In this document: one piece after another, positions 1 through 64,000 of the stretch
How positions within the stretch are numbered: position 1 is the stretch's first letter
Layout of the letters: each line of letters begins with the position of its first letter
Assembly (NCBI GenBank): GCA_028870995.1
Contig: JAGWOI010000002.1
Location: 46,463-110,462 of the forward strand
Source: Candidatus Omnitrophota bacterium
GTDB lineage: Bacteria > Omnitrophota > Gorgyraeia > Zapsychrales > Fredricksoniimonadaceae
Reading direction: 5' to 3'
Length of the DNA stretch: 64,000 nucleotides
Translations under genes and position numbers: made by a program
The notes under the pieces: model-generated
The model's input: the letters and a program-made list of their open reading frames with translations, nothing else
Databases searched by the model: none
Told to the model about the DNA's origin: nothing

Positions 1-490
1 TGCGCTTTAAAAGGCCGCTGATGTCTATCCCCAGGGCCTTGCCTTCCCGGCGGCGCATGCCGGACACCTCGGTCACGGCTTTGTGCAATGATTTCTCCAG
101 GGCCGGCCAAACTTCCGCAGGCTGCACGAAAACCTCCCTGGCTTCGACCACCCCGGGCAGGCGCATGATGTCCCTGACGGCAATGTCATTTTTCAAATGG
201 TGCCGGTGGCTCAAGGCCCTGGCGAAATCCAGGTAGCGTTTGACAGCCCCCTGGTTTAACGTTATCTCGGTATGCGGCCTCTCTGTGATTTTAACGGATA
301 CCGTGACCCGGCCCCGTTTGATGCTCCGGGCGATTATTTTCTGGATCTTGTCCTCCAGTGACGAAAACCCCGACGGAAGATAAAATGCCACATCCAGGTA
401 GCGGTGATTGACGGTCTTGACCTCGACGATCCCCTTGACCTTGCCGAAACTGATCTCCCCTGCGCCGAATCCTGTCATGCCTGTGATCAT
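1..490 (-). CDS. YicC/YloC-family stress-induced protein (partial; C-terminus lies beyond the window start)
   Basis: Minus-strand reading from ATG at 490 gives MITGMTGFGAGEISFGKVKGIVEVKTVNHRYLDV..., matching the YicC_N MTGFG and VNHR(Y/F)LD motifs. SD AGGAAGGG lies upstream. The gene is not closed in the window, so the ORF track does not list it. Confidence 0.6.
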   Translation of the reverse strand, partial: MITGMTGFGAGEISFGKVKGIVEVKTVNHRYLDVAFYLPSGFSSLEDKIQKIIARSIKRGRVTVSVKITERPHTEITLNQGAVKRYLDFARALSHRHHLKNDIAVRDIMRLPGVVEAREVFVQPAEVWPALEKSLHKAVTEVSGMRRREGKALGIDISGLLKR

Positions 491-524
491 GCCTGTTCCC
501 TTCCTTAAAATTTACCAAATGCCC

Positions 525-974
525 TTACGCCAACAGCTCGCTTTTCCTAAACCATAGCTTGATTTCCCGCCGGGCTTCCTTGACATCCGACGAGACATGG
601 ACCAAATTTTCGAACACCCCCTTGGTGGTCACCCTGCCGAACTTACCGCGCACGGACTTGGGGTCAGCCGCCTCGGGGTTGGTGGCACCGGCGATGCGGC
701 GGCACTTGGCTATCGCGTCGGGCCCTGTGTAGACCATGGCCACGACGGGGTTATTGCCGTGCAGCTTGCCCATGAGATAATCAACGATCTCAGCAAAAAA
801 TGTTTGGCCGCGCAGATGCCCATAATGGGCCCGCGCGAGTTTCAAGGGAACCTGCACCAGCTTTAGCCCCACCAGCTTCAGGTCCCCAGCTGAAAACAGG
901 CTGATCACCTCGCCGGCCACGGCTTTTTGCAAGCCGTCGGGTTTGATCAGGACTAATACGGATTGCGGCGTCAT
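525..974 (-). CDS. ndk: nucleoside diphosphate kinase
   Basis: 149 aa with IKPDG, YxxGPxxAM and NxxHxSD-type motifs. Its start overlaps the parB stop by ATGA. Confidence 0.9.
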   Translation of the reverse strand: MTPQSVLVLIKPDGLQKAVAGEVISLFSAGDLKLVGLKLVQVPLKLARAHYGHLRGQTFFAEIVDYLMGKLHGNNPVVAMVYTGPDAIAKCRRIAGATNPEAADPKSVRGKFGRVTTKGVFENLVHVSSDVKEARREIKLWFRKSELLA

Positions 975-1840
975 TTACGCAGCACCTCTAGAATGCGGTC
1001 GAGATCATCCAGGGTGTAATATTCGATCACCACTTTGCCCTTGCCCTTCTTATCTTCAATGAGGACCTTTGTCCCCAAAATTTTCCTAAGTTCTTCTTCC
1101 AGAATTTCAACATCGTGGTTTTTATTTTTTTCAACCGCTTTCTTAGCCGGTTGGTTTTGCCGGGAATTCTTGACTAAGTCCTCCACCTGCCGCACGGACA
1201 AACCTTTGTCGACGATAAGCTGGGCTATTTTTTTTTGAATCGAGACCTCTTCAATGCTTAATAAGGCGCGTGCGTGGCCCATGGAAATCCGGCCGTCAGC
1301 TACCTGTTTTTGAATTTCCTGAGGCAGGCGCAGCAAGCGCAAGAGATTGGTGACAGTGGAACGATCCTTACCAACAGCTTCCGCCACAGCCTCCTGAGTA
1401 AACTGGAACTCTTCCAGTAAACGTTTGAACCCCTGCGCTTCTTCAATGGCATTCAGTTCTTCTCGCTGAATATTTTCAACTAGAGCCAGAACCAGCGCTT
1501 CTCTGTCTGTGACATTTTTAATAATTACTGGAACTTGTTTCAAGCCAATGGCTTTTGCTGCTTTTAAGCGTCTTTCCCCTGCAACAACCTCATAGCCCTC
1601 TTTATATGAACGGACTAAAATGGGCTGCAAAATACCTTTTTCTTTGATTGAAGCTTTTAATTCTTCTTGCTTGGCTTGATCATAATTTTGGCGAGGCTGG
1701 AATCTGTTTTCCAGAATGGAAATTGTGTCAACATATGCAATGTTTTTTGAATTAATTTCCAGACTGGAAATTTCTTTACCTTCGGAAGGCTTTTTAGAAA
1801 TAAGGGCTGATAATCCTTTTCCTAAGGCTTTATTTTCCAT
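971..1840 (-). CDS. parB: chromosome partitioning protein ParB/Spo0J
   Basis: 289 aa with the ParB-box region GERRLKAAKAIGL...LALVENIQREELN. Sits next to parA in the conserved origin-proximal position. Confidence 0.9.
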   Translation of the reverse strand: MENKALGKGLSALISKKPSEGKEISSLEINSKNIAYVDTISILENRFQPRQNYDQAKQEELKASIKEKGILQPILVRSYKEGYEVVAGERRLKAAKAIGLKQVPVIIKNVTDREALVLALVENIQREELNAIEEAQGFKRLLEEFQFTQEAVAEAVGKDRSTVTNLLRLLRLPQEIQKQVADGRISMGHARALLSIEEVSIQKKIAQLIVDKGLSVRQVEDLVKNSRQNQPAKKAVEKNKNHDVEILEEELRKILGTKVLIEDKKGKGKVVIEYYTLDDLDRILEVLRK

Positions 1841-1859
1841 GCTTTACTCTCCGGTTGGA

Positions 1860-2648
1860 CTAAATACTAAGCGGTTTTTTGGATGCCGCATTATTTATCA
1901 AAAATTCTTCAGCCAATTCTTTATACTTGACAGCCCCTATTGAGGCATTGTCATAAAAATTGATGGGTTTCCCAAAACTTGGCGCCTCACTTAGACGTAT
2001 ATTCCTGGGAATAATAGAGTTGTAGACTTTGTCCTTAAAATAATTCTTGATCTCCCCTATCACCTCATTAGTTAAATTGGTTCTAAAATCCGCCATGGTC
2101 ATTAATACGCCTTCAATATGAAGCTCTGGGTTTAGGCCATCTTTAACTAAAGAAATGGTATTTAAAAGCTGTGAGACCCCTTCAAGGGCATAAAATTCGC
2201 ATTGAATAGGGATCAAAATAGAATCAGCAGCCACCAGGGTGTTTAAAGTCAACAGGCCCAGGGATGGCGGCGAATCTATAAATATGAAATCATAATTGTT
2301 TTTTATGCTTTCCAGTGCTTTTTTAAGCCTGGTCTCTCTCGATAAAACACCAACCAACTCTATTTCAGCACCAGTTAAATTGATATTACAAGGAATGATA
2401 TCTAAGTTATCGTAGCTTGTTTTTATGAGTGCCTGTGCGGTGCCGATGCGGTGTATGAGGACATCATATAGTGATTCTTTAACTTCGTTTTTGTTGACAC
2501 CCACCCCGCTACTTGAGTTCCCCTGCGGATCCATGTCAACAATAAGTACCTTTTTACCTAAAGCGGCCAACGCGGAAGCCAGATTGACTGTTGTGGTCGT
2601 TTTACCCGTGCCGCCTTTTTGATTGCAGATAGCAACGGTTTTTGTCAT
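1860..2648 (-). CDS. parA: chromosome partitioning ATPase ParA/Soj
   Basis: 262 aa with the deviant Walker A KGGTGKTTT and the ParA/MinD family signature. Confidence 0.92.
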   Translation of the reverse strand: MTKTVAICNQKGGTGKTTTTVNLASALAALGKKVLIVDMDPQGNSSSGVGVNKNEVKESLYDVLIHRIGTAQALIKTSYDNLDIIPCNINLTGAEIELVGVLSRETRLKKALESIKNNYDFIFIDSPPSLGLLTLNTLVAADSILIPIQCEFYALEGVSQLLNTISLVKDGLNPELHIEGVLMTMADFRTNLTNEVIGEIKNYFKDKVYNSIIPRNIRLSEAPSFGKPINFYDNASIGAVKYKELAEEFLINNAASKKPLSI

Positions 2649-2705
2649 CTTCCCCGCTCCCTCCTGCCCGGGCAGGCTGCCTATATTGGTTTCACGTGAA
2701 ACATT

Positions 2706-2891
2706 CTACTTTAAGGATACCTTTATTTTGGCTGTTTTTGCCCCTTGCATACCAAAAAGACCACGCTTTTCTTCACAAACGATCTTTATGTTCAACCTGC
2801 TTTTTGGAACCCCCAGCTTTAAAGCAGCCTTGTTGATAGCTTCATCAATGGTGTTGCCTTCAAATTCGTTAACTTCCGCCTTGTCATCCAT
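2706..2891 (-). CDS. Jag_N (KhpB N-terminal) domain-only protein
   Basis: 61 aa, EGNTIDEAINKAALKLGV...KIKV, resembling the Jag N-terminal domain. It sits in the position of jag downstream of yidC but has no KH/R3H part. Confidence 0.55.
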   Translation of the reverse strand: MDDKAEVNEFEGNTIDEAINKAALKLGVPKSRLNIKIVCEEKRGLFGMQGAKTAKIKVSLK

Positions 2892-2892
2892 A

Positions 2893-4485
2893 TTAAGTTT
2901 TGGGCCGCTTGGAAAGTCTCCATTGCGTTGTTGTCGCTAAAGAATAATAAACTAAAAAGTACAGGGCCCAGGCACTGGCGAACTTGTAAAACATAAAGGT
3001 CATCATAACAGGCAAAATGTACATCATCATTTTTTGCTGCATGGCCTGTTGTTCATCTGTGACAACAACGTTTTTACTGGAAATTCTTTGTTGCAAGTAG
3101 AAAAGCCCCCCTGTTATGATCGGTAATATATTAAATTCATTGCCCACAAAAGGCAAATAAAAAGGAAGAATTATCAACCGGTCTGGCTGTGTCAAATCTT
3201 TGATCCATAAAAAATGCTGCCCCTGGAAATACTGCGCTCTCCACATGATCTGCAACAAAGCATAAAAAAATGGCATTTGGATCAAAAACGGCAGGCACCC
3301 GCTCATGGGATTGATCTTTTCCCGTCGATAAATCTCCATCATCTCTGCCTGAGCTTTTTGAGGATCATTCTTATGCCGCTCTTGCAAAGCTTTAATTTTA
3401 GGCTGTATTTCCTGCATTTTACGCATGGAAAGCATGCTTTTCATGGTCAACGGATAGGTCAACCCATAAAAAGTTATGCCAATCAAAATGATGGCAATGC
3501 CCCAATTTTTGAAAATAAGATGAAAAATATAAATTGCGTGATAAATAAGCTGCGCCGGCCATTCATAAATCCAGTATTTACTAAATATGACTATATTTTC
3601 AAAACCGCTGCCATATTTCTTCATTAGCCAACGATCTTGCGGTCCAGCGTAAATACTAAAATTATAAACAACGCTCTCCCCTGGTCCCAATTTTTTTTCA
3701 GGGGCTTTTATGTAAATGCTTAATTTCTTATCACTTTCACTCTTAATATCACATGCGGCCGTATCAAATTCCGGCTTTATGATGACCGCATCATAATGAT
3801 CCCTAAATCCAACCCAGCCTATTTTGGCAGATTTACTCAAATTGTTTTTATCATTAAATTTAGTGGCATTGTCTCGGCGAACCAAAAATCCTTTGTGTAA
3901 ATACACCGAATACTCGTCAAGATTGTTTTCCCTATTGTTTTGACTGAGCAAATTTGAATCATCTATTTTAAAAGATTTGAAAACAAAATTTTTCAGAATG
4001 GAAATTTCTGAAATATTTTTAATTTCCATTCTGACACTCAAAGTGTTTTGATCTTTAATTTGGTAGGTCTTTGTAATTTTCCAATCTTTGTCTTGATAGA
4101 AAAAGGAAACTTCTTTGTTATCAATTTGTTGTCCTTTAAAAACGACATTACCAAATCCACTAAGGCTAATTACGTCTGTCAGCGGTAGGGGATTGCTGCC
4201 TAAAAATTTGGTATTGTGGAGTAATCCACCCACTTTTGAGAATGAAAAAATTGATTTGTGGGTTTTAATGGTGTAATCGTCTGTCTTTTTTACCTCAGAA
4301 GTGGTTGTTTCGTTTAATTTTTTGGGCTGACTTTCTTTAATGTTTTCTTCATTTATAACTTCATTTTTTTGAGTAAGTTGTGATTTATTTAGCGTATGAA
4401 GCGGTTTAGGAGCTACAAATAAGGCTTGATAGGTAAATAAGAGTGCGGCAGATAACAGAATAGCTACAAGAGTATTACGTTCCAT
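2893..4485 (-). CDS. yidC: membrane protein insertase YidC
   Basis: 530 aa with the conserved C-terminal core: PLTxKSxxSMRKMQEIQPKIKALQE..., CLPxLIQMPFF, YALYFL. Confidence 0.92.
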   Translation of the reverse strand: MERNTLVAILLSAALLFTYQALFVAPKPLHTLNKSQLTQKNEVINEENIKESQPKKLNETTTSEVKKTDDYTIKTHKSIFSFSKVGGLLHNTKFLGSNPLPLTDVISLSGFGNVVFKGQQIDNKEVSFFYQDKDWKITKTYQIKDQNTLSVRMEIKNISEISILKNFVFKSFKIDDSNLLSQNNRENNLDEYSVYLHKGFLVRRDNATKFNDKNNLSKSAKIGWVGFRDHYDAVIIKPEFDTAACDIKSESDKKLSIYIKAPEKKLGPGESVVYNFSIYAGPQDRWLMKKYGSGFENIVIFSKYWIYEWPAQLIYHAIYIFHLIFKNWGIAIILIGITFYGLTYPLTMKSMLSMRKMQEIQPKIKALQERHKNDPQKAQAEMMEIYRREKINPMSGCLPFLIQMPFFYALLQIMWRAQYFQGQHFLWIKDLTQPDRLIILPFYLPFVGNEFNILPIITGGLFYLQQRISSKNVVVTDEQQAMQQKMMMYILPVMMTFMFYKFASAWALYFLVYYSLATTTQWRLSKRPKT

Positions 4486-4489
4486 TGGT

Positions 4490-4735
4490 TTACCTTACTG
4501 GGTCGTACCCGCCCTGGGTTATGGGAGAGCAACGCAAGATTCTAAGGATGGCTTTTTTTATCCCGGTCCAAACACCAAACCGTTCAATGGCTTCGATGGC
4601 ATACTGAGAGCATGAGGGATAGAAACGGCAGTGTCTGTGGCACACGGCCCGGCTTAAAAACTGGTAGGTTTTGATGCCTGAAACCAGGGTCTTCACCACA
4701 AGGCCTGGCTGCTTCGACGTTGCGCTGGATGTCAT
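4490..4735 (-). CDS. yidD: membrane protein insertion efficiency factor YidD
   Basis: 81 aa with CRFYPSCSQYAIEAIERFG...RILRCSPITQGGYDPV (YidD/DUF37). Confidence 0.85.
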   Translation of the reverse strand: MTSSATSKQPGLVVKTLVSGIKTYQFLSRAVCHRHCRFYPSCSQYAIEAIERFGVWTGIKKAILRILRCSPITQGGYDPVR

Positions 4736-4754
4736 GAAAAAGCCTGCGAGATTT

Positions 4755-4892
4755 TTAGGGGATAAGCTTACGACGGCCTTTGGCGCGGCGGCGGCTGAGA
4801 ACCTTTCTGCCGTCGGCAGTGGCCATGCGCTTACGAAATCCGTGTCTTTTTTTCCCTACGATATTGGTCGGTGTTTTTAAATGCTTCTTCAT
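4755..4892 (-). CDS. rpmH: 50S ribosomal protein L34
   Basis: The C-terminal 45 aa of the 107-aa track [48 protein letters not shown], match L34 (HGFRxRMAT...RRRAKGR). The upstream 62-aa extension has no homology and is treated as read-through. Confidence 0.8.
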
Positions 4893-5072
4893 TAAATTCG
4901 CTTTCTTAAATGAGTTATGCCGCTTTGAAAACGGCTGTTTTAGTTCGGAGATTATAACACAGGAACGGATCAAGTCAACAAAAAGAGTCAACGATGTGCC
5001 CGGCAAAGCAATAGGGAATATGTTTTTTGACGGCAAAAAGGCCTTCAACGGCTTGGGGTTGAGAAAAAACGG

Positions 5073-5100
5073 TTGCAATCAAACAGGGCTTTGTTATAAT
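5073..5100 (+). promoter_or_regulatory. putative dnaA promoter (TTGCAA, 16-nt spacer, extended -10 TGtTATAAT)
   Basis: Hexamers at 5073-5078 and 5095-5100 with TG at 5092-5093. Two 8/9 DnaA-box matches (tcATCCACA 5156-5164, TGTGaATAA 5167-5175) lie between it and the dnaA ATG. Confidence 0.35.
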
Positions 5101-5178
5101 GCCCATCGAACTTCAGCAAAATCAATACAGCCGTGAACCAACGGCTGTATTTATTTCATCCACAGCTGTGAATAACCT

Positions 5179-6525
5179 GTGATCTCGTCTGAAATGACAT
5201 TAATTGACGTCTGGCAGAAAGCCCAAAAACCCATCCGCACCACCATCGGCGAAACTTCCTACGACACCTGGTTTTCCCATCTGAAAATTTGCGAAAACAA
5301 TCCCGGCGTCTTGACCATCCAGGCCCCGGACGAATATTTCAAAAATTGGATCGATGAGCGCTACCGCACCATCATCGAACGGTGCCTGCGCACGGAAGCG
5401 GGGCAGGGGGTCAACATTGAGTTCGCGGTCAACGCCGAGCTGCTCAATAAAAACACCCAGCAAAAATTAACCCTGATCGAAAAGTCCTTTGCCCCGGCAG
5501 ACAAGAACCTGAATTTAAACCCCCGTTTTCTGTTTGAAAACTTTGTAGTCGGCGCCGGCAACCGTTTTGCCTTTGCCGCGGCCCAGGCCGTTGCCGAAAA
5601 CCCGGCCAAGGCCTACAACCCGTTTTTCATTTACGGACCGGTGGGGCTTGGCAAAACGCACCTGTTGCAGGCCATCTCCCATGAGGCGCAGCGCAAAAAT
5701 CCGAATTTAAAAATTTGCTACCTTTCATCCGAGCAGTTTACCAATGAACTCATCAATTCCATCCGCCATCATTCCGCCGAAAGTTTTCGGCAAAAATACC
5801 GCCACGTCGACATCCTCTTGATCGACGACATTCATTTTATCGCCGGTAAAATGTCCACCCAGGAAGAATTTTTCCATACGTTCAATACGCTCCACGATCA
5901 CCATAAACAGATCATCATTTGTTCGGACCGGCCGCCCAAGGAGATTTCGAATCTGGAGGAGCGGTTGGTGTCGAGATTCGCCTGGGGACTCGTCACCGAC
6001 ATCCAGCCGCCCGATTATGAAACACGGGTGGCTATTTTGCGCAAAAAACTGGAATTGGAGTCTGTAACCGTTCCGGATGATGTGCTACTATTTATAGCCC
6101 AAGAGATCAAGACCAACATCCGGGAACTGGAAGGCGCGCTCATCCGGGTCGTTGCCTATTCTTTATTGGAAGATAAAATGATTTCTTTGAACCTGGCCAA
6201 GCAGGTTTTGAAAGACATGGTCAAGGAAACCATCAAAACCATCAGTGTGGATATGGTTCAAAAAGAGGTGGCAGTCTATTACAATGTTCCCTTGGTTGAT
6301 TTGAAAAATAAAAAGCGTAATAAGAATGTGGTGGTGCCGCGGCAGGTGGCGATGTACTTGACGCGTAAATTGACTACCCATTCGTTACCTGAAATCGGTG
6401 CTGCTTTTGGCGGCAAGGACCACACCACCGTCTTACATGCTTATAAAAAAATAGAAAAAGATTTGATCAATAATTCTGATATTAAAAAGGCCGTTGATTA
6501 TTTAAACAGCATCCTATTGCAATAG
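5179..6525 (+). CDS. dnaA: chromosomal replication initiator DnaA
   Basis: 448 aa with AAA+ Walker [12 protein letters not shown], Walker B LLIDDIHF and a C-terminal DNA-binding domain ([10 protein letters not shown]...HTTV). Confidence 0.95.
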
Positions 6526-6675
6526 TGTGGATAAAAAATTCAGTTGTCCCAAACTTATCCACAGGTGTTAATAGCTGTAAGTTATTGAAAATACTGGTGA
6601 TTTTGTTTTTGATTCAACTTATCCACAACAACTAATAAGATTACTTCTATTTTTCGAAATTTAACCGTACAGTAC
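6526..6675. promoter_or_regulatory. candidate oriC (DnaA-box cluster plus AT-rich DUE) in the dnaA-dnaN spacer
   Basis: Three perfect TTATCCACA boxes at 6526-6534 (reverse), 6555-6563 and 6619-6627, followed by the AT-rich stretch 6640-6675. Confidence 0.55.
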
Positions 6676-6688
6676 TATATAAGGGCCT

Positions 6689-7783
6689 GTGAATATGAAA
6701 ATCAAAACCAATAAAGAAGAAATTCAAGCCGCAATTGCCACTGTCAGCAACATTGTTTCTCCCAAAGCAACCCTGCCGATATTATCTAACATGTTATTAG
6801 AGACTAAAGAAAGTTTATTAAAATTAAATACTACCGACCTTGATATAGGAATATCCTGTGAATTGCCTGTGCATGTGTATGAACAAGGGGCCATCACCAT
6901 TCCTGCTAAGCGATTTGGCGACATTGTGCGGGAATTGCCCAGCGGCGAAGTGGTTATTACCGCGCGCAAGAACAATCAGATCGATATAGAAGGGCTCAAT
7001 TGCCGTTTTAAGCTTAATGGTTTACCCAAGGAAGAGTTTCCCAAATTTCCTGAGTTTAAAGATAAAGATGCTGTTTTGATCAAGCAAAAAGATCTAAAAG
7101 AAATGATCGGGTTGACCCATTTCGCCGTTTCTTACGAGGAATCACGGTACGTCCTCAACGGCCTCCTATTGGAAGTGGCGGGTGATTTGGCAAGAATGGT
7201 GGCCACTGATGGCCGGCGCCTGGCTAAAATGGAAAAAAAATTAATACATCCTGCGTCCAGGGATTTCCATATCATCATTCCCATTAAAGCTATCAACGAA
7301 ATCAGCAGGAATTTAAAAGACGAGGGGCAGGTCAGCATCACCAATAGCAGCAACCAGGTGTTGTTCGATATTGACGGGGTTCTGATCGCCACGCGCATCA
7401 TCGAGGGGGAATTTCCTAATTATAAACAGGTCATCCCTAAAGAAAGCACCAACAAAGCCAAGGTCAAAACCCAGGACCTTTTATCTGCCATCCGCCGGGC
7501 CAATCTGCTCTCGACCCCGGATTTCCAGGCCATCAAATTCGAGCTTTTTAAGGATAAACTGGTGATTTCCAAGACCACGCCGGATGTGGGGGAGTCCAGG
7601 GAAGAGGTGTCGATCGAGTACGGCCAGCAGGAATTGATCGTGGGATTCAACCCGCAGTTTTTTATCGACGTGCTCAAGAATATCAACGAAGAGTATGTGC
7701 CAATGGAATTTTTAGGCCCCGACAAGCCTTGTGTGCTGCGGATCAAAGAGTACTTGTATTTAGCCCTTCCCATGAGATTATAA
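6689..7783 (+). CDS. dnaN: DNA polymerase III beta sliding clamp
   Basis: 364 aa in the conserved position after dnaA, with three-domain clamp-like sequence. Confidence 0.93.
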   Translation: MNMKIKTNKEEIQAAIATVSNIVSPKATLPILSNMLLETKESLLKLNTTDLDIGISCELPVHVYEQGAITIPAKRFGDIVRELPSGEVVITARKNNQIDIEGLNCRFKLNGLPKEEFPKFPEFKDKDAVLIKQKDLKEMIGLTHFAVSYEESRYVLNGLLLEVAGDLARMVATDGRRLAKMEKKLIHPASRDFHIIIPIKAINEISRNLKDEGQVSITNSSNQVLFDIDGVLIATRIIEGEFPNYKQVIPKESTNKAKVKTQDLLSAIRRANLLSTPDFQAIKFELFKDKLVISKTTPDVGESREEVSIEYGQQELIVGFNPQFFIDVLKNINEEYVPMEFLGPDKPCVLRIKEYLYLALPMRL

Positions 7784-7786
7784 TCA

Positions 7787-8050
7787 ATGGATCCGATCAA
7801 AGATATCGTAGCGCAGATCATGGGACAGATGTCGTCGCATACTTTTTTGGGCGACATCCAGTCTGCATGGGAAAGAATAGCCCAGGATAAGCACAGCAAG
7901 GCGGTTGGTTTTAAGGAGGGGTGCTTGACGGTCAGCGCCCAAAATTCGCTGTGCCTGGTTAGGTTGAATTTAAACAGGGAAAAACTTTTGAAGGATATTC
8001 GGAAGGAATTCCCGTCGGTAATAAAGATCAATTTCAAAGCAGGCAGGTAA
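7787..8050 (+). CDS. DUF721 (DciA-like) protein
   Basis: 87-aa basic protein located between dnaN and gyrB, where DUF721 genes commonly sit. The call rests on position and size, not on a strong motif. Confidence 0.55.
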   Translation: MDPIKDIVAQIMGQMSSHTFLGDIQSAWERIAQDKHSKAVGFKEGCLTVSAQNSLCLVRLNLNREKLLKDIRKEFPSVIKINFKAGR

Positions 8051-10510
<2,460 letters not shown>

Positions 10511-10527
10511 TAGAAAGGTATTCTTTC

Positions 10528-12984
10528 ATGTCACGCGATTTGAACAAAAAAGAACGCATCATCCCGGTTTATATCGAAGAGGAGATGAAGAACTCCTATC
10601 TCTCCTATTCCATGTCGGTTATCGTTGGAAGGGCGCTTCCGGATGTGCGCGACGGCCTCAAGCCGGTGCACCGCCGCATTTTGTACGCCATGAAGGAGCT
10701 TAACCTCGAGCACAACAAGCCTTACAAAAAAAGCGCGCGTATCGTCGGTGAAGTGTTGGGCAAATACCATCCGCACGGCGACACCGCCGTCTACGACACC
10801 ATGGTGCGCATGGTGCAGGACTTTTCGTTGCGTTATCCACTGATCGATGGGCAGGGGAATTTCGGCTCCATCGACGGCGATGCGGCGGCGGCCATGCGGT
10901 ACACAGAAGCCCGCATGGACGCGGTGGCCGAGGAGATGCTCAACGACATCGAGAAGCAGACGGTGGACTTCAGCCCCAACTTCGACGGCTCCCTGGAAGA
11001 ACCGGACATTTTGCCCGGACTTGTCCCCAACCTTTTGGTCAATGGATCCTCCGGGATCGCGGTGGGCATGGCCACCAACATGGCGCCTCACAATTTAGGG
11101 GAAGTGGTGGACGGCATCGTGCACCTGCTGGACAACCCGGAGGCCTCGATCAAAGAACTGACCAAATTCGTCAAGGGGCCGGATTTTCCGACGGGTGGGA
11201 TCATCTGCGGACGGGAAGGGTTTATTGATGCGTACAACAACGGCCGCGGCAAGGTCACCATCCGCGCCCGTGCCAGCATTGAACAGCAGAAAGGCAACCG
11301 GGAGGCGATCATCATCACCGAGATCCCCTACCAGGTCAATAAGGCCAACCTGATCACGGCCATCGCGGATTTGGTGCAGAACAAGCAGGTCGACGGCATA
11401 ACGGATATCCGCGATGAAAGTGACAAGGACGGCATCCGTGTGGTCATTGAATTGCGCCGTGACGTGGACGCCAACATCGTTTTAAACTACCTTTATAAAC
11501 ATACCCAAATGGAAATTACTTTTGGGATCATTAATCTGGCGCTGGTCAATAAATCGCCCAAGGTTTTGAACCTGAAACAGCTGATGGGTCATTATATTTC
11601 CCATCGCCGCCTGGTCATCCGCCGGCGCACCCAGTTCGATCTGGACAAGGCCCTGCGCCGTGCCCATATCCTGGAAGGCTTGAGGATCGCCTTCAAGCAC
11701 CTGGACGAGATCATCAAGACCATACGGGCTTCCAAGACCACCCAGGACGCCAAGGAGGCCCTGGTCAGGAAGTTTGAGCTTACGGAGGTCCAGGCCCAGG
11801 CCATCCTGGAAATGCAGCTGCAGCGCCTGGCCGCCCTTGAACGCGACAAAATAGAGGCGGAATACCAGCAGCTGTTGAAAGACATCGACAATTACCGCGC
11901 GATTTTGGCTTCGGAAAAACGGGTGGACGCGATCATCAAGGACGAGTTGATGGAATTGAAGAAAAAATATGCGGACGAGCGCCGCACCGAAATCGCCGCC
12001 AAGGCCGAAGACATAGAGATCGAAGACATGATCGCCGACGAGGATATGGCCATCACCATCAGCAACAAGGGCTATATCAAGCGCTTGTCGGTGGACGCCT
12101 ACCGTTCCCAGAAACGCGGGGGTAAGGGCGTTACAGCGCAGACCCTCTCCGAGGAGGATTTCGTGGAGCGCATGTTCGTGGCCTCATCCAAGGATTTTTT
12201 GCTCATTTTCTCCAATTCCGGCGCGGTGCGCTGGCTTAAGGTGTATGAAATCCCCGTGGCCTCACGCGCGGCCAAGGGCAAGGCCATCGTGAACCTGCTT
12301 TCCTTCAAGCCCGAGGAGAAGATCAGCGCCATTGTCGCGGTCAAGGAGTTCAGGGAAGACCAATTCCTGGTGTTCGCCACAAGCCAAGGCCTGGTCAAAA
12401 AGACCAAGGTTTCGGCGTACAACAATCCGCGCAAAGGCGGCATTGTCGGCATTGGCCTTGAAAAGGGCGATGAGCTGATCGGGGTGGGGTTGAGCAACGG
12501 CAAGGAAGATGTGCTTTTGGCCACCCGCGAGGGGATCTCGCTGCGTTTTCCCGAAAAACAATTGCGTGATATGGGCCGCTCCGCCAAGGGGGTGCGCGGG
12601 ATCAATCTGGAAAAAGGGGACTTTGTCGTCGGCATGCTGGTTTTTGCGCCGGACATCGACAAGACCGGTGCCAAGCTTCTGACGGTCTGTGAATTGGGCT
12701 ATGCCAAGCGCTCCGATTTCACCGATTACCGCACGCAGTCCCGCGGCGGCAAGGGCATCATCAACGTGAAACTTACCGACAAGAACGGGCCGGTGGTGGG
12801 GGTTATGGCGGTTTGTGACGGCGATGAAATCATGGCGGTGACGAAGAAGGGCATGGTGGTGCGCTCGTCGCCTGCCGAAATCCGGGAAACCGGCCGCAGC
12901 GCCGTCGGCGTGCGCCTCATCTCGCTGGATCCGGGGGACAAGGTTTCTTCCATTGCCCACGTGGTCAGCCATGAAGAGGAGTAA
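10528..12984 (+). CDS. gyrA: DNA gyrase subunit A
   Basis: 818 aa with the active-site region around AAMRYTEAR, the QRDR-like [16 protein letters not shown] and C-terminal beta-pinwheel repeats. Confidence 0.95.
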
Positions 12985-13047
12985 TTCTCCTTGACGAAAA
13001 CAGGCGTCCTTTTATAATAACCACTCCAGTTAGGGTTGAACTTTCCC

Positions 13048-13121
13048 GACCCCATCGTCTAGCCTGGTTAGGACACGAGCTTTTCAAGCTCGCAGCACGG
13101 GTTCAAATCCCGTTGGGGTCG
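13048..13121 (+). tRNA. tRNA-Glu (anticodon UUC)
   Basis: The sequence GACCCCATCGTCTAGCCTGGTTAGGACACGAGCTTTTCAAGCTCGCAGCACGGGTTCAAATCCCGTTGGGGTCG folds as a cloverleaf. Acceptor GACCCCA pairs with TGGGGTC. The anticodon loop TTTTCAA gives anticodon TTC. The T-arm is ACGGG/CCCGT. CCA is not encoded. Confidence 0.8.
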
Positions 13122-13164
13122 CTTTTCAAAATACCGTCCGTTATTTTCTTAAAGGAGACGCCCT

Positions 13165-13812
13165 ATGTTGACCATCTACGGTTCAGACCTGTCAGGCCCA
13201 GCCATCAAAACCCGGTTAACCGCCAGCTACCTCGGAATCGATTATAAATGGCAACTCGTTAACCTGCGGGAGAAGGAACAAAAGCAGGAATGGTTTTTGA
13301 AGATCAACCCAGCCGGCAAGGTTCCGGCCCTTGACGATGACGGATTTCATTTATTCGAAAGCAATGCCATCTGCAAATACCTTTGCGATAAGTACGATTC
13401 TGCGCTATACCCGAAGGATATCCGGAAGCGCGCGGTCATTGACCAGTGGATTGATTTCGTTTCTTTTCATATCTTGGCCTATTACGTCCCTGTCATGGTT
13501 AACCGCCTTTTTGCTCCCCTGAGAGGGCTTCCTGTTGATGAAAAAGCCATGCTGGACGGCGAAAACGGTCTTAAGCAATATTTTCCCCTTATAGAGGCCC
13601 AGCTGACCAAGAACGCATTTCTTACAGGAACGGCGGTATGCCTGGCTGATATTATTTTGTTCGCCGTTTTGGAACCGACGGAGATGGCCAAAATCGACTT
13701 AAGCCCATACCCTAAATTAACAGCCTGGCGTTCAGGATTGAAAAAACAACCCTTTTACACCCGTTGCTATAAAGAATACGGCGAAATGTTAAAGGTGCCT
13801 GCTTCCCGATAA
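13165..13812 (+). CDS. glutathione S-transferase family protein
   Basis: 215 aa with a GST N-terminal thioredoxin-like fold (KINPAGKVPALDDDGFHLFESNAICKYL) and a C-terminal GST_C-like region. Confidence 0.8.
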   Translation: MLTIYGSDLSGPAIKTRLTASYLGIDYKWQLVNLREKEQKQEWFLKINPAGKVPALDDDGFHLFESNAICKYLCDKYDSALYPKDIRKRAVIDQWIDFVSFHILAYYVPVMVNRLFAPLRGLPVDEKAMLDGENGLKQYFPLIEAQLTKNAFLTGTAVCLADIILFAVLEPTEMAKIDLSPYPKLTAWRSGLKKQPFYTRCYKEYGEMLKVPASR

Positions 13813-13817
13813 AGCCG

Positions 13818-14648
13818 ATGACCCAGAAACAGGGACCCTTGAAGGCCGCCCTCATCCAGTTCAACGCCACCGACGACAAAGCGGATAATCTTAAGCGCGC
13901 TTTAATGATGACCCAGGAAGCCCTGAAGCTGGGGGCCGGGTTTGTTCTCCTGCCGGAGGTGTTTAATTTTCGAGGGGATCCAAAAAATAAAACAATGTTC
14001 CGAGGCGCCGGGGAAAGGATCCCCGGCGTATCCAGCAAGGCTTTTATGCCGCTGGCCCTCAAACACCGGGCCCATGTTCTGCTGGGTTCTATTATAGAGA
14101 AGACAGCCTCGGCATATTTTTACAATACGTCGGTGCTCATAGGCCCTTCCGGTAAAATCATTGCCAAATACCGTAAAATTCATTTATTCGATGCCCGCCT
14201 CGATGCTAAAATAATTACTGAAGCTGATTGTTTCCGGCCCGGAAACAGGACCGTGACGGCTCCCGTCGCGGGGTTCAAGGCCGGACTTTCCATTTGCTAT
14301 GACCTGCGATTCCCGGCACTTTATCAGCGATACGCGCACCAAGGGGCCGGGATAGTGACGGTCCCAGCGTGCTTTACCCGCCGCACCGGACAGGCGCATT
14401 GGGAGACGCTGCTAAGGGCTAGGGCCATTGAAAACCTCGCTTACGTGCTGGCGCCTGCCCAGGTGGGCGCCGACGGGCGCGGCGTGCTGGCCCACGGCCA
14501 CAGCATGATCGTATCGCCGTGGGGAGAGGTCCTTGCCTGCGGCAGCGGCGATAAAGAGGAAATCATTTTCGGACATATCGATATTGAAGAGATAAAGAAG
14601 GCCCGGCAAGCTTTGCCCGGCATTATTGAGAGGCCGCCTTCTAAATGA
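13818..14648 (+). CDS. carbon-nitrogen hydrolase (nitrilase-superfamily amidase)
   Basis: 276 aa with the catalytic E-K-C triad contexts LLPE, RKIHLF and ICYDLRFP. Resembles Nit/omega-amidase proteins. Confidence 0.8.
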   Translation: MTQKQGPLKAALIQFNATDDKADNLKRALMMTQEALKLGAGFVLLPEVFNFRGDPKNKTMFRGAGERIPGVSSKAFMPLALKHRAHVLLGSIIEKTASAYFYNTSVLIGPSGKIIAKYRKIHLFDARLDAKIITEADCFRPGNRTVTAPVAGFKAGLSICYDLRFPALYQRYAHQGAGIVTVPACFTRRTGQAHWETLLRARAIENLAYVLAPAQVGADGRGVLAHGHSMIVSPWGEVLACGSGDKEEIIFGHIDIEEIKKARQALPGIIERPPSK

Positions 14649-14712
14649 AAATTAAGGTAGCGGCACTTTTCTAGGAGTAAATTTTATTAGTTCAATGGAA
14701 GGAGAAAAACGT

Positions 14713-15693
14713 ATGTCTAAGCGTCTTAAAGTAGCGGTGACAGGTGCCGCAGGCCAGATAGGGTATGCATTGTTGTTCCGTATCGCCTCCGGGGAGATGT
14801 TCGGCCCCGGCATCGAAATCGATTTAAGTTTGTTGGAATTGGAAAAAGCCCTCCCTGCGTTAAACGGGGTGGTTATGGAGCTGGATGACTGCGCGTTCCC
14901 TCTATTGCGGTCGGTATCCGTATCGTCGGAGGCGGCGGTGGCGTTCAAAGACATCGATTGGGCCCTGCTTGTCGGCAGCGTGCCGCGCAAGGAAGGTATG
15001 GAGCGCGGAGACCTCTTAAAAATCAACGGCGGTGTTTTTACAGGGCAGGGCCGGGCCCTGTCCGATCATGCCAAGCCGACTGCCAAGGTCCTCGTCGTGG
15101 GCAATCCCTGCAACACCAATGCTTTTATCGCCAAAAGCGTTTGCAAAAACATTCCCTCTCAGAACTTTTTTGCCATGACCATGCTCGATGCCAACCGGTC
15201 CCTGAGTCAGTTGGCGCAGAAAGCCGGCGTGGCGGTCGCGGCGGTCAAGAATGTGGCCATTTGGGGTAATCATTCATCTACCCAGTATCCTGATTTTTAT
15301 CACGCCACCATCCAGGGGCGGCCGGCACCGGAGGTGATCAAGGATGAAGCCTGGCTTAAGGGCGCGTTCATCGAGACGGTGCAAAAACGCGGAGCGGCTG
15401 TCATCAAAGCACGGGGCCTTTCGTCGGCCGCTTCGGCTGCCAATGCCGTGATCGATACCGTGCGCGCGATCACAACGCCCACCCCGGCCGGCGAGTTCTT
15501 TTCGGCCGCCGTTTCTTCGGACGGCAGCTATGGCATCGAGCCCGGCCTTATCTTCGGTTTTCCTTTGCGTTCGGACGGTCAACGATGCAGCATTGTCCAG
15601 GGCATCCAGCATAATGAGTTTGCGCAGTCCAAAATCAAGGCTACCCTGGATGAATTGCTGGCAGAAAAAGCGGCCGTAGCAGGGCTAGTTTAG
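14713..15693 (+). CDS. mdh: malate dehydrogenase (cytosolic-type, LDH-like family)
   Basis: [24 protein letters not shown]-binding signature. SD GGAAGGAG sits 7 nt before ATG 14713, which is in frame and 18 nt inside the track ORF. Confidence 0.9.
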
Positions 15694-15872
15694 AGCGGGG
15701 CTCAAATATTTCGATTTTCCGTTGACCCTCATAAAATCTTCATATATGATTTTATTTGTTGAAAAAAAATAAGTTACAACAATAAAGCCCCAGATTTTCG
15801 ACGCTGTTCGCGCCCGGTTTATTGATTTTTCTAAGAAAGCGGGTATACTTGAAGAACATTTGGAGGGAATCA

Positions 15873-16871
15873 ATGGAAAGACCCGGAATTAAAACATACG
15901 GGGTGCTGTTCCTGATCGCGGGGATGGCTTTTTTGACCGGATGCGACCAACTGCAGAATTTATTGGGACTGGGCAATAAAAAACAAGAAGCCAGCCAGCA
16001 GTCGCCCGCAGCCGCCCCTTCCACGCCGCCATCAACGGTTTCACCCACGCCCTCTTCACAAGGCCCTTTACCCAGCGACGCCTTGGTCCGTATCGGCGGC
16101 TGGACCCTGACCCAAGAAGATTTCAACAAGCGGCTTACCCTTTTAAAACAGCAGCTTGCCGGGATGAAAGAAAATTTCAAAGAGGATGACCCGGCGGCAA
16201 AAAATTATGTTTTGGATCAGCTGATCCGCCAGCAGCTTCTGGTGAAGGAAGCCGAAGATTCAGGCATTGGTAACAGTAAGGACATTCAGCAGGCGGTTGA
16301 GGATTTTCGCCGGACGCTTTTGGTCCAGGAACTGGTCAGCCGTCTGACCAAGAATGTGGCCGCCAACGAAAGCGAAGCCAGGGCCTATTATGATGCCAAC
16401 AAGGCCGCGTTGACCGAGCCGGTGACCTGGCAGGTCAGCGAGATCATTGTCCCCGATGAGGCTGCGGCCAAGAGCATTTTAGTCCAAATTTTACAGGGCG
16501 GGGATTTTGCCCAGATCGCCCAGGCGCAGTCCAAGGCTGCGGATGCTGCCGAGGGCGGGAAATTAAAACCTTTTATCACCGGCCAGGCACCTTTCGACGC
16601 CATGCAAACGGCCATTGCCAATTTGGGGGCAGGGGACGTCAGCGGCGTTTTCAAGGGACCCAAGGGCTACTACATTGTCAAGGTGGACTCTAAAACAGGC
16701 GGGAAGCTTAAGCCGTTTACCGACTTCAAAGAGCAGATCCTCTATTTCCTGACTCAGCAGAAACAGCAGGCCGTGCTGCTCAAGCACCTCAATGAACTGG
16801 CGGAGAAATACAAGCCGGAATATAACAAGGAACTGATCGGCCAGGTGATCGGAAACCCGGCGCATAAATAA
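15873..16871 (+). CDS. parvulin-type peptidyl-prolyl cis-trans isomerase lipoprotein (SurA/PrsA-like)
   Basis: Lipoprotein signal with lipobox LTGC after ATG 15873, which is preceded by GGAGGG. C-terminal PpiC/rotamase domain (SEIIVPDEAAAKSI...GYYIVKV). A TTGACC, 17-nt spacer, TATGAT promoter-like element lies at 15722-15750. Confidence 0.75.
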   Translation: MERPGIKTYGVLFLIAGMAFLTGCDQLQNLLGLGNKKQEASQQSPAAAPSTPPSTVSPTPSSQGPLPSDALVRIGGWTLTQEDFNKRLTLLKQQLAGMKENFKEDDPAAKNYVLDQLIRQQLLVKEAEDSGIGNSKDIQQAVEDFRRTLLVQELVSRLTKNVAANESEARAYYDANKAALTEPVTWQVSEIIVPDEAAAKSILVQILQGGDFAQIAQAQSKAADAAEGGKLKPFITGQAPFDAMQTAIANLGAGDVSGVFKGPKGYYIVKVDSKTGGKLKPFTDFKEQILYFLTQQKQQAVLLKHLNELAEKYKPEYNKELIGQVIGNPAHK

Positions 16872-16894
16872 GGCTTAAACAAAGAGAGGGAAAA

Positions 16895-17752
16895 TTGCCT
16901 TTCGAAAACCGCAAACAACTTTTCATTATCATCGGCGCTGTGGCGGCCGGGATGGTGGCCGTTCTTTTGGCGAGCAATTACGTCAAGAACGCCATTCAAA
17001 GCCAGACCCGGGCCCTGGCCGAGCAATACGAAAGCAGACAAAAGGATATGGTGGCCCAGGTCCAGCAGCAAAGCCAGCAGCAAATGGCCCAGCTGGCCCA
17101 GGAATTGGAGCGGGTCAAGGCCCAAGAGGCCCAACAGGTACAGCAGCAAATGGCGGCACTGAAAGCCTCCCAGGAGCAGCAGATGCGCCTGATGCAGCAA
17201 CAGCAGCAGGCTGCTGCCGTCAACAAACAAGGGGCCAGGAAGCCCTCGCTGGCCTTGAGAACGCCGGTTGGCAAGCGCGCCGTGACCGTTAAGATCGACT
17301 CATTGTCTGCTGTCGGAGGATTGATCAATCCGGGCGATTTTGTGGATGTGATCGGTGAGTTGAATGTTCCCTCGCAAACTTCCGAAAAATTGACCGTAAC
17401 AGCCATGATCTTTCAGGACTTACAGGTGCTTGCGGTCAATACCAATGAAGAAGAGCTGGGGGCATACGACGATCAGCAGGCGGCCAATTCTTTAAAAATT
17501 ACCTTTGCTGTGGACCCGCAAGAGGCGGGCCTTTTGGAGTTTGCCAACAAGAACGGAACGTTGGAACTGGCATTACGGTCACCGGATGATACCGAACACA
17601 GGCTGGTCAAGGCCGATACTTGGAAAACCCTGGCGGACTACATCTTGAAGAACCAGGGGCTTAATATTGAAAACCCCGATGAAATTCCCGAAAATAAACC
17701 AGTGGAAAGCAAACCCATGATCCAGATTTTTAGAGGCGGCAAGGAACTTTGA
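16895..17752 (+). CDS. cpaB: Flp pilus assembly protein CpaB/RcpC
   Basis: TTG start with SD AGAGAGGG. N-terminal TM helix. SAF/RcpC-like region (SLSAVGGLINPGDFVDVIG...ELALRSPDD). Contains a Gln-rich coiled-coil insertion. Confidence 0.8.
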   Translation: MPFENRKQLFIIIGAVAAGMVAVLLASNYVKNAIQSQTRALAEQYESRQKDMVAQVQQQSQQQMAQLAQELERVKAQEAQQVQQQMAALKASQEQQMRLMQQQQQAAAVNKQGARKPSLALRTPVGKRAVTVKIDSLSAVGGLINPGDFVDVIGELNVPSQTSEKLTVTAMIFQDLQVLAVNTNEEELGAYDDQQAANSLKITFAVDPQEAGLLEFANKNGTLELALRSPDDTEHRLVKADTWKTLADYILKNQGLNIENPDEIPENKPVESKPMIQIFRGGKEL

Positions 17753-17757
17753 GGCGT

Positions 17758-19590
17758 ATGAAAAACAAGTTTTTAAAGAGGCTGTCCCTCGTCATGCTGG
17801 GCTTTGCGCTGACCGCCTTTTATTTGCCTCCGCTTTCAGCCGATGAGAATTTCACCATGGACTCCTCGACAACAGGAGACGTCGTTGATATGGTCTCCGG
17901 CGATATCCAGTCCGTCCCTGCCAATGGATTGATCCGGGTATCGGTGACCAATCCCGAGGTGGCCGACATCTCCGACGTGACAGACGACAAGGTTTCATTG
18001 ATCGCCAAGAGGGCGGGGTCAACGGTTTTGTTCATATGGGATGCCGCCGGCAAGCGCAGCGTCAAGGTGCGGGTGGCCGCCGAAGATCTTAATGCCCTCA
18101 AGGAAAGGGTGCAGAAGCTTTTGGAAGAAGCCAACATCAAGGGGGTTTCCGAAGATATCAATCTCGATATCGGCAAGGTCATCCTGACAGGCTCTTTGTC
18201 CAAGGAGGACAAAAACCGGATGATGGACGTCCTGCTGCCCTACAGCGATAATTTGATGAATCTCGTCAAAGAACAAAAAAATGAAGAGCTGATCCAGGTG
18301 GATATGCAGATTGTAGAGATCAACGTCAGCCTGGAAAAAACCCTCGGCATTTTGTGGGGGACATCTTCAGGAGGATCCTCTTCCACAGGCGGTACCAACA
18401 GCGGACAGATAAACCTTAATTACAGCGAAACCATTCCCGGCGGAGACAAATTCAAGGACCTCTTTAAGGTCGGTAATTTTACCCGCGGCTCGTCGCTGGA
18501 GGCTACGGTCAATGCCCTGGTCCAGGAAGGCAAGGCCAGGCTCATCTCCAAGCCCCGCTTGGTGGTGGTCAGCGGCAAGCCGGCGAGTTTTCTGGTGGGC
18601 GGCGAGATCCCGATCCAATCCACCACGGTCAGCACCACCGGCAGCACCTTGACCAATAACACAACCTACGCGGAATACGGTGTCAATTTATCGGTCACGC
18701 CCACCATTAAGGACGGGAAAATCGATGTTTTGCTTAATGTGGACATCCGCGACGTGGATTCGGCCACACCGATCTCCAGTTCGGGAGGCAATGTGGCTTT
18801 CGTCACGCGGACCGCGTCCACGGACCTGCTGCTGGACAATAGGCAGACTATTGCCCTGGCCGGATTGATCAAATATGAAGACAGCGTGACGATGACGGAA
18901 GTCCCGTTCCTTTCCAAGCTGCCCTTGCTGGGCGGATTTTTTAGAAACAGGAGCGAGCCCGCCGATTCCAATACGGAAATGATCATTATCCTGACCCCTA
19001 CGGTGCTGACGGATAAGAAATACGAGCACAAACAGTTGGTCATGCCAACACCCGAGGAGCGCAGCTCCTGGAACGAAATCGATGCGAAGTATGAACATGA
19101 ACCGATCGTGTCTAATTGGCCTCCATCCGTTCAACAGGCCAAGCCGTCTTCGGCAGAGATGCCGTCGTTTGCCCCCTCGTTCCCATTGGCGCCGCAATAC
19201 ACCGGGAATTCGACAACGGTGAACCCGCTGATGATCCCTCCTGTGGATACGGTGGGCCTTCCGGCCACCGCAGCCTATGCGCGCATGGTGCAGGAAAAGA
19301 TCTCCAGAGCCATTCTTTCTCCCCAGGTTTTGAAGGGCACCATGGGAGGCACGGTCAAGCTCAAGCTGCACATCCTTAAAGACGGGTCCCTTGATTCGGA
19401 AGAAGTGGTTCAGTCTTCGGGCAACAATACCCTGGATAGTGATGCCATGAGGGCCGCTAAAACAGCAGCGCCTTTCGCTGCTTTTACCCCCGAGATGGAT
19501 CAGCAGGACCTTGAGTTCACCGTTCCCATCATTTTTAACAGGTTGATTCCGGGAAACCAACCGGCGGAGAAGATCATTGCCTCGCATTAA
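17758..19590 (+). CDS. cpaC: Tad secretin CpaC/RcpA with a C-terminal TonB-C-like domain
   Basis: Signal peptide, BON/secretin_N-like region and secretin core (ARLISKPRLVVVSGKPASFLVGGEIPI). A Pro-rich spacer is followed by a TonB_C-like about 90 aa (KGTMGGTVKLKLHILKDGSLDSEEVVQSSGNNTLDSDAMRAAK...). ATG 17758 has a GAGG SD. The track start 17749 is an in-frame TTG. Confidence 0.8.
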   Translation: MKNKFLKRLSLVMLGFALTAFYLPPLSADENFTMDSSTTGDVVDMVSGDIQSVPANGLIRVSVTNPEVADISDVTDDKVSLIAKRAGSTVLFIWDAAGKRSVKVRVAAEDLNALKERVQKLLEEANIKGVSEDINLDIGKVILTGSLSKEDKNRMMDVLLPYSDNLMNLVKEQKNEELIQVDMQIVEINVSLEKTLGILWGTSSGGSSSTGGTNSGQINLNYSETIPGGDKFKDLFKVGNFTRGSSLEATVNALVQEGKARLISKPRLVVVSGKPASFLVGGEIPIQSTTVSTTGSTLTNNTTYAEYGVNLSVTPTIKDGKIDVLLNVDIRDVDSATPISSSGGNVAFVTRTASTDLLLDNRQTIALAGLIKYEDSVTMTEVPFLSKLPLLGGFFRNRSEPADSNTEMIIILTPTVLTDKKYEHKQLVMPTPEERSSWNEIDAKYEHEPIVSNWPPSVQQAKPSSAEMPSFAPSFPLAPQYTGNSTTVNPLMIPPVDTVGLPATAAYARMVQEKISRAILSPQVLKGTMGGTVKLKLHILKDGSLDSEEVVQSSGNNTLDSDAMRAAKTAAPFAAFTPEMDQQDLEFTVPIIFNRLIPGNQPAEKIIASH

Positions 19591-19840
19591 CCGGTTTATG
19601 CTGATCGTTGCGGCTTGCTTGATGCTTTTCGCCCCCGTGAAGGCGCAAGCGGTACAGGGCGATCTGGATGCTCAAATAGAAAAAGAATTTGTTCCTGTGC
19701 AGCCTAATGCCGAGGCCCAGTTTAATTCGGTGCCGTCGCTGGATGTCGAGAAAGAATTTTCCCCCTTGTCGGTGGACGCCGACAAAGAGTTCGCTGTGTT
19801 ACAGCCGGACGCAGAAAAGGAGTTTTCTCCCGCCCCTTGA
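19577..19840 (+). CDS. small secreted repeat protein with (D/E)KEFxP repeats
   Basis: Signal peptide LIVAACLMLFAPVKAQA, then four copies of EKEF[VSA]P. Function unknown. The start may be the internal ATG at 19598. Confidence 0.45.
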   Translation: MPRINRFMLIVAACLMLFAPVKAQAVQGDLDAQIEKEFVPVQPNAEAQFNSVPSLDVEKEFSPLSVDADKEFAVLQPDAEKEFSPAP

Positions 19841-19890
19841 AGGAATCAACAGCGACAAATTTGCAAAACGTGGTACAATAAAAAGATATT

Positions 19891-22043
<2,153 letters not shown>

Positions 22044-22047
<4 letters not shown>

Positions 22048-22400
22048 TCCTCATGATCACCAATCTCACCCGCCAGACGACCGTTGCCACCGACGTAGAA
22101 ATCGCCAGAAACCTATGGCAGCGCACCCAGGGCTTGCTGGGCCGGGAAGGTCTGCCCCAAGGCCGGGCGCTGATCATTCCCTACTGCGAATCCATTCATA
22201 TGTTTTTTATGAAGTTCCCTATCGACGTGATTTTTTGTGATAGAAACCACAAGGTGGTGGGGCTTTGCGCCAATATCAAGCCTTTTTGCATGTCGCCTAT
22301 TTTCTTTAAAGCTTCCTATGCGATCGAACTGCCCGCAGGCAGCATCGCCTCTTCACATACCCAAAAGGGCGACGCCTTGAAGTGCCCGCCGTTGCCGTAG
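22044..22400 (+). CDS. DUF192 family protein
   Basis: 118 aa, similar in size, composition and tad-locus context to DUF192/COG1430 proteins. The start may be ATG 22053 rather than the overlapping TTG 22044. Confidence 0.55.
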
Positions 22401-22699
22401 GCAGTTATTTTTTACCGTCCTTTTTGCAATCACAACCACCGATCCGCTGCACATGATCGGAGGACGGTATCCAGACAAAGTGGGAGAGACCGTCACAACG
22501 GATCTCATTCTCTCCGATCTTCCAAACAATCTTCATCTGGTCGATCTTAAATATTTCCCTCCGTGACTTGGGAAGCATCGGCTCTCCTTGCCGAAAATTC
22601 ATCCTGTCTTAATGAAGTAACCAATATAATGGGGAACAGGATGATGTGTAGAAATATCAGGGACGAATATATATACTACACGCAAATTTGAGTAAATCA

Positions 22700-22942
22700 A
22701 TGACTAAAAAACTGCTTATCGACTTTGGCAAAAGGATAAGGGCCGAAAGGCTCAGCCAGGGTATTTCCCAAGAAAAACTCGCCGAGCTTGCGGATCTTCA
22801 TCGAAACTATATAGGGATGATCGAGCGCGCAGAGATCAATATCACCCTGCTTAATATCGAAAAGCTTGCCAAGGCCCTAAAAACCACTCCCATCAAACTC
22901 TTGCGATCCAAATCAACCAGGGTAGAGAAGCAAAGACATTAA
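22700..22942 (+). CDS. XRE-family helix-turn-helix transcriptional regulator
   Basis: HTH_3 motif (RIRAERLSQGISQEKLAELADLHRNYIGMIERAE). ATG 22700 lies in frame within track ORF 22688. Confidence 0.7.
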   Translation: MTKKLLIDFGKRIRAERLSQGISQEKLAELADLHRNYIGMIERAEINITLLNIEKLAKALKTTPIKLLRSKSTRVEKQRH

Positions 22943-22980
22943 AAGCGGCTCTTCCCTAAACACGGGAAATCTTAAGGTTG

Positions 22981-23023
22981 TTGACGCTCCATACTTCATA
23001 ATGTTATAATGTCCAGACTGGAC
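22981..23023 (+). promoter_or_regulatory. sigma-70-like promoter (TTGACG, 18-nt spacer, TATAAT) followed by the perfect palindrome GTCCAGaCTGGAC
   Basis: -35 at 22981-22986 and -10 at 23005-23010. The 13-bp inverted repeat at 23011-23023 lies directly before ATG 23028 and is a candidate operator. Confidence 0.35.
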
Positions 23024-23027
23024 ATTT

Positions 23028-24083
23028 ATGGGCGTAACATACAAATTAAAAGAAGAAGTCGTTGGTTTTATTATCAATGAACGCAAAGCTAACCCTCTTT
23101 TTTCCTGCCGTCAGCTGGCTGAATCCGCGTCCCAGAAGTTTGGCTTAAGATTATCAAAATCTTCGGTTCATGATGTCCTTAAAGAATCGGGAATCATCAC
23201 GCCCAGAGGCAGAAAACCTAAAAATAAGTTCGAAATTCCTCAAGAAAAAAAACTGCAGATCAAGGACAGTCTTTCCCAGACAAATTTGCTGCCTCCGCCG
23301 CCCGTTCCCGAAGCTCCGCCTGAACCGCGATCGTTGGCCGTGCAACCCATAGTTTTGCCTGTGCAAAAGGTCCCGCCAGTCGTGGTACAGCCGGAAAAGT
23401 CTCAAAATATTGAGATCTCACCCGAATATGAAGGGGCGGGCAGGGTTTTTTTGAAGGCTGCCCTTTGGGACCTGGGGATTTTTTCCGACGAGAATATAAA
23501 AGAGACGGACTGGCTTTATTACCTGACGTATTGCAAAGGCATTAAGATCGCATTGGAGGGTGATCGAGATGTCATTGTTGAAATGCCTCTTCCTATTGAG
23601 CGTTGTATTCAGTGGGCAGTAGACGGCTTAATCAATAATGTAAGGCCCCTGTTTTTGTCACAGGTTTCCGATCAGGAGCTGTTTAAGGCGTGCATGGAAG
23701 CCAGGCCAGGCTTTAAAATAATGTCCGTGTCTGTGGTGGATGGAAAAGACCATAAAATATTAGAAATTTGTGATATTGTGGAGTTTATAAGAAAATTTTC
23801 ATTTAAAAACATATGTTTTGTGGAGAATTTTGCTAAAACCGCCACAGAAAGAGCAAAAGGTTTGTTTTTTCCACAATCAATTGAAATTAAAGAGCTTATA
23901 GAAAATATATTTGATTTGAAGGGATTTGATTCGATAAGCGACACAGAAAATGTAGTAAAGATAATTGTACCAATAGATTATGACAAAATACAGGCATTAA
24001 ACGAAGCCGCAGACAAGCTAAACAGCATGTACTTATTTGACGAGCATAATAAACAGGTTAAGGTCGAAATAATCATAGGTTAA
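23028..24083 (+). CDS. hypothetical protein with an N-terminal HTH and a Pro-rich linker
   Basis: 351 aa. The N-terminal 60 aa resemble a transposase/Psq-type HTH (SCRQLAESASQKFGLRLSKSSVHDVL). The Pro-rich linker is PPPPVPEAPPEP...PPVVVQP. The C-terminal domain has no recognisable motif. Confidence 0.5.
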   Translation: MGVTYKLKEEVVGFIINERKANPLFSCRQLAESASQKFGLRLSKSSVHDVLKESGIITPRGRKPKNKFEIPQEKKLQIKDSLSQTNLLPPPPVPEAPPEPRSLAVQPIVLPVQKVPPVVVQPEKSQNIEISPEYEGAGRVFLKAALWDLGIFSDENIKETDWLYYLTYCKGIKIALEGDRDVIVEMPLPIERCIQWAVDGLINNVRPLFLSQVSDQELFKACMEARPGFKIMSVSVVDGKDHKILEICDIVEFIRKFSFKNICFVENFAKTATERAKGLFFPQSIEIKELIENIFDLKGFDSISDTENVVKIIVPIDYDKIQALNEAADKLNSMYLFDEHNKQVKVEIIIG

Positions 24084-24278
24084 ATTCCGATTATTTTTGA
24101 GCTGGCGGGGTTGACAGCGTCTATTATATATGGCATACTTCTATCAAAGCAAATCACAGCTTGTATCAACAGCCCTTCGGGGCTTTTACATAGATGAAAG
24201 ACCGTTTTATTTTTCCTCGCTCCTGCTTAAGGCAGGGGGAAGGTCTAATCGATCTTCTGGCACATAAGGTGAAGGACG

Positions 24279-24434
24279 ATGATCCGACTCACGAGAAGCA
24301 CAAAGGCACAAAACTTAATCGAATATGCGATCGTCGTGGCCTTGATCTCGGCAGCGCTGGCGCTGTTGAGTACCTATGTGTTCCGTTCCGTCCAAGCCGA
24401 ACAGAAGATAGTTACTGAGGACTCCTTAAACTGA
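24279..24434 (+). CDS. flp: Flp-family type IVb prepilin (51 aa)
   Basis: MIRLTRSTKAQNLIEYAIVVALISAALALL... carries the Flp motif (small residue, then xxxEY, then a hydrophobic stretch). SD AGGTGAAGGA precedes it. It is below the 60-aa track cut-off, and the overlapping track ORF 24194..24418 is in another frame. Confidence 0.65.
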   Translation: MIRLTRSTKAQNLIEYAIVVALISAALALLSTYVFRSVQAEQKIVTEDSLN

Positions 24435-24456
24435 AAATATTCCTTTGGAGGGAATT

Positions 24457-24711
24457 ATGCATATAAAGAACAAAACAGGTCAAATCACGGTGGAGTATAT
24501 CCTGGTTGTGACCGCGGTTCTTATCGTCATTGTTGCCTTTGTGTCAAATAAGAACGGTCCGTTTCAAAAACAAATGAACGTTACCCTTAATACGGCGCTG
24601 ACCGAAGTGAACGGAGAATCAGATCAGTTAAGCGGTTCTCATCACTGGGGTACTTCGACCGACACTGGGGTGCCCACGGGTGTTACTGTCAATCCGACTA
24701 AAGGGCTCTAA
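24457..24711 (+). CDS. flp: Flp-family prepilin
   Basis: MHIKNKTGQITVEYILVVTAVLIVIV has the G/xxxxEY motif. SD GGAGGG precedes ATG 24457. Confidence 0.75.
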   Translation: MHIKNKTGQITVEYILVVTAVLIVIVAFVSNKNGPFQKQMNVTLNTALTEVNGESDQLSGSHHWGTSTDTGVPTGVTVNPTKGL

Positions 24712-24744
24712 AAACTATTGACAAGCTAATATTAGGAGGAATCT

Positions 24745-25113
24745 ATGTTAAGAAATTTCCTTAAGAATAAAAAAGGTCAACACTTCGCGGAATACGCGCT
24801 TCTGATCGCGTTGGTTGTCGCAGGCATCATCGCCATGCAGACCTATGCCCAGCGCGCCCTGCAGGCCCGTATCCATGATGCGGCGCTGTACATGGCCAAT
24901 GCCACCAGCAATTCAACCGAAGGCATAGGCAACACCACGCAGTATGAGCCGTATTATATGCAAAGCAACTATGACGTCAGCACCAACAGCGTTGATAACA
25001 AACGTTTGGGCAAAGACCTGGTTGAAGCCGACAGCGGCAGCAACCGTTCCAGGACAGGTAGCGAGAACGCCACCTACAATGCTTATGGTTCGAACGCGGC
25101 GGGTCAGGAGTAG
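24745..25113 (+). CDS. flp: Flp-family prepilin with a C-terminal extension
   Basis: KKGQHFAEYALLIALVVAGIIAM. AGGAGGA SD. Confidence 0.75.
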   Translation: MLRNFLKNKKGQHFAEYALLIALVVAGIIAMQTYAQRALQARIHDAALYMANATSNSTEGIGNTTQYEPYYMQSNYDVSTNSVDNKRLGKDLVEADSGSNRSRTGSENATYNAYGSNAAGQE

Positions 25114-25149
25114 GCCTGAATCTCAACGATATATTTAAGGAGGAATCCT

Positions 25150-25482
25150 ATGTTGCAATATCTTAACAACAAACGTGGTCAAAGCTTCCTGGAGTATTCA
25201 GTGATGATCGTCGTGGTCGTAGGCGCGTTGCTGACCCTTCAGGTCTATATCAAACGCGGCGTACAGGGCCGCTTGAAGAGTGCGGCGGATGACATCGGCG
25301 ATCAGTATTCCGATGGCAACAGCAATGTGCTTAAGGTAACCGTCAGGAACAGCGATACCCAGCAGATATTCAATGCCGGGAATTCTTCGACAACGATGTT
25401 GAAACCGGAAACGACCAATACCACCGAGAACTCGTTGATCGTAAATACCCAGCAAGAATTCTGGGGCACCAAGCCGGAATAG
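25150..25482 (+). CDS. flp: Flp-family prepilin (candidate major pilin)
   Basis: KRGQSFLEYSVMIVVVVGALL. AGGAGGA SD. Followed by a strong hairpin. Confidence 0.75.
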   Translation: MLQYLNNKRGQSFLEYSVMIVVVVGALLTLQVYIKRGVQGRLKSAADDIGDQYSDGNSNVLKVTVRNSDTQQIFNAGNSSTTMLKPETTNTTENSLIVNTQQEFWGTKPE

Positions 25483-25489
25483 CGCATCA

Positions 25490-25519
25490 AGAAGAGGGGG
25501 ATGAAAATCCCCCTCTTCT
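25490..25519 (+). terminator. 12-bp perfect stem-loop (AGAAGAGGGGGA-TGAAAA-TCCCCCTCTTCT) without a U-tract
   Basis: Arms 25490-25501 and 25508-25519, 8 nt after the pilin stop. It may be a partial terminator or an mRNA-stabilising hairpin. Confidence 0.5.
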
Positions 25520-25540
25520 CTAAATATAGAGGACAAACGC

Positions 25541-25732
25541 ATGCGCGATAGACAAGGCCAAAGCCTGGTGGAATATATCCTATTGGTCACGGCCGTGACC
25601 GTGGTGGTGGTCCTGTTCACCACGGGCAAGGGCAAAGGATCTTTTCAAAATACCCTTAATCAGGTCTTTAATCAGACCACACAGGATATGCTCAACGCGT
25701 CTACTTATTTGCAACAGAACGCGGCGAATTGA
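25541..25732 (+). CDS. flp: Flp-family prepilin (63 aa)
   Basis: MRDRQGQSLVEYILLVTAVTVVVVLF. Confidence 0.7.
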   Translation: MRDRQGQSLVEYILLVTAVTVVVVLFTTGKGKGSFQNTLNQVFNQTTQDMLNASTYLQQNAAN

Positions 25733-25780
25733 AGTGCCCCATAAGCCATGCGTAAACGCAGCAAAGAAATGAGGCGGGGC

Positions 25781-26578
25781 ATGAACAATAAAGGGCAATC
25801 CATTCTGGCAGAACATGTGATGGTTTTTTTCGTGGTGATCGCCGCCATCACCGCCATTTCTGTTTTGGTGCAGCGCGGCCTGCAGGCCCGCATCCATGAG
25901 GCCCGGAATTTCGCCGTCGATTCCGTCATCAATGCCTGCGATATCAATTGCCTGAAGGCCACCGGGCGGATCCCCCACGAATACGAGCCTTACTATATGG
26001 TGACAACGGCGAATATTCAGACCAACGAGGCCCAAGCAGAGGGAACAACGACGGGGAACCCCCAGGCATTAGGGGTAAAGTACCTTACCAGCGAGAACAC
26101 ATCCACCCAAATAGGGTCAAATTCCATCCAGCTCCCTGCTATATGCAGCGGCCCCTACCCTCCGATATGTTGCCATGACGGCACGGGATGCCGCTCATGC
26201 TCACCAATTTCAGGTCATAGCTGCGGCCCAGACACTTGCGGAAATGCGAATGGCAGCGGGAGTTGTAATCCTGACGGGCCGCTAGGAGATCCTCATTCGG
26301 GAACCTGTGATACTTCGACCTGGCAATGCGACCCGTGTCATTGTCAAGTTTATACGGAATCGACCTTAGAAGGCATGTGTCCTGCAACCTATACGGCTGA
26401 CTGTGGAGCGGATTCATGCGGGCATGCCGACGCCTGCGGCTCCTGCGGTTCTTATACATGGCCATATGACGGAAAAACTTATACGACGTTCTGTTCTATG
26501 GGACGGTGTTGGTTTGTAAACCCTTATGACCCTGGTCATGGGTGGAATTGCGCCAATTGCGCCCATCCTTGTTTTTAA
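25781..26578 (+). CDS. Flp-like prepilin fused to a roughly 200-aa cysteine-rich C-terminal domain
   Basis: NNKGQSILAEHVMVFFVVIAAITA resembles a prepilin N-terminus. It shares LQARIHEA and HEYEPYYM with the 24745 pilin. The C-terminal half has more than 30 Cys (CSGPYPPICCHDGTGCRSCSP...CANCAHPC). ATG 25781 is in frame and preceded by GAGGCGGGG. Confidence 0.65.
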   Translation: MNNKGQSILAEHVMVFFVVIAAITAISVLVQRGLQARIHEARNFAVDSVINACDINCLKATGRIPHEYEPYYMVTTANIQTNEAQAEGTTTGNPQALGVKYLTSENTSTQIGSNSIQLPAICSGPYPPICCHDGTGCRSCSPISGHSCGPDTCGNANGSGSCNPDGPLGDPHSGTCDTSTWQCDPCHCQVYTESTLEGMCPATYTADCGADSCGHADACGSCGSYTWPYDGKTYTTFCSMGRCWFVNPYDPGHGWNCANCAHPCF

Positions 26579-26601
26579 AAGGTGCAAACGTGAGGAAGGG
26601 A

Positions 26602-26961
26602 ATGGTTTTCTCCCGGAGGGCACAGACGATATTGGAATACACGATGCTTGTGAGCATCCTGATGCTGGTGCTTTATTACATGGGTGCGGCCATCAAGCGC
26701 GGGGTGCAAAGCGTTGTCAAGGTGACGGCGGACCAGGTAGGCAACCAGCAGAACTCCGATCAGGATTTTACCAACCCCGAGACGGGATATATGGTGGGTT
26801 CCAATACGCAGATGCAGGACGCCCATAACGATTGGAATGCGGAAACGGGCTACATCAGCAGCGATGGGACCAGGCATTTTATGGCGACGTCAGGGTATAA
26901 TGAGTCGACGTACACCTCGACTCAGTCCATCACCAATGGGGGATTTACGCCCGCGCAATAA
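26602..26961 (+). CDS. Flp-like prepilin
   Basis: MVFSRRAQTILEYTMLVSILMLVL. SD GAGGAAGGG lies 3 nt before ATG 26602. The track ORF start 26542 overlaps the previous gene. Confidence 0.65.
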   Translation: MVFSRRAQTILEYTMLVSILMLVLYYMGAAIKRGVQSVVKVTADQVGNQQNSDQDFTNPETGYMVGSNTQMQDAHNDWNAETGYISSDGTRHFMATSGYNESTYTSTQSITNGGFTPAQ

Positions 26962-26979
26962 AGAGCAAGGACAAGGCCT

Positions 26980-27297
26980 ATGCATATTCGTCGAGGACAA
27001 ACGATTTTGGAGTACACGGTCATCATGATCATCATCATCGGTGTTTTGGTGGCCATGAAGGATTATATCAAGCGGGGCATTCAAGGCCGGTGGAAGGCCT
27101 CGGCGGACAATTTAGGCAGCCAGTACGACCCGCAATGGGTGAGTTCCAATATCCAATTCGCGGCACAGACGAATTCAACATCTATCGTACAGGTCACTCA
27201 GGCCAGCCTCGCTGGTGTCGAAGGGCAGTTGACGGCGCGTACAGATGCGACGAATTCTTTGGAAACAAAGACAGGAACTTCACAGGTAGGGAATTGA
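26980..27297 (+). CDS. flp: Flp-family prepilin
   Basis: MHIRRGQTILEYTVIMIIIIGVLV. Its stop overlaps the next gene's start (TGATG). Confidence 0.7.
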   Translation: MHIRRGQTILEYTVIMIIIIGVLVAMKDYIKRGIQGRWKASADNLGSQYDPQWVSSNIQFAAQTNSTSIVQVTQASLAGVEGQLTARTDATNSLETKTGTSQVGN

Positions 27298-29480
27298 TGA
27301 ATGGAGCCAGACATCAGGCGAAGGGACAGGCCATCACCGAACTTGCCGTGTTCGGAGCGATCCTGATCTTTATTCTCGGGACGATCATCCGCACCGCCGT
27401 GAGCAACGGCTATCAACAGGACGTAAGCTTTAAGGCCATGCGTATGGCCATGTTGGCCTCCTGGAATGATTCCAGGGCCAACCCGGGCTCCGGTCCGCAG
27501 GTGACAGCCCATAACAGCGCCACGGTCCTTTTCGTCGAGGACAGGCTCGCGCCTGATTACGGCAAATACGGCAGCATGGACCGCAATCCTTTCATGGTTT
27601 CCGGATCAGGGACATTTTCATACAATCTGCTTTACCCCATCAACAATGATGACCCGGCTGACATCAAAAACAGCCTTCCGATCATGGATGTTTACATTAA
27701 CGGCCAGCATTTTCCATTCACACTGGCTTCCTATGTCGCCAACCGGCGCATTTGCCCTCCTGGTCAGTGTGCTGAATTTCCGGCTTGCGGCGACGGTACT
27801 CCCATGACGCCTGCCCAGGCCCAGGCCCAATGCTTGAAGGGTTGCGGCGGCGAAACAGACCTTTCCTGTGCCCAGCAATGCCAGCTGGCGGCGGTCAGCC
27901 AGTGCAAGCTCAACCAGTGCATGCGCAATCGCCGGGAGTGGGGCGGGTTAGGGACAGGGCTTATCAGCACAGGGATGGAAAACAGCCAAAGCAACCTGGC
28001 GGCTGTTACGGAAAAAATGTTCGACACCAATAGTCCGGCTGTCGCCCCCATCACCGCAACCACGGCAAGCGTAAGATTAACCCAGCAGTCGGACAATGCG
28101 TGCACCATTTTCACCGACCTCCTTAATGCCGGCGTCCTGGCCAATCCAACGTCAAGCACCTATTGCAGCGGCAATACCCAGGCGACGGTGGACTTACAAT
28201 GGAGTTCCGGCTGGCCTCAGTTCGAAAGGGCCTATGAAAGAGATTTTCAGTTGACAGCCAGGCAGGCCGTTCCTTATCTGGTGGCCATCGAAGGTCTTAT
28301 CTCGCCCGCAGGCAACGGCCGGTTTAAGCTGTTTTACACCTTGGTGGCCAATCCCGGCGGAACGCCGGACGCATCTAATAATTCTTCAAATATGTCATTC
28401 AGCACCACGGCCCCGTATTGCAGCGCCCATGGCAGCACGGCCTGCAGGAACATGGAATTGTCCAGCGACGTGCCCCTGTTGGACTATTGGGGCAAGCCTA
28501 CTACAGATGGCTCTGGTTCTTCCATCAACAGCAATGGGGTCATGCAGTATGACCTTTACCGCATCGCCGACTATTCCCAAACCGCTGAAAATGACGCTGC
28601 CGGCAAATTTACCGACGGGGTGCTGTATCAATTCCCCCCGTGCGCTGCAGGCAGTCCCTGCATGCGCAACTTCATTGCCTGGCAATGGGCGGCCACGGCC
28701 GGTACATCTGCAGCAGAGATCGGTCTTAGCAGCAGTAACCATGTCTACCCCACATATGACATTGACGGCCGGCTGAAGGAAGTGACGATTTATAATCTTA
28801 CGACCGATTCGTCTCATCCTGGCTGGCCGGTCGTGGACTATGTCGATGAGCAGGGAGGGGATATCGACGGCACCTGGGATGTAAATTCCTGCAGCCCTCA
28901 GCCCGGGCTTCAGTCTCAGCAGCAGGTCTTTACCTTTACCAAAAACAGCGCCAATGCCACCAATAACGGCAAAGGCACCTACCTGTTGATTCAGGACGGT
29001 AAATTGTACAATCCGGAAACCAATCCCGACGGCAGCCATACCTTCGTGCGCAGCGCCAACAAGCGGGACACCATTGATCTGATCCAGCGGGTCATTCAAC
29101 TGACCAACAATACCGGCCGTTTTTGTTCCAAAGGAGGAGGCACGCCGCAGCTTTGCAATGCTGCCTGTGTCACCAATCTCAACAGCTGCACGGCCGCCTG
29201 CGCTACCGGGACGAATAAAGCCGCCTGTTTGACAGGATGCGCCAACGCTAAGGGGGACTGTGATTCGGCTTGCGCCAATCCCAATCCGGTTGAGGTCTGC
29301 GTTAACCAGACAGGCTGTCCAGACGGGCCGTATTGCAATTGTTTCAGCACTCAGGACAATATTAAATCGACCTGCTATGATACTGTGCAAAACAAGATAT
29401 TTGTACGCAGCCGTATTGAAAACCGGCGCGGCTTTATGTGGGCAACCAACACGTCGGGACGTTACCAAGTGGGGCGCTGA
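27297..29480 (+). CDS. large cysteine-rich protein with a TadE-like (class III signal) N-terminus
   Basis: MNGARHQAKGQAITELAVFGAILIFIL has the G/xxxxE motif and a hydrophobic helix. It has 727 aa and many Cys, including CxxC pairs. It is coupled by a 1-nt overlap to the upstream pilin gene and the downstream gene. Confidence 0.65.
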   Translation: MNGARHQAKGQAITELAVFGAILIFILGTIIRTAVSNGYQQDVSFKAMRMAMLASWNDSRANPGSGPQVTAHNSATVLFVEDRLAPDYGKYGSMDRNPFMVSGSGTFSYNLLYPINNDDPADIKNSLPIMDVYINGQHFPFTLASYVANRRICPPGQCAEFPACGDGTPMTPAQAQAQCLKGCGGETDLSCAQQCQLAAVSQCKLNQCMRNRREWGGLGTGLISTGMENSQSNLAAVTEKMFDTNSPAVAPITATTASVRLTQQSDNACTIFTDLLNAGVLANPTSSTYCSGNTQATVDLQWSSGWPQFERAYERDFQLTARQAVPYLVAIEGLISPAGNGRFKLFYTLVANPGGTPDASNNSSNMSFSTTAPYCSAHGSTACRNMELSSDVPLLDYWGKPTTDGSGSSINSNGVMQYDLYRIADYSQTAENDAAGKFTDGVLYQFPPCAAGSPCMRNFIAWQWAATAGTSAAEIGLSSSNHVYPTYDIDGRLKEVTIYNLTTDSSHPGWPVVDYVDEQGGDIDGTWDVNSCSPQPGLQSQQQVFTFTKNSANATNNGKGTYLLIQDGKLYNPETNPDGSHTFVRSANKRDTIDLIQRVIQLTNNTGRFCSKGGGTPQLCNAACVTNLNSCTAACATGTNKAACLTGCANAKGDCDSACANPNPVEVCVNQTGCPDGPYCNCFSTQDNIKSTCYDTVQNKIFVRSRIENRRGFMWATNTSGRYQVGR

Positions 29481-29746
29481 TGAGGATACGCGGTCAAAAA
29501 GCTCAGTCAACCATCGAATTCACCTTCGCCGTGGTGGTGACTATGTTCTTGATCTATGGACTGGTGATGGTTTTCCGTTGGGCGGGCCTGGACCTGGCCA
29601 ACCGGCGGGTGATGCAGGACATCACGTTGACGAATAGTGCTGACCCGTATAAAGAACTTAGCTCGGACGACTTTTATTTTTTGCCGATGAGTGCTGTTTA
29701 TCACGGCAGCGTTACAGGGAAAGATCTCAATGAGCAAACGAACTAA
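29480..29746 (+). CDS. TadE-like pseudopilin
   Basis: MRIRGQKAQSTIEFTFAVVVTMFLIYGLVMV has the TadE-like N-terminal motif. 88 aa. The start overlaps the stop of the previous gene. Confidence 0.6.
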   Translation: MRIRGQKAQSTIEFTFAVVVTMFLIYGLVMVFRWAGLDLANRRVMQDITLTNSADPYKELSSDDFYFLPMSAVYHGSVTGKDLNEQTN

Positions 29747-32471
29747 TAAAAAAGGGCAAACGGCGTTGATCCTGGTGCTGCTGTCGGCAGCGGCCCTGGT
29801 CTTTCTGGCCATTACCTATAATTGGGGGCGTGTGGCCCAGATCAAAAGCCTGCTGACCATCTCTGCGGACCAGTCCGCATCCCTGCTGGCTTCGGATGCC
29901 GCCAGTTACGGTGAACAAGAAAAACAAACAAGTTTGGGCGACAGCAACAAGGTCTCCGGGATGAGCGGCCTGCTGATGGACGTCATCCTCGTGGTCGTTA
30001 TCATCGTCATCATCGTTATCGAGATCGTTTCTTGGGGGTCGGCAACGCCGTTGGTGACCACCTTTTTGGGGTTGTGTCTTACGCTGGCCTTGGTCATGGC
30101 GGTGGTGACGCTGGTTTTGCAGTTGACCGTCATCCAGCCCGGAATGTGCGAACTATGGAATAAGCTGCAGAAAAGCCAGCCCATCGTACAGCAGTTTTAT
30201 GAAGGGGCGGTGGGGCCGGCCCTGCAGGGTGCCGTCACCGACCAGGTCAGGCTTACGGATTATTTCGATGAGAACGCCAACGGGCTTTTCGGCGTGCAAA
30301 CCAATTCCGGGTCGCCCACGGCCAGGGACACCATCCCCCGGTTCGGGTTCTTTTATACGGAACGGTTAAAAATGCTTAACAAGAACGTGGGGTATATTCC
30401 GCAGGCGGTTTTCTTCTATGATCAGCTAAGAGAATTTATCGGCGGGCAGACCTGCCTGCAAAATTTCAGCGACAATAAAAATTATCCGGGGGTGCCGCTC
30501 AATCCCAGCTGCATCGATCCGGCGACAGGCAATGATTATTGCGCCGAAAGCACGACGGACCCGGCTTGCACCGGCCCCATACCGGTTCAGATCACCTGCG
30601 CCCAAAATGTTTACGAGAGCAATCAGCTTCAGGTTTACCTGAACCCGTCCTGCAGCTCTTGCAACAATTCTTACACGTCCACGTCTAATTATTCAGACTA
30701 CGCTTCCAAGCCGGCGTGCCGCATAATGGTCAATAACAACTATAGTTTCCAGCTCAATGATTCCTGCTCGGACCCGAGCAACCCTTATTGCAATCCCTGC
30801 TGTCAGCCTCTTGCCCAGAAAGGCTCCAGCTCAGGGAGCACAGTGTATAAGCCCCTGCGCCCGGCCTCATGCTATCCGTACAACCAGGGCCTTCTTCCGA
30901 CGGTTTGCGCCACCAACCCAACCGCTAAAGACAAAAAGACCGGGCTGCCGTTGTGCTCTCAGATCAGTGGTCCCGGCGGCGATCCCATCAATGGCGGCTT
31001 TGGCGCGCCATCGGAGTGTTATACCGGCAACCCCTATGGCACGGCATCTCCCAATCCCTATACGCTGATCTATGATCCGACGTATCAACAGTATGCCAAC
31101 GGCATATCCTTCCTCGATCAATACGGCCGCGATCAACAGTTGATGCAGCCGACGGCCACGTCCGTACCCTTGGCCGGTATGACGGTCAAGGGGGAGTTTC
31201 CCAACGGCATTTATCCTTTCTTTTGGCTGATGGACATGAATCCGCAAACAAATTCAGCGGACCCCAATGCCTATAAGGCCCCCAGCAACTATTTCAGCCC
31301 GGAAGTGGATAAGATCGACCCGACCAATTGCAACAATTATTTGCAAACATCGTCATGGTACCATTGGTGCGTGGCCCAAAGCAATTCCAGCTGCACGGTA
31401 CAGGGTACCGGCAACAGAGGGGTGCCTCCTGTCAGTTCTCCTTCATCAACGGCATTTCCTGATTTAAATCAACTGAGGCTTTCCTACACCTGCCAGGGCA
31501 AGGACTGCTGCGTTAACTATCTGCCCGACTCCTCGGGTACGAACAGCAGCACGACGCCATCCAATACCTTGACAATCAATGCTGCCACAAACAACAGCAG
31601 CCCCGTGACGGTTGTGATAACCGCTGTCTCTTTCACCGCCGCTACCGCCGGGCAGACAGACAATATGGGTACGCTCCAGATCTCTTTTACAGCTTCAGAT
31701 AATTCCGGGAGCAACCCCATAGTAAACGTTGCCTTCTTTCTGACGCCACCGGGAAGCGCGAATGACAATAACATTGCCAGCGTTGCCTATGATACCAGCC
31801 AATCCAAATATGTATTCCAAGGCCAATATGTAAATCAAAGCGGATCATCGCTTTCTACGCCATACACTCCGGAGCAGACTACGGTTACGGGGACAGTCGA
31901 TGTCAAGATCCCGACGTGTTTTTCAGATCCGTCGGCCCCGCCGAACACGTACTATACCCTGCCCACAGGAGATTACTCCCTGGCAGCCATGGCGCAGGAC
32001 GCCGGAGGGTATAGCGGAAGCACGACAGCGCCTTCTTCCGTGACAATGACCGACCAAAATGCCTGTGCGTACAGCAATGCCAATTGCGGGGAAGACATAT
32101 GCGGCAATTCCTGCGGCAGCTGCCCGACCGGCACAAATGAAAGCTGCTCGACGACAACAACGCCGGGTACTTGTGGGTGCACGTACAGTCCTACTCCTGG
32201 GAATTGCGGGACAACCACCTCCTTGGTGTGTTGTGCTTCTGCCGCGGATGTTTGTCACAACAGCACATGCTGCACACCGGCTTCGTCCTGTCCGACAGGG
32301 GACAATTGCGGCAGTGTTTCGGACGGCTGCGGCGGAACAATCAACTGCGGTTCATGCACCTCTCCGCAGACCTGCGGCGGGGGAGGGACTGCGAATGTTT
32401 GCGGATGTACGCCTAATTGCAGCGGGGTACCTACAGGAGGGAGCAACGGCTGTAACGGGACATGTCCCTAA
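29730..32471 (+). CDS. large (913 aa) cysteine-rich protein with a pilin/TadG-like N-terminus
   Basis: MSKRTNKKGQTALILVLLSAAALVFLAI, then a hydrophobic stretch VILVVVIIVIIVIEIV. Cys-rich throughout, with a C-terminal CG/CxxC-rich tail. Confidence 0.6.
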   Translation: MSKRTNKKGQTALILVLLSAAALVFLAITYNWGRVAQIKSLLTISADQSASLLASDAASYGEQEKQTSLGDSNKVSGMSGLLMDVILVVVIIVIIVIEIVSWGSATPLVTTFLGLCLTLALVMAVVTLVLQLTVIQPGMCELWNKLQKSQPIVQQFYEGAVGPALQGAVTDQVRLTDYFDENANGLFGVQTNSGSPTARDTIPRFGFFYTERLKMLNKNVGYIPQAVFFYDQLREFIGGQTCLQNFSDNKNYPGVPLNPSCIDPATGNDYCAESTTDPACTGPIPVQITCAQNVYESNQLQVYLNPSCSSCNNSYTSTSNYSDYASKPACRIMVNNNYSFQLNDSCSDPSNPYCNPCCQPLAQKGSSSGSTVYKPLRPASCYPYNQGLLPTVCATNPTAKDKKTGLPLCSQISGPGGDPINGGFGAPSECYTGNPYGTASPNPYTLIYDPTYQQYANGISFLDQYGRDQQLMQPTATSVPLAGMTVKGEFPNGIYPFFWLMDMNPQTNSADPNAYKAPSNYFSPEVDKIDPTNCNNYLQTSSWYHWCVAQSNSSCTVQGTGNRGVPPVSSPSSTAFPDLNQLRLSYTCQGKDCCVNYLPDSSGTNSSTTPSNTLTINAATNNSSPVTVVITAVSFTAATAGQTDNMGTLQISFTASDNSGSNPIVNVAFFLTPPGSANDNNIASVAYDTSQSKYVFQGQYVNQSGSSLSTPYTPEQTTVTGTVDVKIPTCFSDPSAPPNTYYTLPTGDYSLAAMAQDAGGYSGSTTAPSSVTMTDQNACAYSNANCGEDICGNSCGSCPTGTNESCSTTTTPGTCGCTYSPTPGNCGTTTSLVCCASAADVCHNSTCCTPASSCPTGDNCGSVSDGCGGTINCGSCTSPQTCGGGGTANVCGCTPNCSGVPTGGSNGCNGTCP

Positions 32472-32496
32472 ACGGAGGGGATAGGGAATTTAAAAT

Positions 32497-35442
32497 ATGC
32501 GTTATCTATGGTTCTTAATTATGTTGATTATCATTCCAGCCGCGGCGTCGGCCGAGGGCTGCACGTTGAATGGCAACAACATTTGTGTGGCCTGTCCCTC
32601 TCAATGCAGCATGGCAAGCGGAACATGTTCCTGCACACCTGGAACGACCGTGACGCTCATAGCTACGATCGGCAGCGGGACCCCTTCTCAGAGGATATCT
32701 TTTTATAATAATGGGGCCTTGCTGGGCCAGGGGATTTTCCAATCCTGCACCACCGGTTCATGCACAGCCTGCACAACCAGCGATCCGTGCACCTATACCT
32801 ATGATTTTAATATGCCGGGATGTGCGGTCGGCACGCCCTGTCCGGCGTATTCTATTACCGCCTCTACCAGCAGCACCAATGCTACAGGGTCAAATACCAA
32901 CGGTCCCATTGATCTGGTCGGCAGCAATGAATACCCGAATTTTAAATATGACGGAACGAATTTTAATCCCGCGCTGGACCATAATTTTTCTCATAACAGT
33001 ACCGACTATTGGGTGGCCGGGGACAACCAGATGTGTATGACCAACTGGCCTTATAACGGCAAGACAGCGGCTTTTCCCGACGGAACCTGCGAATGGTTTG
33101 ACGGTCCTGCCCCCTGCAGCGGGAGCGCATGCACCAGCGCCTCCAGGACGCCCTCCCCTCAAAGCACGGTATCCAGCCTCAATGATGTGCTGCACACCTT
33201 TTCGGATTTTGACAAATTCGCCCAATCGATCCTCGGCAAGAGCCTGGAGACCACCACCTCGAGCTTTCACAGCATCTACACGCAAATTGCTGCGTGGGTC
33301 GCTCCCCAATGCGGTTCAGGCAGTTGTCAGCAGGTTAAATGTGCCGACGGCAGCACATGCGGCGCCAACGGGCTGTGCGGGGACGGGGTAACAACCTGCG
33401 ATGCCTGCGCTTTCAACAGGGACAACTGCAACCCCGATGGCCCGGGACGGCTGCTGAGTATTTACAATCCCTATGTGAGCCCGCCGGTGGACAAGCTTAA
33501 AGATTGGAATACAGTCATCACCAGCTGGTTGAATACATCCTTTACCGCAAGCGGGGCCACCAGCAAAATAAGCGGATCTAGTTCTTCCAATCCCGCCGAA
33601 TGGTGTCTGCCCGAAAGAACGGACATGGCTTCCGATGCAACAGAACTTTATTATATCGATAAGAATGCACCGACGGGGACGTGGGGCGACCTTCCGCATG
33701 TGCTGGCCTGTCTAAAATACAATGCCGGTCCCACCAGCGCAGAAACGGCGAACTATTCAGCCTGCGCAAATTCCCTGGTGACCAACAATAGCTGCCTGGA
33801 GAATTTGCCCTCGTCATGTTCGCCGACGGTTTTGTCGACCCCGCTTTTGCCGGCCCCGTCCTTTACTGTCACAGACAGCAACAGGTGTAATGTGTGCAAA
33901 GACGGCAGCTTATGCGGCAGCGGCGGCACAGACAAATGCCAGGACGGCAGCGCCTGTGTCGAGGGGACCTATGCGGACTGGGTGGCCAATCAGTACAGGT
34001 ACGGACCCATTTATAATTACCAAACCTGCTTGAATGTACTTAACGGCGGCTGCGATGACGGCAGCGTCTGCGGCAGCGGCGGGACCAATCCCAATAAATG
34101 TGCAAACGGTAAGACATGCGGCCCCTGCGGCACGACCAATAATTCTTATGCGTCGCAGTCAAGTGTCTGCGCCGCATCGGTGCTGGGACGCTCCTTGACC
34201 GCGGCCTACAGCGGAAGCCGCGGCTGTAACAACACCTTTAAAACCTGGGTCCAGAACAACCTCACGCTTTTTAACGATGAAAGTCCCAAATTCGCCTTGC
34301 GTTATGCGTACCTCAAGGACGTCTATGACAGGGCTATTACACTGCAGCGGATAACCGCTGATGCGGACTATGCACTGCACAACTTCTTTAAGCCCTGCAG
34401 CGGATGCGCCTACGGTAATTGCGGGGACGGCGGCCCTAACAAATGTGGCGACGGCAGCGCGTGCGGGCAGTCGTTATGCCCGGACAACACCACCTGCAGC
34501 TCCGACAGCGATTGCAGCAACGGCGGCTCATGCAATCAATGCGCCGACGGCGGACCGGTGGCCCAGATCATGTATGCACGGACCCAGAAAAAGACCACTG
34601 CCACCCTGCCGAATTCGGTCATCTATGGATGGAGAGACAAGCCCACCTTGGGGCAGTCGCCGTGCGGAACTGCCTGTTCGGACAACAGCCTGTGCGGCAG
34701 CGGCGGCACAGGCAAATGTCAGAACGGCAGCGCGTGCCAGCCGCTGGGCTGCGAGCACATTGTCAGGGTCACGGCCTTCTCGCCCGGCCGCACCGGCGGT
34801 AACGGCGTCTTTCAAGACAGGCTGCCGTGGATCGATTCCTATACTTCCGATTGGGGATTCACGCAGAACTATGAATTGACCCAGCGTGACGGTTATGTGT
34901 ACGTCGGGATAGAGCGCTGGGACCAGCCCCATACCAGTGCGGTGGCCTTCCCTAACAAACGTTCTTTGTGGCAATTCATGTTTACGAATCCAGGAGCTGC
35001 CCAATCCAACATTTCTCAAGACACGGATCCCATCGATGCCTGTTCAACGACGGCGTATTCCCAGTTCGGCCTTCCGGCAGGCCAGAAAATAGGACTTGGC
35101 ATCACGCAGCAAATGGCAGAAGGGCTGGCTTATTATAGCAGCAAGGGCCAGTTATTGGCGCCGGATGTGGATGCACTGGGCGGGGCATTTATGCTTAACG
35201 ACAGGTCTAATGGAGGGAGGATCGATCCTTTTGCCGTCGCACATGGGGCCGGCGTCGGCGGAGACTGCACGCGGGCGGTTTCGGCCTTGCTGGAAATGGG
35301 GGTCAAGAGCCATGCCTGCGCCAGGTATGTGGCGGACATCAGGTGTCCTGCCGGAGGGTCGGACTCGGGAGCGGGCGATTATTGCATTCAGTTTGTCGAC
35401 TGCAATAAATTGGGCAGCACACCGACCAGTGACGGCCCTTAA
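32497..35442 (+). CDS. secreted 981-aa cysteine-rich repeat protein (candidate adhesin)
   Basis: Sec signal MRYLWFLIMLIIIPAAASA followed by EG. Recurrent DGSxCGSGGTxKCQxGSAC modules. GGAGGGG SD. Confidence 0.65.
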   Translation: MRYLWFLIMLIIIPAAASAEGCTLNGNNICVACPSQCSMASGTCSCTPGTTVTLIATIGSGTPSQRISFYNNGALLGQGIFQSCTTGSCTACTTSDPCTYTYDFNMPGCAVGTPCPAYSITASTSSTNATGSNTNGPIDLVGSNEYPNFKYDGTNFNPALDHNFSHNSTDYWVAGDNQMCMTNWPYNGKTAAFPDGTCEWFDGPAPCSGSACTSASRTPSPQSTVSSLNDVLHTFSDFDKFAQSILGKSLETTTSSFHSIYTQIAAWVAPQCGSGSCQQVKCADGSTCGANGLCGDGVTTCDACAFNRDNCNPDGPGRLLSIYNPYVSPPVDKLKDWNTVITSWLNTSFTASGATSKISGSSSSNPAEWCLPERTDMASDATELYYIDKNAPTGTWGDLPHVLACLKYNAGPTSAETANYSACANSLVTNNSCLENLPSSCSPTVLSTPLLPAPSFTVTDSNRCNVCKDGSLCGSGGTDKCQDGSACVEGTYADWVANQYRYGPIYNYQTCLNVLNGGCDDGSVCGSGGTNPNKCANGKTCGPCGTTNNSYASQSSVCAASVLGRSLTAAYSGSRGCNNTFKTWVQNNLTLFNDESPKFALRYAYLKDVYDRAITLQRITADADYALHNFFKPCSGCAYGNCGDGGPNKCGDGSACGQSLCPDNTTCSSDSDCSNGGSCNQCADGGPVAQIMYARTQKKTTATLPNSVIYGWRDKPTLGQSPCGTACSDNSLCGSGGTGKCQNGSACQPLGCEHIVRVTAFSPGRTGGNGVFQDRLPWIDSYTSDWGFTQNYELTQRDGYVYVGIERWDQPHTSAVAFPNKRSLWQFMFTNPGAAQSNISQDTDPIDACSTTAYSQFGLPAGQKIGLGITQQMAEGLAYYSSKGQLLAPDVDALGGAFMLNDRSNGGRIDPFAVAHGAGVGGDCTRAVSALLEMGVKSHACARYVADIRCPAGGSDSGAGDYCIQFVDCNKLGSTPTSDGP

Positions 35443-35454
35443 CAAAGGCTTGTT

Positions 35455-35796
35455 ATGCGAATAACCAATAAAAAAGCGGCTTCCATTCTCGAGTTCGTGG
35501 GGCTTTTTCTTATCATCATCACGGCCTTTCTGATCATGAGAAACTACATCCAGCGGGGCATTTACGGCGCCTCAGCCAAGGCCGGCCGAAGTTTTGCGTA
35601 CGGCAGGCAATATGACCCTCAAAAAACTATTGAATGCGCCTTTGATGACGTCACCAACCAGTGGTATGATTATAATTGCTTTGAATATTATAAAAGCCTG
35701 GACGGCTGTAACAATGTCAGCTGTAGAACAAATATTATCGTTAATAATTGTGGAGCAACCAGCGGCAGTTATTGCAATAATTTAGGAGCCCCCTAG
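35455..35796 (+). CDS. Flp-like prepilin with a Cys-containing C-terminal part
   Basis: MRITNKKAASILEFVGLFLIIITAFLIM. Shares YIQRG...YDPQ with the 25150 and 26980 pilins. Confidence 0.6.
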   Translation: MRITNKKAASILEFVGLFLIIITAFLIMRNYIQRGIYGASAKAGRSFAYGRQYDPQKTIECAFDDVTNQWYDYNCFEYYKSLDGCNNVSCRTNIIVNNCGATSGSYCNNLGAP

Positions 35797-35814
35797 AACC
35801 TAAGACCATAGTTT

Positions 35815-36675
35815 ATGATCCTCATTGTTTCTTTGGCCTTATTATTCGCATCAGTTTACCTGCTGGTCGTCAACCTTGCCCCGCTGGCCGCTGCCAAATA
35901 CAACCAGATCAATGAAACGCAGGCCCAGTCGGTCGTCGGGAAGGTGGACCGGTACCTGCGCGAGGATGAAATCAAGAAGCTCTACCGTCTGACCGTATTT
36001 GGTCCGGTGGCCATAGGGATCGTCGGTTTTATCGTCTTTCCCGGGGATACCCATTGGGCAGGGCTTTTGATCGGTGCCGTCTGCGGGTTTATCCTGCCGC
36101 GCATGTATGTCAACCATTTGGTCAAGGGCCGCGCCAAAAAATTCGATGACCAGCTGATCGACGCCATCATGATCATGTCCAGTTCTTTCCGCGGAGGCTT
36201 GAGTCTGGTGCAGGCCTTTGAATCGGTTGCCGACGAGATGCCTGATCCAGCCAAAGGCGAATTCGGCATCGTTTTGGGGGAGAACAAAATGGGCGTGTCT
36301 TTGGACGAATCCCTTAACCGGTTTTACCGGCGCATGCCTTCTCCGGCCATGCAGCAGATGGTGACCGCCATTTTGCTGGCGCGCGAGACAGGCGGCAACC
36401 TGCCGGTCATTTTCTCACGCATCGTCAACAGCACCCGAGAACGCAAAAAAATAGAAAAGAACCTGCAGACCCTTACCCTTCAAGGCAAGATCCAGGCTCT
36501 TGTCATGACCGGCCTGCCCATATTTTTCTTTTTTACCGTCTCAGGATCGAACCCTCATTTTTTTGACACCATGCTTAATTCGGAGATGGGGCACAAACTT
36601 CTTATTATTTGCGCAGTCTTATGGATATTAGGGGCGTTAACCGTCATGAAAATATCGACGTTCAAGGATTTCTAA
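35815..36675 (+). CDS. tadB: Flp pilus assembly inner-membrane protein TadB
   Basis: 286 aa with the T2SF-like domain and TM pattern typical of TadB. Confidence 0.8.
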   Translation: MILIVSLALLFASVYLLVVNLAPLAAAKYNQINETQAQSVVGKVDRYLREDEIKKLYRLTVFGPVAIGIVGFIVFPGDTHWAGLLIGAVCGFILPRMYVNHLVKGRAKKFDDQLIDAIMIMSSSFRGGLSLVQAFESVADEMPDPAKGEFGIVLGENKMGVSLDESLNRFYRRMPSPAMQQMVTAILLARETGGNLPVIFSRIVNSTRERKKIEKNLQTLTLQGKIQALVMTGLPIFFFFTVSGSNPHFFDTMLNSEMGHKLLIICAVLWILGALTVMKISTFKDF

Positions 36676-36676
36676 T

Positions 36677-37585
36677 ATGGCCCTAGCCCTTTTGCTTTTT
36701 TTTCTGGCTGGTTTTGGTCTGATCATTGGGATTTGGCCTCTGGCCATCGATAACCGGCCAACATTAAAGATGTCCGATGATCCCTTTGCGGATTTAAGAC
36801 CGACGGGCGCGCCGGTTAAAAGGAAGGGGCTGGCGGCCGCATTCTCGGCAGTGACCGGCAAGCTGGCCATATTCAACCGGCCCCTGGCAGCCTCCTCTAC
36901 GGGCAGGCGCATGTTTAAGGACCTGTCCACCGCCCGGATCAACATGTCGGTCGAAGAGTTTTTTCTTCTTAAGGAGATCCTGGTAGGCGGCATGGTCCTG
37001 CTGGCTTTCAAGCTGGGCAGCGGCAGCGATTTCTTTACATTTTCTCTCTTGATGAGCATTGCCTTGGGCTACATGCTCCCGGAAATGTGGCTTAAATCGC
37101 GGATCAAGAGGATCAAGGATGATATTCTGAGGAATTTGCCCGATACTGTGGACCTGTTGGGGCTTTGCGTCAATGCCGGGCTGGATTTTATGATGGCGTT
37201 AAAGTACGTGGTCGAAAAATCAAAACCCACCGTCATTATTGACGAGCTAAGAAATATGATGCAGGAGATCAATGTAGGCAAGCCCAGAAGGGATGCCTTA
37301 AGGGACCTGGCCAAGCGCTATGACCTGCCTGATTTGTCCACCTTTTCCCGTACCTTGATCCAGGCTGACCGCATGGGAACTTCGGTTACAGAAGCGCTCA
37401 ACATCCTCTCTGAGGACATGCGTGAGGCCCGTTTCAGGAGAGGGGAAGCGTTGGCTCTAAAAGCCCCTTTAAAGATGATGATACCTCTGCTCTTTTTTAT
37501 TTTCCCTGTGGTGGCCATATTGGTTGCAGGTCCAGTATTCTTAGACTTCTTCCAAAACAATCCTCTCAAAAACCTTGGTCATTAA
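36677..37585 (+). CDS. tadC: Flp pilus assembly inner-membrane protein TadC
   Basis: 302 aa, a T2SF-like paralogue immediately after tadB. Confidence 0.8.
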   Translation: MALALLLFFLAGFGLIIGIWPLAIDNRPTLKMSDDPFADLRPTGAPVKRKGLAAAFSAVTGKLAIFNRPLAASSTGRRMFKDLSTARINMSVEEFFLLKEILVGGMVLLAFKLGSGSDFFTFSLLMSIALGYMLPEMWLKSRIKRIKDDILRNLPDTVDLLGLCVNAGLDFMMALKYVVEKSKPTVIIDELRNMMQEINVGKPRRDALRDLAKRYDLPDLSTFSRTLIQADRMGTSVTEALNILSEDMREARFRRGEALALKAPLKMMIPLLFFIFPVVAILVAGPVFLDFFQNNPLKNLGH

Positions 37586-37602
37586 TTCAGAGTGGAAATT
37601 AT

Positions 37603-37666
37603 AAATATCCATTCTGAATGGAAATTTAGATTTTAATATCCAATCTGAAATAAATATCCATTCTAC
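37603..37666. repeat. three direct copies of AATATCCAWTCT; the first is embedded in the palindrome CCATTCtGAATGG
   Basis: Copies at 37603-37621, 37635-37650 and 37652-37666 in the AT-rich tadC-downstream spacer. The palindrome spans 37609-37621. Confidence 0.4.
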
Positions 37667-37870
37667 TTAACATCTCCCGCTGGAAACGGTCTTATTCCTT
37701 TTATTGCTTCTAAAGCATAAATTTTGTTCCAAATCAACGTTTTTGGCTTAGAAAGCGCTTTCTATACTTTAATTTAGAAAAAATAATATCCCTTTTACAA
37801 TGAATTTTTATTATTTTTTCATTAAGGACAAAACTATTTGAAATATATGGGGTTATATCTCAATCTAAAT

Positions 37871-37899
37871 TTGCCAAAAGGTGGTCATCTGTATATAAT
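37871..37899 (+). promoter_or_regulatory. near-consensus sigma-70 promoter (TTGCCA, 17-nt spacer, TATAAT) upstream of the giant gene
   Basis: -35 at 37871-37876 and -10 at 37894-37899. Predicted TSS is near 37906. Confidence 0.45.
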
Positions 37900-37954
37900 A
37901 TGCTATACTTCAGGTGTCGACGACAAATCAGTCCCTTTGAAGCACCTGAAAACA

Positions 37955-38110
37955 TGAGCCAAGACTTGGAAAACACATCTGACATGCCCCAAGAGCAGAA
38001 GCAGAATTTTCCTGAAGCTCAAGAAAATTTTGCTGATTCCGTTGTTTTGGCCCCCCAAACACCTGCAGCAGACGCCACCCCTTTTGTCAGCCGCTTCAAT
38101 CAATGGATGA
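37955..38110 (+). CDS. possible 51-aa leader ORF overlapping the giant ORF start by ATGA
   Basis: MSQDLENTSDMPQEQKQNFPEAQENFADSVVLAPQTPAADATPFVSRFNNG. Its stop TGA 38108-38110 overlaps ATG 38107. It has no SD of its own, so this is speculative. Confidence 0.25.
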
Positions 38111-41100
38111 AGGTTATCGCTATAGTAGTTCTGGCGGCCTTTGTCCCTAATCAGGCCAGCTGGGCTTTTGGATATAACCCGTCCGTGCTTTACCGGAACC
38201 TGCCGGTTGCTCCTGTGCAGGATGAAGAAGGTATCGTCTTACCCCAACCGGCCATGCCGGGCGTTCAGGTTGCGGACAGCATGGAGTATTTGCTTAAGCA
38301 AATCCAGAACAAGCCCAAGCTGCGTCTGGAGCTTAACCTGAATGCCGGTTCCAAGGCGCACACCTTGGAAATCGATACCAAAACGACTTTTACTCCTGAC
38401 AAGATCACCCGGATTTCACAATGGCTGAAGACGCCCAATTTGAACGTGCTTAATTGCGGCGTGTATGCCCTGAAAGATATTTTAGAAGCCAACGGTATTA
38501 AGCGTTCCTTGCAGGAAGTTTCGGTGATGACCCTGTCCGTGGACATCATGGCGGACATCATCAAGGTGGGCGAGCCGAAATTAAAAACCACCCTTTTTGC
38601 CATCAACAAGACAGCCCAAGCGCTGGGGCTTAAGTACCAGAGCCTGAAGGTTTTGCCGCAAGATGAATTGAATCTGCCGACACCTTTTATTGCCCATTTT
38701 AAGAATGAGCATTTTGTGACGGTCCAGAAAGCCGTGGGCGGCGAAGTTTACTATACCGATCTTGATTATCCGCATATCGTCAAAGCTGGGGATTTCCTGA
38801 AAAATGCCGATGGGTTTGTTTTGGCTCAACCAACAGAAGGCATAACCGCTAAAGCCGTTCCCGAATCTCTGCAAGCCTTTGTTTGGGGCGATAAATGGCG
38901 CGACATGTCCCAGAACCTGCCGGGGATCGTGTCCGGAGCTCAGCTGGGCATTCAAATAGCCATCTTAGTTCTTAGGATTGTTTTGAGTTTTGTTCCGTAT
39001 GTGGGCACAGGCATCGAGTTTGCCATGTTTGCTTATGAAGTCAGTCAATTGGCCCAAGCCTTGGCTACCATCTGTGTCATGAAGGGCGCTTGCAGCCAGG
39101 ATGAAGCCTTTCTTCTAAGCACAGCCATTACAGCAGCTTTTACCTCGGGTTCAGTATTAGGTTTTGCCATGTCCATTGGAGAAGCGTATATGGACAAGGA
39201 AATTATTGAAGCCATCAACAGCGCGATCTGCCCTCATCCCAGCCAATGCAGTGATACGAGTTTAATCCTTGAGTCAGCGGCAGACGTGGCGGCCACCTCC
39301 GTTGCCAATGCAGCGGCAAACGCCGTGGCGAGTGCGGTTGCGGACGCGGTCAGCAATGCAGTTTCTTCCGGTTCCGGCACAGATCCTAATTCGGGCGGCC
39401 CTGGACCTTCTAATAATGGAAGTCCAGGAAGCGGGCCAAGTCAAAATCCTCCGGCCAACAACGCGCCGGCCTCTAATCCAGGATTAACCGGCCCGGCCGG
39501 AAGTCCTGTATCAAGCCCGACAAGCCCCACACCGACAACTACGCCGACGCCCCTGTGGGCTGACCTGCTCGGAGTAGGCAATAATTCCTCGTCTCCTTCC
39601 GTTGCCCGTCCGACCAATTTTTTTGAAGACTTTGGAGACAGGCTGGAAGCCTCTTTTTATCAGCAACTCCCGCAGGTGGTGGGCGACGTCGCGGGGATGA
39701 CGGCAAGGCTCATTGCCTATAAAGCATTCGGGGTTAAAGCCAATGATAATGTTTCCCAGGCGCTGGGGCTGGCTTTCAATGCCGTGGGTCAGTTAGCCGG
39801 AGAAGAGATTGATCATGAGATATCCTCAACAAACCCAAACAACCCATATCGCAATGGGATCAGCAGTCAGCAGCTTTGGGGGACGGTCATTAAGGCCTCC
39901 ATTGATTTGGGCATGGGGTTCGCGGCGGATGCGGCGATTGGCAAATATGACGATAAAAAGGCCAAGGAGAATGCCGCCTATGCCAATAACTATGCTTATC
40001 AACAGGCGGAGTTTTTCGGAATCGTAGCCTTGACTGCCAGCGCCGCCATGGCAGGCTACATGGCATTGACCACAGATGTGCCCGCAAATTCCGTGACAGG
40101 TAAGAAACCCGGGTTCTTGGATAAGTTTGGACTGGCCCTATTTGCTCCAGGGGAGTTGGCGGCGTCGGCTGTTACCACTGATATCAACGGCAAACCCGTT
40201 ACGGTCACTCAAAATATAGATAGCAATACTCCTTCAGTTTTAGGAAGCACGGCCGTCAATTTCGGCGGCATGAATTATGCCGTACAAAGCGTGGCACCCG
40301 GAACTCCTTATTCGGAGGTGTCAGGGACAGCGCCCGGATCCGGATTTACGGATGTTTGGCAAGTCGATCCTCAAACCGGCAAAAGCTTTCTTAAAGTAGA
40401 TGGGCTTGGCAATTACATGAACTTTATGCAGGTCCAGGGGCAAATGACAGGATGGACTCCTGAAAGGGTCGCAGGCGATGACATGTCCTGGAATGAGATG
40501 AAAAAGAATAATAAGGCGGTCTATAATGCTCCAGGTCATTTTGACGGTCTTATTTCATATACGCCGGCCACCCCCGCTGCTTCCGATAGTGAATTGCATG
40601 ACCAATTCCTGCTTGGCGAATTCGAATCCCGCTCTATCGGGATGCCCGGCCTTGCCCCTGATTATATCGCTGGACAATTTCAGGAAGCGGCAAACGAGGG
40701 GGCATTTAATGCATTCTCGTTAGGTATGTATGCAATTGCTGACAGGATGGCCAAAGAATATACTCCAACAGGAGTAGACCACTTGCAAAACGGGATAAAT
40801 GTCTATAGTACCGGGGATGCAGCTGGCGGCACCGTGGTTGGCGGAGATTATAACGCGCAGACCAATACTTTAACAGTTGCCCCAATGAGAGATTTCTTGT
40901 TAAGCATAGGGCTTCCGGATTTTCAGTTTGCTGCTACCGAGAGCGGTCAGCTTGCTATTGGCCAGGCCCATAAGGATTTGAATAAGGGGCTTTATTTTGA
41001 AGGCGAGACATCTGGCGGAGAGCAGGTAAATCAAAGTTTAAATGGCCCCGAGAAAACTTTAGAAAGGGGAACCCTTCAACCCTCAAATAGCAATATTCAA

Positions 41101-44100
41101 ATGTTTTCTCCGGCAATGTTTGCCGGATCTTTGCCTGCGGCAGGTTCTAACAATGAGGAACCCACAACGATCAAGCCGGACTCTAATCAGGAGGAGCCTA
41201 CGGCGATCAAGTCAGACGAGGGAACAAATACTTTGCAAGGAGCGCCTCTAAACGGGTCGGCTAACAAAGCCGAACAGAATCCCGCTCAAAACACCAATGA
41301 CCAGCAGAAGCCGTGGACAGTTTATCTTTCACCCGTACAAAACAATTCAACTGGGGCTCAGCAGGGAGTAGCTGTTCCCACAGCGGACGTTTTGGAGGGC
41401 AAGGTCAATCCTTCCGATCCTTTGTCCATCGCAAATTATATTGTACATGGCGGAGTGGTGTTCATGGTCAATTCTCCGGGCTCCACTTCAGACGCTCCGT
41501 TTTCAATCATTTCAGGGTTCGCTTCATTTAATACGCCCGCAGGAGGCAGGGGAACTTTAGCGGTTGTCAATGGCGGCCTTGATTATATGCCATTCAATGC
41601 TTTTTATGGGGCAACGGGCATGACAACTAAGGTGATTTCCGGCAATGGCGCTGCGGGCGGTTCCCAACAGACCACGGTATCCGTGCCGGGAGCGCCGATT
41701 GCTCCGGGCGCCGGCGGTTTCGGTCTTTTGAACAACGGTTCTTCTGAGGGGCAAGACATCAACTCTCCCGAGACACAATCTCCTTCAACCAGCACCACTC
41801 AGTCTGCGCAAGGAAACAATGGTCAGGCGACCTCAAATGTCGGTCAGGGCATTCAAGCCCTCGGAGAAGTGGCATCTTTGTTTGGGCTTCCGGGGGGTAG
41901 TTTAATATCAAGTATCGGTGCAGGAATCAACAATGTCATCGCCGGCGAAGCGACACAATCGGCGTCGCCCAACACCACCACCAAGGGAATACTTCAGACT
42001 TTTGGAAGCGGCATGGCGGAGAATGGCTCTCCTATCATTGGCGGGCTAGTGGCGGCATTAGGCAATAAGATTGACCAGGAAGGCGCTTCCAATACCGGCA
42101 CATCAGACAAAGAAGTTTTGGCGGCTCTGGAGACGGCGAAAAAGAGCGGCGGGCTTATCCCTCCGACCGATGCCCAGATCAAGGTGGCATTGGCCAAGGG
42201 ATTCATTCAACTGGATGCTGAGGGGAACCTTCCTTATGTATACAGACCATGGGGCTCTTCTCAAGCTGGTCTTGCCCCGCAGGCCGGAGGGTTAAATAAT
42301 CCATATGCCGCCAGCGGCCCGACTTTTTGGGGAACTGTTGCCAACGATTGGGCCCATCCCTGGGCCAATGTGGATCAGATTAAAGCGCTGAGAACACAAT
42401 ACTTCCCTCAGGGAGCAACGGACCAACAATTAGTTTATGTAGCTACAAGCGATGATCCGCAGGCAGTGGCCGCTAGAAATAAATTTGTCGGCGCCGGGCT
42501 AGAATCATTCCGGTTGAGCAATGGCACTGAAGTGGCGCTTAAGGGGGCTGTTCTTAATTTTAATCCGGGAGACACTGGAGAATACCTTGCGGCCCTTCCG
42601 TCAACCGGGAATGCGTATGCCTTTTATGGCAACTACAATTTTAAAACGCAGGGAAACCTAAACGGCGTTTCACAAATAGTGCCGGTCCTTGTCAGCAATG
42701 AATGGCAGCAGGGATTAGGCCAGCCTGGAACAGAGGGACAGGGCGGTCTAGTGGCAGCAAATGTTCAACAGGCGCTTTATAAAATGGAAGGTGCAAGTGC
42801 TGCCAAGAATCAGATTGTCAATGCAACGGTTCCCGTTAATATGCTCGCGGGGACACAGATTCCTGAGCCAACGCCCGGCCTTACGGTTGATTACAATTCA
42901 GGCAATGTCCTGGCCGCACCTGGTATTGTTCAGGAGGCAAACTCGTTCGGGACAATGACAACAATGAACGGAAAAACATCCTCTCCGTTGGCGCTGGACT
43001 CTTATGCCATAGCAGGCAACGGGAAGGATTTGATTGTCGGCAATGGGCAGCTTCCCGGCAAAGCCTTTGTAGGCTATCCAGGACTGCAGAACAACGATGC
43101 TTCCGTAGGTGAGAAAACCAGCTATACCACCAGTGCTAACTTTTCCTTAGCGCCGACAAACAGCCGTGCAGTGGGTGCGGGAGAAGGATATTTCCAATTC
43201 GCCATCCAGGGCATAAATTGGGCAAAGCCGGATGTCGCTCAAAAGGTCGGCGTGCAGGACATCAACTTTACTCCCGGCGCAATGGTAGAGCGGACTAACG
43301 GGGCATACGAATTTCCATTATTACCGGGCAAGACGGTTACCGGCAAGGGGGTTTTGCAGTACATTCTTCCAACAGCCCACAATAGTTTCGGGATTAAACC
43401 CTTAACAGGTGCACCGGAAACTTTTATTAAAAACACTGCTTTCGAGGCAGTTGTGGCTCCCGCTGACAAAACCATCATCAACGGCAACATTGATGCCAAT
43501 GTTAAGTTTGGATACGGCTGGAACGGAACTTCAAACGCTTGGGATGTATCTGCGGCTCAAAGTCAAGTTGATAAAAATTCTGTATTGACCAGCGGAGTCG
43601 ATCACCGCACGGCACTTGCCCGGCTTTGGTCTTCCCAGGGAGCTTGGGGTTTTGTTGCGACACCCACGGATGACTCAAGTACTTTTATTGTTCACGCTTC
43701 CGGCCCGGCGCAAGCTTTAACCGTGACACCGTCATTGCCATCGGCCGTGCCGGCCAATCCTCCTGCACAACAACCCTATCAAGGCATCCGGCTAGGAGAT
43801 GTTTATCAAATCTACGGAGCAGTGGATTTGAATCCTTCCGCGGACAGGATCCTTTTGGGGACAGGGACACAGCTGCCAATAGTATTAATGAGGAATGCCA
43901 AAGGAGACATAGAGGCAACCTCCATGCTGGGAGCGCCGGGCACGACGCTGCATATGCCGGCCGGTATGCAGGTGGGGGATGTGGTTGTGGCCAACACGGA
44001 TCATAATCCGGCGTCGAACAATGAGATGGCGGTGGCGGTTGGTCTTGATAACAAAAATATGGTTACCAAGACGTATACTGGCGAAGGGATGAGTTTTGTA

Positions 44101-47100
44101 AATGCGGCTTTCCAGAATATGCATGCAAGCGTTAAAGATATTCAAAATAACTCTGCTTTAGAGACGGTAACCGGCCAGTATAAATTAGGAGTTACACTAA
44201 ACAACAACGGTCAGTTCTTCTTGAATCCGAAGGCGTCGGATGCATCGAAGCTTAACATTACCGACAACGCACATACGTTAAAGGCGGCGTTCGGTCTTGA
44301 TAAGAACGGTGCCTTTTATGTGACGCCGGTGTTTGGCAAGGATGATGTTCTGTATCATTCTTCCGGCCCGGCACAGGCCTTGCTGCCGTCAGGTTTACCC
44401 AGCGATTCATCAGCACCCTCTTCTTCAATAACACCATATCAGGGCATCAAGCTGGGGGATAATTACCAAATTAATTTGGTTAAAGATGAAAATCCATCTG
44501 TTGAAAAGATTTTGTTGGGTGAAGGGACACAGTTGCCGATAGTGTTGATGAAGAATGCCAAAGGAGACATAGAGGCAACCTCCATGCTGGGAGCGCCGGG
44601 CACGACGCTGCAAATGCCGTCGGGAGTGCAGGTCGGAGATTTGGCGATTGCGAATAAGGACCTGACGGTGGCGGTAGGTTTGGACAGCAGGGACATGGTT
44701 ACAAGAACGTATACAGGAGAAGGTTCTAGTGTCGAAAACGCTCAGGGCGGCCAGATTGCATGGACATTGTCTAACGGACATTTTCAAGTAGATTTACTTA
44801 CCCCCGCTTTACAGCAGGCTTTGACGCAGGCCAAGGGTGAAGCAGCCGATGAATTAAAGAAGAATGGCAAAGACCTTACTTGGCTTAACGGCCAAATCGC
44901 CTCTTACGAAGACCAATTAAGCAAGCTTAATCAGGATGTGGCAACACAGATAGGCCGCTCCTGGATTAATCCTAAAGGATGGGTTGATAATTCGAGGAGC
45001 CAAAGAGACGCTCTCGCCCAAGGATTGCAGCGATTGTATATGATGAAATTTGCTTTGACTATGTCCACGTCTGATTTGCTGGATATGCAAAAAGATTTAG
45101 GCGATAAACGGTACTACACGGTCCCGGGTGCCGTTATTGATGACACATTAAAACTCAAAGCGGTCAATGATATTTTGCAAACGGGAACGCCGCAGTCCCA
45201 AGTAATAGCTGCGTATTTAAAAGTACAGCAGAATAACGACCGTACCGTTGGAGAGCTTAGTTATTTTGCAGATTCCCAAAATAAATTGGCTGAATCGGGT
45301 GGCGATCACTTGATACCTCTTGGCGCCAATCAATATGAATATCCCTTGCTGTTTAAAAAGGGTATGGATAACCAAATTAGCGATTTTAAAAACGGCATGG
45401 GCCAGAAGCAAGATGATCTAACGGCACTCGTTAATATTTATAATTCCAACAAATCTTCGCTGACACCGGAAGTGCAGAAGATGGTTGAATCTTTGATAAA
45501 GAATACAGGGAAGCTAATTAGCGATATAAATACAGAAAATACTAAAGGAGGCGAGAATGGCGATGTTAATTTTGCCGCCATTTTGCAGACCAATGGATGG
45601 AGAACCTTTTGGAACAGCCGTAAATTTGATTATAACTATGACCCTAATTATGAACCGCTATCGGGAACAGGGAGATTTATAGGAACGATGTGGAATGGAG
45701 TCAAGGGTGGCGTAAGCTGGGTGGGTACTCAGATAGGAATTACGGGTATTAATGGGACCTGGGACTACCTGGTTAATGGTGAAAATAACTACGGAAATTA
45801 TTGGCACGCCTCGAACGAAACAGCTGCCGGAATTGCCACAGGGGACATACAGACATGGTCTCCTTGGGGAACTATTAAATCAGGCGTGACTTATGTGGCC
45901 GGCGTGCCCACATGGCTTGTTAATAGGCAAACCGGAAAGCAGGTTTTTGAATTAGCTTCACAGATGCCGACCGGAGAATATGATCCCTTTGCCGATGCTT
46001 ATAATAAAGGCGGGGCCTGGAAAATTGACTATTACGCAGGACATGCCAGTGAAGTTGTCTTAGAGACCGTTACCGCCGCCAGAGTCATGAGATTGGGGGC
46101 GCTTGGTTCGCTCACTCCCGCCGGTACACTCGCTGCGCCTACAGGAGCATTCTGGGGAACATTAGGGTTCGCCGAAGCTACCGGGTTAGGGAGAATGGCA
46201 TGGCAAGACCATAAAGGGGAAGGGCCTGTTAGTTCGGAAGAACTAAGCAACAATACTTTAGCTACCGTCATTGCTCCGGTGGTATTAGGTAAATTAACGG
46301 GGGCTATTAATTCGACCTATGGAGCGGCTCTGGCTAACACGGCCACCGGGAGATTTATAAACACGGTTATAAGCCCGCTAACAGAAACAGCCGGCGCCGA
46401 CGGGCAAATCATTCCCATGACCGCAGGTACGGCCTTGAAAAATGTTGCTATCAGCACAGGGACAGTCGTTGGGGGTGGTTTGGTATTGGCCAACGCTGGG
46501 ACAATGATAGGAGGGAACGGGCCGCTTACTTTAAAACAAGACGCTAAACTTGCTGGAGCATTGGCCTTGGTTAATACGGGAAGAATCGGCGCCGGGGCAT
46601 TGGCTAATGGTCTCACAGGAAAACTTGCAGGTCAAGGATTCTTAAAAGGAATAACAGCAGGACTTTCGCAAGAGATAAAGAGCGGTTTGGCAAATGCTGC
46701 GTTCACTAATCGGGCCTTATTTGGAGCGGCAAATTCACTGAATTATGGTGTGCAATTAGGCAGCGCGGCCGCTTCCTGGGGCATGATCAGCAATGAATGG
46801 CAAAATCCGCAGGCAGGATTTGGAGACATGATGTCTGTTGGTTGGAAAGATTTCAAACCGGCCTTTTTAACGGGTACTGCTGTTGGCGCATACTCTTCCC
46901 TTTCTTCTCCAACACTTGGTCTTGGCAATAAATTCTCTTCTCAAGTCGTAAAGTTCTTTTCGCCTTCTTCCAGGTGGAGCTATTTAACGTGGCCGACCCT
47001 GGCTGTAGGGGGCGAAGCATTATTGAATGGAAAAAATGCCACCGCCAAAGATTACATCGATGTGGCTTCTATGGCGCTAGGCGCACGCTATCTGGCAGGA

Positions 47101-50100
47101 GGCTTTGCAGCGGGGACGGCGGCAGGAGGCAGCGAAAAGGTGACAGGGTTTTATAAGTTTGGCGCCTATCTTACTAATCCTGAAATAAAAGGACTTACCT
47201 TGGCCAATGTTGGAAGATATTCCGCCTTAGCCGCTACGGGCGCAGTGGCCAATATTGCCAAGGATGCATTGGTTGGAGAATTTGAGCATGCAACAAACAT
47301 TTCGTTGGGCAATAACCTGGATATGTATGTAAAAAGAAACAACGAGGGCAGGATCGTGGCCCGCAGTGCCGTCGCAGCTCCGGGATATAATTTCGAATCC
47401 GACAGTGGTATCGGTGGTGAGCATTGGGACCGGCAGCTGGAAGCTTCTGCTTTTCGCGGCGCTTTTTGGGCGACAATGGCCGGATTGGCAGTTAAAGATG
47501 CAGGTAATATAGCAGGGAATTTCGAAAACAAGTTTGGTCTTGGGAAGATGGAAATGGCAGATTCTTCAGCCCAGCCTGCATCAACTATGGAAGGGCTGTT
47601 TGACAAAATTGCGATTAACCCGGCGGAACGGTTTGGTGCCCATGGCGCTTGGGGAGGTTTAAAATGGATACCCATAGGAGTTCAGTTCCCTGTTTACACC
47701 GGTGTTTATAAATCCGTGATTTTCGGTATAGAAAATAGATATTTGCCCAACGGCACTTTGCTCAACTTAGAAGACAAATCGGTTTCTCCGGATGAAGTTC
47801 AAACAAACTCTGGCGAGACGGCAACAGGTTTGGTCAGGATGTTTGACAGGGGAAGCTGGAGCCTTACCGACAAAGCAAAGGCAAGTCTATGGAACGCCTT
47901 TGTAACCGCCCCTGAAAGCGGGGTGACTTTGAATCCCATGATTGCGGCAACAACCTTGGCTAGAGAACCCGGTGGTCCTGCAAGTGAATGGAGAATCGGA
48001 TTACGGGACACACTGCAAAATAGCGGCTTGAGCGAACCATTGGGATTGGCTAAGGTGGCCGCGGTGGTAACAGGAATAGATGCCGCCATGGACATGACAT
48101 CTACAAGGCATTGGGTTGTCGCCAATCCGAAGTATCCCAACGAAGTTTATACGGTTAATGAGAACATTTCCACCGGGTTTGGCCCGGATACAGGTAATCC
48201 TTTCAGCGAAAGAAGCATCGGCAGTTGGGCTGGGCTGATCTTGGCCATGAAGCCATCGGCGGTATTAAGTAAATCCGAATATGCCATGGACCTTGCCGTC
48301 AAGCAAGCAAACGGCGGAGAACACGGCAGGGCGATAGAAACCCTTGATAATGCCATGGAAAGTCTTCCGCTGGAAAAACAGGCCCCGTTACAAAATTTAA
48401 GATATAACATCGCCCGCAACCAGGACGAACAGGTCTTTCAGGCCGGCAAAGGCAGGACAGCCGGTGTCAATGAAGCCGAATTAGTAAAGCCTTTGGAGCA
48501 AAATGCTGCCGAAAAGCAGTTAAACAACTATATCACCCAATTAAGAGCTTCCGGCAATAACGATTTAGCCGACCAGATGGAGGCAACGAAACAAAACGCG
48601 AACAGCCAAACATATTACAACCGGGCCATAAGCCTTGCCCAACAGGGCTATTTTAAAGCGGCCGATGATTATTTCAATCTTGCCGACGAGTCTTTGACAA
48701 AAGCCAGAACAGTCGATTCCCAAAATGGCAGCAAGTATTACCTGCCGCAAATGCAGATCATGCAGGGAAGATTGGAAAGCTTGAGGGTCCAGCAGCAAGG
48801 ATTGGAAAAGCCTTCCGTTGAATTAGCCGGCAGGATCGGCAAGGCGGCGGATGCCATCGACCAGTTTGTCAAGCAAGGCCTGGCATCCCAGGATGCCGCA
48901 ACCAGAAAAGTTTTCCAGAACATAAGCAGCAGTATAGAAGCAGGCCGGATTGCGGACAGGGCGGACATGATGATTAGATCCGGCTCGACAATAGACGCTG
49001 CCGGTTTATATGAAAAAGCCAGGGCGCTCGATCCGGACAATGCCCGGTATTATTTCTTGCGCGAATCGCAGGTCCGGGAGAAGCAGGGCGGGAAAGAAAA
49101 CCAGGCAAAAGCCATTGATTTGCTCAACAAAGCCGCTGATTTAACTGAAAGCGGCCAATGGTTGAAATCCAATGTCCGTTCTTATGAAACTTTCCGTGCG
49201 GCACAAAAAGAGATGGAATTGAATCCTAATGATTTGCAGGCGGCCGGCCGGCTTGACCAGGCACGCGATAAACTTGTCAGCGAGTTGACCAAGAAAGTCA
49301 ATGCAGCCCCCGAGGGAATACGCAACGGCATGGATAGATTTTTAGTGTCGGTTCTTCGCGAAAAGGCAGAGGCGCATTTGCAAAGAGGAGAATTTAATAA
49401 ATATTTCGATACTAGGCTTGAAATTTTTAACCGTGAGAATGAGGTTGGAAATGCCAGCGCCGCCGCTGATTTTGCCAGGTCGGCAGCCATCAAAGACACC
49501 GTAGACCGTTTATTAAGCAAGTATCTCAAGTCCGCCGTAGAAACGCCCGTGCAAGCCATAGAAACCCCGCAAGCAGCCGAGACGGCCAAGACATTAAGAG
49601 AAACAATCAGCACAGTGAAAGATAAAAAAGATATTTCCAGCGCCAGGTCATTGATTAAGGCGCTGGATGATTATTTGGGACAAAACGAAAGCCAATTGAA
49701 AACAACGGCGGGCCGTGAACTCATCAATCGAGCTACGGACATATTGACGAATATGAGCCAAGCCATGGCAGACAGTTCAGGAGTTAAGATGGAAGAGGCC
49801 ATGAATAAGGCCCCGGAAAATTCTATCGACAAGGCCAGGGCCGCGGAATCGTTGGCTAGAATTGCCATTTGGCAGGAAGCCATAAAAACACCGACAGCGA
49901 GCGGTTTAAAAGCAGGTAAAAGCAGGGTTACCGGATTGATCGATCAGGCCAAGAGAATGTATGAGGCAGCAAAAGATACAAACGGTATTAAGAGAATACA
50001 AGCACTAAGGGGTATGGCCGATGAAGGGTTTAATAATGCCGACCAGAGGCTAAAGACCGGATTGACAGGTCTTAGGAATGAAGTTCGGGTCATTATGGAA

Positions 50101-53100
50101 AGATTGGCCCAGCAGAATGCCGGCCGGGGCGGCTATCTTACTGTTGCCGATATAGACCCTGTTTTAGCCAAGTTGAATAAAGCAGAAGATCAGGGCATGA
50201 CTCCTGCCGAAATCGCCTTTTCCAAGGTGGCTTTATATGCCGAACGGGCAAGGTTGGGGGATGTAACCCAAAAAGCCACAGATCTGCAAGAAGCAGGGAA
50301 TGAACTGGCTAAGCTCAAGACTGCCAATTCTTCTGATGAATTCAAGGCACAAAATGCCGAACATTTTGATCAGGATGTCAAGGGGTTGGAATCGCTTTTG
50401 GAGCAGGTTCGTCAGGAACCTGTACAGGTGAAGACTTTTTCGGCGAACGATTCGGTTGTTACAAGGGATGCCATTATGAAGGAAAGGAACAAAGCTGAAG
50501 ACGGGACGGCCGAAAGCGCCCCTATGCCCTACGGTGAAAATGGCCGCGGCAGCAAGGTTGAATATAGGGATGCCGATGGAAAACTGGTAGGCACAAGGAT
50601 TGAATCAGGCAATGTCATTAGAGAAGAGTGGACCGTTCCCGGCTTGGAGCTGGGCGGCGGAGGAGCAGGGTTTATCGGAAGAGCACCGGATGGAAAATTG
50701 TTGGTGACCATCATTCATAACGGTGAAGACGCTATACGTACCCATGAAATGAAAGAAGCCATGGCATTAAAGTTACAGGAAGCCGCCTCCAACGGCAGAA
50801 TCAATCCCGAGGCTGCGGGGGCTGAAAAATTATGGAAGCAGTTGACGGTAGAGAGGTCTCCAGGCGTGCGTGTATTCAGATCTTCACACGAGTACGCCGA
50901 ACAATATTTGGCTGCGCCAAGCCCGGTTGAAAGAGCAGGCAAAACACAAGGCGAATTGGAAACTCCTGAATCCCAAGGACCTCCTGCGGTCGATTTAAGA
51001 TCCCCTGGAGTTTTTGCCGCCAATGATAAAGTCCTCGAACCATTACCCGTCAATCAACCGTCCACTCCTTCTTTTGAAAGAAAAGAAGCTCCCGAATCAT
51101 TTGCCCGTCTTTATGAAAATGTTTATGGCCCGCTGACCCCTGAAGCCCGAAGAGAAGCCATGGTGCGCCATAACATTGAACGGCTGATCTCACCTGAACC
51201 GTTGAGTGAAAAAGAAATAACTGAACGCACTAAGCGCGATTTGGTAGAGAAATATTTCCCTGCAACAGAGGAAGGAAAACCATTTTCAGGAGAAGAAGCG
51301 TTCTTTAATGAATCCATGAAGTCACCTGCGGCCTCTTTGACAAAGGAAGATTTAGAAAAACTGCCGTTACAAGAAAAGGTTGATGAGTTGACTAAGATGG
51401 CTTTAAGGCGGATGAGGGACAACTTCGTTGCGCAAAATCCCTCTGAAAATACACCCGGAATGTTTAAATACCGGGAGGGGCAGACAGCACTGACGCGCGC
51501 GGCGATTGAGTATATCGAAAGTTATGATCCAGATAAAAAAGGCCCGTTTGATTTAGTGACGATGTCGATGAACATGGGCGCGGGTAAATCGGCGTTGGCC
51601 GAGGCGTTGCCGGTGGTGGAGGAGATGACTGGTAAAAAACTGGCCTATGTGGTGGAAGATGCAGGTTTAAAGAAATTTATTGAAAATGGCGGGATCGAAG
51701 GATTTTATCGGCCAAAGAGCATTGATAACGGCATACTTGATCTAAGCCCGAAAGAAGGACAAAAAGGAGTTTTAGTTTTGAGCCAGGGAGAGCTTAAAAC
51801 CATTGATTTGAATCTTAAGAGCGGAAAATATACTGAGATTAAGACCCCGAGGGTCTTGTCAGACCATGTCGTTATTGTCGATGAAATCCAGAAAATGGTG
51901 ACCGACGCAGCGTTGGTGTTCGGCAAGAGTGATTCTTTCGGGAAGGAATGGATCGCCGAGAACGAACGCAAAAACAACGGCGCCTACCAACATTTGAAGA
52001 TAAGTAAGGAATTCGGCAAGGCCTTCATTAATATCTTGGAAAATACCATAAGCGAGAGAGCCGTAAGCGCCGGATCGGATAGGGCAGCCATTAACGAGAT
52101 GGTGACTTTAAGAACAGGCGAGAATGGGCAACAGATAGTTAATGCAACAAAGTTTAAAGATGACGTCAGGACAACCCTTTCCAAGAAACTCGAAGATTTG
52201 ATCAACAGCAATCCGGATTATGGCAAGCTCAACCTTGACATCAATAAACTATTGGATGCCGGGGCTGTATGGTATGAGGGTTTATTGCATGGCAGGATCA
52301 ACATCACCAGGGCCATTGACAGGCAAGGCTTTGCTGATGCCGGGCTCAACGGGAAGGAAGTTTTTAGAAACCTGGTTGACAATAACCTGCTGGAAGAAGT
52401 CTCCGAGGGTTCCGGGACGGGTATTCTTAAAGAGGGCATCAATAGAAAGACATTTGAAGATAGATTGCGGGAATTAAAGAACGAAGATGGTTCCCCGGTG
52501 TACAACAATGATCAGATCGAGACGATTTTAAGGGCGGTGGACAAAGGCCTAAAAGATGGAAAGATCGTTATCTCTCCCCGCCAGTTTGAGAATTTAGGTG
52601 AATTGTTACATAACCGTATCTTTTCAGACCAAAGCGGATTTAATGCCTTTTCGCGCGTCATGATGGCTTATTTGGAAGTCAAGGGCATTCCCGTCCCTGG
52701 CAAAGATAGAAATGACAGCGTTCCCGTGAACATGGATGATCTTGCTATCTATGCCCAGCATGTTTTACCGCATGAAACTCAACGTTCCACAGGGGCCGAT
52801 GCTTTGCATTTGGCTGGCCGTGTGCTTGGCTTGAGCGCCACCTTGGGTGATTCTCAAGCCCTGCTGCAGTCCATAGGATCAAGGTTTTGGCAAATACATC
52901 CCGAAGCGAAGCTGGAAGACATGAACTGGAGATTCCAGATCGAATCCCAATTGACCACCCGCCAGAGCATGGTCCGGGAGGCCGTCGGGCATGATTTCGA
53001 CAATCAAAAATTGTTAATACTTAACTCAGTTTTGGTACCCAAAATGATTGCTGAAACAGGAGAAGGGACAACAGGATTTATTAACTCCATTAAGAATCAA

Positions 53101-56100
53101 ATCAAGGAACAAATCAGAACCAAACTAAAAGCCCAGGGGTTGACCGATGATCAGGCCAATAAGCAAGCTGATCAATGGGTGAAAGACCATGATATCAAGG
53201 TGATCCCCGAATCAAATCTTAAGAATGGATTTAAGGATCTGGCCGAAGAGGGCATCAAGAAGCCGACCATTGTTTTTACTTCCATGCGTGAAGGTGTTTC
53301 CGTTGAAGTCAAAGACGTGCAAGCCATGCATGTGGATTTCAGCGTTCGTTCATTGGCAGAGCAATTACAGTCCATGGGCCGCTTGAATGTTTACAAGGAT
53401 AATAGACCAAGTTCCCGTACTAGGGGCGAATATAAATTAGTCATTAACACAGCCGACGATCCAAATTTAACATCCGACCAGAAAGCTCAGTTTAACAAAC
53501 TTGCCGAACTGCTCAAATCTGGCAATCAAAGAACAAAGTCCAGAGTGTATAGGGCAGCTGAGGATTATTTGGTCAATGCGGTGATGCGGGATTTCTCGAG
53601 GAATAAGTCTACCAGCAGCATTGTTCAAACCTTGCAAGACAATGGGATAAGCGGTGAGAAGATTTCGGAAGTGGTCAGCCAGGCCCGCAAAGGCCTGATG
53701 CTTCCGCTGATTGAGGGAAGGGTAAATGCCGGGAAGATATCAGGTGATAATACGGTTTTTGTGCCTCTCTCGAATGGGGCAAGAATGGAAGTCCAGTTGA
53801 ATGAGAACCGCAACTTTAATGCCTATAGGGAAGTTGCCATCCATGCCGCCAATAATCAACCCGAGACAAGCATTTCGGAATATGCAAAAATTCAACAGGG
53901 TCAGGTTTATGACAAGATCACCAATAGCGTGTGGACCAATGCCCAATGGAATTTGAAGCCGGAAATGAGGGGAACGCCGGTGGCGGCTGTCAAGGAATTG
54001 GACGTCCCAATTCCTGAAAGTGAGATGGAAGATTTTTCGCCCGACGCTCCTAAAACAGAGCCCCGGATGGTCCTTATGGGCGCACCTCAGCATGTGGTTG
54101 AGGGAAATTATGATGTGGTCAAATACGATATGCCGCTCCTCTCCAATGGAGAAATCATCCATGTACCCGTGACGTTTAAGCACAATCCTGTCTCCGGTCA
54201 ATGGGAACTCGACAAGGAACTGGAGCAAAACAAACATATTGTTGTTCCCAGCCTGGGGAAGGCCAGAGTTGAAGAAGCTACCAACTTACTGGGCCAGCAT
54301 TATTTTCGTTTCTTTAAGCCGTCTTCTAACGGCTCAGAGGAATTGATTGCCCTTGGCGTAGAAGGGCATTTGTTGAAACTTTCTCAAGAAGCGGCCAAGA
54401 AAGAAAAGCAGGTTTTTGAAATAGCCACGAAGAAGCAGGTCTTCTTCGGGCCTAAACGCGGTTATGAATATGTGCGCGGTAAGAATTTGTATAGGGTTGA
54501 TTTTAAAATGGGTGACCGGCAGGGAATGTTAATCAAGGAAGGAATGCTTGTTACTAACAGGGAACCCATTCATTTTGACGGGATCACCATCCAAGCCGGG
54601 GACCAGTTATTCCAGAGCAGGAATAATAATGGCGACAATGTTTGGGAGGTCAGGAATTCCAGTGGTACGCCGAAGGCATTGATTGTTAACGATACGGCCG
54701 CGCCGCTTGTTAACGGCCGCAGGGCCGTCATGGCGCGTGATTCTTTGCGGTTGGTCATGGAAGAGAACCCTGTTGACGGAAAGCCCTTGACCGTTGAAGT
54801 GCCGACAATCCATGAGTATGTCCGTGTAATGAACCCCCAGACTAAGCAGGAAACCTGGGAGCCGGCAGCCATGGTGGTGGACACTGATAAGCTGAAGGAA
54901 TCGCTAGGCATCCTTAAAGGAGACCGTATTGACCCCAATAGCGGGGTGGTCACCCATGGCAACGGCAAGATCAGGGGAATTTATTACAAAACCTTTTTCT
55001 ATAAGCCCGTAGTTAAAGAGGGTAAGGAGATCTTTGAGGTGTCCGTAGGCGGCGACAGTGCTCTTAATAAATATCGTCGCAATGACATGGTAGGTTTAGG
55101 CCTTATCAATGAAAATTATGCCGGGAGTACGGTGGATGTCAAACCTAAGGACTTTATCGATGCTGTCGCCTCCGTCAACCGAAGCTTGCAGAGAATAAAC
55201 GCATTGGGTGAATTGAACAGACAGGTTGGGGAAGAGGACCGCAGCGTTGTCATCAAGGAATTGACGGATGAAATGGAGGCTATGTTGGAACGCCAGCCAG
55301 GCGTCATCGTAGAGCGAATTACAGAAGGAACAGGAAAAGATGAAAGAACATATTTGCGTATCAAGGCCACCAATGAAGAAGGCAGCCGGTTCTTCGACAT
55401 GATGAGTTTCTTTAAAGGGAAGATCACGCAACTGGCCAATGAACAGATTGAAAAACATATAGCGCCTCAATTGCAAGAGAAAGCCATGGACAGGATTGAA
55501 GAATCTTTGAAAGAGCATCCCATGGAGATGGTTTTCGATCCTTATATGGAGCGTAAAGGTACGGCCGGACTGGCGGATAACAAACGCCTTTCCCTGGGCA
55601 CCAACGCTATGCTTGACATTCTACAGTTGAGTCCGGATGCCATGGAGGCCGGCGTACCGGAACATGAAGTTTCTCACATTGTCGAACGATTGTTGGCCAC
55701 AAACGGTATTCCTACTGTCGGCGGCGCTTCCCGTATCACCAACCTGCTTGACATCGCCAAACGTACAGATCGGGGTATTTATGTGGGCGATTATTCCTTG
55801 GGTGAGGTTTATACCCATTGGATCGAAGCTGCAGGGAAATTAGCCAACGCCCAGCGTGCCCTGGCCTTAGGAGACAAGAAAACATTCACGGCATTCGTCA
55901 ATGAGGCGGTGAAAGTCCTGGAACGCGGCCGTAATATTTCCTTGTCGGTCTTAGACACTTATGAAAGGGCATTAAAGGTGGTCGATAAAGCTATCGCCAC
56001 TGAGAAAGTCTTAAGGGAGACCGACAAAAATGCGGAACTTAAGCATATACCAGGGATATTGCAGATACAACCCAACAAAGAATCGCTTTTAAAGGGAGAG

Positions 56101-59100
56101 AAACCCGAACAAGCATTGATCATTGTCCAGGACGAGAAGACCGGCAGGGCCCTTGCCAGGGTGACGCAGCAATTACCTCTGAAAGAGTATCTTTCTAAGG
56201 AGGATCAGGGTTTGACCCCGCTGGAGGTAACACGCAAACTGATAGAGGACAACATCAATTATATGAAATTCCGCGCGGCTTTGACAGATGTTAAAGCACA
56301 GATAGTGGCGCATTTTGTTCAAGACAATACGGCCATGAATGCTCTTAAGCGTATCGAACAGTTAAGACCAGACACCGAGAATATGCAAGAAATGATGAGC
56401 AAATTGAAAGAGGCGGCCGAAAGCGGGAATGAAACTGTCAGAAGCGCGTATGCCCTGATTGCGGATAATTCTTCTGAGACTGCGTTACGGGTATTAGCAG
56501 AAATTTTCTCGACGCAGACGAAGGCGATTCCTGACGGACAAGATATTAAGTTCATGAACCCTAAGACCGGCAGAGGCGCTGTTTTCACCAAGGAGGGGAC
56601 CTTGGTCAGGTTCGTGGCCCAAGAAAATTTTAAGCCAAGCGAAGATCGACAGATTCAAGATATGCGTTCCCAATTTGATGAGACGATCAACTCTTCTCTT
56701 AGAGAACTTTCCGAAGCCCATACCAAGGCCGAAACGACCTTTGATCCGATGCTTCAGAAGATATCCCAGGCCGGTGAGAAAAAGGACACAGCTGATATTC
56801 AAATGTCTTTGGCAGATTTAAGCGATGCACGTCAAGCGGCAGGCAAATTACTGGAAATCGCAAAGAATCAAGGAGGCAATGCCTTTGTCAGGCTGGGAAG
56901 TTCAGACCGCTTTGCGGGAATAGTCGCAGACCCATTGTTGCTTGCACAGATGGGTGTTTCGACAATGGTTAATTATGAGGGATCTAACAGCCGTGAAATG
57001 ACAGTGAAAGCGGGGACGGTATTGCCGGAAAAAGCCTCCGAGGCCATTTCAGCCAGCTTTAGGGGGGTGAACATCACAGTTTCTAAATTGGTTTCAGCGA
57101 AAAATAACGCCATTGAACAAAGGGTGGAATTGCCCCAGGGAGATGAAACCTTATTCAATTTCTTTCGCAACATGAAATATATAAAGAAGGTGGGGGTAAA
57201 GTATGAAATGGTGCGTCAGGCTGCCATTCAAATTCAACTTCAGCCTCAACCCGGCCACGAAAGAGAATTTGCCAACACCTTCTTCCATGAAGATATTCAC
57301 GGCCTTATTGAAACGGATCCCGAAGTTAGGAAGCAGGCTGATGAATATTTGGATTCGAAGAGTATGGAGTATGGGAAAAATAATACAGAAGCCTTTAATG
57401 CGTTAAAGGTGTTCAATGCGGCCTACAGGGCTTTGGGGTATGAAGCAAGTAAGAATGAAGTAGTCGAAAAAGAAGAATTTATTCCTTGGGTGGCGGACTT
57501 AAATACGCTTATAGGTTCGTTCGGCAGCTTAGATAAAATGAGTGCAGGGGAGATTCAAAGGCTTCCTTTACCGCAAGATAAGATTGCCGATTTATTATTA
57601 GTGAAGCAAGGGCTTTTAAATCCTGAATATAGAGAGTATTGGAATTCAGTTTCCGACAATATCAACAGGCTGGTTTCAAAATCGTTTGCCGGACATATGC
57701 AGGGTGGAGTAACTACCGGATTTGAAGCTGAGCAAAACTTCAAAGAGTTAGCCCGACAAGCCAAGGAAAATCAATCCAACCAGGCCATGGCCTCGCCGCG
57801 CAGCGCCAATGAGGTCATGAGCTTATTGGGGACGCCGGAAGGTTTGAGTAAACAATTAGCCGAATCCAAGAAGTTCTGGCGCACGGCCGCAGGCAAGGCT
57901 GCGGTTGATGCGGCCATCAGACTCGCCAAGAGCTACGGGGTCAAGGCCAATTATGACCCCTCGTCGGGTGCCCTGGTATTGACGCTGCCGGCCAACCGCC
58001 AGCGGCCGATGGAAATTTCTGCCGTCGTATTCCCCGTCAAAAAATTGGACAGGGCCGGCTATTATGAAGCCGCAGCCTTGGGCCAGCGGGACGTTATCCT
58101 GGTCGACTCCAGCGTTCCCGATATGCTCACCGCCTTCAAGGAAGAAATCCAGCATTTCCGCGATTCTTTCACGGACAAGGATGAGATTTTAAGCGAGATG
58201 AAGGTCAAAGCCCGCCTGAACGAAGAGCCCTATGCCGGTGCCATGCAGGCCATTCAGACGGTGGAAAGGCAATTCAAGACCGGGGCCATCAGGCCGCAAG
58301 AGGCGGATGGCAGGATCAAAGAAATCCTCAAGCCCGTTGAAGTGGCTTTGAGCCGCGAAGGGTATACCTCGGTTTCTTCAAAATCTTACGATACCCGCAA
58401 AGGCCTGATCGAAAGATGGCAGGAAGAAAAGAACCAGGCCATGACCAGCGATGCAGCCGAGCAGTTCCAACCCATTTGGAACATCCTTAAAAGTGTTCCG
58501 GACTTGCAACATAAAACGATCCTGGCTTTAGGAGAGACGGAAGGCTCCATCCCTTCAACCGTCGGCTTCCTGCAGTCGGCCGGGGCTGATCATGTGACGA
58601 CAGTGAATAGACTTGATTATCTCAAAGAACAACCGCAGGGTTCCGTGGATGTGGCTTTTGCCCGTTTTGCCTTTTATCCTCATGAACAGTTCAGCGCGAC
58701 TCCCGATGCCCAAGGGCTGCGCCCGGCCCTTATCAAGAGGTATGAACCGCTGGTCAAGGCGCTCAAGACCGGTGGCATGTTCATCAATGTTTATGAACGG
58801 CAGTACGAGCCCTATATCCTCAATCCCGCCGAACTGCAAGCCCTGCATTTACAGGCCGCCCAGAAGCTTATTGAGACAACCCTAAAGGTCGGCGATAAAG
58901 AATACCGGGTGCCGGCGGTCATGGTTGTTTACATGAAGGAACCCGCAAACCCGGCCCAGATGAGCATGCCGCAGCAGAATAATTGGGATGCCCTGCGCAG
59001 TGCCCTGGCCAATATCGGCATCCATATCGGCGCGCCTAAAGCCCTCAGCATGACTCCGGCCTTAAATAGGCCTGACTGGGCCATGATGAAACAGGAGCAG

Positions 59101-62100
59101 GAAGATCGCCTGCAGAGATTGACAGATGAATACCGCCAGATGAGTGAAAGGCAGATGGATACTTCATCCAACCATGTGGGTTCTTCCACCTATGCCGGTG
59201 CCGTGGATGTCAAGAACGTCCAGACCATTGCCTACGATGACCAGGCCATGATCGTCTATTGGGCCAATAAGGGCGATATCTTCAGGCTGGCGGCAGGGCT
59301 TATCCCCGACGGCATTTTCAAATTCACACCGCGCCATCCTCCGGAAGACGATGATCCCGATGCATCCGTGGCCTTGGAGCAATGGAAGGTCGGCCGCAGC
59401 GCCGCAGGTGCCGCCCTGGCCAAATTGGACAAAGCCCAGCTTGTCCCGATCCTGGTGCAGGCCTTACAGGCCCGCCATGACAGCAAAGCTTTTGAGGTGG
59501 TGTTTAGCTTCGGCCAGTTGTGGGCAGAGGTCAAGCATGCTTCCGCCTCCGATTTACAAGACATTAAAACGGCGCTCTCCTTGGTGCAGGCTCCGGCGGT
59601 GAGGACTATGGCGGCACAGGAACGGGCCAAGTATGAAATACCGGCGACCGCGCCGCCGCAGGAAGAAATCAGCATTGCCCCTGCCGTGCAGTCCTACATT
59701 GAGAAATTTGCTACCCAATATCCTTATGATTTCGCGATGCTCGCCAAGCGTGGGCCAGGTTTCCGCCGCGATGTGTTGGCTGACAGCGCGCATTTGATTC
59801 CTATCCTGTTCCGGGCCCAGCGTTTGGCCTTGATCAATTCACTGGCGCTTAGGTCCGGCAACCAGGTAGGGTCTTCCATCGCTACTTCTTCGTCGACGGT
59901 CAGCCTGGTTAAATTCAATCTGAGCGACCTGGTCATGTTCACCTATCAGCTGGGTCATTTCAAGGGCGAGAAGGCCAGGATCGTTTTGGAAATCTTCCTG
60001 AACATGGCTGGATTCAATCTGCTGAAGGCCATGCCGCAGAATGACATTGCCCCCGACGATGATGACAGGGCCAATTTGAAGCAGGAAAGGGATCTCATCC
60101 GCGGCGCCTTTAAGACAGCCGGCTTGACCAATGCGGCCATGATCGTGGGTTACTTTAGAAAGTATGATGTGGCCGCCGATTTGAAGGATAAAGCCCGCCG
60201 AAATGATTTGACGCAACTCCTTGAGGTGGCGCTGACTACAGAACAGGGCCAGGGCGACTACACGCCGCCGTCCGATATTGTTGATCAGGCCCAGCAGATG
60301 GTTGACGAAATCGGTGCCGCCCGGAACGCCGCACCGGTTGAGACGAATGTTCAACCCGGCATGCCGGTCATGCCGCCGGCCGTTCCGCTGCCGGTGGTGC
60401 GCCAGAGCCTGGATCTGGCCATGGCGGCCGGCAGTGATGAAGTGCCGCGGTATGCCGAGAATACGGCGGCCAATGTCAGGACGGATGTCAACGAAACGCC
60501 GCTTTCCCCGACGGATGAGAGAGCTTTGCTGGCTGCGGCACCTTCAGGCGCCTTGAGCAATGCGGCGATGAGCAGCGACAATTATCTTGAAAAAGTGCTG
60601 GCGGCCTCCGGCGGCAAGAGCATCAGGAAGGGCCAACAGGAGGCATTCAGAGATTTATTGCAGAAGAACGGCCGGATTGAGCAGGCTTTGGAAAAAGGCG
60701 GAATCTGGATAGGTAATGTCGGTGTCGGCGCGGGCAAGAGTTCGGCGGGTCCTGTAGCGATTTGGGCCGCACTTCAGGATACTTCCAAGGGCGCCAAACT
60801 GGTCGTCCTGCAGCATTCCAGCGCCTTGATCAAGCAGAACCTGCAGGAAGTCCAGGCCTATGCTGCCGGCTTTGATCCCAATATCAAGGTGGCAGAGATC
60901 AAGGTTGATCCGCAGGGTACCAACATAAAAGATGCGCTGCAAAAGGTCAATGAGGGTAATATTCTCCTGATCAACAACAAGGATGCCCAAACATTGATCG
61001 GCCTGGCCAGGAACGGTAATGCCGAAGCCAAGGCGGCTCTAGGTGTTTTGGTTTCTCAAGGGGCTCTCTATGACGATGAAATCGTCTCCGCACCTGATTT
61101 GAATATCGGCGGCAAGTCAAACAGTAAAACTTCTCAGGATATTATTAAAGGTGTTCAGTATGCCATTGAACAGCTCAAGGCCGCCAGCAATGGCTCACTG
61201 GAAGATGTATTTGCCAGCGTCAAGACCAGGAACGAAGAAGAGGGCAGCATCCGCGTATCCACCAGCAAGACGGCGGAAGAGGTGCTGTTAAGTGAATTTC
61301 CTGACATGAACACCCTCGAAGAGATCAGGGGCACCCAAGAAGGCCGCAACGCTGAAGCATACCTGCAAGCCGTGGTCGAAGCTATTGCCATGATCAAGGA
61401 AGATGAAGTGGCGATCAGCCCTGACGGCAAGATCATGAACCAGGCTGACGCCTACGGCGTTGTTTCCCAGGGGGTCATTACGTCAGATCCTTATTTGATT
61501 GCGGCCGAAGTCCTGGTCAAGAGGATGATCGACCATCAGCCGGTCACTCAGGAGATTTTGAACAATATCGAGCACCAGGTTGAAGGCGAGCGCGTGCGCG
61601 GGGATGCCATTATCCGGGAATTCGGCCATGCCAAGCGACCGGTTATCCTCCTGTCAGGCAGCGTCACGCCGTTCATTGCCGATGAATTTAGGCTTTTATT
61701 GGGCGCCCAGTCCTTGACGCCCATCAATGGGTTTGATCTTGGCCGGTTAAAGACGAGCGAAGGCCAATGGATCAAGGAGATCACGCCTGCGGCCGACATT
61801 GAAGAGGCTGTTGCCGACATCGAGGCCGTGGTGCAGAAACCCGGGACAAGGAGCGTCATAGTCCCGCTGGCGGTCAGAGAACCCGGGAAAACCAATTCTC
61901 CGACGGAGATTTATTTAAATCAACTTCAAGGTGTTGCTGAGCGCAACGGCATCGGCCTGGCCTTCCTGGCTGCAGACGGCGAAAACTATATCATTGCCAA
62001 TGGCCAGCGCGAGCAGGTAACTAAGGAAAAGCTCAACAGCCTGCTCAATGACGGCAGGTACCTCATTGTCCTGGCCCGCGGCCGCATCCGCGGGGAGACG

Positions 62101-64000
62101 GTTCTTTCCAAACGCGGGGATGTAGAGCTGGTCATCACCGACTCCAAGGGTACCTATACCGAGGTCAGCCAAAGCTTTGGCCGCAGCCGCGGCATTACGG
62201 ATGAAAACGGCGTTCTTACCCAAGAACCTGTTGAGAAACGCTTGATCGGCGTCCATATGCCTTTCAGCTTCCCGGCCGTCATGGGGCTGCTTATTGCCAA
62301 TGAAAAACAATTTGATAAGCAGGTGGCCGGCCAGGCCCGCAGCAACGAGATCACGGCATTTAATACGGCTTACTGGGAACGGTTCATCGAGGAGCATCCG
62401 TCGCTGCCGGAAGGCGTCAAGGCCTGGATCCGTCAGCGTTCCGGCGAAGTGAACCAGGATGTCTATAAATTGCGGCTTTTGAACATCGACGGTCAGCTGA
62501 CCCCGATGAGGGAGTTCTATGAAAGCTCATTGAAGCGGATGATCAAGGGCATGCAGACCATGGCCGAGGCCCTGATAGCCTTAAGCAATGTCCCTGACAG
62601 CGCCAAGGAGGATCTCAAGGCCCAAGTACTGCCCGTCGAAGTCGACTTTGAGCCTAACGAAGAGCTCGGTCCTCAGGCCGGGAGCCTTCTGGAAGCGGCA
62701 ACGCCGCAGGAATTTGTCGATACCTTTACCCGCATTACACCTGAGGACAGAGTCCCTGAGCAGTTTGCCGGCCCCATTCCCGACCAGTTGTTTGCTGTGA
62801 GGCAAGATGAAACGAATAATAATTTAACAGTCAGGACCATCCTCAACAGCTCCAAGCAGTATGGGGAAGAGATTTCAGCTGTTTATAATCAAGGCGATGA
62901 GCCCCAGGAATATTCTTACGAAGGCAACAAGATCGTCATTCAAGGCCAGGAGGTCTTTACGCCGGGCAATGCCAGGTTCTTTGCGTATGATCCGACCCTT
63001 AAAAACGGCTATGATGCCAGCAGCCCCAAGGCGGCCCTGTTGCCTGGCAAGAACGGCATGGTACGCGCCGATTTTGTCAGTCAGGACACCGTCGAGATGC
63101 CGGCTGAGCCGATGGACATTAACGGGACCAGCCTGCCCGTTGTTGAGGTGGTCAATATTAATAAAGAAGGCATCCCGCAGGTCATCGGCTGGAAGATCGC
63201 CCTGCCGGACGACCAGCAGGACCAGCAGATAACGGCCCTGGGCAGCGTGAATTTAGACCGTCCTTTAAATGACGGCGACTTGATCGTTAATTTGAGGCTC
63301 GAAAACGGCGAGACCCTGAGGGCGGTCCTTAACGGCGTCAATACCAGGGACATCAAGGCCCTCTTTGCCTATGATGCTGCCGCAGATGAGAGCAGCCAGT
63401 ATGAACCCATCCCTGTTTCTCAAGACGGCCTTATCGTGCGGCCGTTGGGCCAAATTACGGACAATACGAACGTTGTTGCTGCCTATACCCTCAAACGCCC
63501 CGCCACCGGAGAGATCGGTCCGGCTATCGTTACTATCAGGATCAACGGCACAAACGAGGCCCTTAAGACCAGGGAAGGCATGGTCCAAGCCGTAGCACAG
63601 CTGATGTTGCTTATCGGCCAGGGGGTTGAAGTCAGCCCGCGCGCTTCTGGTTTGAGATTCCAGGATACAACCAAGAATTTTATTGAGACAGCCCGCAGCT
63701 TTTATGAGGTAAGCACGCCTACCGAAGGATCCAGGCAAGCCTTTGCCCGTGCCGCCTTAGATTACGTCCGTACCCAGGTTCATATCATGAGGAGTTCCCT
63801 GGCAGGCCAGGATATGGTTGAAGCCATCCTGAAGAAATATGACCAGATGGTCCAGGAGCAAAAGCAGGAAGAGGCTGTGGCAGCAGGGTATCTTCCAACT
63901 AATTTCCAAACTGACAAGAAGAAAGCCAATGGGGCCGTTTCCTTTATAAAGAAGCTTCTGCCTAAAGGTCTGGCTGGCGCTGTGCTGTTTTTTATGGGGC
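38107..64000 (+). CDS. giant secreted multidomain protein (at least 8,631 aa in window; 3' end beyond window)
   Basis: I translated the frame codon by codon from ATG 38107 to the window end and found no stop in 25,894 nt. The nearest upstream in-frame stop is 38035-38037. Every track ORF in this span is antisense or out of frame. The N-terminus MKVIAIVVLAAFVPNQASWA followed by FG looks like a signal peptide. It is followed by a C39-like peptidase domain, TM helices, Ala-rich and PST-rich linkers, a duplicated 220-aa module and P-loop-like motifs. Confidence 0.85.
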   Translation, partial: MKVIAIVVLAAFVPNQASWAFGYNPSVLYRNLPVAPVQDEEGIVLPQPAMPGVQVADSMEYLLKQIQNKPKLRLELNLNAGSKAHTLEIDTKTTFTPDKITRISQWLKTPNLNVLNCGVYALKDILEANGIKRSLQEVSVMTLSVDIMADIIKVGEPKLKTTLFAINKTAQALGLKYQSLKVLPQDELNLPTPFIAHFKNEHFVTVQKAVGGEVYYTDLDYPHIVKAGDFLKNADGFVLAQPTEGITAKAVPESLQAFVWGDKWRDMSQNLPGIVSGAQLGIQIAILVLRIVLSFVPYVGTGIEFAMFAYEVSQLAQALATICVMKGACSQDEAFLLSTAITAAFTSGSVLGFAMSIGEAYMDKEIIEAINSAICPHPSQCSDTSLILESAADVAATSVANAAANAVASAVADAVSNAVSSGSGTDPNSGGPGPSNNGSPGSGPSQNPPANNAPASNPGLTGPAGSPVSSPTSPTPTTTPTPLWADLLGVGNNSSSPSVARPTNFFEDFGDRLEASFYQQLPQVVGDVAGMTARLIAYKAFGVKANDNVSQALGLAFNAVGQLAGEEIDHEISSTNPNNPYRNGISSQQLWGTVIKASIDLGMGFAADAAIGKYDDKKAKENAAYANNYAYQQAEFFGIVALTASAAMAGYMALTTDVPANSVTGKKPGFLDKFGLALFAPGELAASAVTTDINGKPVTVTQNIDSNTPSVLGSTAVNFGGMNYAVQSVAPGTPYSEVSGTAPGSGFTDVWQVDPQTGKSFLKVDGLGNYMNFMQVQGQMTGWTPERVAGDDMSWNEMKKNNKAVYNAPGHFDGLISYTPATPAASDSELHDQFLLGEFESRSIGMPGLAPDYIAGQFQEAANEGAFNAFSLGMYAIADRMAKEYTPTGVDHLQNGINVYSTGDAAGGTVVGGDYNAQTNTLTVAPMRDFLLSIGLPDFQFAATESGQLAIGQAHKDLNKGLYFEGETSGGEQVNQSLNGPEKTLERGTLQPSNSNIQMFSPAMFAGSLPAAGSNNEEPTTIKPDSNQEEPTAIKSDEGTNTLQGAPLNGSANKAEQNPAQNTNDQQKPWTVYLSPVQNNSTGAQQGVAVPTADVLEGKVNPSDPLSIANYIVHGGVVFMVNSPGSTSDAPFSIISGFASFNTPAGGRGTLAVVNGGLDYMPFNAFYGATGMTTKVISGNGAAGGSQQTTVSVPGAPIAPGAGGFGLLNNGSSEGQDINSPETQSPSTSTTQSAQGNNGQATSNVGQGIQALGEVASLFGLPGGSLISSIGAGINNVIAGEATQSASPNTTTKGILQTFGSGMAENGSPIIGGLVAALGNKIDQEGASNTGTSDKEVLAALETAKKSGGLIPPTDAQIKVALAKGFIQLDAEGNLPYVYRPWGSSQAGLAPQAGGLNNPYAASGPTFWGTVANDWAHPWANVDQIKALRTQYFPQGATDQQLVYVATSDDPQAVAARNKFVGAGLESFRLSNGTEVALKGAVLNFNPGDTGEYLAALPSTGNAYAFYGNYNFKTQGNLNGVSQIVPVLVSNEWQQGLGQPGTEGQGGLVAANVQQALYKMEGASAAKNQIVNATVPVNMLAGTQIPEPTPGLTVDYNSGNVLAAPGIVQEANSFGTMTTMNGKTSSPLALDSYAIAGNGKDLIVGNGQLPGKAFVGYPGLQNNDASVGEKTSYTTSANFSLAPTNSRAVGAGEGYFQFAIQGINWAKPDVAQKVGVQDINFTPGAMVERTNGAYEFPLLPGKTVTGKGVLQYILPTAHNSFGIKPLTGAPETFIKNTAFEAVVAPADKTIINGNIDANVKFGYGWNGTSNAWDVSAAQSQVDKNSVLTSGVDHRTALARLWSSQGAWGFVATPTDDSSTFIVHASGPAQALTVTPSLPSAVPANPPAQQPYQGIRLGDVYQIYGAVDLNPSADRILLGTGTQLPIVLMRNAKGDIEATSMLGAPGTTLHMPAGMQVGDVVVANTDHNPASNNEMAVAVGLDNKNMVTKTYTGEGMSFVNAAFQNMHASVKDIQNNSALETVTGQYKLGVTLNNNGQFFLNPKASDASKLNITDNAHTLKAAFGLDKNGAFYVTPVFGKDDVLYHSSGPAQALLPSGLPSDSSAPSSSITPYQGIKLGDNYQINLVKDENPSVEKILLGEGTQLPIVLMKNAKGDIEATSMLGAPGTTLQMPSGVQVGDLAIANKDLTVAVGLDSRDMVTRTYTGEGSSVENAQGGQIAWTLSNGHFQVDLLTPALQQALTQAKGEAADELKKNGKDLTWLNGQIASYEDQLSKLNQDVATQIGRSWINPKGWVDNSRSQRDALAQGLQRLYMMKFALTMSTSDLLDMQKDLGDKRYYTVPGAVIDDTLKLKAVNDILQTGTPQSQVIAAYLKVQQNNDRTVGELSYFADSQNKLAESGGDHLIPLGANQYEYPLLFKKGMDNQISDFKNGMGQKQDDLTALVNIYNSNKSSLTPEVQKMVESLIKNTGKLISDINTENTKGGENGDVNFAAILQTNGWRTFWNSRKFDYNYDPNYEPLSGTGRFIGTMWNGVKGGVSWVGTQIGITGINGTWDYLVNGENNYGNYWHASNETAAGIATGDIQTWSPWGTIKSGVTYVAGVPTWLVNRQTGKQVFELASQMPTGEYDPFADAYNKGGAWKIDYYAGHASEVVLETVTAARVMRLGALGSLTPAGTLAAPTGAFWGTLGFAEATGLGRMAWQDHKGEGPVSSEELSNNTLATVIAPVVLGKLTGAINSTYGAALANTATGRFINTVISPLTETAGADGQIIPMTAGTALKNVAISTGTVVGGGLVLANAGTMIGGNGPLTLKQDAKLAGALALVNTGRIGAGALANGLTGKLAGQGFLKGITAGLSQEIKSGLANAAFTNRALFGAANSLNYGVQLGSAAASWGMISNEWQNPQAGFGDMMSVGWKDFKPAFLTGTAVGAYSSLSSPTLGLGNKFSSQVVKFFSPSSRWSYLTWPTLAVGGEALLNGKNATAKDYIDVASMALGARYLAGGFAAGTAAGGSEKVTGFYKFGAYLTNPEIKGLTLANVGRYSALAATGAVANIAKDALVGEFEHATNISLGNNLDMYVKRNNEGRIVARSAVAAPGYNFESDSGIGGEHWDRQLEASAFRGAFWATMAGLAVKDAGNIAGNFENKFGLGKMEMADSSAQPASTMEGLFDKIAINPAERFGAHGAWGGLKWIPIGVQFPVYTGVYKSVIFGIENRYLPNGTLLNLEDKSVSPDEVQTNSGETATGLVRMFDRGSWSLTDKAKASLWNAFVTAPESGVTLNPMIAATTLAREPGGPASEWRIGLRDTLQNSGLSEPLGLAKVAAVVTGIDAAMDMTSTRHWVVANPKYPNEVYTVNENISTGFGPDTGNPFSERSIGSWAGLILAMKPSAVLSKSEYAMDLAVKQANGGEHGRAIETLDNAMESLPLEKQAPLQNLRYNIARNQDEQVFQAGKGRTAGVNEAELVKPLEQNAAEKQLNNYITQLRASGNNDLADQMEATKQNANSQTYYNRAISLAQQGYFKAADDYFNLADESLTKARTVDSQNGSKYYLPQMQIMQGRLESLRVQQQGLEKPSVELAGRIGKAADAIDQFVKQGLASQDAATRKVFQNISSSIEAGRIADRADMMIRSGSTIDAAGLYEKARALDPDNARYYFLRESQVREKQGGKENQAKAIDLLNKAADLTESGQWLKSNVRSYETFRAAQKEMELNPNDLQAAGRLDQARDKLVSELTKKVNAAPEGIRNGMDRFLVSVLREKAEAHLQRGEFNKYFDTRLEIFNRENEVGNASAAADFARSAAIKDTVDRLLSKYLKSAVETPVQAIETPQAAETAKTLRETISTVKDKKDISSARSLIKALDDYLGQNESQLKTTAGRELINRATDILTNMSQAMADSSGVKMEEAMNKAPENSIDKARAAESLARIAIWQEAIKTPTASGLKAGKSRVTGLIDQAKRMYEAAKDTNGIKRIQALRGMADEGFNNADQRLKTGLTGLRNEVRVIMERLAQQNAGRGGYLTVADIDPVLAKLNKAEDQGMTPAEIAFSKVALYAERARLGDVTQKATDLQEAGNELAKLKTANSSDEFKAQNAEHFDQDVKGLESLLEQVRQEPVQVKTFSANDSVVTRDAIMKERNKAEDGTAESAPMPYGENGRGSKVEYRDADGKLVGTRIESGNVIREEWTVPGLELGGGGAGFIGRAPDGKLLVTIIHNGEDAIRTHEMKEAMALKLQEAASNGRINPEAAGAEKLWKQLTVERSPGVRVFRSSHEYAEQYLAAPSPVERAGKTQGELETPESQGPPAVDLRSPGVFAANDKVLEPLPVNQPSTPSFERKEAPESFARLYENVYGPLTPEARREAMVRHNIERLISPEPLSEKEITERTKRDLVEKYFPATEEGKPFSGEEAFFNESMKSPAASLTKEDLEKLPLQEKVDELTKMALRRMRDNFVAQNPSENTPGMFKYREGQTALTRAAIEYIESYDPDKKGPFDLVTMSMNMGAGKSALAEALPVVEEMTGKKLAYVVEDAGLKKFIENGGIEGFYRPKSIDNGILDLSPKEGQKGVLVLSQGELKTIDLNLKSGKYTEIKTPRVLSDHVVIVDEIQKMVTDAALVFGKSDSFGKEWIAENERKNNGAYQHLKISKEFGKAFINILENTISERAVSAGSDRAAINEMVTLRTGENGQQIVNATKFKDDVRTTLSKKLEDLINSNPDYGKLNLDINKLLDAGAVWYEGLLHGRINITRAIDRQGFADAGLNGKEVFRNLVDNNLLEEVSEGSGTGILKEGINRKTFEDRLRELKNEDGSPVYNNDQIETILRAVDKGLKDGKIVISPRQFENLGELLHNRIFSDQSGFNAFSRVMMAYLEVKGIPVPGKDRNDSVPVNMDDLAIYAQHVLPHETQRSTGADALHLAGRVLGLSATLGDSQALLQSIGSRFWQIHPEAKLEDMNWRFQIESQLTTRQSMVREAVGHDFDNQKLLILNSVLVPKMIAETGEGTTGFINSIKNQIKEQIRTKLKAQGLTDDQANKQADQWVKDHDIKVIPESNLKNGFKDLAEEGIKKPTIVFTSMREGVSVEVKDVQAMHVDFSVRSLAEQLQSMGRLNVYKDNRPSSRTRGEYKLVINTADDPNLTSDQKAQFNKLAELLKSGNQRTKSRVYRAAEDYLVNAVMRDFSRNKSTSSIVQTLQDNGISGEKISEVVSQARKGLMLPLIEGRVNAGKISGDNTVFVPLSNGARMEVQLNENRNFNAYREVAIHAANNQPETSISEYAKIQQGQVYDKITNSVWTNAQWNLKPEMRGTPVAAVKELDVPIPESEMEDFSPDAPKTEPRMVLMGAPQHVVEGNYDVVKYDMPLLSNGEIIHVPVTFKHNPVSGQWELDKELEQNKHIVVPSLGKARVEEATNLLGQHYFRFFKPSSNGSEELIALGVEGHLLKLSQEAAKKEKQVFEIATKKQVFFGPKRGYEYVRGKNLYRVDFKMGDRQGMLIKEGMLVTNREPIHFDGITIQAGDQLFQSRNNNGDNVWEVRNSSGTPKALIVNDTAAPLVNGRRAVMARDSLRLVMEENPVDGKPLTVEVPTIHEYVRVMNPQTKQETWEPAAMVVDTDKLKESLGILKGDRIDPNSGVVTHGNGKIRGIYYKTFFYKPVVKEGKEIFEVSVGGDSALNKYRRNDMVGLGLINENYAGSTVDVKPKDFIDAVASVNRSLQRINALGELNRQVGEEDRSVVIKELTDEMEAMLERQPGVIVERITEGTGKDERTYLRIKATNEEGSRFFDMMSFFKGKITQLANEQIEKHIAPQLQEKAMDRIEESLKEHPMEMVFDPYMERKGTAGLADNKRLSLGTNAMLDILQLSPDAMEAGVPEHEVSHIVERLLATNGIPTVGGASRITNLLDIAKRTDRGIYVGDYSLGEVYTHWIEAAGKLANAQRALALGDKKTFTAFVNEAVKVLERGRNISLSVLDTYERALKVVDKAIATEKVLRETDKNAELKHIPGILQIQPNKESLLKGEKPEQALIIVQDEKTGRALARVTQQLPLKEYLSKEDQGLTPLEVTRKLIEDNINYMKFRAALTDVKAQIVAHFVQDNTAMNALKRIEQLRPDTENMQEMMSKLKEAAESGNETVRSAYALIADNSSETALRVLAEIFSTQTKAIPDGQDIKFMNPKTGRGAVFTKEGTLVRFVAQENFKPSEDRQIQDMRSQFDETINSSLRELSEAHTKAETTFDPMLQKISQAGEKKDTADIQMSLADLSDARQAAGKLLEIAKNQGGNAFVRLGSSDRFAGIVADPLLLAQMGVSTMVNYEGSNSREMTVKAGTVLPEKASEAISASFRGVNITVSKLVSAKNNAIEQRVELPQGDETLFNFFRNMKYIKKVGVKYEMVRQAAIQIQLQPQPGHEREFANTFFHEDIHGLIETDPEVRKQADEYLDSKSMEYGKNNTEAFNALKVFNAAYRALGYEASKNEVVEKEEFIPWVADLNTLIGSFGSLDKMSAGEIQRLPLPQDKIADLLLVKQGLLNPEYREYWNSVSDNINRLVSKSFAGHMQGGVTTGFEAEQNFKELARQAKENQSNQAMASPRSANEVMSLLGTPEGLSKQLAESKKFWRTAAGKAAVDAAIRLAKSYGVKANYDPSSGALVLTLPANRQRPMEISAVVFPVKKLDRAGYYEAAALGQRDVILVDSSVPDMLTAFKEEIQHFRDSFTDKDEILSEMKVKARLNEEPYAGAMQAIQTVERQFKTGAIRPQEADGRIKEILKPVEVALSREGYTSVSSKSYDTRKGLIERWQEEKNQAMTSDAAEQFQPIWNILKSVPDLQHKTILALGETEGSIPSTVGFLQSAGADHVTTVNRLDYLKEQPQGSVDVAFARFAFYPHEQFSATPDAQGLRPALIKRYEPLVKALKTGGMFINVYERQYEPYILNPAELQALHLQAAQKLIETTLKVGDKEYRVPAVMVVYMKEPANPAQMSMPQQNNWDALRSALANIGIHIGAPKALSMTPALNRPDWAMMKQEQEDRLQRLTDEYRQMSERQMDTSSNHVGSSTYAGAVDVKNVQTIAYDDQAMIVYWANKGDIFRLAAGLIPDGIFKFTPRHPPEDDDPDASVALEQWKVGRSAAGAALAKLDKAQLVPILVQALQARHDSKAFEVVFSFGQLWAEVKHASASDLQDIKTALSLVQAPAVRTMAAQERAKYEIPATAPPQEEISIAPAVQSYIEKFATQYPYDFAMLAKRGPGFRRDVLADSAHLIPILFRAQRLALINSLALRSGNQVGSSIATSSSTVSLVKFNLSDLVMFTYQLGHFKGEKARIVLEIFLNMAGFNLLKAMPQNDIAPDDDDRANLKQERDLIRGAFKTAGLTNAAMIVGYFRKYDVAADLKDKARRNDLTQLLEVALTTEQGQGDYTPPSDIVDQAQQMVDEIGAARNAAPVETNVQPGMPVMPPAVPLPVVRQSLDLAMAAGSDEVPRYAENTAANVRTDVNETPLSPTDERALLAAAPSGALSNAAMSSDNYLEKVLAASGGKSIRKGQQEAFRDLLQKNGRIEQALEKGGIWIGNVGVGAGKSSAGPVAIWAALQDTSKGAKLVVLQHSSALIKQNLQEVQAYAAGFDPNIKVAEIKVDPQGTNIKDALQKVNEGNILLINNKDAQTLIGLARNGNAEAKAALGVLVSQGALYDDEIVSAPDLNIGGKSNSKTSQDIIKGVQYAIEQLKAASNGSLEDVFASVKTRNEEEGSIRVSTSKTAEEVLLSEFPDMNTLEEIRGTQEGRNAEAYLQAVVEAIAMIKEDEVAISPDGKIMNQADAYGVVSQGVITSDPYLIAAEVLVKRMIDHQPVTQEILNNIEHQVEGERVRGDAIIREFGHAKRPVILLSGSVTPFIADEFRLLLGAQSLTPINGFDLGRLKTSEGQWIKEITPAADIEEAVADIEAVVQKPGTRSVIVPLAVREPGKTNSPTEIYLNQLQGVAERNGIGLAFLAADGENYIIANGQREQVTKEKLNSLLNDGRYLIVLARGRIRGETVLSKRGDVELVITDSKGTYTEVSQSFGRSRGITDENGVLTQEPVEKRLIGVHMPFSFPAVMGLLIANEKQFDKQVAGQARSNEITAFNTAYWERFIEEHPSLPEGVKAWIRQRSGEVNQDVYKLRLLNIDGQLTPMREFYESSLKRMIKGMQTMAEALIALSNVPDSAKEDLKAQVLPVEVDFEPNEELGPQAGSLLEAATPQEFVDTFTRITPEDRVPEQFAGPIPDQLFAVRQDETNNNLTVRTILNSSKQYGEEISAVYNQGDEPQEYSYEGNKIVIQGQEVFTPGNARFFAYDPTLKNGYDASSPKAALLPGKNGMVRADFVSQDTVEMPAEPMDINGTSLPVVEVVNINKEGIPQVIGWKIALPDDQQDQQITALGSVNLDRPLNDGDLIVNLRLENGETLRAVLNGVNTRDIKALFAYDAAADESSQYEPIPVSQDGLIVRPLGQITDNTNVVAAYTLKRPATGEIGPAIVTIRINGTNEALKTREGMVQAVAQLMLLIGQGVEVSPRASGLRFQDTTKNFIETARSFYEVSTPTEGSRQAFARAALDYVRTQVHIMRSSLAGQDMVEAILKKYDQMVQEQKQEEAVAAGYLPTNFQTDKKKANGAVSFIKKLLPKGLAGAVLFFMG
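43690..44760 (+). repeat. tandem duplication of a roughly 660-nt (220-aa) module inside the giant ORF, including a 59-bp perfect direct repeat
   Basis: The 59-bp stretch AATGCCAAAGGAGACATAGAGGCAACCTCCATGCTGGGAGCGCCGGGCACGACGCTGCA is identical at 43894-43952 and 44554-44612. Flanking protein sequence is about 60% identical (HxSGPAQAL...QGIxLGD...LGxGTQLPIVLMxNAKGDIEATSMLGAPGTTL...). Confidence 0.75.

Follow-up and report, generated by a model that had tools for sequence, protein, structure and literature searches.

In this Tad locus, one gene in an array of small Flp-like pilin genes encodes a protein of 265 aa that ends in a dense cluster of cysteines. The gene lies at positions 25781..26578 of the + strand, stop codon included, in the 64-kb stretch of DNA that was analyzed as a whole (the window), and it sits among seven other genes for Flp or class III signal peptide proteins. 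The product is 100% identical to the NCBI entry 'MAG: hypothetical protein KGK03_01375 [Candidatus Omnitrophica bacterium]'. According to the ORF list and the translation, the frame is single and uninterrupted, as the first-pass annotation had it. An alternative in-frame ATG upstream, at 25748, would give a product of 276 aa. The methionine of MNNKGQ is the conserved start, kept in all orthologues, and several of these have a stop codon 1-3 codons 5' of it. A Shine-Dalgarno-like GAGGCGGGG, read from the sequence, is located just 5' of this ATG (25771..25779, + strand). Because the in-frame upstream codons of the orthologues are RRG, they fit a conserved purine-rich ribosome-binding site (RBS) better than coding sequence.

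The first 115 residues form the pilin head module (25781..26125, + strand), which was recognized from alignments, a profile search and its paralogy to the pilin encoded at 24745. It opens with a predicted class III (prepilin) signal (25781..25870, + strand), identified by sequence and motif conservation, in which the leader MNNKG and QSILAEH are followed by a hydrophobic helix of 20 hydrophobic residues. The N-terminus, MNNKG followed by QSILAEHVMVFFVVIAAITAISVLV, is as quoted in the first-pass annotation. With the 265-aa pilin as query, BLASTP found 36% identity to the 24745 pilin over 81 aa (E=1e-13), which bears out the paralogy and the shared motifs that had been claimed. Specifically, QR.LQARIH and YEPYYM are common to both proteins, and in alignment columns YEPYY (25982..25996, + strand) is invariant in the orthogroup. 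The 265-aa pilin had no Pfam match at E<=1 and no NCBIfam pilin match. Three of its paralogues, p24745, p25541 and p24279, scored 16.5-19.5 bits against PF04964 (Flp_Fap), under the gathering cut-off of 32.2, and the paralogues matched Class_IIIsignal (PF04021) in Pfam weakly and below threshold.

The head module is common to at least 175 proteins in the profile search, all of them from Omnitrophota, and the family statistics given here were taken over 123 listed members of this orthogroup. Of the 123, 120 share the motif M[ND][NK]KGQ-x4-E[YH]. In these members the Glu stands at +6 from the Gly and not at +5, one residue farther away than in all seven paralogues, and the Tyr after it is replaced by His in the 265-aa pilin and in 26 of the 120. 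The pair C53-x3-C57 (ACDINC; 25937..25951, + strand), a candidate disulfide on the basis of its conservation, is present as CxxxC in 121 of 123 members. Orthogroup members are usually 127-172 aa long, so the baseline of 50-90 aa assumed by the first-pass annotation does not apply to them. Nearly all of them end, after the head, in a short and hypervariable Cys loop. The tails of the short forms make up a graded series of 11-54 aa with 2-8 Cys, and besides these there are three long ones. The short orthologues are complete genes without the long tail, with the next pilin gene directly 3'. The long tail is an expansion of a variable Cys region that already existed.

The surrounding locus has the gene content of a Tad system, with TadA, TadB/C, a secretin and RcpC, and it is syntenic in locus L001. 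Pfam scans identified RcpC/CpaB (16895-17752; RcpC, 1e-23), a secretin with a C-terminal TonB_C domain (17749-19590; Secretin, 8e-38), a TadZ-like ParA/MinD domain fused to the TadA ATPase (19891-22047; T2SSE, 2e-59) and TadB-like and TadC-like platform proteins (35815..37585; T2SSF twice), all on the + strand. Among the real ORFs of at least 150 aa that were scanned in the window, the peptidase A24 (prepilin peptidase) model was unmatched. Between these genes lie, also on the + strand, five Cys-free Flp-like pilin genes upstream of the 265-aa pilin gene (24279-24434, 24457-24711, 24745-25113, 25150-25482 and 25541-25732; ORF list and Pfam scan) and two Cys-free ones downstream (26602-26961 and 26980-27297; ORF list). 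Three genes for large Cys-rich proteins come next on the same strand. The first (27297-29480) encodes 727 aa with 30 Cys and a TadE-like N-terminus (KGQAITE, within KGQAITELAVFG). The second (29730-32471) encodes 926 aa with 50 Cys, a pilin-like KKGQTAL N-terminus and a CGEDICGNSCGSC motif, and the third (32497-35442) encodes 981 aa with 64 Cys and a Sec-type signal peptide. None of the three had a Pfam match. Directly 3' of the Tad locus, on the + strand, begins a giant frame that has no stop over more than 8,732 codons and runs off the end of the window (37804..64000); it gave matches to Peptidase_C39 and DEAD. A locus of this type upstream of Omnitrophota giant genes has already been described (West-Roberts et al., 2023, bioRxiv 10.1101/2023.11.21.568195).

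The spacer after the 110-aa pilin gene contains a GC-rich hairpin of 12 bp (25491..25518, + strand; dG -27 kcal/mol, z=-6.8). L001, L004 and L008 also have a strong hairpin at this intergenic position, which makes four loci in all. It is possible that it acts as an attenuator or terminator that splits the upstream pilins from the downstream genes, the 265-aa pilin gene included. It has no clear U-tract and could also be something other than an attenuator.

The rates of divergence within the locus are uneven. In comparison with L010, a close relative, identity reaches 86% for TadZ/A and 70-84% for the five upstream pilins, whereas it is only 52% for the head of the 265-aa pilin and 52-62% for the downstream Cys-rich proteins. 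The same trend was seen when L001 was compared with five other loci. Judged from these identities, the 265-aa pilin evolves faster than its neighbors.

Based on the current evidence, it seems somewhat probable that the protein is a modular pilin, probably of low abundance (minor or tip), of a Tad/T2SS-like type-4-filament machine and that it bears an orphan disulfide-rich head. The leader would be removed by a prepilin peptidase, after which the hydrophobic helix would insert into the filament core. Once in the periplasm, the tail would adopt a compact fold held by about 11 disulfides, and it would be displayed on the outside of the filament or at its tip. There it could contact a variable external partner, most plausibly the surface of prey or a host, perhaps in concert with the three large Cys-rich proteins, pilin-like or secreted, whose genes lie just downstream. 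The first-pass annotation had suggested a minor or tip pilin with an adhesive head, and the sequence gives this suggestion only indirect support, in the form of fast evolution, a place 3' of the conserved hairpin and Cys-rich pilin-like neighbors. Specifically, the low identity of the head relative to TadZ/A and the upstream pilins in L010 suggests an exposed or variable role. A minor pilin is hinted at by the hairpin that separates the gene from the upstream pilins at a position conserved in four loci, and also by the shifted Glu that sets it apart from its seven paralogues.

A less probable explanation is that the protein serves a secretion machine as a pseudopilin and is not a subunit of an adhesive pilus. 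A short periplasmic pseudopilus would then export a cargo, such as the giant protein or the 981-aa Sec-dependent protein, and the tail, by analogy with GspK, would form the tip and engage the cargo or the secretin instead of binding prey. This would agree with the view of West-Roberts et al., who call the locus type II secretion-like and conserved upstream of giant genes, and with the position of the giant ORF directly 3' of TadC. In addition, the many pilin-like proteins of graded size recall the set of minor pseudopilins of the T2SS, and the 926-aa pilin-like protein (KKGQTALIL) is without the conserved Glu. However, the hallmarks of the locus are those of Tad and not Gsp, namely RcpC/CpaB, the TadZ-like ParA domain and two T2SSF platform proteins, and the secretin has a T2SS-T3SS_pil_N domain. 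Moreover, the rapid divergence and the recurrent presence or absence of the tail agree better with a variable ligand on the outside than with a conserved partner on the inside, for example the secretin.

What a modular pilin of this kind would display depends on the tail, which comprises residues 116-265 (26126..26575, + strand). The protein contains 24 Cys, two in the head (C53 and C57) and 22 between residues 122 and 264. The tail therefore has 22 Cys in 143 residues (15%), a density above what chance would give, in contrast to none in the seven other Flp-like paralogues and six in 8,732 residues of the giant ORF. The first-pass annotation had overestimated both the number of Cys, given as more than 30, and the length of the domain, given as about 200 aa where about 143-150 aa is found. 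The architecture that it described, that of a protein which begins as a Flp-like prepilin and has a further Cys-rich module at its C-terminus, is supported, and the CxxC, CC and CxC arrangements that it listed occur four times, once and once, respectively. Within the tail there are two copies of a C-x7-CGxDxCG-x4-(C/S)GSC unit. Unit 1 (C-x7-CGPDTCG-x4-SGSC; 26198..26266, + strand) is conserved in P0002 and P0003, the full-length homologues from two other genomes, and unit 2 (CP-x6-CGADSCG-x4-CGSC; 26378..26446, + strand) bears a weak resemblance to Kazal domains in a PDB profile search. By BLASTP the two units share 9 of 15 residues (E=4e-4).

The tail matched no family in Pfam, NCBIfam or PDB searches, although Pfam was scanned to E<=10 and with all three long tails, and these searches gave no match to a knottin, a metallothionein or another known Cys fold. 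A word-indexed search with the tail alone as query matched only P0002. Searched against 1.84 billion representatives, a HMMER profile of the tail matched only P0002, P0003 and P0009. The last of these, a protein of 719 aa with tandem repeats rich in G, S, T and N, was rejected as a homologue, and its match was judged to be compositional. AlphaFold2 models were unusable, both for the full protein (alignment of eight sequences, pLDDT 38.7) and for the tail alone (three sequences, pLDDT 43.6). An origin of the tail as a copy of the C-terminus of the 926-aa neighbor was considered and rejected. BLAST without composition correction gave the pair 39.7 bits, a score that 26 of 300 shuffled tails also reached, and only the short CGxDxCG..CGSC motif is common to the two.

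The pattern of Cys gain and loss bears on how the tail is held together. Of 123 family members, 120 have an even number of Cys, and the tails of the three long forms have 22, 24 and 22. The two extra Cys of P0002 form a pair, and P0003, the one member without a Cys at the CxxxC of the head, has lost both together. This even parity and the paired gains and losses favor disulfides over metal binding, and thus of the 'disulfide- or metal-stabilized' head proposed in the first-pass annotation the first option gains in likelihood and the second loses. Together, composition and parity suggest that the tail forms a compact disulfide-rich domain. Extracellular disulfides are less expected in anaerobes, however, and many Omnitrophota are anaerobic (PMC10066038).

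It is improbable that the tail is instead a metal-binding Cys/His cluster (Zn, Cu or Fe-S; metallothionein-like) without disulfide bonds, which in an anoxic habitat would lend the head stability or serve to bind metals or minerals. Besides the anaerobic habit of many members of the phylum, this idea draws on the tail's 22 Cys and 7 His within about 145 aa, with their four CxxC, one CC and one CxC, on one invariant His (GH.CG) and on a CAHPCF ending that two of the three long forms share. Additionally, the 64-kb window showed no gene for Dsb or VKOR. Against it stands the Cys parity just described. The tail is also unlike metallothioneins in having 13 aromatic residues and many Gly, Pro, Thr and Ser, and metallothionein and zinc-finger families were unmatched even at E<=10. 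Finally, the export route of a pilin leads to an extracytoplasmic compartment.

Slightly more doubtful again is the idea that the CGxDxCG...CGSC units are divergent Kazal-like domains and that the pilin displays protease-inhibitor modules. The lone match in the PDB profile search was SPINK7 (2leo_A; E=0.055), and the C-x7-C-x10-C-x2-C of unit 2 and of unit 1 in P0002 has the C2-C5 spacing of Kazal domains. Despite this spacing, neither unit has the Kazal signature C-x7-C-x6-Y-x3-C-x2,3-C with its conserved Tyr. The tail has His or Asn in place of this Tyr, and the motif is broken up by one Cys too many. Of the numerous Kazal chains in the PDB, SPINK7 alone was matched, the Pfam Kazal models gave nothing at E<=10, and hhalign against a small hand-made Kazal alignment returned a probability of 11%. 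The lead was therefore not upheld.

The long tail was found in only three of the 123 members examined. P0002 is 51% identical to the 265-aa pilin over 100% of its length and P0003 is 42% identical. The gene for P0002 occupies the equivalent position in a locus with complete synteny (PPIase, RcpC, secretin-TonB_C, TadZ/A, DUF192, pilins, large proteins, TadB/C), and P0003 is encoded within the same pilin array. The three tails, of 127-173 aa and 22-24 Cys, are homologous only among themselves, and the figures for tail conservation rest on these three sequences. The occurrence of the same fusion in two other genomes, one of them fully syntenic, rules out the frameshift fusion that the first-pass annotation had named as a refutation. 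The notion that the long ORF is an artefact, in which a frameshift, read-through or assembly error joined a pilin gene to unrelated sequence, might draw on the rarity of the long form and on a GC3 that is lower in the tail than in the head of all three long genes, but it is effectively refuted already by homologous head-plus-tail proteins in one frame in three independent assemblies from different samples, 16 Cys columns invariant across the long forms, a conserved junction (QLPxxC.GP.PP.CC), identical recovery of P0002 on 10 contigs from several samples, retention of the first four tail Cys in two short forms (L010 and L012) and the RBS that the following pilin gene carries for itself.

Among the three long forms the heads are not mutual nearest relatives and are 46% identical, whereas the tails are closer, at 55%. 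In a small NJ tree of 13 heads the long tail looked ancestral. This was not upheld with 123 members, among which the long forms have divergent heads and short forms as nearest neighbors. A bolder and rather doubtful proposal is that duplication of the CGxDxCG...CGSC unit produced an unseen disulfide-rich fold, which serves as an exchangeable receptor-binding head on Tad-type filaments of ultra-small and possibly predatory Omnitrophota. If this is true, the difference between heads and tails would reflect either exchange of the module between lineages or its repeated loss, and the 265-aa pilin and its Cys-rich giant pilin-like neighbors would be the host-range determinant of the machinery associated with giant genes.

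The Omnitrophota are uncultured, ultra-small bacteria that are suspected to be predators or parasites, and the Tad/T2SS-like locus beside their giant genes is among the few conserved clues to how their cells make contact. A fast-evolving pilin that occasionally carries a large orphan head is a concrete candidate for the component in contact with the partner cell, and as a small, expressible protein it is suited to binding assays. Its significance is limited by the prior existence of the modular-pilin concept and by the great rarity of the long form (three sequences).

Among known systems, the closest are the Flp/Tad (type IVc) pilins, such as Flp1 of Aggregatibacter actinomycetemcomitans and PilA of Caulobacter (PF04964). 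The predicted prepilin signal resembles theirs in its short basic leader with a terminal Gly, its Glu-aromatic pair and its hydrophobic helix, and, as in these systems, an array of paralogues is found in a locus with RcpC/CpaB, an RcpA-type secretin, TadZ, TadA and TadB/C. Unlike Flp pilins, which are about 50-90 aa long, the protein has 265 aa, a globular-sized head extension, a Cys-rich tail and a Glu at +6, and it falls outside PF04964 in both size and score. The TadE, TadF and TadG pseudopilins are larger pilin-like proteins encoded 3' of flp genes and are thought to prime or cap the filament. The large pilin-like proteins encoded downstream here are similar in position, and the 727-aa one is similar in its N-terminus. 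TadE and TadG models in Pfam and NCBIfam were unmatched by the 265-aa pilin and its neighbors, and the head of the 265-aa pilin is clearly a paralogue of the small Flp-like genes and not of those that resemble TadE. In type IVa pilins (Pseudomonas PilA, Neisseria PilE), the C-terminal D-region is hypervariable and disulfide-bonded, with paired Cys. Most orthogroup members resemble this in ending in QLPPxC-x4-10-C. They differ in pilin class and fold, and in three of them the loop has grown to about 145 aa with 22 Cys.

The locus itself has the same content as the giant-gene locus described by West-Roberts et al. (2023; 10.1101/2023.11.21.568195) and Seymour et al. (2023; PMC10066038), with a Rotamase_2 PPIase, rcpC, gspD-, gspE- and gspF-like genes and many small class III signal peptide genes, followed by the giant gene. 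In a term search of these two papers, cysteine was not mentioned and pilins appeared only in passing. The Cys-rich pilin, its short and long forms and the large Cys-rich proteins are absent from their descriptions. Pilins with grafted adhesive modules are well established (Raynaud et al., 2021, PMC8179133). Examples are PilB (vWA) and PilC (lectin) of Streptococcus sanguinis and CofB of ETEC, and such modular type IV pilins have been proposed to be located at the tip and to bind ligands (PMC8179133). The 265-aa pilin likewise combines a pilin module with a separable C-terminal module, and module-free orthologues exist. In contrast, the known modular pilins have the N-methylation signal of the T4a/T2SS class (IPR012902) and carry recognizable vWA, lectin or beta-sandwich domains, whereas the N-terminus of the 265-aa pilin is like that of Flp and archaeal class III proteins, without an N_methyl-type match in Pfam or NCBIfam, and its tail matches no family. 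Flp-type pilins were outside the scope of the survey of modular pilins (PMC8179133). Overall, the long-tailed pilin is probably an uncommon variation on a known theme and not a new kind of system, and it widens the idea of the modular pilin from the type IVa/T2SS class to Flp-like pilins.

The pilin gene is an uninterrupted 265-aa reading frame at 25781..26578 on the + strand (ORF list and translation), and its product is 100% identical to 'hypothetical protein KGK03_01375' from a Candidatus Omnitrophica MAG. A ribosome-binding-like GAGGCGGGG precedes it at 25771-25779. Starting from the in-frame ATG at 25748 would lengthen the protein by 11 residues, but 25781 is the likelier choice because the methionine of MNNKGQ is kept among orthologues, several of which have a stop 1-3 codons 5' of it. 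The protein begins MNNKGQSILAEHVMVFFVVIAAITAISVLV, as quoted in the first-pass annotation, and its proposed kinship with the Flp-like pilin encoded upstream at 24745-25113 is borne out (E=1e-13, 36% identity across 81 aa, with QR.LQARIH and YEPYYM in common). Overall, the architecture put forward there, a Flp-like prepilin joined to a Cys-rich module, stands, but the Cys counts were overstated and the size baseline was wrong. Specifically, the protein contains 24 Cys rather than more than 30: C53 and C57 in the N-terminal part and 22 within residues 122-264, so that the Cys-rich part spans about 145 aa and not about 200. The reported CxxC, CC and CxC arrangements do occur, four times, once and once. 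The tail (residues 116-265) is 15% Cys, compared with 6 Cys per 8,732 residues in the giant neighboring ORF, and the other seven Flp-like paralogues of the cluster have none. This enrichment is far beyond chance.

The same head-plus-tail design is found in two homologues, P0002 (245 aa, 51% identical to the window protein with full coverage) and P0003 (293 aa, 42% identical). P0002 was recovered on 10 contigs, which come from several samples; one of them, 359 kb long, has it in the same slot of a locus that is syntenic gene for gene, and P0003 also has its place in this array of pilin genes. Alignment of the three tails shows 16 Cys columns without variation and a conserved junction, QLPxxC.GP.PP.CC.DG.GC. 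On these grounds a frameshift fusion of a pilin with an unrelated gene, a doubt raised in the first-pass annotation, is rejected.

The head profile (from residues 1-115) matched at least 175 proteins, 123 of which were examined and form the basis of the counts given here. Apart from the three long forms, members are 127-172 aa in length and not the 50-90 aa previously taken as the norm. A G-Q-x4-E motif occurs in 120/123, with the Glu six residues past the leader Gly (25781-25820). The seven paralogous pilins of the window carry G/A-Q-x3-E, five residues past Gly, and the Glu is therefore one residue farther from the Gly than in all of them. His replaces the Tyr after the Glu in 26 of the 120. 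A C-x3-C pair lies ahead of YEPYY in 121/123. An Omnitrophota-type locus was present in 10/10 related loci from a scan of GTDB genomes. Four of the records (L009, L011, L012, L014) bear the title 'uncultured Planctomycetales bacterium', a taxonomic label that is probably too coarse or out of date.

Past the conserved QLPPxC, the sequence is hypervariable. Most members end 11-36 residues on, with one more Cys, while a few, such as P0071 and P0091, have tails of 53-54 residues with 6-8 Cys. The orthologues P0045 (in L010, a close relative) and P0013 (in L012) extend only to the fourth Cys of the long tail, which itself occurs in 3/123 members. Because the short forms are complete genes, each directly followed by the next pilin gene, and all have a variable Cys end, the long tail represents an extreme and rare expansion of a C-terminal region that varies throughout the orthogroup. 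Two orthologues are aberrant. In L011:6001-6459, the C-terminal segment NNEATQINSRSTQLQPECA is exactly duplicated internally, making the Cys count odd; the cause is a genuine tandem duplication within the variable tail or else an error of assembly. L017:6001-6234, from a long-read MAG (MFD01476), ends at 77 aa, right past YEPYYLQ, and could be a pseudogene, if the truncation is not a sequencing error.

The tail matched nothing in Pfam or NCBIfam, and a HMMER tail profile searched against 1.84 billion representatives retrieved only P0002, P0003 and one repeat protein, which was judged spurious. The sole PDB profile match was marginal, to the Kazal inhibitor SPINK7 (E=0.055). The tail contains two copies of a CP-x6-CGxDxCG-x4-CGSC unit (9/15 identical, E=4e-4), and the Cys spacing of this unit is akin to the C2-C5 spacing of Kazal domains. 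However, the conserved Tyr is missing, there is an extra Cys, the Pfam Kazal models gave no match and the hhalign probability was 11%, so a Kazal-like domain is very improbable. A similar short motif is found at the C-terminus of the 926-aa neighbor (29730-32471); a wider likeness to this protein was dismissed, as 26/300 composition-matched shuffles scored equally well. AlphaFold2 models failed (pLDDT 38.7 for the whole protein, 43.6 for the tail). In all three long forms GC3 is lower in the tail than in the head (0.47 vs 0.68 in the window, 26126-26575; 0.36 vs 0.57 in L001:10355-10735; 0.51 vs 0.59 in L004:1462-1983) and in neighboring genes, while tail GC2 is very high.

Judged from composition, a disulfide-knotted extracytoplasmic domain is favored over a metallothionein-like one. 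The reasons are the even Cys numbers (22, 24 and 22 in the three tails, and even totals in 120/123 members), the paired changes (two extra Cys gained together in P0002, both head Cys lost together in P0003), and the 13 aromatic residues and abundant Gly, Pro, Ser and Thr of the window tail.

Three large proteins encoded downstream (27297-29480, 29730-32471 and 32497-35442, all +) contain 30, 50 and 64 Cys, respectively, and matched no model in Pfam or NCBIfam. The N-termini of two resemble those of pilins (KGQAITELAVFG, and KKGQTALILVLL without the Glu); counted from the probable ATG, these two are 727 and 914 aa long. The third, of 981 aa, carries a Sec signal peptide. Within the locus, the genes for these three proteins evolve fastest, with 33-62% identity where the TadZ/A of relatives is 83-95% identical. 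Against L010, identity is 86% for TadZ/A, 70-84% for five upstream pilins, 68-70% for two small downstream pilins, 52% for the head of the pilin under study and 52-62% for the large Cys-rich proteins. The ranking was the same for L001, which carries P0002, against five other loci. In its rate of divergence the pilin is thus closer to the rapidly changing Cys-rich proteins downstream than to the conserved small pilins. Its head and that of P0002 are 46% identical and their tails 55%, and the closest heads of each long form belong to short forms (about 60%) rather than to one another. This mismatch could mean that tails were lost repeatedly, that modules were exchanged, or that the heads of the long forms evolved faster.

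The replication origin genes parB, parA, yidC, dnaA, dnaN, gyrB and gyrA (971-12984) lie within about 10 kb of the Tad locus. From 15.8 kb, this locus encodes a SurA-like PPIase, RcpC/CpaB, a secretin (17749-19590, +), a TadZ-like ParA domain fused to the TadA ATPase (19891-22047, +), DUF192, an HTH_3 regulator, a 351-aa protein (23028-24083, +), eight Flp-like proteins (24279-27297), the three large Cys-rich proteins, TadB and lastly TadC. The RcpA/CpaC-type secretin ends in a TonB_C domain (residues ~508-597), a fusion unusual among Tad secretins and shared by L001; the 718-aa ParA/MinD-T2SSE fusion is kept in L001 and L010. The 351-aa protein, with weak N-terminal matches to transposase-type HTHs and a proline-rich linker, keeps its place across all syntenic loci (54-61% identity) and may be a locus-specific regulator. 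The first gene of the array, at 51 aa the most Flp-like by size, is the better candidate for the major subunit. A GC-rich 12-bp hairpin (25491-25518; dG -27 kcal/mol, z=-6.8) follows the 110-aa pilin gene, and strong hairpins occupy the same spacer, between the ~110-aa and ~63-72-aa pilin genes, in L001:9603-9750, L004:709-850 and L008:408-552 (z-scores for the four loci -4 to -10). Position is conserved and the sequences are unrelated. The hairpin may be an attenuator or mRNA-stabilizing element splitting the array, and would fit attenuation between abundant upstream and less abundant downstream pilins.

Right after TadC, an open frame without a stop (37804-64000, +) runs for more than 8,732 codons and leaves the window at its end. 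With a Peptidase_C39-like match near its N-terminus and a DEAD (SecA-like) match, it looks like an Omnitrophota giant gene (cf. West-Roberts 2023, Seymour 2023). The window has the gene arrangement outlined upstream of such genes, namely gspD-, gspE- and gspF-like genes, rcpC, a Rotamase_2 PPIase and many small class-III-signal-peptide genes (West-Roberts et al., bioRxiv 10.1101/2023.11.21.568195), and the Omnitrophota locus has been treated as a Tad complex (Seymour et al., PMC10066038). Term searches of both texts returned no 'cysteine'; as far as the searched text goes, the locus is already described and the Cys-rich pilin is not.

The protein is most suitably classed as an uncommon, long-tailed form within a Flp-like pilin family specific to Omnitrophota: a modular minor pilin whose head is an orphan and probably rich in disulfides. 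A prepilin peptidase would remove the leader, the hydrophobic helix would enter the filament core, and the head and tail would be shown on the filament surface or, because of their bulk, at the tip. There the tail may touch a variable external partner, possibly jointly with the three large Cys-rich proteins. The main alternative, in which the machine is a secretion pseudopilus for the giant protein and the tail makes contact with cargo or with the secretin, appears unlikely. As to the modular minor pilin, the available survey of modular pilins was built on the IPR012902 signal and its text, as searched, contains neither 'Flp' nor 'Tad'; pilins of this class were therefore outside its scope (PMC8179133). 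The mechanism proposed here matches the modular-pilin principle established with CofB and with the Streptococcus sanguinis pilins PilB and PilC (PMC8179133).

Follow-up and report, generated by a model that had tools for sequence, protein, structure and literature searches.

Tad pili that end in tip complexes of large, disulfide-rich minor pilins of the TadE, TadF and TadG kind have been documented in other predators, and the KilLMN tip complexes include large modules, rich in disulfides, whose fold is unknown (PMC12075869). The CpaL/TadG protein has been placed at the pilus tip (PMC12607857), and C-terminal strand complementation has been considered in its cis and trans forms (PMC12918778). 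In Omnitrophota, West-Roberts et al. described the locus considered here as a system resembling type II secretion (T2SS-like) that is conserved upstream of giant genes (10.1101/2023.11.21.568195), and a 2026 preprint reports the same association. Published accounts of the locus list the machine and small genes with class III signals but leave the large proteins unannotated; the 2025 limonene paper makes no mention of pili.

The present analysis concerns a stretch of 64,000 nucleotides, hereafter the window, from a Candidatus Omnitrophota bacterium (assembly GCA_028870995.1, contig JAGWOI010000002.1, positions 46,463 to 110,462, forward strand); coordinates below are those of the window. Omnitrophota, ultra-small bacteria that occur widely and have not been cultured, are believed to live as predators or parasites; the bacterium from which the window comes is probably a predator.

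Organization of the Tad locus

The locus is of the Tad type, with RcpC, a secretin, a TadZ-TadA fusion and, downstream of the large proteins, two genes for T2SSF-domain proteins. The upstream part of the machine (16895..22400, +) encodes RcpC, the secretin, which carries a TonB_C domain, the TadZ-TadA fusion ATPase and a DUF192 protein. It is followed by an array of small Flp-type pilin genes (24279..25732, +), with members at 24279-24434 (51 aa), 24445-24711, 24745-25113, 25150-25482 and 25541-25732. Three conserved pilin-like genes, p276, p139 and p105, come next (25748..27297, +), the first with 8.7% cysteine and the leader NKG↓QSILAEH (↓, predicted cleavage site). At the other end, immediately 5′ of tadB, p113 encodes a small, conserved, cysteine-containing pilin-like protein (KKA↓ASILEF; 35455..35796, +), and the TadB-like and TadC-like platform proteins with T2SSF domains close the series (35815..37585, +). 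No A24 prepilin peptidase gene is present in the 64-kb window. Tad loci of Bdellovibrio likewise lack a prepilin peptidase gene.

Between the pilin array and tadB/tadC lie the three large cysteine-rich open reading frames (ORFs) of the original prediction, all on the + strand: A (27297..29480, +; 727 aa), B (29730..32471, +; 913 aa) and C (32497..35442, +; 981 aa). They are identical to the NCBI proteins KGK03_01390, KGK03_01400 and KGK03_01405 of this metagenome-assembled genome (MAG), respectively, and conservation and synteny rule out that they are not genes. The NCBI start of C lies 8 codons downstream of the first ATG (MRY...), which is the better start because it is conserved in orthologues. 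A directly follows p105 with an overlap of 1 nt, and the A stop in turn overlaps by 1 nt the likely ATG (29480) of p102, a small TadE-type minor pilin (MRIRGQKA↓QSTIEF...; 29480..29746, +) whose 3′ end runs 17 nt into B; the p105/A and p102/B overlaps are as predicted.

Leaders, signal peptide and hydrophobic helices

The prepilin-type leaders originally quoted for A (AKG↓QAITELAVFGAIL) and B (KKG↓QTALILVLL) are confirmed. In both proteins a short basic leader ending in Gly or Ala precedes a hydrophobic helix of about 20 residues (A, AKG↓QAITELAVFGAILIFILGTII; B, KKG↓QTALILVLLSAAALVFLAIT), an arrangement that C does not have; the full leaders read MNGARHQAKG↓Q in A and MSKRTNKKG↓QTALILV in B. 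A search of all six frames of the window for the motif [GA]-Q/A-x3-E with a hydrophobic run behind it gave 11 occurrences, each in an ORF of this locus, on the + strand and between 24306 and 35476, and none elsewhere. Glu is found at position +5 of A (Glu15) and is invariant in the 69 sequences of family A, in which residue -1 is most often Ala (36 members) or Gly (30 members). B has Ile, not Glu, at +5. Glu+5 is also missing in apical subunits such as GspK and in many TadG proteins.

A has one hydrophobic helix (aa 13-31) and B three (aa 11-29, 82-100 and 112-130). The leader of B, comprising a basic stretch, Gly and Gln, is very strongly conserved in its family. An extra hydrophobic hairpin is also conserved; it brings the total to three helices and would allow a membrane-anchored role for this protein. 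C begins, as predicted, with a signal that hydropathy identifies as Sec-like, with an AxA site (AAASA↓EG).

Two families restricted to the phylum

A, B and C belong to families restricted to Omnitrophota. Their co-occurrence with Tad loci, which had been proposed as a check, is complete: homologues are found solely inside this Tad locus and at the same position, in 62 of 62 species loci. The gene order around family A is always p276-p139-p105-A-p102-B(C)-p113-tadB-tadC, independent look-ups of loci return the same order, and p102 stands between A and B wherever there is enough flank. Orthologues of A and B-C also lie in the Tad locus of Velamenicoccus archaeovorus (CP019384.1:12382-29832). Identity to the nearest species is 62% for A, 66% for B and 51% for C, against 80-86% for TadZA, TadB and TadC; the large proteins therefore diverge faster than the machine, and the parts of B and C at their junction are undetectable. 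A and B are not paralogues, as hhalign aligns them over the leader and helix only.

Comparison with relatives shows that B and C are the halves of one gene. In 24 of 30 decidable loci, the regions corresponding to B(1-600) and C(130-980) form a single ORF, and the undivided gene encodes 1000-1700 aa. The B-C profile covers 722 representative clusters, and among the best 150 of the 722 most match it end to end. The original prediction of three proteins holds insofar as the three ORFs are real, but they represent two units, A and B-C, which are two conserved, phylum-restricted families evolving faster than the machine, with pilin-type N-termini in A and B. The window belongs to the minority in which the B-C gene is split and its distal half has a signal peptide of its own; four further lineages show the split. 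True splits bear a new Sec signal, and AxA-type signal peptides also begin the split orthologues of C.

The N-terminal half of the undivided protein corresponds to the conserved part of B (aa 1-600; 29730..31529, +), in which the three hydrophobic helices precede a body that contains cysteines. The lineage-specific remainder of B (aa 601-913; 31530..32471, +) has a beta-rich segment and a tail of 135 aa that holds 25 cysteines of the CGxxCGxC type; it is detectable in the closest relatives only, and in some B-like relatives Big_7 Ig domains occupy the matching part. In C, the signal peptide (aa 1-19) is followed by a lineage-specific, cysteine-rich and beta N-terminal part (aa 20-130; together 32497..32886, +) for which no homologue was found at 1e-4, and then by the conserved part (aa 131-981; 32887..35442, +), which is the C-terminal half of the undivided protein. 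C ends in the conserved element KSHACARYVAD...GDYCIQFVDC, and whether the protein is fused or split, its C-terminus shows strong conservation. The C-terminal part of B and the N-terminal part of C have no mutual similarity.

These data bear on the idea that C, and perhaps A, are secreted effectors or toxins delivered by the system and not structural parts of it. Like substrates of a T2SS, C bears a Sec signal, but the region homologous to it is covalently joined to the pilin-like B in most species, and A bears a pilin leader instead of a Sec signal, which makes a role as effector highly improbable.

Cysteine content and modules

Cysteine accounts for 4.1% of residues in A, 5.5% in B and 6.5% in C, compared with 0.4-1.4% in DnaA, DnaN, GyrA, GyrB and TadZA/B/C. 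Contents of 4-6.5% fit periplasmic or extracellular proteins with disulfide bonds. The body of A is conserved, with cysteine-rich insertions at aa 161-200 and 601-680. C was expected to be built from CGSGGT-type repeats, and five copies of the module C-x-[DN]-[GN]-S-x-C-G-[SDA]-[GN]-G-x(2-5)-C-x-[DN]-G-x-x-C are indeed present, at aa 282-301, 467-487, 519-541, about 634-661 and about 723-752 (33340..34752, +). The alignment columns at these blocks are filled by few relatives (occupancy 0.08-0.39), so that the modules are lineage-specific loop insertions and not the core of the family.

Searches for known families and folds

A, B and C, scanned together with their neighbours, have no Pfam or NCBIfam match, and A, p102 and B have none in Pfam at E<=0.1, TadE (PF07811) included. 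The 69 members of family A share no Pfam family and give two isolated, weak, single-member matches only. Searches with the models for TadE, Tad (the TadG N-terminal domain, PF13400) and vWA gave no match, nor was a vWA/MIDAS site found. Profiles of family A and of B-C retrieved nothing from the PDB sequences, and PDB fold searches revealed no fold shared with either body beyond long helices. For PilY1, there is no Pfam match, no PDB sequence match and no propeller among the fold matches. Homology of the bodies to enzymes, which would have spoken against a pilus function, was looked for by sequence and by fold, and no enzyme family matched. An enzymatic role was weighed as well and is considered improbable.

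More sensitive comparisons are limited to the N-termini. With hhalign, TadE and TadF of Azospirillum align with family A over the leader and helix only (E 0.014 and 0.093). A TadG profile made from the N-termini of 7 annotated TadG genes from plasmid records aligns with B-family N-termini over 46 columns in register (P 8.7e-4, score 24.8), where column-shuffled controls reach at most 13.5 but the reversed control 23.5. The statement that none of the proteins resembles TadF, TadG or vWA proteins is borne out by the Pfam models; it is too strong for TadG, given the leader and helix of B that are in register, albeit no better than the reversed control.

In the AF2 model of A, an N-terminal helix of 55 residues is followed by five strands. 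The model of an undivided homologue, P0102, has a pLDDT of 82.9 and a pTM of 0.69. In it, helix 1 is followed by a strand at residues 71-75 but not by a pilin head made of a beta-sheet. Since the models are confident and match no PDB fold, the bodies are candidate new folds. The designation ‘new type’ is appropriate for sequence and fold, but not for the kind of system.

Lack of a pilin head in the P0102 model, together with the three hydrophobic helices conserved across the B family, would also suit an inner-membrane-anchored periplasmic component of the Tad system (scaffold, gate or alignment device), either B or the undivided B-C, held by three transmembrane helices, on which C would dock; this would leave A and the small proteins as the sole genuine minor pilins. 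Such a role appears unlikely, given the very strong conservation of the prepilin-type leader and the placement of the gene among minor pilins. A fast-evolving distal half with variable Ig and cysteine insertions would be unusual for an internal scaffold, and the proteins that take up this locus position elsewhere, TadG, CpaL and KilN, are interpreted as lying at the tip (PMC12075869, PMC12607857).

Proposed role of the large proteins

On balance, A, p102, B and C are somewhat likely to be the large minor-pilin proteins, acting at the tip or in initiation, of a predatory-type Tad (type IVc) pilus of Omnitrophota, probably together with p276, p139, p105 and p113. The N-terminal, pilin-type helices of A and B would insert these proteins into the inner membrane, and their leaders would be cut after Gly or Ala by a prepilin peptidase encoded elsewhere. 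Together with the helices of the small minor pilins, those of A and B may then form a bundle that primes the fibre, which would place the large proteins at its distal end. B is proposed as the top subunit because it lacks Glu+5, like the apical GspK. The disulfide-stabilised bodies of A and B-C would form an exposed, fast-evolving surface that touches prey or host cells. In the split lineage, Sec-exported C would come together again with B in the periplasm, much as Sec-exported PilY1/PilC associates with the minor pilin PilK; the contact might be made by the conserved element at the C-terminus of C. The original suggestion of pilus-associated adhesins or tip complexes thus agrees with the pilin-type N-termini, the minor-pilin neighbourhood and the faster divergence; the location at the tip is one that we infer.

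Giant genes offer another possible partner. The ORF beside the locus in the window exceeds 8732 aa, with 0.07% cysteine, and a conserved giant-ORF N-terminus lies 3′ of tadC in 18 of the 25 loci with enough flank. Taken with the published T2SS-like locus upstream of Omnitrophota giant genes (10.1101/2023.11.21.568195), on which the 2026 preprint agrees, this could indicate a type II-like secretion or docking device in which a pseudopilus tip of A and B-C binds, exports or anchors the giant protein, and not prey. The hallmarks of the locus (TadZ-TadA, RcpC, two TadB/C-type platform proteins and Flp-size pilins) are those of Tad and not of Gsp, and about a quarter of the 25 loci have no giant ORF within the flank; we regard this device as very unlikely.

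A bolder proposal, which seems quite unlikely, is that the B-C family represents a novel class of caps for type IV filaments. If so, the three hydrophobic helices of a single protein, its pilin helix and its hairpin, would replace the usual bundle of helices from three minor pilins, and a distal body of 700-1500 aa of unknown fold would tie the Tad pilus to the giant protein during predation. In the lineage of the window, a tip protein would then have passed naturally from a cis to a trans form by splitting, its distal half now being exported via Sec, and the split form would be an evolutionary intermediate between tips of the TadG/GspK type and those of the PilK+PilY1 type.

What genomes reveal about the way Omnitrophota attack other cells comes mainly from the Tad locus and the giant genes next to it. 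The A and B-C families are concrete candidates for the surface that contacts prey.

Comparison with known systems

GspK of type II secretion caps its fibre and, like B, is the largest minor pilin and lacks Glu+5. No homology between the two was detected, and GspK differs by its single hydrophobic helix and its length of about 300 aa.

PilY1/PilC and PilK/PilX of type IVa pili provide a parallel for the split form, as C is a Sec-exported non-pilin of about 1000 aa, encoded among minor pilins and beside the pilin-like B. C differs in having no beta-propeller and no similarity of sequence or fold to PilY1/PilC, and in belonging to a Tad-type system; its partnership with B is suggested by the fused orthologues only. 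With its fused and split forms, B-C lends itself as a natural test of the rule, proposed recently, by which a tip protein completes the minor-pilin complex in cis or in trans.

TadG/CpaL of Aggregatibacter and Caulobacter (PMC12607857, PMC12918778) are, like B, large pilin-like proteins of tad loci whose leader lacks Glu+5, and their N-terminal helix is in register with that of B (G-hydrophobic-(D/N)xGR...AAD), though a reversed control scored similarly. They share with B-C a conserved extreme C-terminus and a gene located beside those of the TadE/F type, and B-C, like TadG, CpaL and KilN, is one polypeptide in most Omnitrophota. Unlike TadG/CpaL, B-C has no vWA/MIDAS, no PF13400 match and no predicted beta-sheet head; it is twice the size, with a body of unknown fold.

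In the predator Myxococcus xanthus (Herrou et al. 2025, PMC12075869), the tip proteins KilL, KilM and KilN of the Tad-like Kil pilus are likewise minor pilins encoded next to each other in a Tad-type locus, a likeness of gene arrangement, size and cysteine content only. Both sets comprise one small and two extended pilins, the largest with a distal domain that lacks a PDB homologue, and in both numerous disulfides are predicted and the distal parts vary. With seven conserved pilin-like genes, the Omnitrophota set exceeds that of Myxococcus, and its protein at the TadG position, of 1000-1700 aa, carries two additional hydrophobic helices and is divided between two genes in some lineages.

The fused and split forms of B-C

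Among the three large genes of the locus, A (27297-29480, 727 aa), B (29730-32471, 913 aa) and C (32497-35442, 981 aa), all on the + strand, the last two correspond to a single protein in most relatives. The description of three proteins therefore stands for the ORFs of the window, all of which are real, and fails for the family. Several proteins were matched by both B and C, and in BLASTP proteins of 1046-1390 aa cover B 1-600 first and C 130-975 after it. Both parts share one ORF in 24 of the 30 decidable species loci, and most undecidable loci likewise show a single ORF of 1000-1700 aa that reaches p113, the gene between C and tadB. A profile of this undivided protein (B-C) run against 1.84 billion representatives retrieves 722 clusters (376 at E<=1e-30), with an end-to-end match in most of the best 150 of the 722.

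The gene is truly split in the window and at four further species loci, L002, L005, L008 and L048; the second gene of each bears its own AxA-type signal peptide. In the split form, aa 601-913 of B are an added beta-rich stretch and Cys-rich tail, and aa 1-130 of C an added signal peptide with a Cys-rich/beta N-terminal part. Neither addition can be detected even in the nearest species, and the two show no similarity to each other; the junction where they lie holds Big_7 Ig domains in some of the fused relatives. As separate chains, B and C would reassociate. A further apparent split, in L037, was rejected: in this long-read MAG a frameshift interrupts B-C (L037 11576-15659) within the conserved B part, away from the domain junction, and reflects either an error of sequencing or a pseudogene.

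Leaders, signal peptide and cysteines

Re-examination of the ORFs upholds the original prediction of three large Cys-rich genes: coordinates, lengths and leaders of A, B and C are all correct, as are the overlaps of 1 nt between p105 and A and of 17 nt between p102 and B. The small gene p102 (29480-29746, +), between A and B, likely starts at the ATG at 29480, giving a 1-nt overlap with the stop of A. All six frames of the 64 kb together contain 11 copies of the prepilin-type motif ([GA] and Q/A-x3-E ahead of a hydrophobic run), every one of them on the + strand at 24306-35476. The leader of A (AKG↓QAITELAVFG) has Glu at +5, that of B (KKG↓QTALILVLL) Ile; both proteins are predicted to be processed and incorporated into the fibre.

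C begins with MRYLWFLIMLIIIPAAASA followed by EG; from its hydropathy and the AxA rule this is a Sec-like signal, as had been proposed. Judging from sequence, its NCBI start lies 8 codons too late, and the MRY start is preferred because orthologues conserve it. Cysteine makes up 4.1% of A, 5.5% of B and 6.5% of C, compared with 0.4-1.4% in housekeeping and machine proteins of the window, and the CGSGGT-type module reported in C is present in five copies.

Anatomy of A and B-C

A has one hydrophobic helix by hydropathy. Its AF2 model (pLDDT 76, pTM 0.74) comprises a helix at 6-60, five strands, helical inserts and a beta-rich C-terminal half with a conserved last strand. Residues invariant across the family include Q11, E15, five Cys and the acidic cluster D517/D522/D524, which lies within VDEQGGDIDGTWD (window 28845-28868, A aa 517-524) and is possibly a metal- or calcium-binding loop.

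The N-terminus of the B family, GQTALILILLxAAALIFLAITLNWGRI, is almost invariant, and its three hydrophobic helices (B aa 11-29, 82-100 and 112-130) are kept across the family. The main rival to a place in the pilus is that these helices anchor B-C to the inner membrane and make it a periplasmic part of the machine, a reading considered unlikely. In the model of a fused homologue, P0102 (pLDDT 82.9, pTM 0.69), the helix at 4-65 is followed by a short strand (71-75) and three more helices to residue 156. Next come an irregular stretch containing Cys, a helical domain that includes a 50-residue helix, and a C-terminal domain rich in beta structure. Fused and split forms alike conserve the extreme C-terminus, ESHxCAxYxAS...DYSLKFVDC, which reads KSHACARYVAD...GDYCIQFVDC in the C of the window.

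Cys-rich modules lie at aa 161-200 and 601-680 of A and near aa 282, 467, 519, 637 and 727 of C. Because their alignment blocks are filled in few relatives (8-40%, and up to 64% in the A aa 641-680 block), they are lineage-specific insertions in a conserved scaffold; family medians are ~2.5-3.5% Cys.

Genomic context and distribution

The Tad locus starts ~10 kb from dnaA, near the replication-origin neighbourhood at 525-12984, where ndk, parB, parA and yidC lie on the minus strand; dnaA, dnaN, gyrB and gyrA come next, then tRNA-Glu and four metabolic genes, and finally a Rotamase_2 PPIase. The Tad locus of V. archaeovorus LiM, placed at 12382-29832 of its genome (Seymour et al. 2023, PMC10066038), apparently also lies near the start of its record. 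RcpC (16895-17752) is the first gene, followed by a secretin (17749-19590, +) with a C-terminal TonB_C domain (aa 531-597), an architecture that recurs in L002-L004, and by a 718-aa fusion (19891-22047, +) of TadZ (ParA/CbiA-type) and TadA (T2SSE), kept in related loci. Then come DUF192, an HTH gene, a 351-aa gene (23028-24083, +), the pilin array, the large genes, the 113-aa pilin-like p113 (35455-35796, +) and two T2SSF genes, tadB-like and tadC-like, that end the locus (35815-37585). The window yielded no gene for an A24 prepilin peptidase, despite 12 pilin-like genes; the sole peptidase match seen near the locus is a C39-like domain in the giant ORF after tadC.

The 351-aa gene lies in a stretch of lower GC (0.445 against ~0.54) and its only matches, to HTH_32/transposase-HTH, are weak; its position between DUF192 and the pilins, conserved in almost every related locus, makes it a probable component of the locus rather than a mobile element. 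A 51-aa ORF (24279-24434, +) with the leader KA↓QNLIEYAIVV, matched by two 51-aa genes at the same place in L002, is probably a Flp-type pilin, and a 74-aa ORF overlapping it (24194-24418) is probably spurious. The genes p276, p139 and p105 (25748-27297, +) precede A; the first (25748-26578, +), a 276-aa pilin-like gene with 24 Cys (8.7%), is the Cys-richest of the locus and is kept upstream of p139-p105-A in nearly all loci.

A, B and C are identical to KGK03_01390, KGK03_01400 and KGK03_01405 of a Candidatus Omnitrophota (Omnitrophica) MAG. Their homologues (90, 60 and 13, respectively, at 90% clustering) are all unannotated and come from Omnitrophota MAGs or metagenomes. Scanning one genome per GTDB species places family A in 62 loci, from Omnitrophota, from ENA MAGs labelled 'uncultured Planctomycetales' or 'Planctomycetia' with the same locus, and from one Saccharibacteria-labelled contig (L054, 3.4 kb). 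Many of these ENA 'binchicken' MAGs (L007-L010, L013, L019 and others) carry an Omnitrophota-type locus at 35-50% identity, and their Planctomycetales titles probably do not match their phylum. Searching every window gene against the loci by tblastn, and scoring wherever the flank sufficed, yields one invariant order: RcpC, secretin, TadZA, DUF192, g351, small pilins, p276, p139, p105, A, p102, B(+C), p113, tadB, tadC. Four independent exact-protein look-ups, the most distant B homologue included, give the same order. Far from being absent from other Tad loci, the families recur at the same place in related ones, and A and B-C appear restricted to such loci.

Relation to known families and rate of change

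A, B and C match no Pfam or NCBIfam model, a Pfam scan of 69 A-family members shows no shared family, and the profiles of A and B-C match no PDB sequence; no known fold is recognized. Because of this lack of PDB matches there is no sign of an enzyme, and so no strong homology to unrelated enzyme families; an effector role is regarded as very improbable. A and B resemble each other only in leader and helix. When compared with annotated genes from plasmid records, TadE and TadF align to A over the leader only, and the N-termini of TadG can be laid against that of B in the register G-hydrophobic-(D/N)xGR-...-AAD, a tentative resemblance at best, since a reversed control scores nearly as high (7-sequence TadG profile: P 8.7e-4, score 24.8, reversed control 23.5, maximum of 30 column shuffles 13.5).

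Identity to the nearest species (L005) is 86% for TadZA, 82% for TadC, 80% for TadB and 72% for the secretin, 68-70% for the small minor pilins, and 66%, 62% and 51% for the conserved part of B, A and the conserved part of C. The large proteins are thus the fastest evolving of the three groups, as expected of exposed, interaction-prone parts, and they may serve in adhesion.

Comparison with known systems

The predicted finding is real and more structured than first described, and the kind of system is already known. Omnitrophota were already known to have a Tad system and giant ORFs (Seymour et al. 2023, PMC10066038). A conserved locus termed 'T2SS-like', which holds class III signal genes and lies upstream of the giant ones, has also been described (West-Roberts et al., 10.1101/2023.11.21.568195), an association confirmed by a 2026 preprint; none of the three discusses the large proteins A, B and C. 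In the window, a single open frame at 37804-63999 (+), directly after tadC, runs past the window end and encodes >8732 aa. It has 0.07% Cys, resembles Peptidase_C39 at aa 255-319 and weakly matches a DEAD helicase close to the end of the window. Of 25 related loci whose flank was long enough, 18 have its N-terminus conserved behind tadC, and its L002 counterpart is a called gene of 42,417 aa. That A and B-C are linked to the export or docking of this giant protein is rather doubtful.

Slightly favoured instead is that A, p102, B-C and the small conserved pilin-like proteins form the tip or initiation complex in a Tad pilus of the predatory type. The Tad system of Bdellovibrio bacteriovorus also has a TadZA fusion, called atypical, and no peptidase in its locus (10.64898/2026.07.08.737194, 2026 preprint). 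The Kil Tad pilus of Myxococcus uses tip complexes that are interchangeable and consist of TadE/F/G-like minor pilins (Herrou et al. 2025, PMC12075869); the largest of these pilins, KilN, has many predicted disulfides and a distal domain whose fold is unknown (PMC12075869), and CpaL/TadG has been modelled at the Caulobacter Tad tip (PMC12607857). B-C would be the analogue of TadG/CpaL/KilN and the apical subunit, a place assigned to it because it is without Glu+5. A 2026 proposal holds that a C-terminal beta-strand completes tip complexes, supplied in cis by GspK and CpaL and in trans by Sec-exported PilY1/PilC (PMC12918778). The B/C split of the window's lineage mimics the arrangement of PilK and PilY1.

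Follow-up and report, generated by a model that had tools for sequence, protein, structure and literature searches.

Judged from its sequence, the locus studied here is a further Omnitrophota giant gene and a member of the C39-headed sub-family, an assignment on which its size, phylum, head and synteny agree. The phenomenon is already described and the locus adds another example to it. In the account that we favour, and that we consider moderately probable as a whole, the C39-bearing head of this giant Omnitrophota protein would sit in the membrane and its body at the cell surface, the protein would work in partnership with a Tad system, and its expression would be controlled through a motif array upstream of the gene. 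Omnitrophota giant genes occupy a considerable part of very small genomes and are expressed in the one cultured predator; the bacteria that carry them are tiny and probably predatory. The comparison of 37 related loci provides several experimental handles, namely a corrected start, a constant head of ~400 residues with a complete C39 triad, a conserved promoter, an upstream motif with which the regulator could be fished out, a P-loop block common to otherwise unrelated giant proteins and a systematic lowering of GC3 within the giant genes.

The window, i.e. the whole stretch of 64,000 nt that was analysed, contains one reading frame of exceptional length. The frame of position 38107 is free of stops from 37804 (directly after a TGA at 37801-37803) to base 64000, so the earlier note was right to describe it as open to the window end. 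The second-longest ORF returned by the ORF scan measures 2,946 nt.

37954..63999, + strand: giant ORF of no fewer than 8,682 codons, without a stop before the window end

This length is a lower bound, as the window ends before the 3' end of the gene is reached; its full length and the genes that follow lie beyond. At no less than 26,046 nt the ORF exceeds the 20 kb above which Seymour et al. 2023 counted giant ORFs. The start had been placed at 38107, giving at least 8,631 codons. We instead assign it to the ATG at 37954, 51 codons further 5', for the following reasons. The 51 added codons MSQDLENTSDMPQEQKQNFPEAQENFADSVVLAPQTPAADATPFVSRFNQW (MSQDLENT...TPFVSRFNQW) encode a protein sequence that is conserved in two Omnitrophota relatives, both of which have an in-frame stop 5-7 codons 5' of the equivalent ATG, and ATGAGCCAA is the conserved start in ~21 loci. 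An extension of 50-95 aa ahead of the hydrophobic helix is present in all database homologues. Residues are numbered throughout from the ATG at 37954 (aa 1).

Scanning genomes and metagenomes with the N-terminus yielded 37 related loci that share the N-terminal head. All of these relatives come from Omnitrophota MAGs or from metagenomes, and those that are named are Omnitrophota. Twenty loci offer at least 6 kb of downstream sequence, and in 19 of them no stop interrupts the ORF before the locus ends, over up to 11 kb. The exception is locus L025, whose 'closed' head ORF we rejected as a separate gene: a frameshift falls exactly at a G9 run and the frame is then open for more than 7 kb. Conservation among the relatives is strong over the first ~400 aa (38-76% identity), is weak from there to ~1000 aa and all but disappears beyond, and tblastn against the 37 loci returned almost nothing past aa ~1000. 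The exception to this divergence is the conserved P-loop block (aa ~7,600-8,550), which recurs in other very long proteins.

A frame of this length could also be produced by a mis-join or a collapsed region in the assembly. In favour of this, the sequence is of metagenomic origin, and both GC3 and codon usage shift along the ORF. Along the giant ORF, the correlation of relative synonymous codon usage (RSCU) with that of housekeeping genes varies between -0.01 and 0.72, compared to 0.95 for the Tad genes. GC3 lies at 0.42-0.58 across aa 250-6750 and becomes host-like (0.60-0.70) only over the final ~1,900 aa, whereas dnaA, gyrB, gyrA and the annotated Tad genes show 0.61-0.76. Lower values are also seen in some neighbours (dnaN 0.55, u276 0.56, a transposase-like HTH ORF 0.42). 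The uniform, neighbour-like codon usage that had been claimed for the ORF is thus not what we observed. However, each of the 11 relatives examined has a lower GC3 in its giant ORF than in the upstream cassette, by 0.03-0.31 and typically by 0.1-0.2, which makes the drop a trait of this class of genes rather than a sign of chimerism; such a systematic drop fits unusually fast evolution. Against an artefact there is also the frame itself, as 26 kb without a stop at ~50% GC cannot have arisen by chance, and the relatives share the architecture with ORFs of at least 11 kb that are open to the locus end. Independent support comes from assembly GCA_028865175.1, which consists of short contigs: aa 5-1010 and 4819-5768 are identical to two of its partial proteins, annotated as Candidatus Omnitrophica, and the identical stretches total 1,956 aa. 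We regard an assembly artefact as very improbable.

The N-terminal part of the protein is its most conserved and best annotated region, with the following features.

37954..38106, + strand: acidic 51-aa N-terminal extension, conserved at 50-95 aa in all homologues
38107..38169, + strand: hydrophobic helix 1, MKVIAIVVLAAFV, aa 52-72 (hydrophobicity scans, position after the extension)
38371..38853, + strand: C39 papain-like cysteine peptidase domain, aa ~140-300 (PF03412, fold, triad)
38917..40068, + strand: membrane-helix cluster, aa 322-360, 386-404 and 687-705 (hydrophobicity scans)

With the corrected start the hydrophobic stretch becomes internal (residues 52-72), and what had been taken for a Sec-type signal peptide at the very start of the protein is better read as a signal anchor than as a cleaved N-terminal signal peptide. 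We infer that the acidic extension ahead of it is located in the cytoplasm. West-Roberts et al. 2023 (bioRxiv 10.1101/2023.11.21.568195) described giant genes with an N-terminal signal peptide and a C39 domain, and in the present protein the N-terminal hydrophobic segment likewise has a C39 domain nearby. The Pfam search scored PF03412 at 30.4 bits against a cut-off of 22. In an AF2 model built on an alignment of 8 sequences the block-mean pLDDT of the C39 part was 40-91; most blocks of aa 140-300 reached 62-91, and aa 202-211 formed a disordered loop. The best PDB matches of this model found by Foldseek were LahT150, PCAT1, ComA and the C39-like domain of HlyB (6mpz, 7n87, 3k8u, 3zua; target TM-score up to 0.74, E = 1e-5). 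The candidate catalytic residues Cys168 (38455-38457), His253 and Asp269 align with the catalytic residues of LahT150. In the family alignment His253 and Asp269 are invariant and Cys168 is kept in every sequence that covers its position. Score, papain-like fold and Cys/His/Asp triad together place the domain in peptidase family C39, and given the conservation of the triad and its alignment with LahT150 the domain looks catalytically competent.

The fold is shared with the C39 domains of PCAT/AMS ABC transporters (LahT, PCAT1, ComA), as is the triad with its equal His-to-Asp spacing. In contrast to these, the C39 domain described here has no ABC transporter fused to it and is set between the membrane helices of a giant protein, it carries Asn in place of the oxyanion Gln, and no double-glycine leader substrate is evident. 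This last point bears on the possibility, raised by West-Roberts et al., that the product is a polyprotein which its own C39 domain cuts into many proteins, leaving no working giant unit. An intact and conserved triad would suit such a role, unlike the inactive C39-like domain of HlyB. However, the strict double-glycine leader-like pattern was observed 0 times compared to 0.4 expected, and GG dipeptides numbered 45 compared to 63 in shuffled sequences. The detection of peptides of the V. archaeovorus giant ORF by proteomics leaves the matter of processing unsettled. On balance we consider self-cleavage into many proteins unlikely.

According to simple hydrophobicity scales there are 5 strong and ~4 weak hydrophobic segments in 8,682 aa, most of them within aa 1-705. 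The number of strong segments is not enough on its own to assign the ATP-binding modules described below to the cytoplasm. A Pro/Ser/Gly-rich linker (aa ~470-540) lies inside the membrane-helix cluster. With moderate to low confidence we suggest that the acidic tail, helix 1, the C39 domain and the helix cluster together insert the protein into the inner membrane or anchor it there, as our favoured account proposes.

The rest of the visible protein can be divided as follows.

40954..48600, + strand: lineage-specific body, Cys-free and rich in Gly/Ala/Asn/Thr/Ser (composition, low GC3, no family match)
48610..49278, + strand: alpha-helical TPR-like stretch, a weak signal (TPR_2 E = 7e-4, below cut-off)
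51421..53463, + strand: P-loop NTPase module 1, aa ~4490-5170 (motifs read from sequence)
60637..63621, + strand: P-loop helicase-like module 2, aa 7562-8160, with a conserved downstream domain
63937..63999, + strand: hydrophobic segment …LLPKGLAGAVLFFMG, cut by the window end

The HMM searches that had been recommended for the giant ORF brought the C39 domain above the cut-off and left ~95% of the visible protein without a Pfam or NCBIfam match. NCBIfam gave nothing meaningful, and repeating the Pfam search on shifted segments added no new match. In particular, Pfam and NCBIfam found no match over the body at 40954..48600, and no adhesion, glycoside hydrolase, dockerin or further enzymatic domain anywhere in the visible 8,682 aa. 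The Cys-free body spans about 3,000 aa. Searching both halves of the protein against the PDB sequences with phmmer returned just weak matches to designed TPR-like repeat proteins. The TPR-like stretch is followed by Lys/Glu-rich segments that hold the two P-loop modules.

According to the account favoured here, the Gly/Ala/Asn/Thr-rich, Cys-free part (residues ~700-2,800) would be extracytoplasmic, like the C39 domain, and would form a coat or contact structure on the cell surface, and the Lys/Glu-rich part with both ATP-binding modules would remain cytoplasmic. The long Cys-free region is also what one would expect of a passive surface filament like the LapA, Bap and RTX types, with no enzymatic or motor role. 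The giant ORF moreover adjoins a pilus locus, and Seymour et al. (PMC10066038) discuss adhesion for some giant ORFs. In contrast to such adhesins, however, the protein has no tandem repeats: Tandem Repeats Finder returned none for the giant ORF, in agreement with its earlier description as largely non-repetitive. Apart from a sole internal duplication of some 150 aa (aa 1900-2051 and 2121-2263, 43651-44106 and 44314-44742, 58% identity), neither the DNA nor the protein showed repeats, and Pfam gave no Ig-like, cadherin, RTX or adhesin family match. The peptidase and the two P-loop NTPase modules of the protein also speak against a pure fibre. We think a pure adhesin or fibre quite improbable.

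Module 1 shows the Walker A motif GAGKS (51577-51597), DEIQ (51877-51891) and LSATLG (52831-52848). The sole match in its homologue search was a fragment from the same organism. For module 2 we found Walker A at 60727-60747, DDEI at 61069-61083 and GRSRG at 62179-62193, and its PF00270 DEAD score of 25.5 bits falls just under the cut-off of 26. A word-index search with aa 7480-8631 (here numbered from 38107) gave nothing at E <= 1e-5; exhaustive HMMER searches yielded eight relatives of module 2, including proteins of 5,689 and 4,542 aa. Together with the next ~400 aa the module shows 21-28% identity to other very long proteins over aa 7580-8556. In two of the relatives, P0013 and P0014, a membrane helix equivalent to the hydrophobic segment at the window end follows the module-2 block. 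The module-2 profile does not recognise module 1, and the two modules are consequently not demonstrable as paralogues.

SecA-like P-loop modules have been reported for most giant genes, and West-Roberts et al. 2023 described divergent SecA-DEAD modules. By eye, there is a likeness to the SecA motor in the order of the motifs (Walker A, DExx followed by G-K-S, then (S/T)-A/G-T, then a GRxxR-like motif) and also in a long insertion after DExx, where SecA carries the preprotein-binding domain in its DEAD-like NBD1. However, neither PF07517 (SecA_DEAD) nor PF01043 (preprotein cross-linking domain) was found at E <= 1 in the visible part. Comparisons by phmmer, by the module-2 profile against the PDB and by hhalign against E. 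coli SecA matched at the Walker A region only. With neither family detected and no significant sequence or profile similarity beyond Walker A, a SecA identity of the P-loop modules could not be demonstrated by these comparisons. A single-sequence AlphaFold model of module 2 reached a pLDDT of 42, too poor for a structural comparison with SecA.

A combination of Walker A and DExx with other motifs may also bring to mind the multidomain proteins of conjugative plasmids or phages. By eye we could find, besides these two, HEDIH and HEVSH (HExxH) and methyltransferase-like motifs in the giant ORF, and a transposase-like ORF lies within the Tad cassette. However, tblastn of aa ~4490-8682 returned nothing from 72,556 plasmids and 50,697 phages, and Rfam found no intron or other RNA element in the giant ORF. 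The position beside dnaA and gyrBA is moreover conserved with the V. archaeovorus Tad locus. We therefore hold an origin from a mobile element to be extremely unlikely.

This position is that of a chromosomal origin, with which the window starts. The minus strand carries ndk, parB, parA and yidC, and the plus strand dnaA, dnaN, gyrB, gyrA and tRNA-Glu. Downstream of these genes lies the cassette that precedes the giant ORF.

15822..37585, + strand: Tad-like secretion/pilus cassette (Pfam matches, translations, conserved order), comprising
15822-16871, + strand: SurA/Rotamase_2 PPIase (Pfam)
16895-17752, + strand: rcpC/cpaB (Pfam)
17749-19590, + strand: secretin fused to TonB_C (Pfam)
19891-22047, + strand: TadZ-TadA fusion ATPase (Pfam)
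22044-22400, + strand: DUF192 (Pfam)
23028-24083, + strand: transposase-like HTH ORF, low GC3
+ strand: ~10 Flp-like pilin/pseudopilin genes, including u796 (27090-29480) and u926 (29691-32471) (N-termini)
32497-35442, + strand: u981, Cys-rich secreted protein of 981 aa
35455-35796, + strand: u113
35815-36675, + strand: tadB (Pfam; with tadC directly upstream of the giant ORF)
36677-37585, + strand: tadC (Pfam)

The class-III-signal-like N-termini (KGQxxxEY...) of the ~10 pilin-like products were read from the translations; two of these products are large (796 and 926 aa). The giant ORF had been reported to stand right behind tadBC. This is the case here, and the placement is conserved in the relatives: among 24 loci with enough upstream sequence, 22 have tadC at 0.35-5.8 kb ahead of the giant gene, and the order flp-u110-u276-u796-u926-u981-u113-tadB-tadC recurs. 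The only exact match of tadC was a 2 kb contig.

Compared to the Tad systems of predatory bacteria (Bdellovibrio and like organisms), TadB, TadC, TadA, TadZ, RcpC, the secretin and Flp-type pilins are present here too and in one locus. The differences are that TadZ and TadA are fused, that the secretin carries TonB_C, that the genes of three large and conserved proteins (796-981 aa) without a family match separate the pilins from tadB, and that no prepilin peptidase is seen within the window.

The genetic neighbourhood is also that of other giant genes. Upstream of theirs, West-Roberts et al. described a secretion locus of gspD/E/F, rcpC, a Rotamase_2 isomerase and class-III-signal genes, an order that is exactly that of the present locus; gspD, gspE, gspF, rcpC and the Rotamase_2 PPIase are all five found at 15822-37585. 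For 116 Velamenicoccia species genomes, Seymour et al. 2023 (PMC10066038) reported that 77 contain ORFs longer than 20 kb. In V. archaeovorus they located the Tad locus at 12382-29832 of the genome, and they described a giant protein of 39,678 aa whose peptides were increased in attached cells. Nielsen & Lui 2026 found secretion or pilus genes beside 13 of 14 giants and a PF03412 architecture cluster among 916 long proteins. The link between giant genes and Tad loci in Omnitrophota, to which the earlier note had pointed, is borne out by our sequence matches and by these three studies.

The present gene shares with the Omnitrophota giant ORFs its phylum, its size above 20 kb, a hydrophobic segment followed by C39, a Tad/T2SS-like cassette upstream, few annotated domains, poor sequence conservation and P-loop 'DEAD-like' modules. 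As far as the visible part and simple hydrophobicity scales show, it differs in that the known giant ORFs have numerous transmembrane helices, whereas few are indicated past residue 705 here, and in that most of them carry divergent SecA_DEAD or SecA preprotein-binding domains, whereas PF07517 was not detected. In the class at large the peptidase is C39 or S8, and small pilZ genes and solute-binding or glycoside hydrolase genes follow the giant ORF. Of the Archaeovorin-type domains (glycosyl transferase, glycoside hydrolase, methyltransferase, NUDIX) none was found in the visible 8,682 aa, where C39 was the only domain detected, though the unseen 3' part could carry them. Dockerin-type domains (dockerin, TSP3 repeats) likewise gave no Pfam match and no repeats in the visible part.

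With no adhesion or further enzymatic domain in the visible part, the case for a surface or predation role is made from context and analogy. We suggest that the protein may act with the co-located Tad pilus in attachment to host or prey, as proposed for Velamenicoccus archaeovorus; a surface effector used together with the pilus is the working hypothesis of the field.

The intergenic region between tadC and the giant ORF contains two further features.

37585..37664, no strand assigned: array of WTTTCCAWTCTGA / TCCAWTCTG motifs, first an inverted pair and then direct copies
37871..37953, + strand: promoter and leader (consensus scan, 11/12 matches)

The promoter is a near-consensus sigma-70 type, TTGCCA-17-TATAAT, with the -35 at 37871-37876, the -10 at 37894-37899 and an overlapping second -10, TATACT. 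It is followed by a leader with GTCGACGA and then an A-rich stretch ahead of the ATG. Across ~21 loci with protein identities of 40-75%, the DNA sequence of the block TGTATATAATATGYTATACTTC..GTCGACGA is preserved, and so are the promoter, the GTCGACGA-containing leader and the ATTATTTTTTCATTAAG block. The prediction agrees with the strong promoter of its own that had been proposed for the gene, at 37871-37899 and conserved across loci, and the giant gene is accordingly predicted to be transcribed from its own conserved sigma-70-type promoter.

In 22 of 22 loci the 600 nt ahead of the giant start carry TCCAWTCTG 2-5 times, a density of 5.4 per kb compared to 0.02 per kb in the remaining sequence. 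As a rule an inverted pair of constant spacing comes first, and about three direct copies follow. We considered DnaA boxes and a terminator hairpin as other identities for the motif. The genome uses canonical TTATCCACA boxes for DnaA, three perfect copies of which are clustered at 6526-6627 (with dnaN), and we rejected DnaA boxes as an identity for the motif on this ground. The palindrome can fold as an RNA hairpin (z = -2.9); however, variants in its arms are never compensated and direct copies follow, which argues for a DNA site and not for an RNA stem. The array is thus a putative operator for a DNA-binding protein, and in our favoured account such a protein, recognising the array upstream of the promoter, would control expression of the giant gene. 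The two giant-gene preprints that we searched make no mention of a promoter, operator, intergenic motif or codon usage, and the conserved promoter together with the TCCAWTCTG array in 22 of 22 loci is possibly new.

The constancy of head, promoter and operator array next to a hypervariable, AT3-shifted body allows a more far-reaching and rather doubtful reading, in which the C39-headed giants would form a discrete, tightly regulated sub-family. A DNA-binding protein would turn the gene on, for example at contact with prey or host, and the constant head would serve as an adaptor that couples the variable body to the membrane and to a Tad-like machine with giant pseudopilins.

The palindrome of the upstream array also occurs within yidC at 3993-4034, and related copies are found within parB.

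The promoter of the giant gene and its GTCGACGA leader (both within window 37800-37953) are conserved at the DNA level in the equivalent regions of the related loci L002-L031, which were found with the N-terminus of the giant protein. The same holds for the A-rich stretch before the ATG, in which we detected no Shine-Dalgarno sequence, and for a ATTATTTTTTCATTAAG block located ∼70 nt upstream of the −35. The proteins of the loci sharing this DNA are only 40-75% identical. A motif array upstream of the giant gene was kept in all related loci compared (22 of 22), with an enrichment of ∼250-fold. The array and the DnaA boxes of the same window are as follows:

37585-37664: array of WTTTCCAWTCTGA motifs, consisting of an inverted pair and direct copies
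6526-6627: three perfect DnaA boxes (TTATCCACA) in the dnaA-dnaN spacer

The minimum of the cumulative GC skew falls at ∼4-6 kb of the window and the replication origin is probably located at the dnaA-dnaN spacer region, ∼31 kb from the giant gene. The palindrome of the array recurs within the yidC coding region (3993-4034), and related copies occur within parB (1711-1771), close to the origin.

For the giant ORFs we compared the GC content at third codon positions (GC3) with that of the adjacent Tad cassette genes in 11 relatives (L004, L007, L009, L011, L013, L014, L016, L017, L024, L029 and L031). The giant ORF showed the lower value in all of them, with a typical drop of 0.1-0.2 and a range of 0.03-0.31; fast evolution under mutational AT bias may account for this. 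In the window the ORF regains a host-like GC3 over its last ∼1,900 codons. Regarding frame integrity, the giant ORF of the related locus L025 changes frame exactly at a G9 homopolymer (13689-13697). Either this run reflects an error in sequencing, or it acts as a phase-variation switch of the slipped-strand type. Homopolymers of 8 or more are absent from the giant gene of the window. Its GC3-shifted part and the motifs picked out by eye in its product are:

38700-58200: GC3-shifted part
55663-55677: HEVSH (HExxH, metalloprotease-like)
57286-57300: HEDIH (HExxH, metalloprotease-like)
58519-58545: ILALGETEG

None of the three motifs has family support; ILALGETEG recalls motif I of SAM-methyltransferases.

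The Tad cassette directly upstream contains fused and large proteins, among others:

17749-19590: secretin with a C-terminal TonB_C domain
19891-22047: TadZ (ParA-like) fused to TadA (T2SSE ATPase) in one 718-aa protein
23028-24083: transposase-like HTH ORF, GC3 0.42
24083-27300 and 35455-35796: ∼10 small genes with class-III (Flp-type) signal-like N-termini (KGQxxxEY followed by a hydrophobic stretch)
27090-35442: three large proteins of 796, 926 and 981 aa, between the pilin genes and tadB

The three large proteins have no match in Pfam and their synteny is kept in most relatives. Two of them carry Flp/pseudopilin-like N-termini, which would make them 'giant minor pilins'; the remaining one is Cys-rich with a Sec signal peptide. 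The HTH ORF, a possible insertion element or local regulator, lies mid-cassette within a low-GC stretch (22400-24745). The gap at 24083-24745 holds two short ORFs that fall under the threshold of the ORF list. Elsewhere in the window, the yidC region (2001-4000) has a GC content of 0.39, markedly below its surroundings (∼0.45-0.53).

Follow-up and report, generated by a model that had tools for sequence, protein, structure and literature searches.

The presence of a C39-like peptidase domain at the head of a giant protein raises the question of whether such a domain is a working protease and, if so, what it acts upon. West-Roberts et al. (2023; bioRxiv 10.1101/2023.11.21.568195) ask explicitly whether each giant protein of Omnitrophota functions as one polypeptide or is cleaved into fragments. 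A C39 head is an obvious candidate for the processing enzyme of the giant proteins of Omnitrophota, the phylum of both the source organism of the DNA studied here and the homologues of its C39-headed protein. The whole stretch of DNA analysed, 64,000 nt in length, is referred to below as the window.

The giant open reading frame exceeds 8,682 aa and extends past the end of the window. The preceding stop codon ends at 37803, and the ATG at 37954 (MSQDLEN...) was chosen as the start, the N-termini of homologues being MSQNSES, MSQNLEN and MDQNLDN; homologues with these N-termini share the motif FxSRFxxWI[KR] upstream of a hydrophobic core. Pfam searches of the giant ORF returned the N-terminal C39 domain and a weak DEAD-like ATPase near residue 7561, and nothing else. 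The region 38380-38830 (plus strand, frame 1) translates exactly to the peptide in which a previous, sequence-only reading had placed a C39-like papain-fold cysteine peptidase (...LNCGVYALKDILEANG...PFIAHFKNEHFVTVQKAVGGEVYYTDLDYPH). The residue numbers given in that reading (90-240) were counted from an internal ATG at 38107. Coordinates of the features discussed are collected in Table 1.

Table 1. Positions of the peptidase head, its component features and the upstream Tad/T2SS-like genes within the window.
Feature	Position (nt)	Strand	Details
rcpC/cpaB, secretin (with TonB_C) and tadZ-tadA fusion ATPase	16895..22047	+	PF16976, PF00263, PF00437+PF01656
tadB- and tadC-like genes (T2SSF), directly upstream of the giant gene	35815..37585	+	PF00482, E 3e-17 and 5e-18
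Giant ORF, 5′ part	37954..64000	+	stop-free from 37804 to the window end
Acidic N-terminal tail ahead of the signal sequence, aa 1-45	37954..38088	+	1 K/R, 8 D/E
Predicted Sec-type signal peptide or signal anchor, aa 46-71	38089..38166	+	SRFNQWMK / VIAIVVLAAFV / PNQASWA
Motif conserved at the start of the predicted mature protein	38167..38196	+	FGYNPSVLYR; family consensus FNYNPAVLWG
Family-specific N-terminal alpha/beta extension, aa 100-160	38251..38433	+	high pLDDT
C39-family papain-fold peptidase core, aa 161-307	38434..38874	+	PF03412 and Foldseek
Catalytic Cys168 (TGC)	38455..38457	+	in invariant L-N-C-G-V-Y-A-L; aligns with LahT150 Cys27
Catalytic His253	38710..38712	+	in invariant E-H-F-V-T-V; aligns with LahT150 His101
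Third triad residue, Asp269 (Y-T-D-L)	38758..38760	+	aligns with LahT150 Asp117
Conserved juxtamembrane segment, aa 308-327	38875..38934	+	AFVWGDKWRDMSQNLPGIVS; consensus AFvWG.kW.d.s..lPGl
Hydrophobic Gly/Ala-rich membrane segment, aa 329-347	38938..38994	+	Kyte-Doolittle 2.08 over 19 aa
Helical region with the only other cysteines	39013..39252	+	pairs C374/C380 and C426/C432

The flagged stretch is a genuine C39-family (clan CA, papain-fold) cysteine-protease domain. A 150 aa query matched PF03412 (Peptidase_C39) at 36.5 bits (E 5e-9; curated gathering cutoff 22), and the scores of longer queries, 32 bits for 500 aa and 27.4 bits for 4,333 aa, also lay above the cutoff. The same family was present in 26/26 database homologues. 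The sequence-only reading had proposed two Pfam families as a check, and while PF03412 is a significant match, PF13529 (Peptidase_C39_2) gave none, even at E ≤ 10. The sole NCBIfam match was to an NHLM ABC-transporter, below threshold. A phmmer search of residues 103-332 against PDB sequences produced no meaningful match (LuxS was best, at E 0.71), and the family profile matched LahT150 marginally (E 0.089), a match that was used for residue correspondence alone.

An AlphaFold model of residues 100-320 (pLDDT 90.5, pTM 0.88) was compared with the PDB by Foldseek, and the best 24 matches were all C39 or C39-like peptidase domains, the top structures being LahT150, PCAT1, the ComA peptidase domain (PEP) and the C39-like domain (CLD) of HlyB, at TM values of 0.73-0.74. 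LahT150 (6mpz) superposed with a TMt of 0.73-0.74 and an rmsd of 2.9-3.4 Å. The similarity to ComA-type domains anticipated by the earlier reading was borne out by ComA PEP (3k8u and 5xe8; TMt 0.73), placing the model in the papain-like C39 fold; rmsd values across 6mpz, 3k8u and 5xe8 ranged from 2.9 to 4.3 Å. With PF03412 above its cutoff and a C39 fold predicted, the assignment of a C39-like papain-fold domain to the N-terminus of the giant protein stands. The 500 aa model also matched the periplasmic domain of EpsAB weakly (4g54; Foldseek E 0.34), but this match was absent with the domain-only model and was dropped.

The folded domain spans approximately residues 100-307 (nt 38251-38874) and is bigger than the span flagged earlier. 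It begins with an extension that is modelled as a helix (102-116), two strands (124-128 and 137-141) and a second helix (148-158). The C39 structural matches miss this part, as about 132-146 of 221 columns are aligned and TMq is 0.48 vs a TMt of 0.73. When 1.84 billion proteins were searched with a single sequence, just 254 relatives were recovered at E ≤ 0.001, and the 150 of these that were listed, mostly with the domain N-terminal in long proteins, all carry the same C39 domain type, for which reason this domain type is considered a separate subfamily. In a wider family set (172 domains from 161 representative proteins), 153 of the domains are located in the first 450 aa.

The Cys, His and Asp picked out by the sequence-only reading are the residues that align with the LahT150 triad, a correspondence taken from a profile alignment with the LahT150 residue numbers of PMC6363468. 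Both Cys and His are retained in 69/69 close homologues, as is the Asn preceding the Cys, and in about 150 of the 172 wider-family domains. The position of Asp269 is invariant in the A2 set and is occupied by D, E, N or Q across the wider family. Cys168 is the sole unpaired Cys of the giant protein, and at one related locus (L019) the catalytic Cys is the only Cys in 3,657 aa, so that this residue has been kept although the protein family otherwise purges cysteine.

Domains that have the C39 fold and have lost the catalytic Cys are known as CLDs, and the head could in principle be one of these, merely binding or chaperoning a substrate as in HlyB. Three HlyB CLD structures (3zua, 7sgr and 8dck) are among the structural matches, and the canonical Gln at Cys-6 is missing; this position holds N, D, E, G, S or A in the 69 sequences (Asn in the window protein). 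The missing Gln is a weak criterion, however, because the structure of LahT150 questions the role of this proposed oxyanion-hole residue (PMC6363468). A non-catalytic head is very unlikely given that every close homologue in this otherwise Cys-purged family keeps Cys, His and Asp, and that Ser replaces Cys in just 5 of the 172 wider-family domains.

A conserved signal-peptide-like sequence lies ahead of the domain. Homologues share the pattern FxSRFxxWI[KR]-hydrophobic-P[DEN]Q.SWA↓F, with recognisable n-, h- and c-regions, and cleavage is predicted after SWA. The mean number of K+R residues flanking the hydrophobic core of homologues is 2.8 on the N side vs 1.0 on the C side, indicating an N-in orientation. 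The acidic tail ahead of the core varies in length and sequence among homologues (pLDDT <40), and the motif at the predicted mature N-terminus has Y, N and P conserved at ≥90% despite predicted disorder. Because a conserved, predicted Sec-type signal peptide precedes it, the C39 domain of the giant protein is probably periplasmic, like FapD, a topology derived purely from sequence rules. The DEAD-like ATPase at residue ~7561 must be cytoplasmic, which complicates the placement of the body of the giant protein and counts against the favoured explanation.

Homologues carry a hydrophobic segment equivalent to that following the peptidase (hydropathy 1.3-2.8). The number of membrane spans after the C39 domain was considered as a guide to the topology of the body and set aside, hydropathy alone being ambiguous. 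Non-catalytic cysteines in homologues occur mostly as close pairs, 3-8 residues apart, and we infer that the paired residues form disulphide loops. A Zn site is less likely, because a pair can be present on its own and the pairs are lost independently of one another. Residues 434-8682 (8,249 aa), which begin with a linker at 434-535, contain no cysteine at all. Similarity detected by tblastn among 45 species is restricted to residues ~1-400, a conserved portion that comprises the signal peptide, the C39 domain and the hydrophobic segment, and the remainder of the protein is hypervariable.

A Cys-free body is a trait of many secreted proteins, and the giant proteins of Omnitrophota have been proposed as predation and adhesion factors, so the head might be an effector protease delivered to, or acting on, prey or host surface proteins during predation. 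We consider this quite unlikely, as the C39 domain is membrane-proximal, lying between the signal peptide and the hydrophobic anchor, and is the sole strongly conserved part of the protein, whereas the presumed effector body is hypervariable. It also co-varies with conserved secretion machinery and not with variable targets.

That machinery is encoded immediately upstream, the giant gene being the terminal gene of a Tad/T2SS-like pilus locus. The gene order unk796-unk926-unk981-tadB-tadC-[C39 ORF] is kept in 31/33 related loci, these being the loci with ≥5 kb of upstream sequence. The locus is also present in complete genomes such as OY759724.1. In the window, Cys-rich neighbours of the giant gene occupy 27090-35442. 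Eight Flp-like pilin genes are found at 24279-27297, with K/R-G↓Q-x3-E-Y sites and a small P1 residue; their leaders end in G↓Q or A↓Q, and P2 is K, R, T or Q and not Gly. No A24 (TadV/CpaA) prepilin peptidase was found among the ORFs scanned in the 64 kb window, and for this reason the C39 domain could be proposed as a substitute that trims the eight pilins of their short leaders, a role with which the pilin sites and the strict synteny of the C39 gene with tadB and tadC would be compatible. Cleavage of prepilin leaders, however, takes place on the cytoplasmic side of the membrane, which does not fit the predicted export of the C39 domain, and the P2 residues are not those of a Gly-Gly site. 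An A24 peptidase could also sit elsewhere in the genome, and a prepilin peptidase function for the head is extremely unlikely.

Cleavage of Gly-Gly leaders, one of the functions put forward in the sequence-only reading, is the part of that interpretation that has fared worst, as no such substrate was found and the domain lies behind a signal peptide and is probably periplasmic. The small ORFs at 22-27 kb include Flp-type pilins only and no genes for Gly-Gly-leader peptides. Within the 8,682 aa, GG dipeptides are not enriched (45 observed vs ~63 expected), and leader-like G[GAS] contexts are few (about ten) and weak, with no repeated leader-like motifs; a polyprotein with GG sites is thus an unsupported, though conceivable, idea.

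A related possibility is that the head is a canonical double-glycine leader peptidase acting in trans on small peptides or bacteriocins, in the style of ComA, CvaB, LahT or PCAT1. Such enzymes are its best sequence and structure matches, and its triad is intact. In PCATs, however, the C39 domain precedes, in one polypeptide, the six transmembrane helices and the ATPase of an ABC transporter, whereas the window C39 has no such fusion partner, and no ABC_membrane or ABC_tran match was found in the 8,682 aa. The signal peptide also implies that it lies on the side of the membrane opposite to PCAT peptidase domains, which are cytoplasmic. Taken with the lack of Gly-Gly-leader genes among the small ORFs of the locus and the separation of the subfamily from these enzymes, this gives a canonical leader peptidase a low probability.

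The reading we favour, with moderate confidence, is that the C39 head is a competent exported protease that acts in maturation or release and is encoded by the terminal gene of a Tad-like locus. Four parts make up the head: first an extended Sec-type signal peptide, then the C39 domain together with its extension, next the juxtamembrane motif and finally the Gly/Ala-rich membrane segment. The head is followed by a hypervariable, Cys-free body of many thousand residues. Export would place the C39 domain on the periplasmic side of the inner membrane, where it may mature or release the giant protein itself by cleavage; self-processing by the head, as the earlier reading also envisaged, is our hypothesis. 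Alternatively, it may cut partner proteins of the adjacent secretin-based machinery. In either case the cleavage site need not be a canonical Gly-Gly leader.

A more elaborate version, which we offer as tentative and unlikely, is that the exported head is an adaptor for a Tad/T2SS-like secretin machine that handles hypervariable giants, with the cis-encoded periplasmic protease cutting the body or a component of the machinery and so licensing release or surface display. If the adaptor version were true, it would represent an uncharacterised route of secretion and maturation for proteins of at least 10^4 residues, with a specificity other than Gly-Gly. The head is the sole part of the protein conserved across species, retains a catalytic Cys in an otherwise Cys-free protein and is probably periplasmic, and these three features make it a small (~230 aa), well-defined handle for experiments on processing and secretion.

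Among characterised systems, the peptidase domains of the PCAT/AMS transporters (LahT150, 6mpz; ComA PEP, 3k8u; PCAT1, 4ry2; MEROPS C39) share the fold of the window C39 (TMt 0.73-0.74) and have an equivalent triad. Apart from the differences in fusion partner, location and nearby substrates described above, the window C39 has an additional N-terminal subdomain of ~60 aa, and its family has an invariant Asn-Cys where the transporter domains have Asp/Glu-Cys, and lacks a conserved Gln at Cys-6. It differs from the HlyB-type CLD in retaining the catalytic Cys throughout its close homologues. By analogy, its role may resemble that of FapD and, functionally, the LapG-type periplasmic processing of giant adhesins. 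FapD, of the Pseudomonas Fap amyloid system, is a Sec-exported C39 protease that is active in the periplasm, acts on a substrate without a canonical C39 site, and is required in its active form for Fap secretion through an outer-membrane channel (PMC5557850). The likeness, by description, is that of a C39 protease, Sec-exported in FapD and putatively so in the window protein, that is encoded with an outer-membrane secretion machine; its activity is linked to secretion in FapD, and may be here, and not to the removal of leaders in the cytoplasm. FapD, however, is a small stand-alone protein that works with the FapF barrel, whereas the window C39 forms part of a giant protein and has a secretin/Tad partner. 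LapG is a periplasmic protease that cuts the N-terminal retention module of LapA-type adhesins, and the analogy is conceptual only: a Cys-His-Asp protease, periplasmic in LapG and probably so here, would act close to the N-terminal end of a giant surface protein that is poor in Cys. LapG belongs to a different family (BTLCP/C93), acts in trans and serves a T1SS route, and no LapG-type match was seen in the Pfam or Foldseek results for the window C39.

The closest counterparts are found within the Omnitrophota themselves. West-Roberts et al. (2023) describe N-terminal C39 domains "near predicted signal peptides" in giant proteins of this phylum ("Archaeovorins"), and a second preprint (bioRxiv 10.64898/2026.06.07.730766) has a PF03412 architecture cluster of such proteins. 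The Archaeovorins resemble the window protein in having an N-terminal C39 domain beside a predicted signal peptide, hardly any further domains and, a long way downstream in the giant protein, a DEAD/SecA-like ATPase. They also share a T2SS/Tad-like locus upstream, which includes gspD/E/F, rcpC, a gene for a Rotamase_2 PPIase and small genes with class III signal peptides. The window protein, with its length of >8,682 aa, the Tad locus upstream and the 31/33 synteny, has the features published for C39-headed giants of Omnitrophota. It is a further instance of an arrangement that is already known, nothing essential differs, and as annotation the present analysis repeats standard HMM searches and the existing preprints. 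What is added beyond the available text of the preprints is the residue-level conservation of the triad, the restriction of conservation to the head, the purging of cysteine with the remaining residues paired, the charge-bias evidence for export and the absence of the Gln at Cys-6.

The peptide singled out by the sequence-only reading is the exact translation of window positions 38380-38830 (+), and belongs to a + strand frame that is stop-free from 37804 to the window end (the giant ORF). The start was placed at ATG 37954, because homologues also have N-termini of the MSQ(N/D)LEN type and share a FxSRFxxWI[KR] motif 5′ of the hydrophobic core. From this putative start, the window covers the N-terminal 8,682 aa of a longer protein.

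That reading had proposed a C39-like papain-fold peptidase near the N-terminus. The flagged 150 aa match PF03412 (Peptidase_C39) at 36.5 bits (E 5e-9; curated cutoff 22 bits), and the score also exceeds the cutoff with 500-aa and 4,333-aa queries of the giant protein; PF13529 gave no matches on the C39 stretch. In an AlphaFold2 model of aa 1-500, pLDDT exceeds 90 across about aa 100-305, and a domain-only model (aa 100-320) has a mean pLDDT of 90.5 and a pTM of 0.88. The top 24 Foldseek matches (PDB) to the domain model are all C39 or C39-like, and include LahT150 (6mpz), PCAT1, the ComA PEP (3k8u, 5xe8), 3b79 and the C39-like domain (CLD) of HlyB; the aa 1-500 model agrees with these matches. 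LahT150 and ComA PEP both align with TMt values of 0.73-0.74 (for LahT150, rmsd 2.9-3.4 Å over ~132 columns). Since the HMM match is significant and the predicted fold is that of C39 rather than one unrelated to papain-like peptidases, neither check refutes the proposal, and the domain stands as a C39-family papain-fold peptidase.

In the family profile alignment with LahT150, LNCGVYAL corresponds to LECGAASL, EHFVTV to NHFVVL, and TD to ND, pairing the Cys, His and Asp of the giant protein with LahT150 catalytic residues Cys27, His101 and Asp117 (PMC6363468). The Asn-Cys motif is retained in 69/69 close homologues, among which the EHF His and the triad Asp are invariant or near-invariant. Across 172 domains of the wider family, Ser replaces the catalytic Cys in just five, and the third triad position holds D, E, N or Q. 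That the domain is a CLD, i.e., lacks catalysis, is ranked lower. Close homologues do not conserve the canonical Gln at Cys-6, whose role was put in doubt by the LahT150 structure (PMC6363468).

The 26 homologues from a word-indexed search all carry PF03412, and those with a source name are all Omnitrophica. The 45 related loci among GTDB species representatives are nearly all Omnitrophota, some being labelled ‘uncultured Planctomycetales’ and one ‘Elusimicrobia’. Exhaustive phmmer against 1.84 billion representatives gave 254 proteins with E ≤ 1e-3, of which 62 reach E ≤ 1e-30; one match is a 1,006-aa fragment with 100% identity to the giant protein. The C39 domain lies inside the first 450 residues in 153 of the 172 wider-family domains. 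Certain distant relatives (P0066, P0078, P0080, P0081, P0094, P0125, P0131, P0133) carry, in place of one N-terminal copy, two or three internal C39-type copies at about aa 600-770 and 1,500-2,000, mostly with Glu as third triad residue. By tblastn (E ≤ 1e-5), similarity to the 45 loci is limited to aa ~1-400, and none is detectable past ~aa 400 (39150-63999, +) bar short islands, the body being unrelated even between the nearest relatives; thus, the head is a conserved module and the body attached to it is hypervariable. Examples of the islands are aa 572-939 (with locus L002) and aa 3597-3708 (with L006, 59% identity).

SRFNQWMK, VIAIVVLAAFV and PNQASWA↓F make up the n-, h- and c-regions, respectively, of a signal peptide of the Sec type, and the predicted cleavage-site region is kept family-wide as P[DEN]Q.SWA↓F (arrow, cleavage). 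Among family homologues, mean K+R is 2.8 upstream of the hydrophobic stretch and 1.0 downstream. Because of these signal regions and the charge bias, the C39 domain is predicted to be exported, in agreement with the remark of West-Roberts et al. that C39 domains of Omnitrophota giant proteins ‘occur near predicted signal peptides’. This would place it on the opposite side of the membrane from the peptidase domains of PCATs (C39-bearing ABC transporters), which are cytoplasmic.

The giant protein has five Cys in 8,682 aa, all within the first 432 residues: the catalytic Cys and the close pairs C374/C380 and C426/C432. From aa 434 to 8682 (39255-63999, +) there are none over 8,249 consecutive residues. 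Homologues have 1-12 Cys per ~3,600 aa, mostly paired 3-8 residues apart, the consistent singleton being the catalytic Cys; housekeeping proteins in the window contain 0.4-1.4% Cys. The pairing of Cys and their absence from the body suggest contact with an oxidising compartment. That the lone unpaired Cys kept despite this purge is the catalytic one is, as we read it, the strongest indirect argument for enzymatic activity of the domain. A weak DEAD-like ATPase domain far downstream, which must be cytoplasmic, is probably the counterpart of the divergent SecA_DEAD domains reported for Omnitrophota giant proteins.

The window begins (1-13122) with genes around the origin of an Omnitrophota chromosome (parA, yidC, dnaA, dnaN, gyrB, gyrA, tRNA-Glu), so the Tad locus and giant gene are within ~40 kb of dnaA. 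The Tad/T2SS-like locus follows in the order SurA-like PPIase, rcpC, secretin, tadZ-tadA fusion, DUF192, eight Flp-like pilins, three large no-Pfam proteins, tadB, tadC and giant gene. The three no-Pfam proteins have an extremely high Cys content (4.0-6.5%), and their order 5′ of tadB/tadC is kept in most related loci. The arrangement unk796-unk926-unk981 (these three genes)-tadB-tadC-C39 ORF occurs in 31 of the 33 related loci with at least 5 kb of upstream DNA, and in almost all related loci the C39-headed ORF reaches the end of the fetched DNA (>3,600 aa). The synteny exceptions, L005 and L009, have ~6 kb of upstream DNA in which tadB/tadC are not detectable; L009 is in a subclade where N-C-A replaces N-C-G. 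The secretin has no Cys in 613 aa, the C-terminal part of the 276-aa pilin (25748-26578, +) is very rich in Cys, and the first no-Pfam ORF has a pseudopilin-like N-terminus (KG↓QAITELAVFGAILIF).

Features of the giant ORF (numbered from ATG 37954) and the Tad-like locus
Feature	Position (nt)	Strand	Remarks
Tad secretin with C-terminal TonB_C	17749-19590	+	PF03544, E 7e-11; unusual fusion
TadZ-like (ParA/MinD) + TadA-like (T2SSE) ATPases	19891-22047	+	one 718-aa ORF
DUF192 gene	22044-22400	+	overlaps stop of tadZ-tadA fusion
Eight tandem Flp-like pilin genes	24279-27297	+	51-276 aa; K/R-G↓Q-x3-E-Y (or A↓Q) processing sites
No-Pfam large ORF	27090-29480	+	32 Cys; between pilin genes and tadB
No-Pfam large ORF	29691-32471	+	50 Cys; between pilin genes and tadB
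No-Pfam large ORF	32497-35442	+	64 Cys; between pilin genes and tadB
Candidate triad Cys168	38455-38457	+	
Candidate triad His253	38710-38712	+	
Candidate triad Asp269	38758-38760	+	
DEAD/helicase-like P-loop domain	60634-60999	+	aa ~7561-7682; PF00270, 26.2 bits, at cutoff; weak

C39 domains of Omnitrophota giant proteins and an upstream T2SS-like locus are already in print, so the finding, although correct, is known and this protein is a further member of a described class. West-Roberts et al. report the conserved locus 5′ of giant genes (gspD/E/F, rcpC, Rotamase_2 PPIase, class III signal-peptide genes) and propose that C39 domains may cut giant proteins or other substrates; in a 2026 preprint (10.64898/2026.06.07.730766), 24 of the long proteins of Omnitrophota form a PF03412 architecture cluster, and giant genes are described as flanked by Tad cassettes. 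Beyond these sources, the additions here are incremental: mapping of the triad at residue level with its conservation, conservation confined to the head, the distribution of cysteines, a charge bias that favours export, lack of the Cys-6 Gln, and an N-terminal extension of ~60 aa specific to the family. The question of interest is the target of the C39 head, and whether cleavage explains maturation or secretion of the giant protein.

The C39 domain, intact and conserved, follows a signal sequence that is also conserved, and synteny ties the head to a Tad-like secretin system. It may be a periplasmic maturation or release protease, cleaving the giant protein itself or partners of the Tad-like secretin machinery; no candidate substrate was found in the giant protein or locus: GG dipeptides are not enriched in the giant protein, leader-like GG contexts are few and non-repeated, and the Tad-like locus has no Gly-Gly-leader genes. 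A canonical GG-leader peptidase is ranked lower, and so are a stand-in prepilin peptidase for the Flp pilins and a prey-directed effector. The A24 prepilin peptidase family has no match among the scanned ORFs of the 64-kb window. The Tad locus of V. archaeovorus LiM, at 12-30 kb of the chromosome (Seymour et al. 2023), has coordinates similar to those of the present one. For a periplasmic maturation or release protease, the best mechanistic precedent is FapD: this C39 protease is exported by Sec, acts in the periplasm, is needed for secretion via FapF and has a non-canonical target (PMC5557850).
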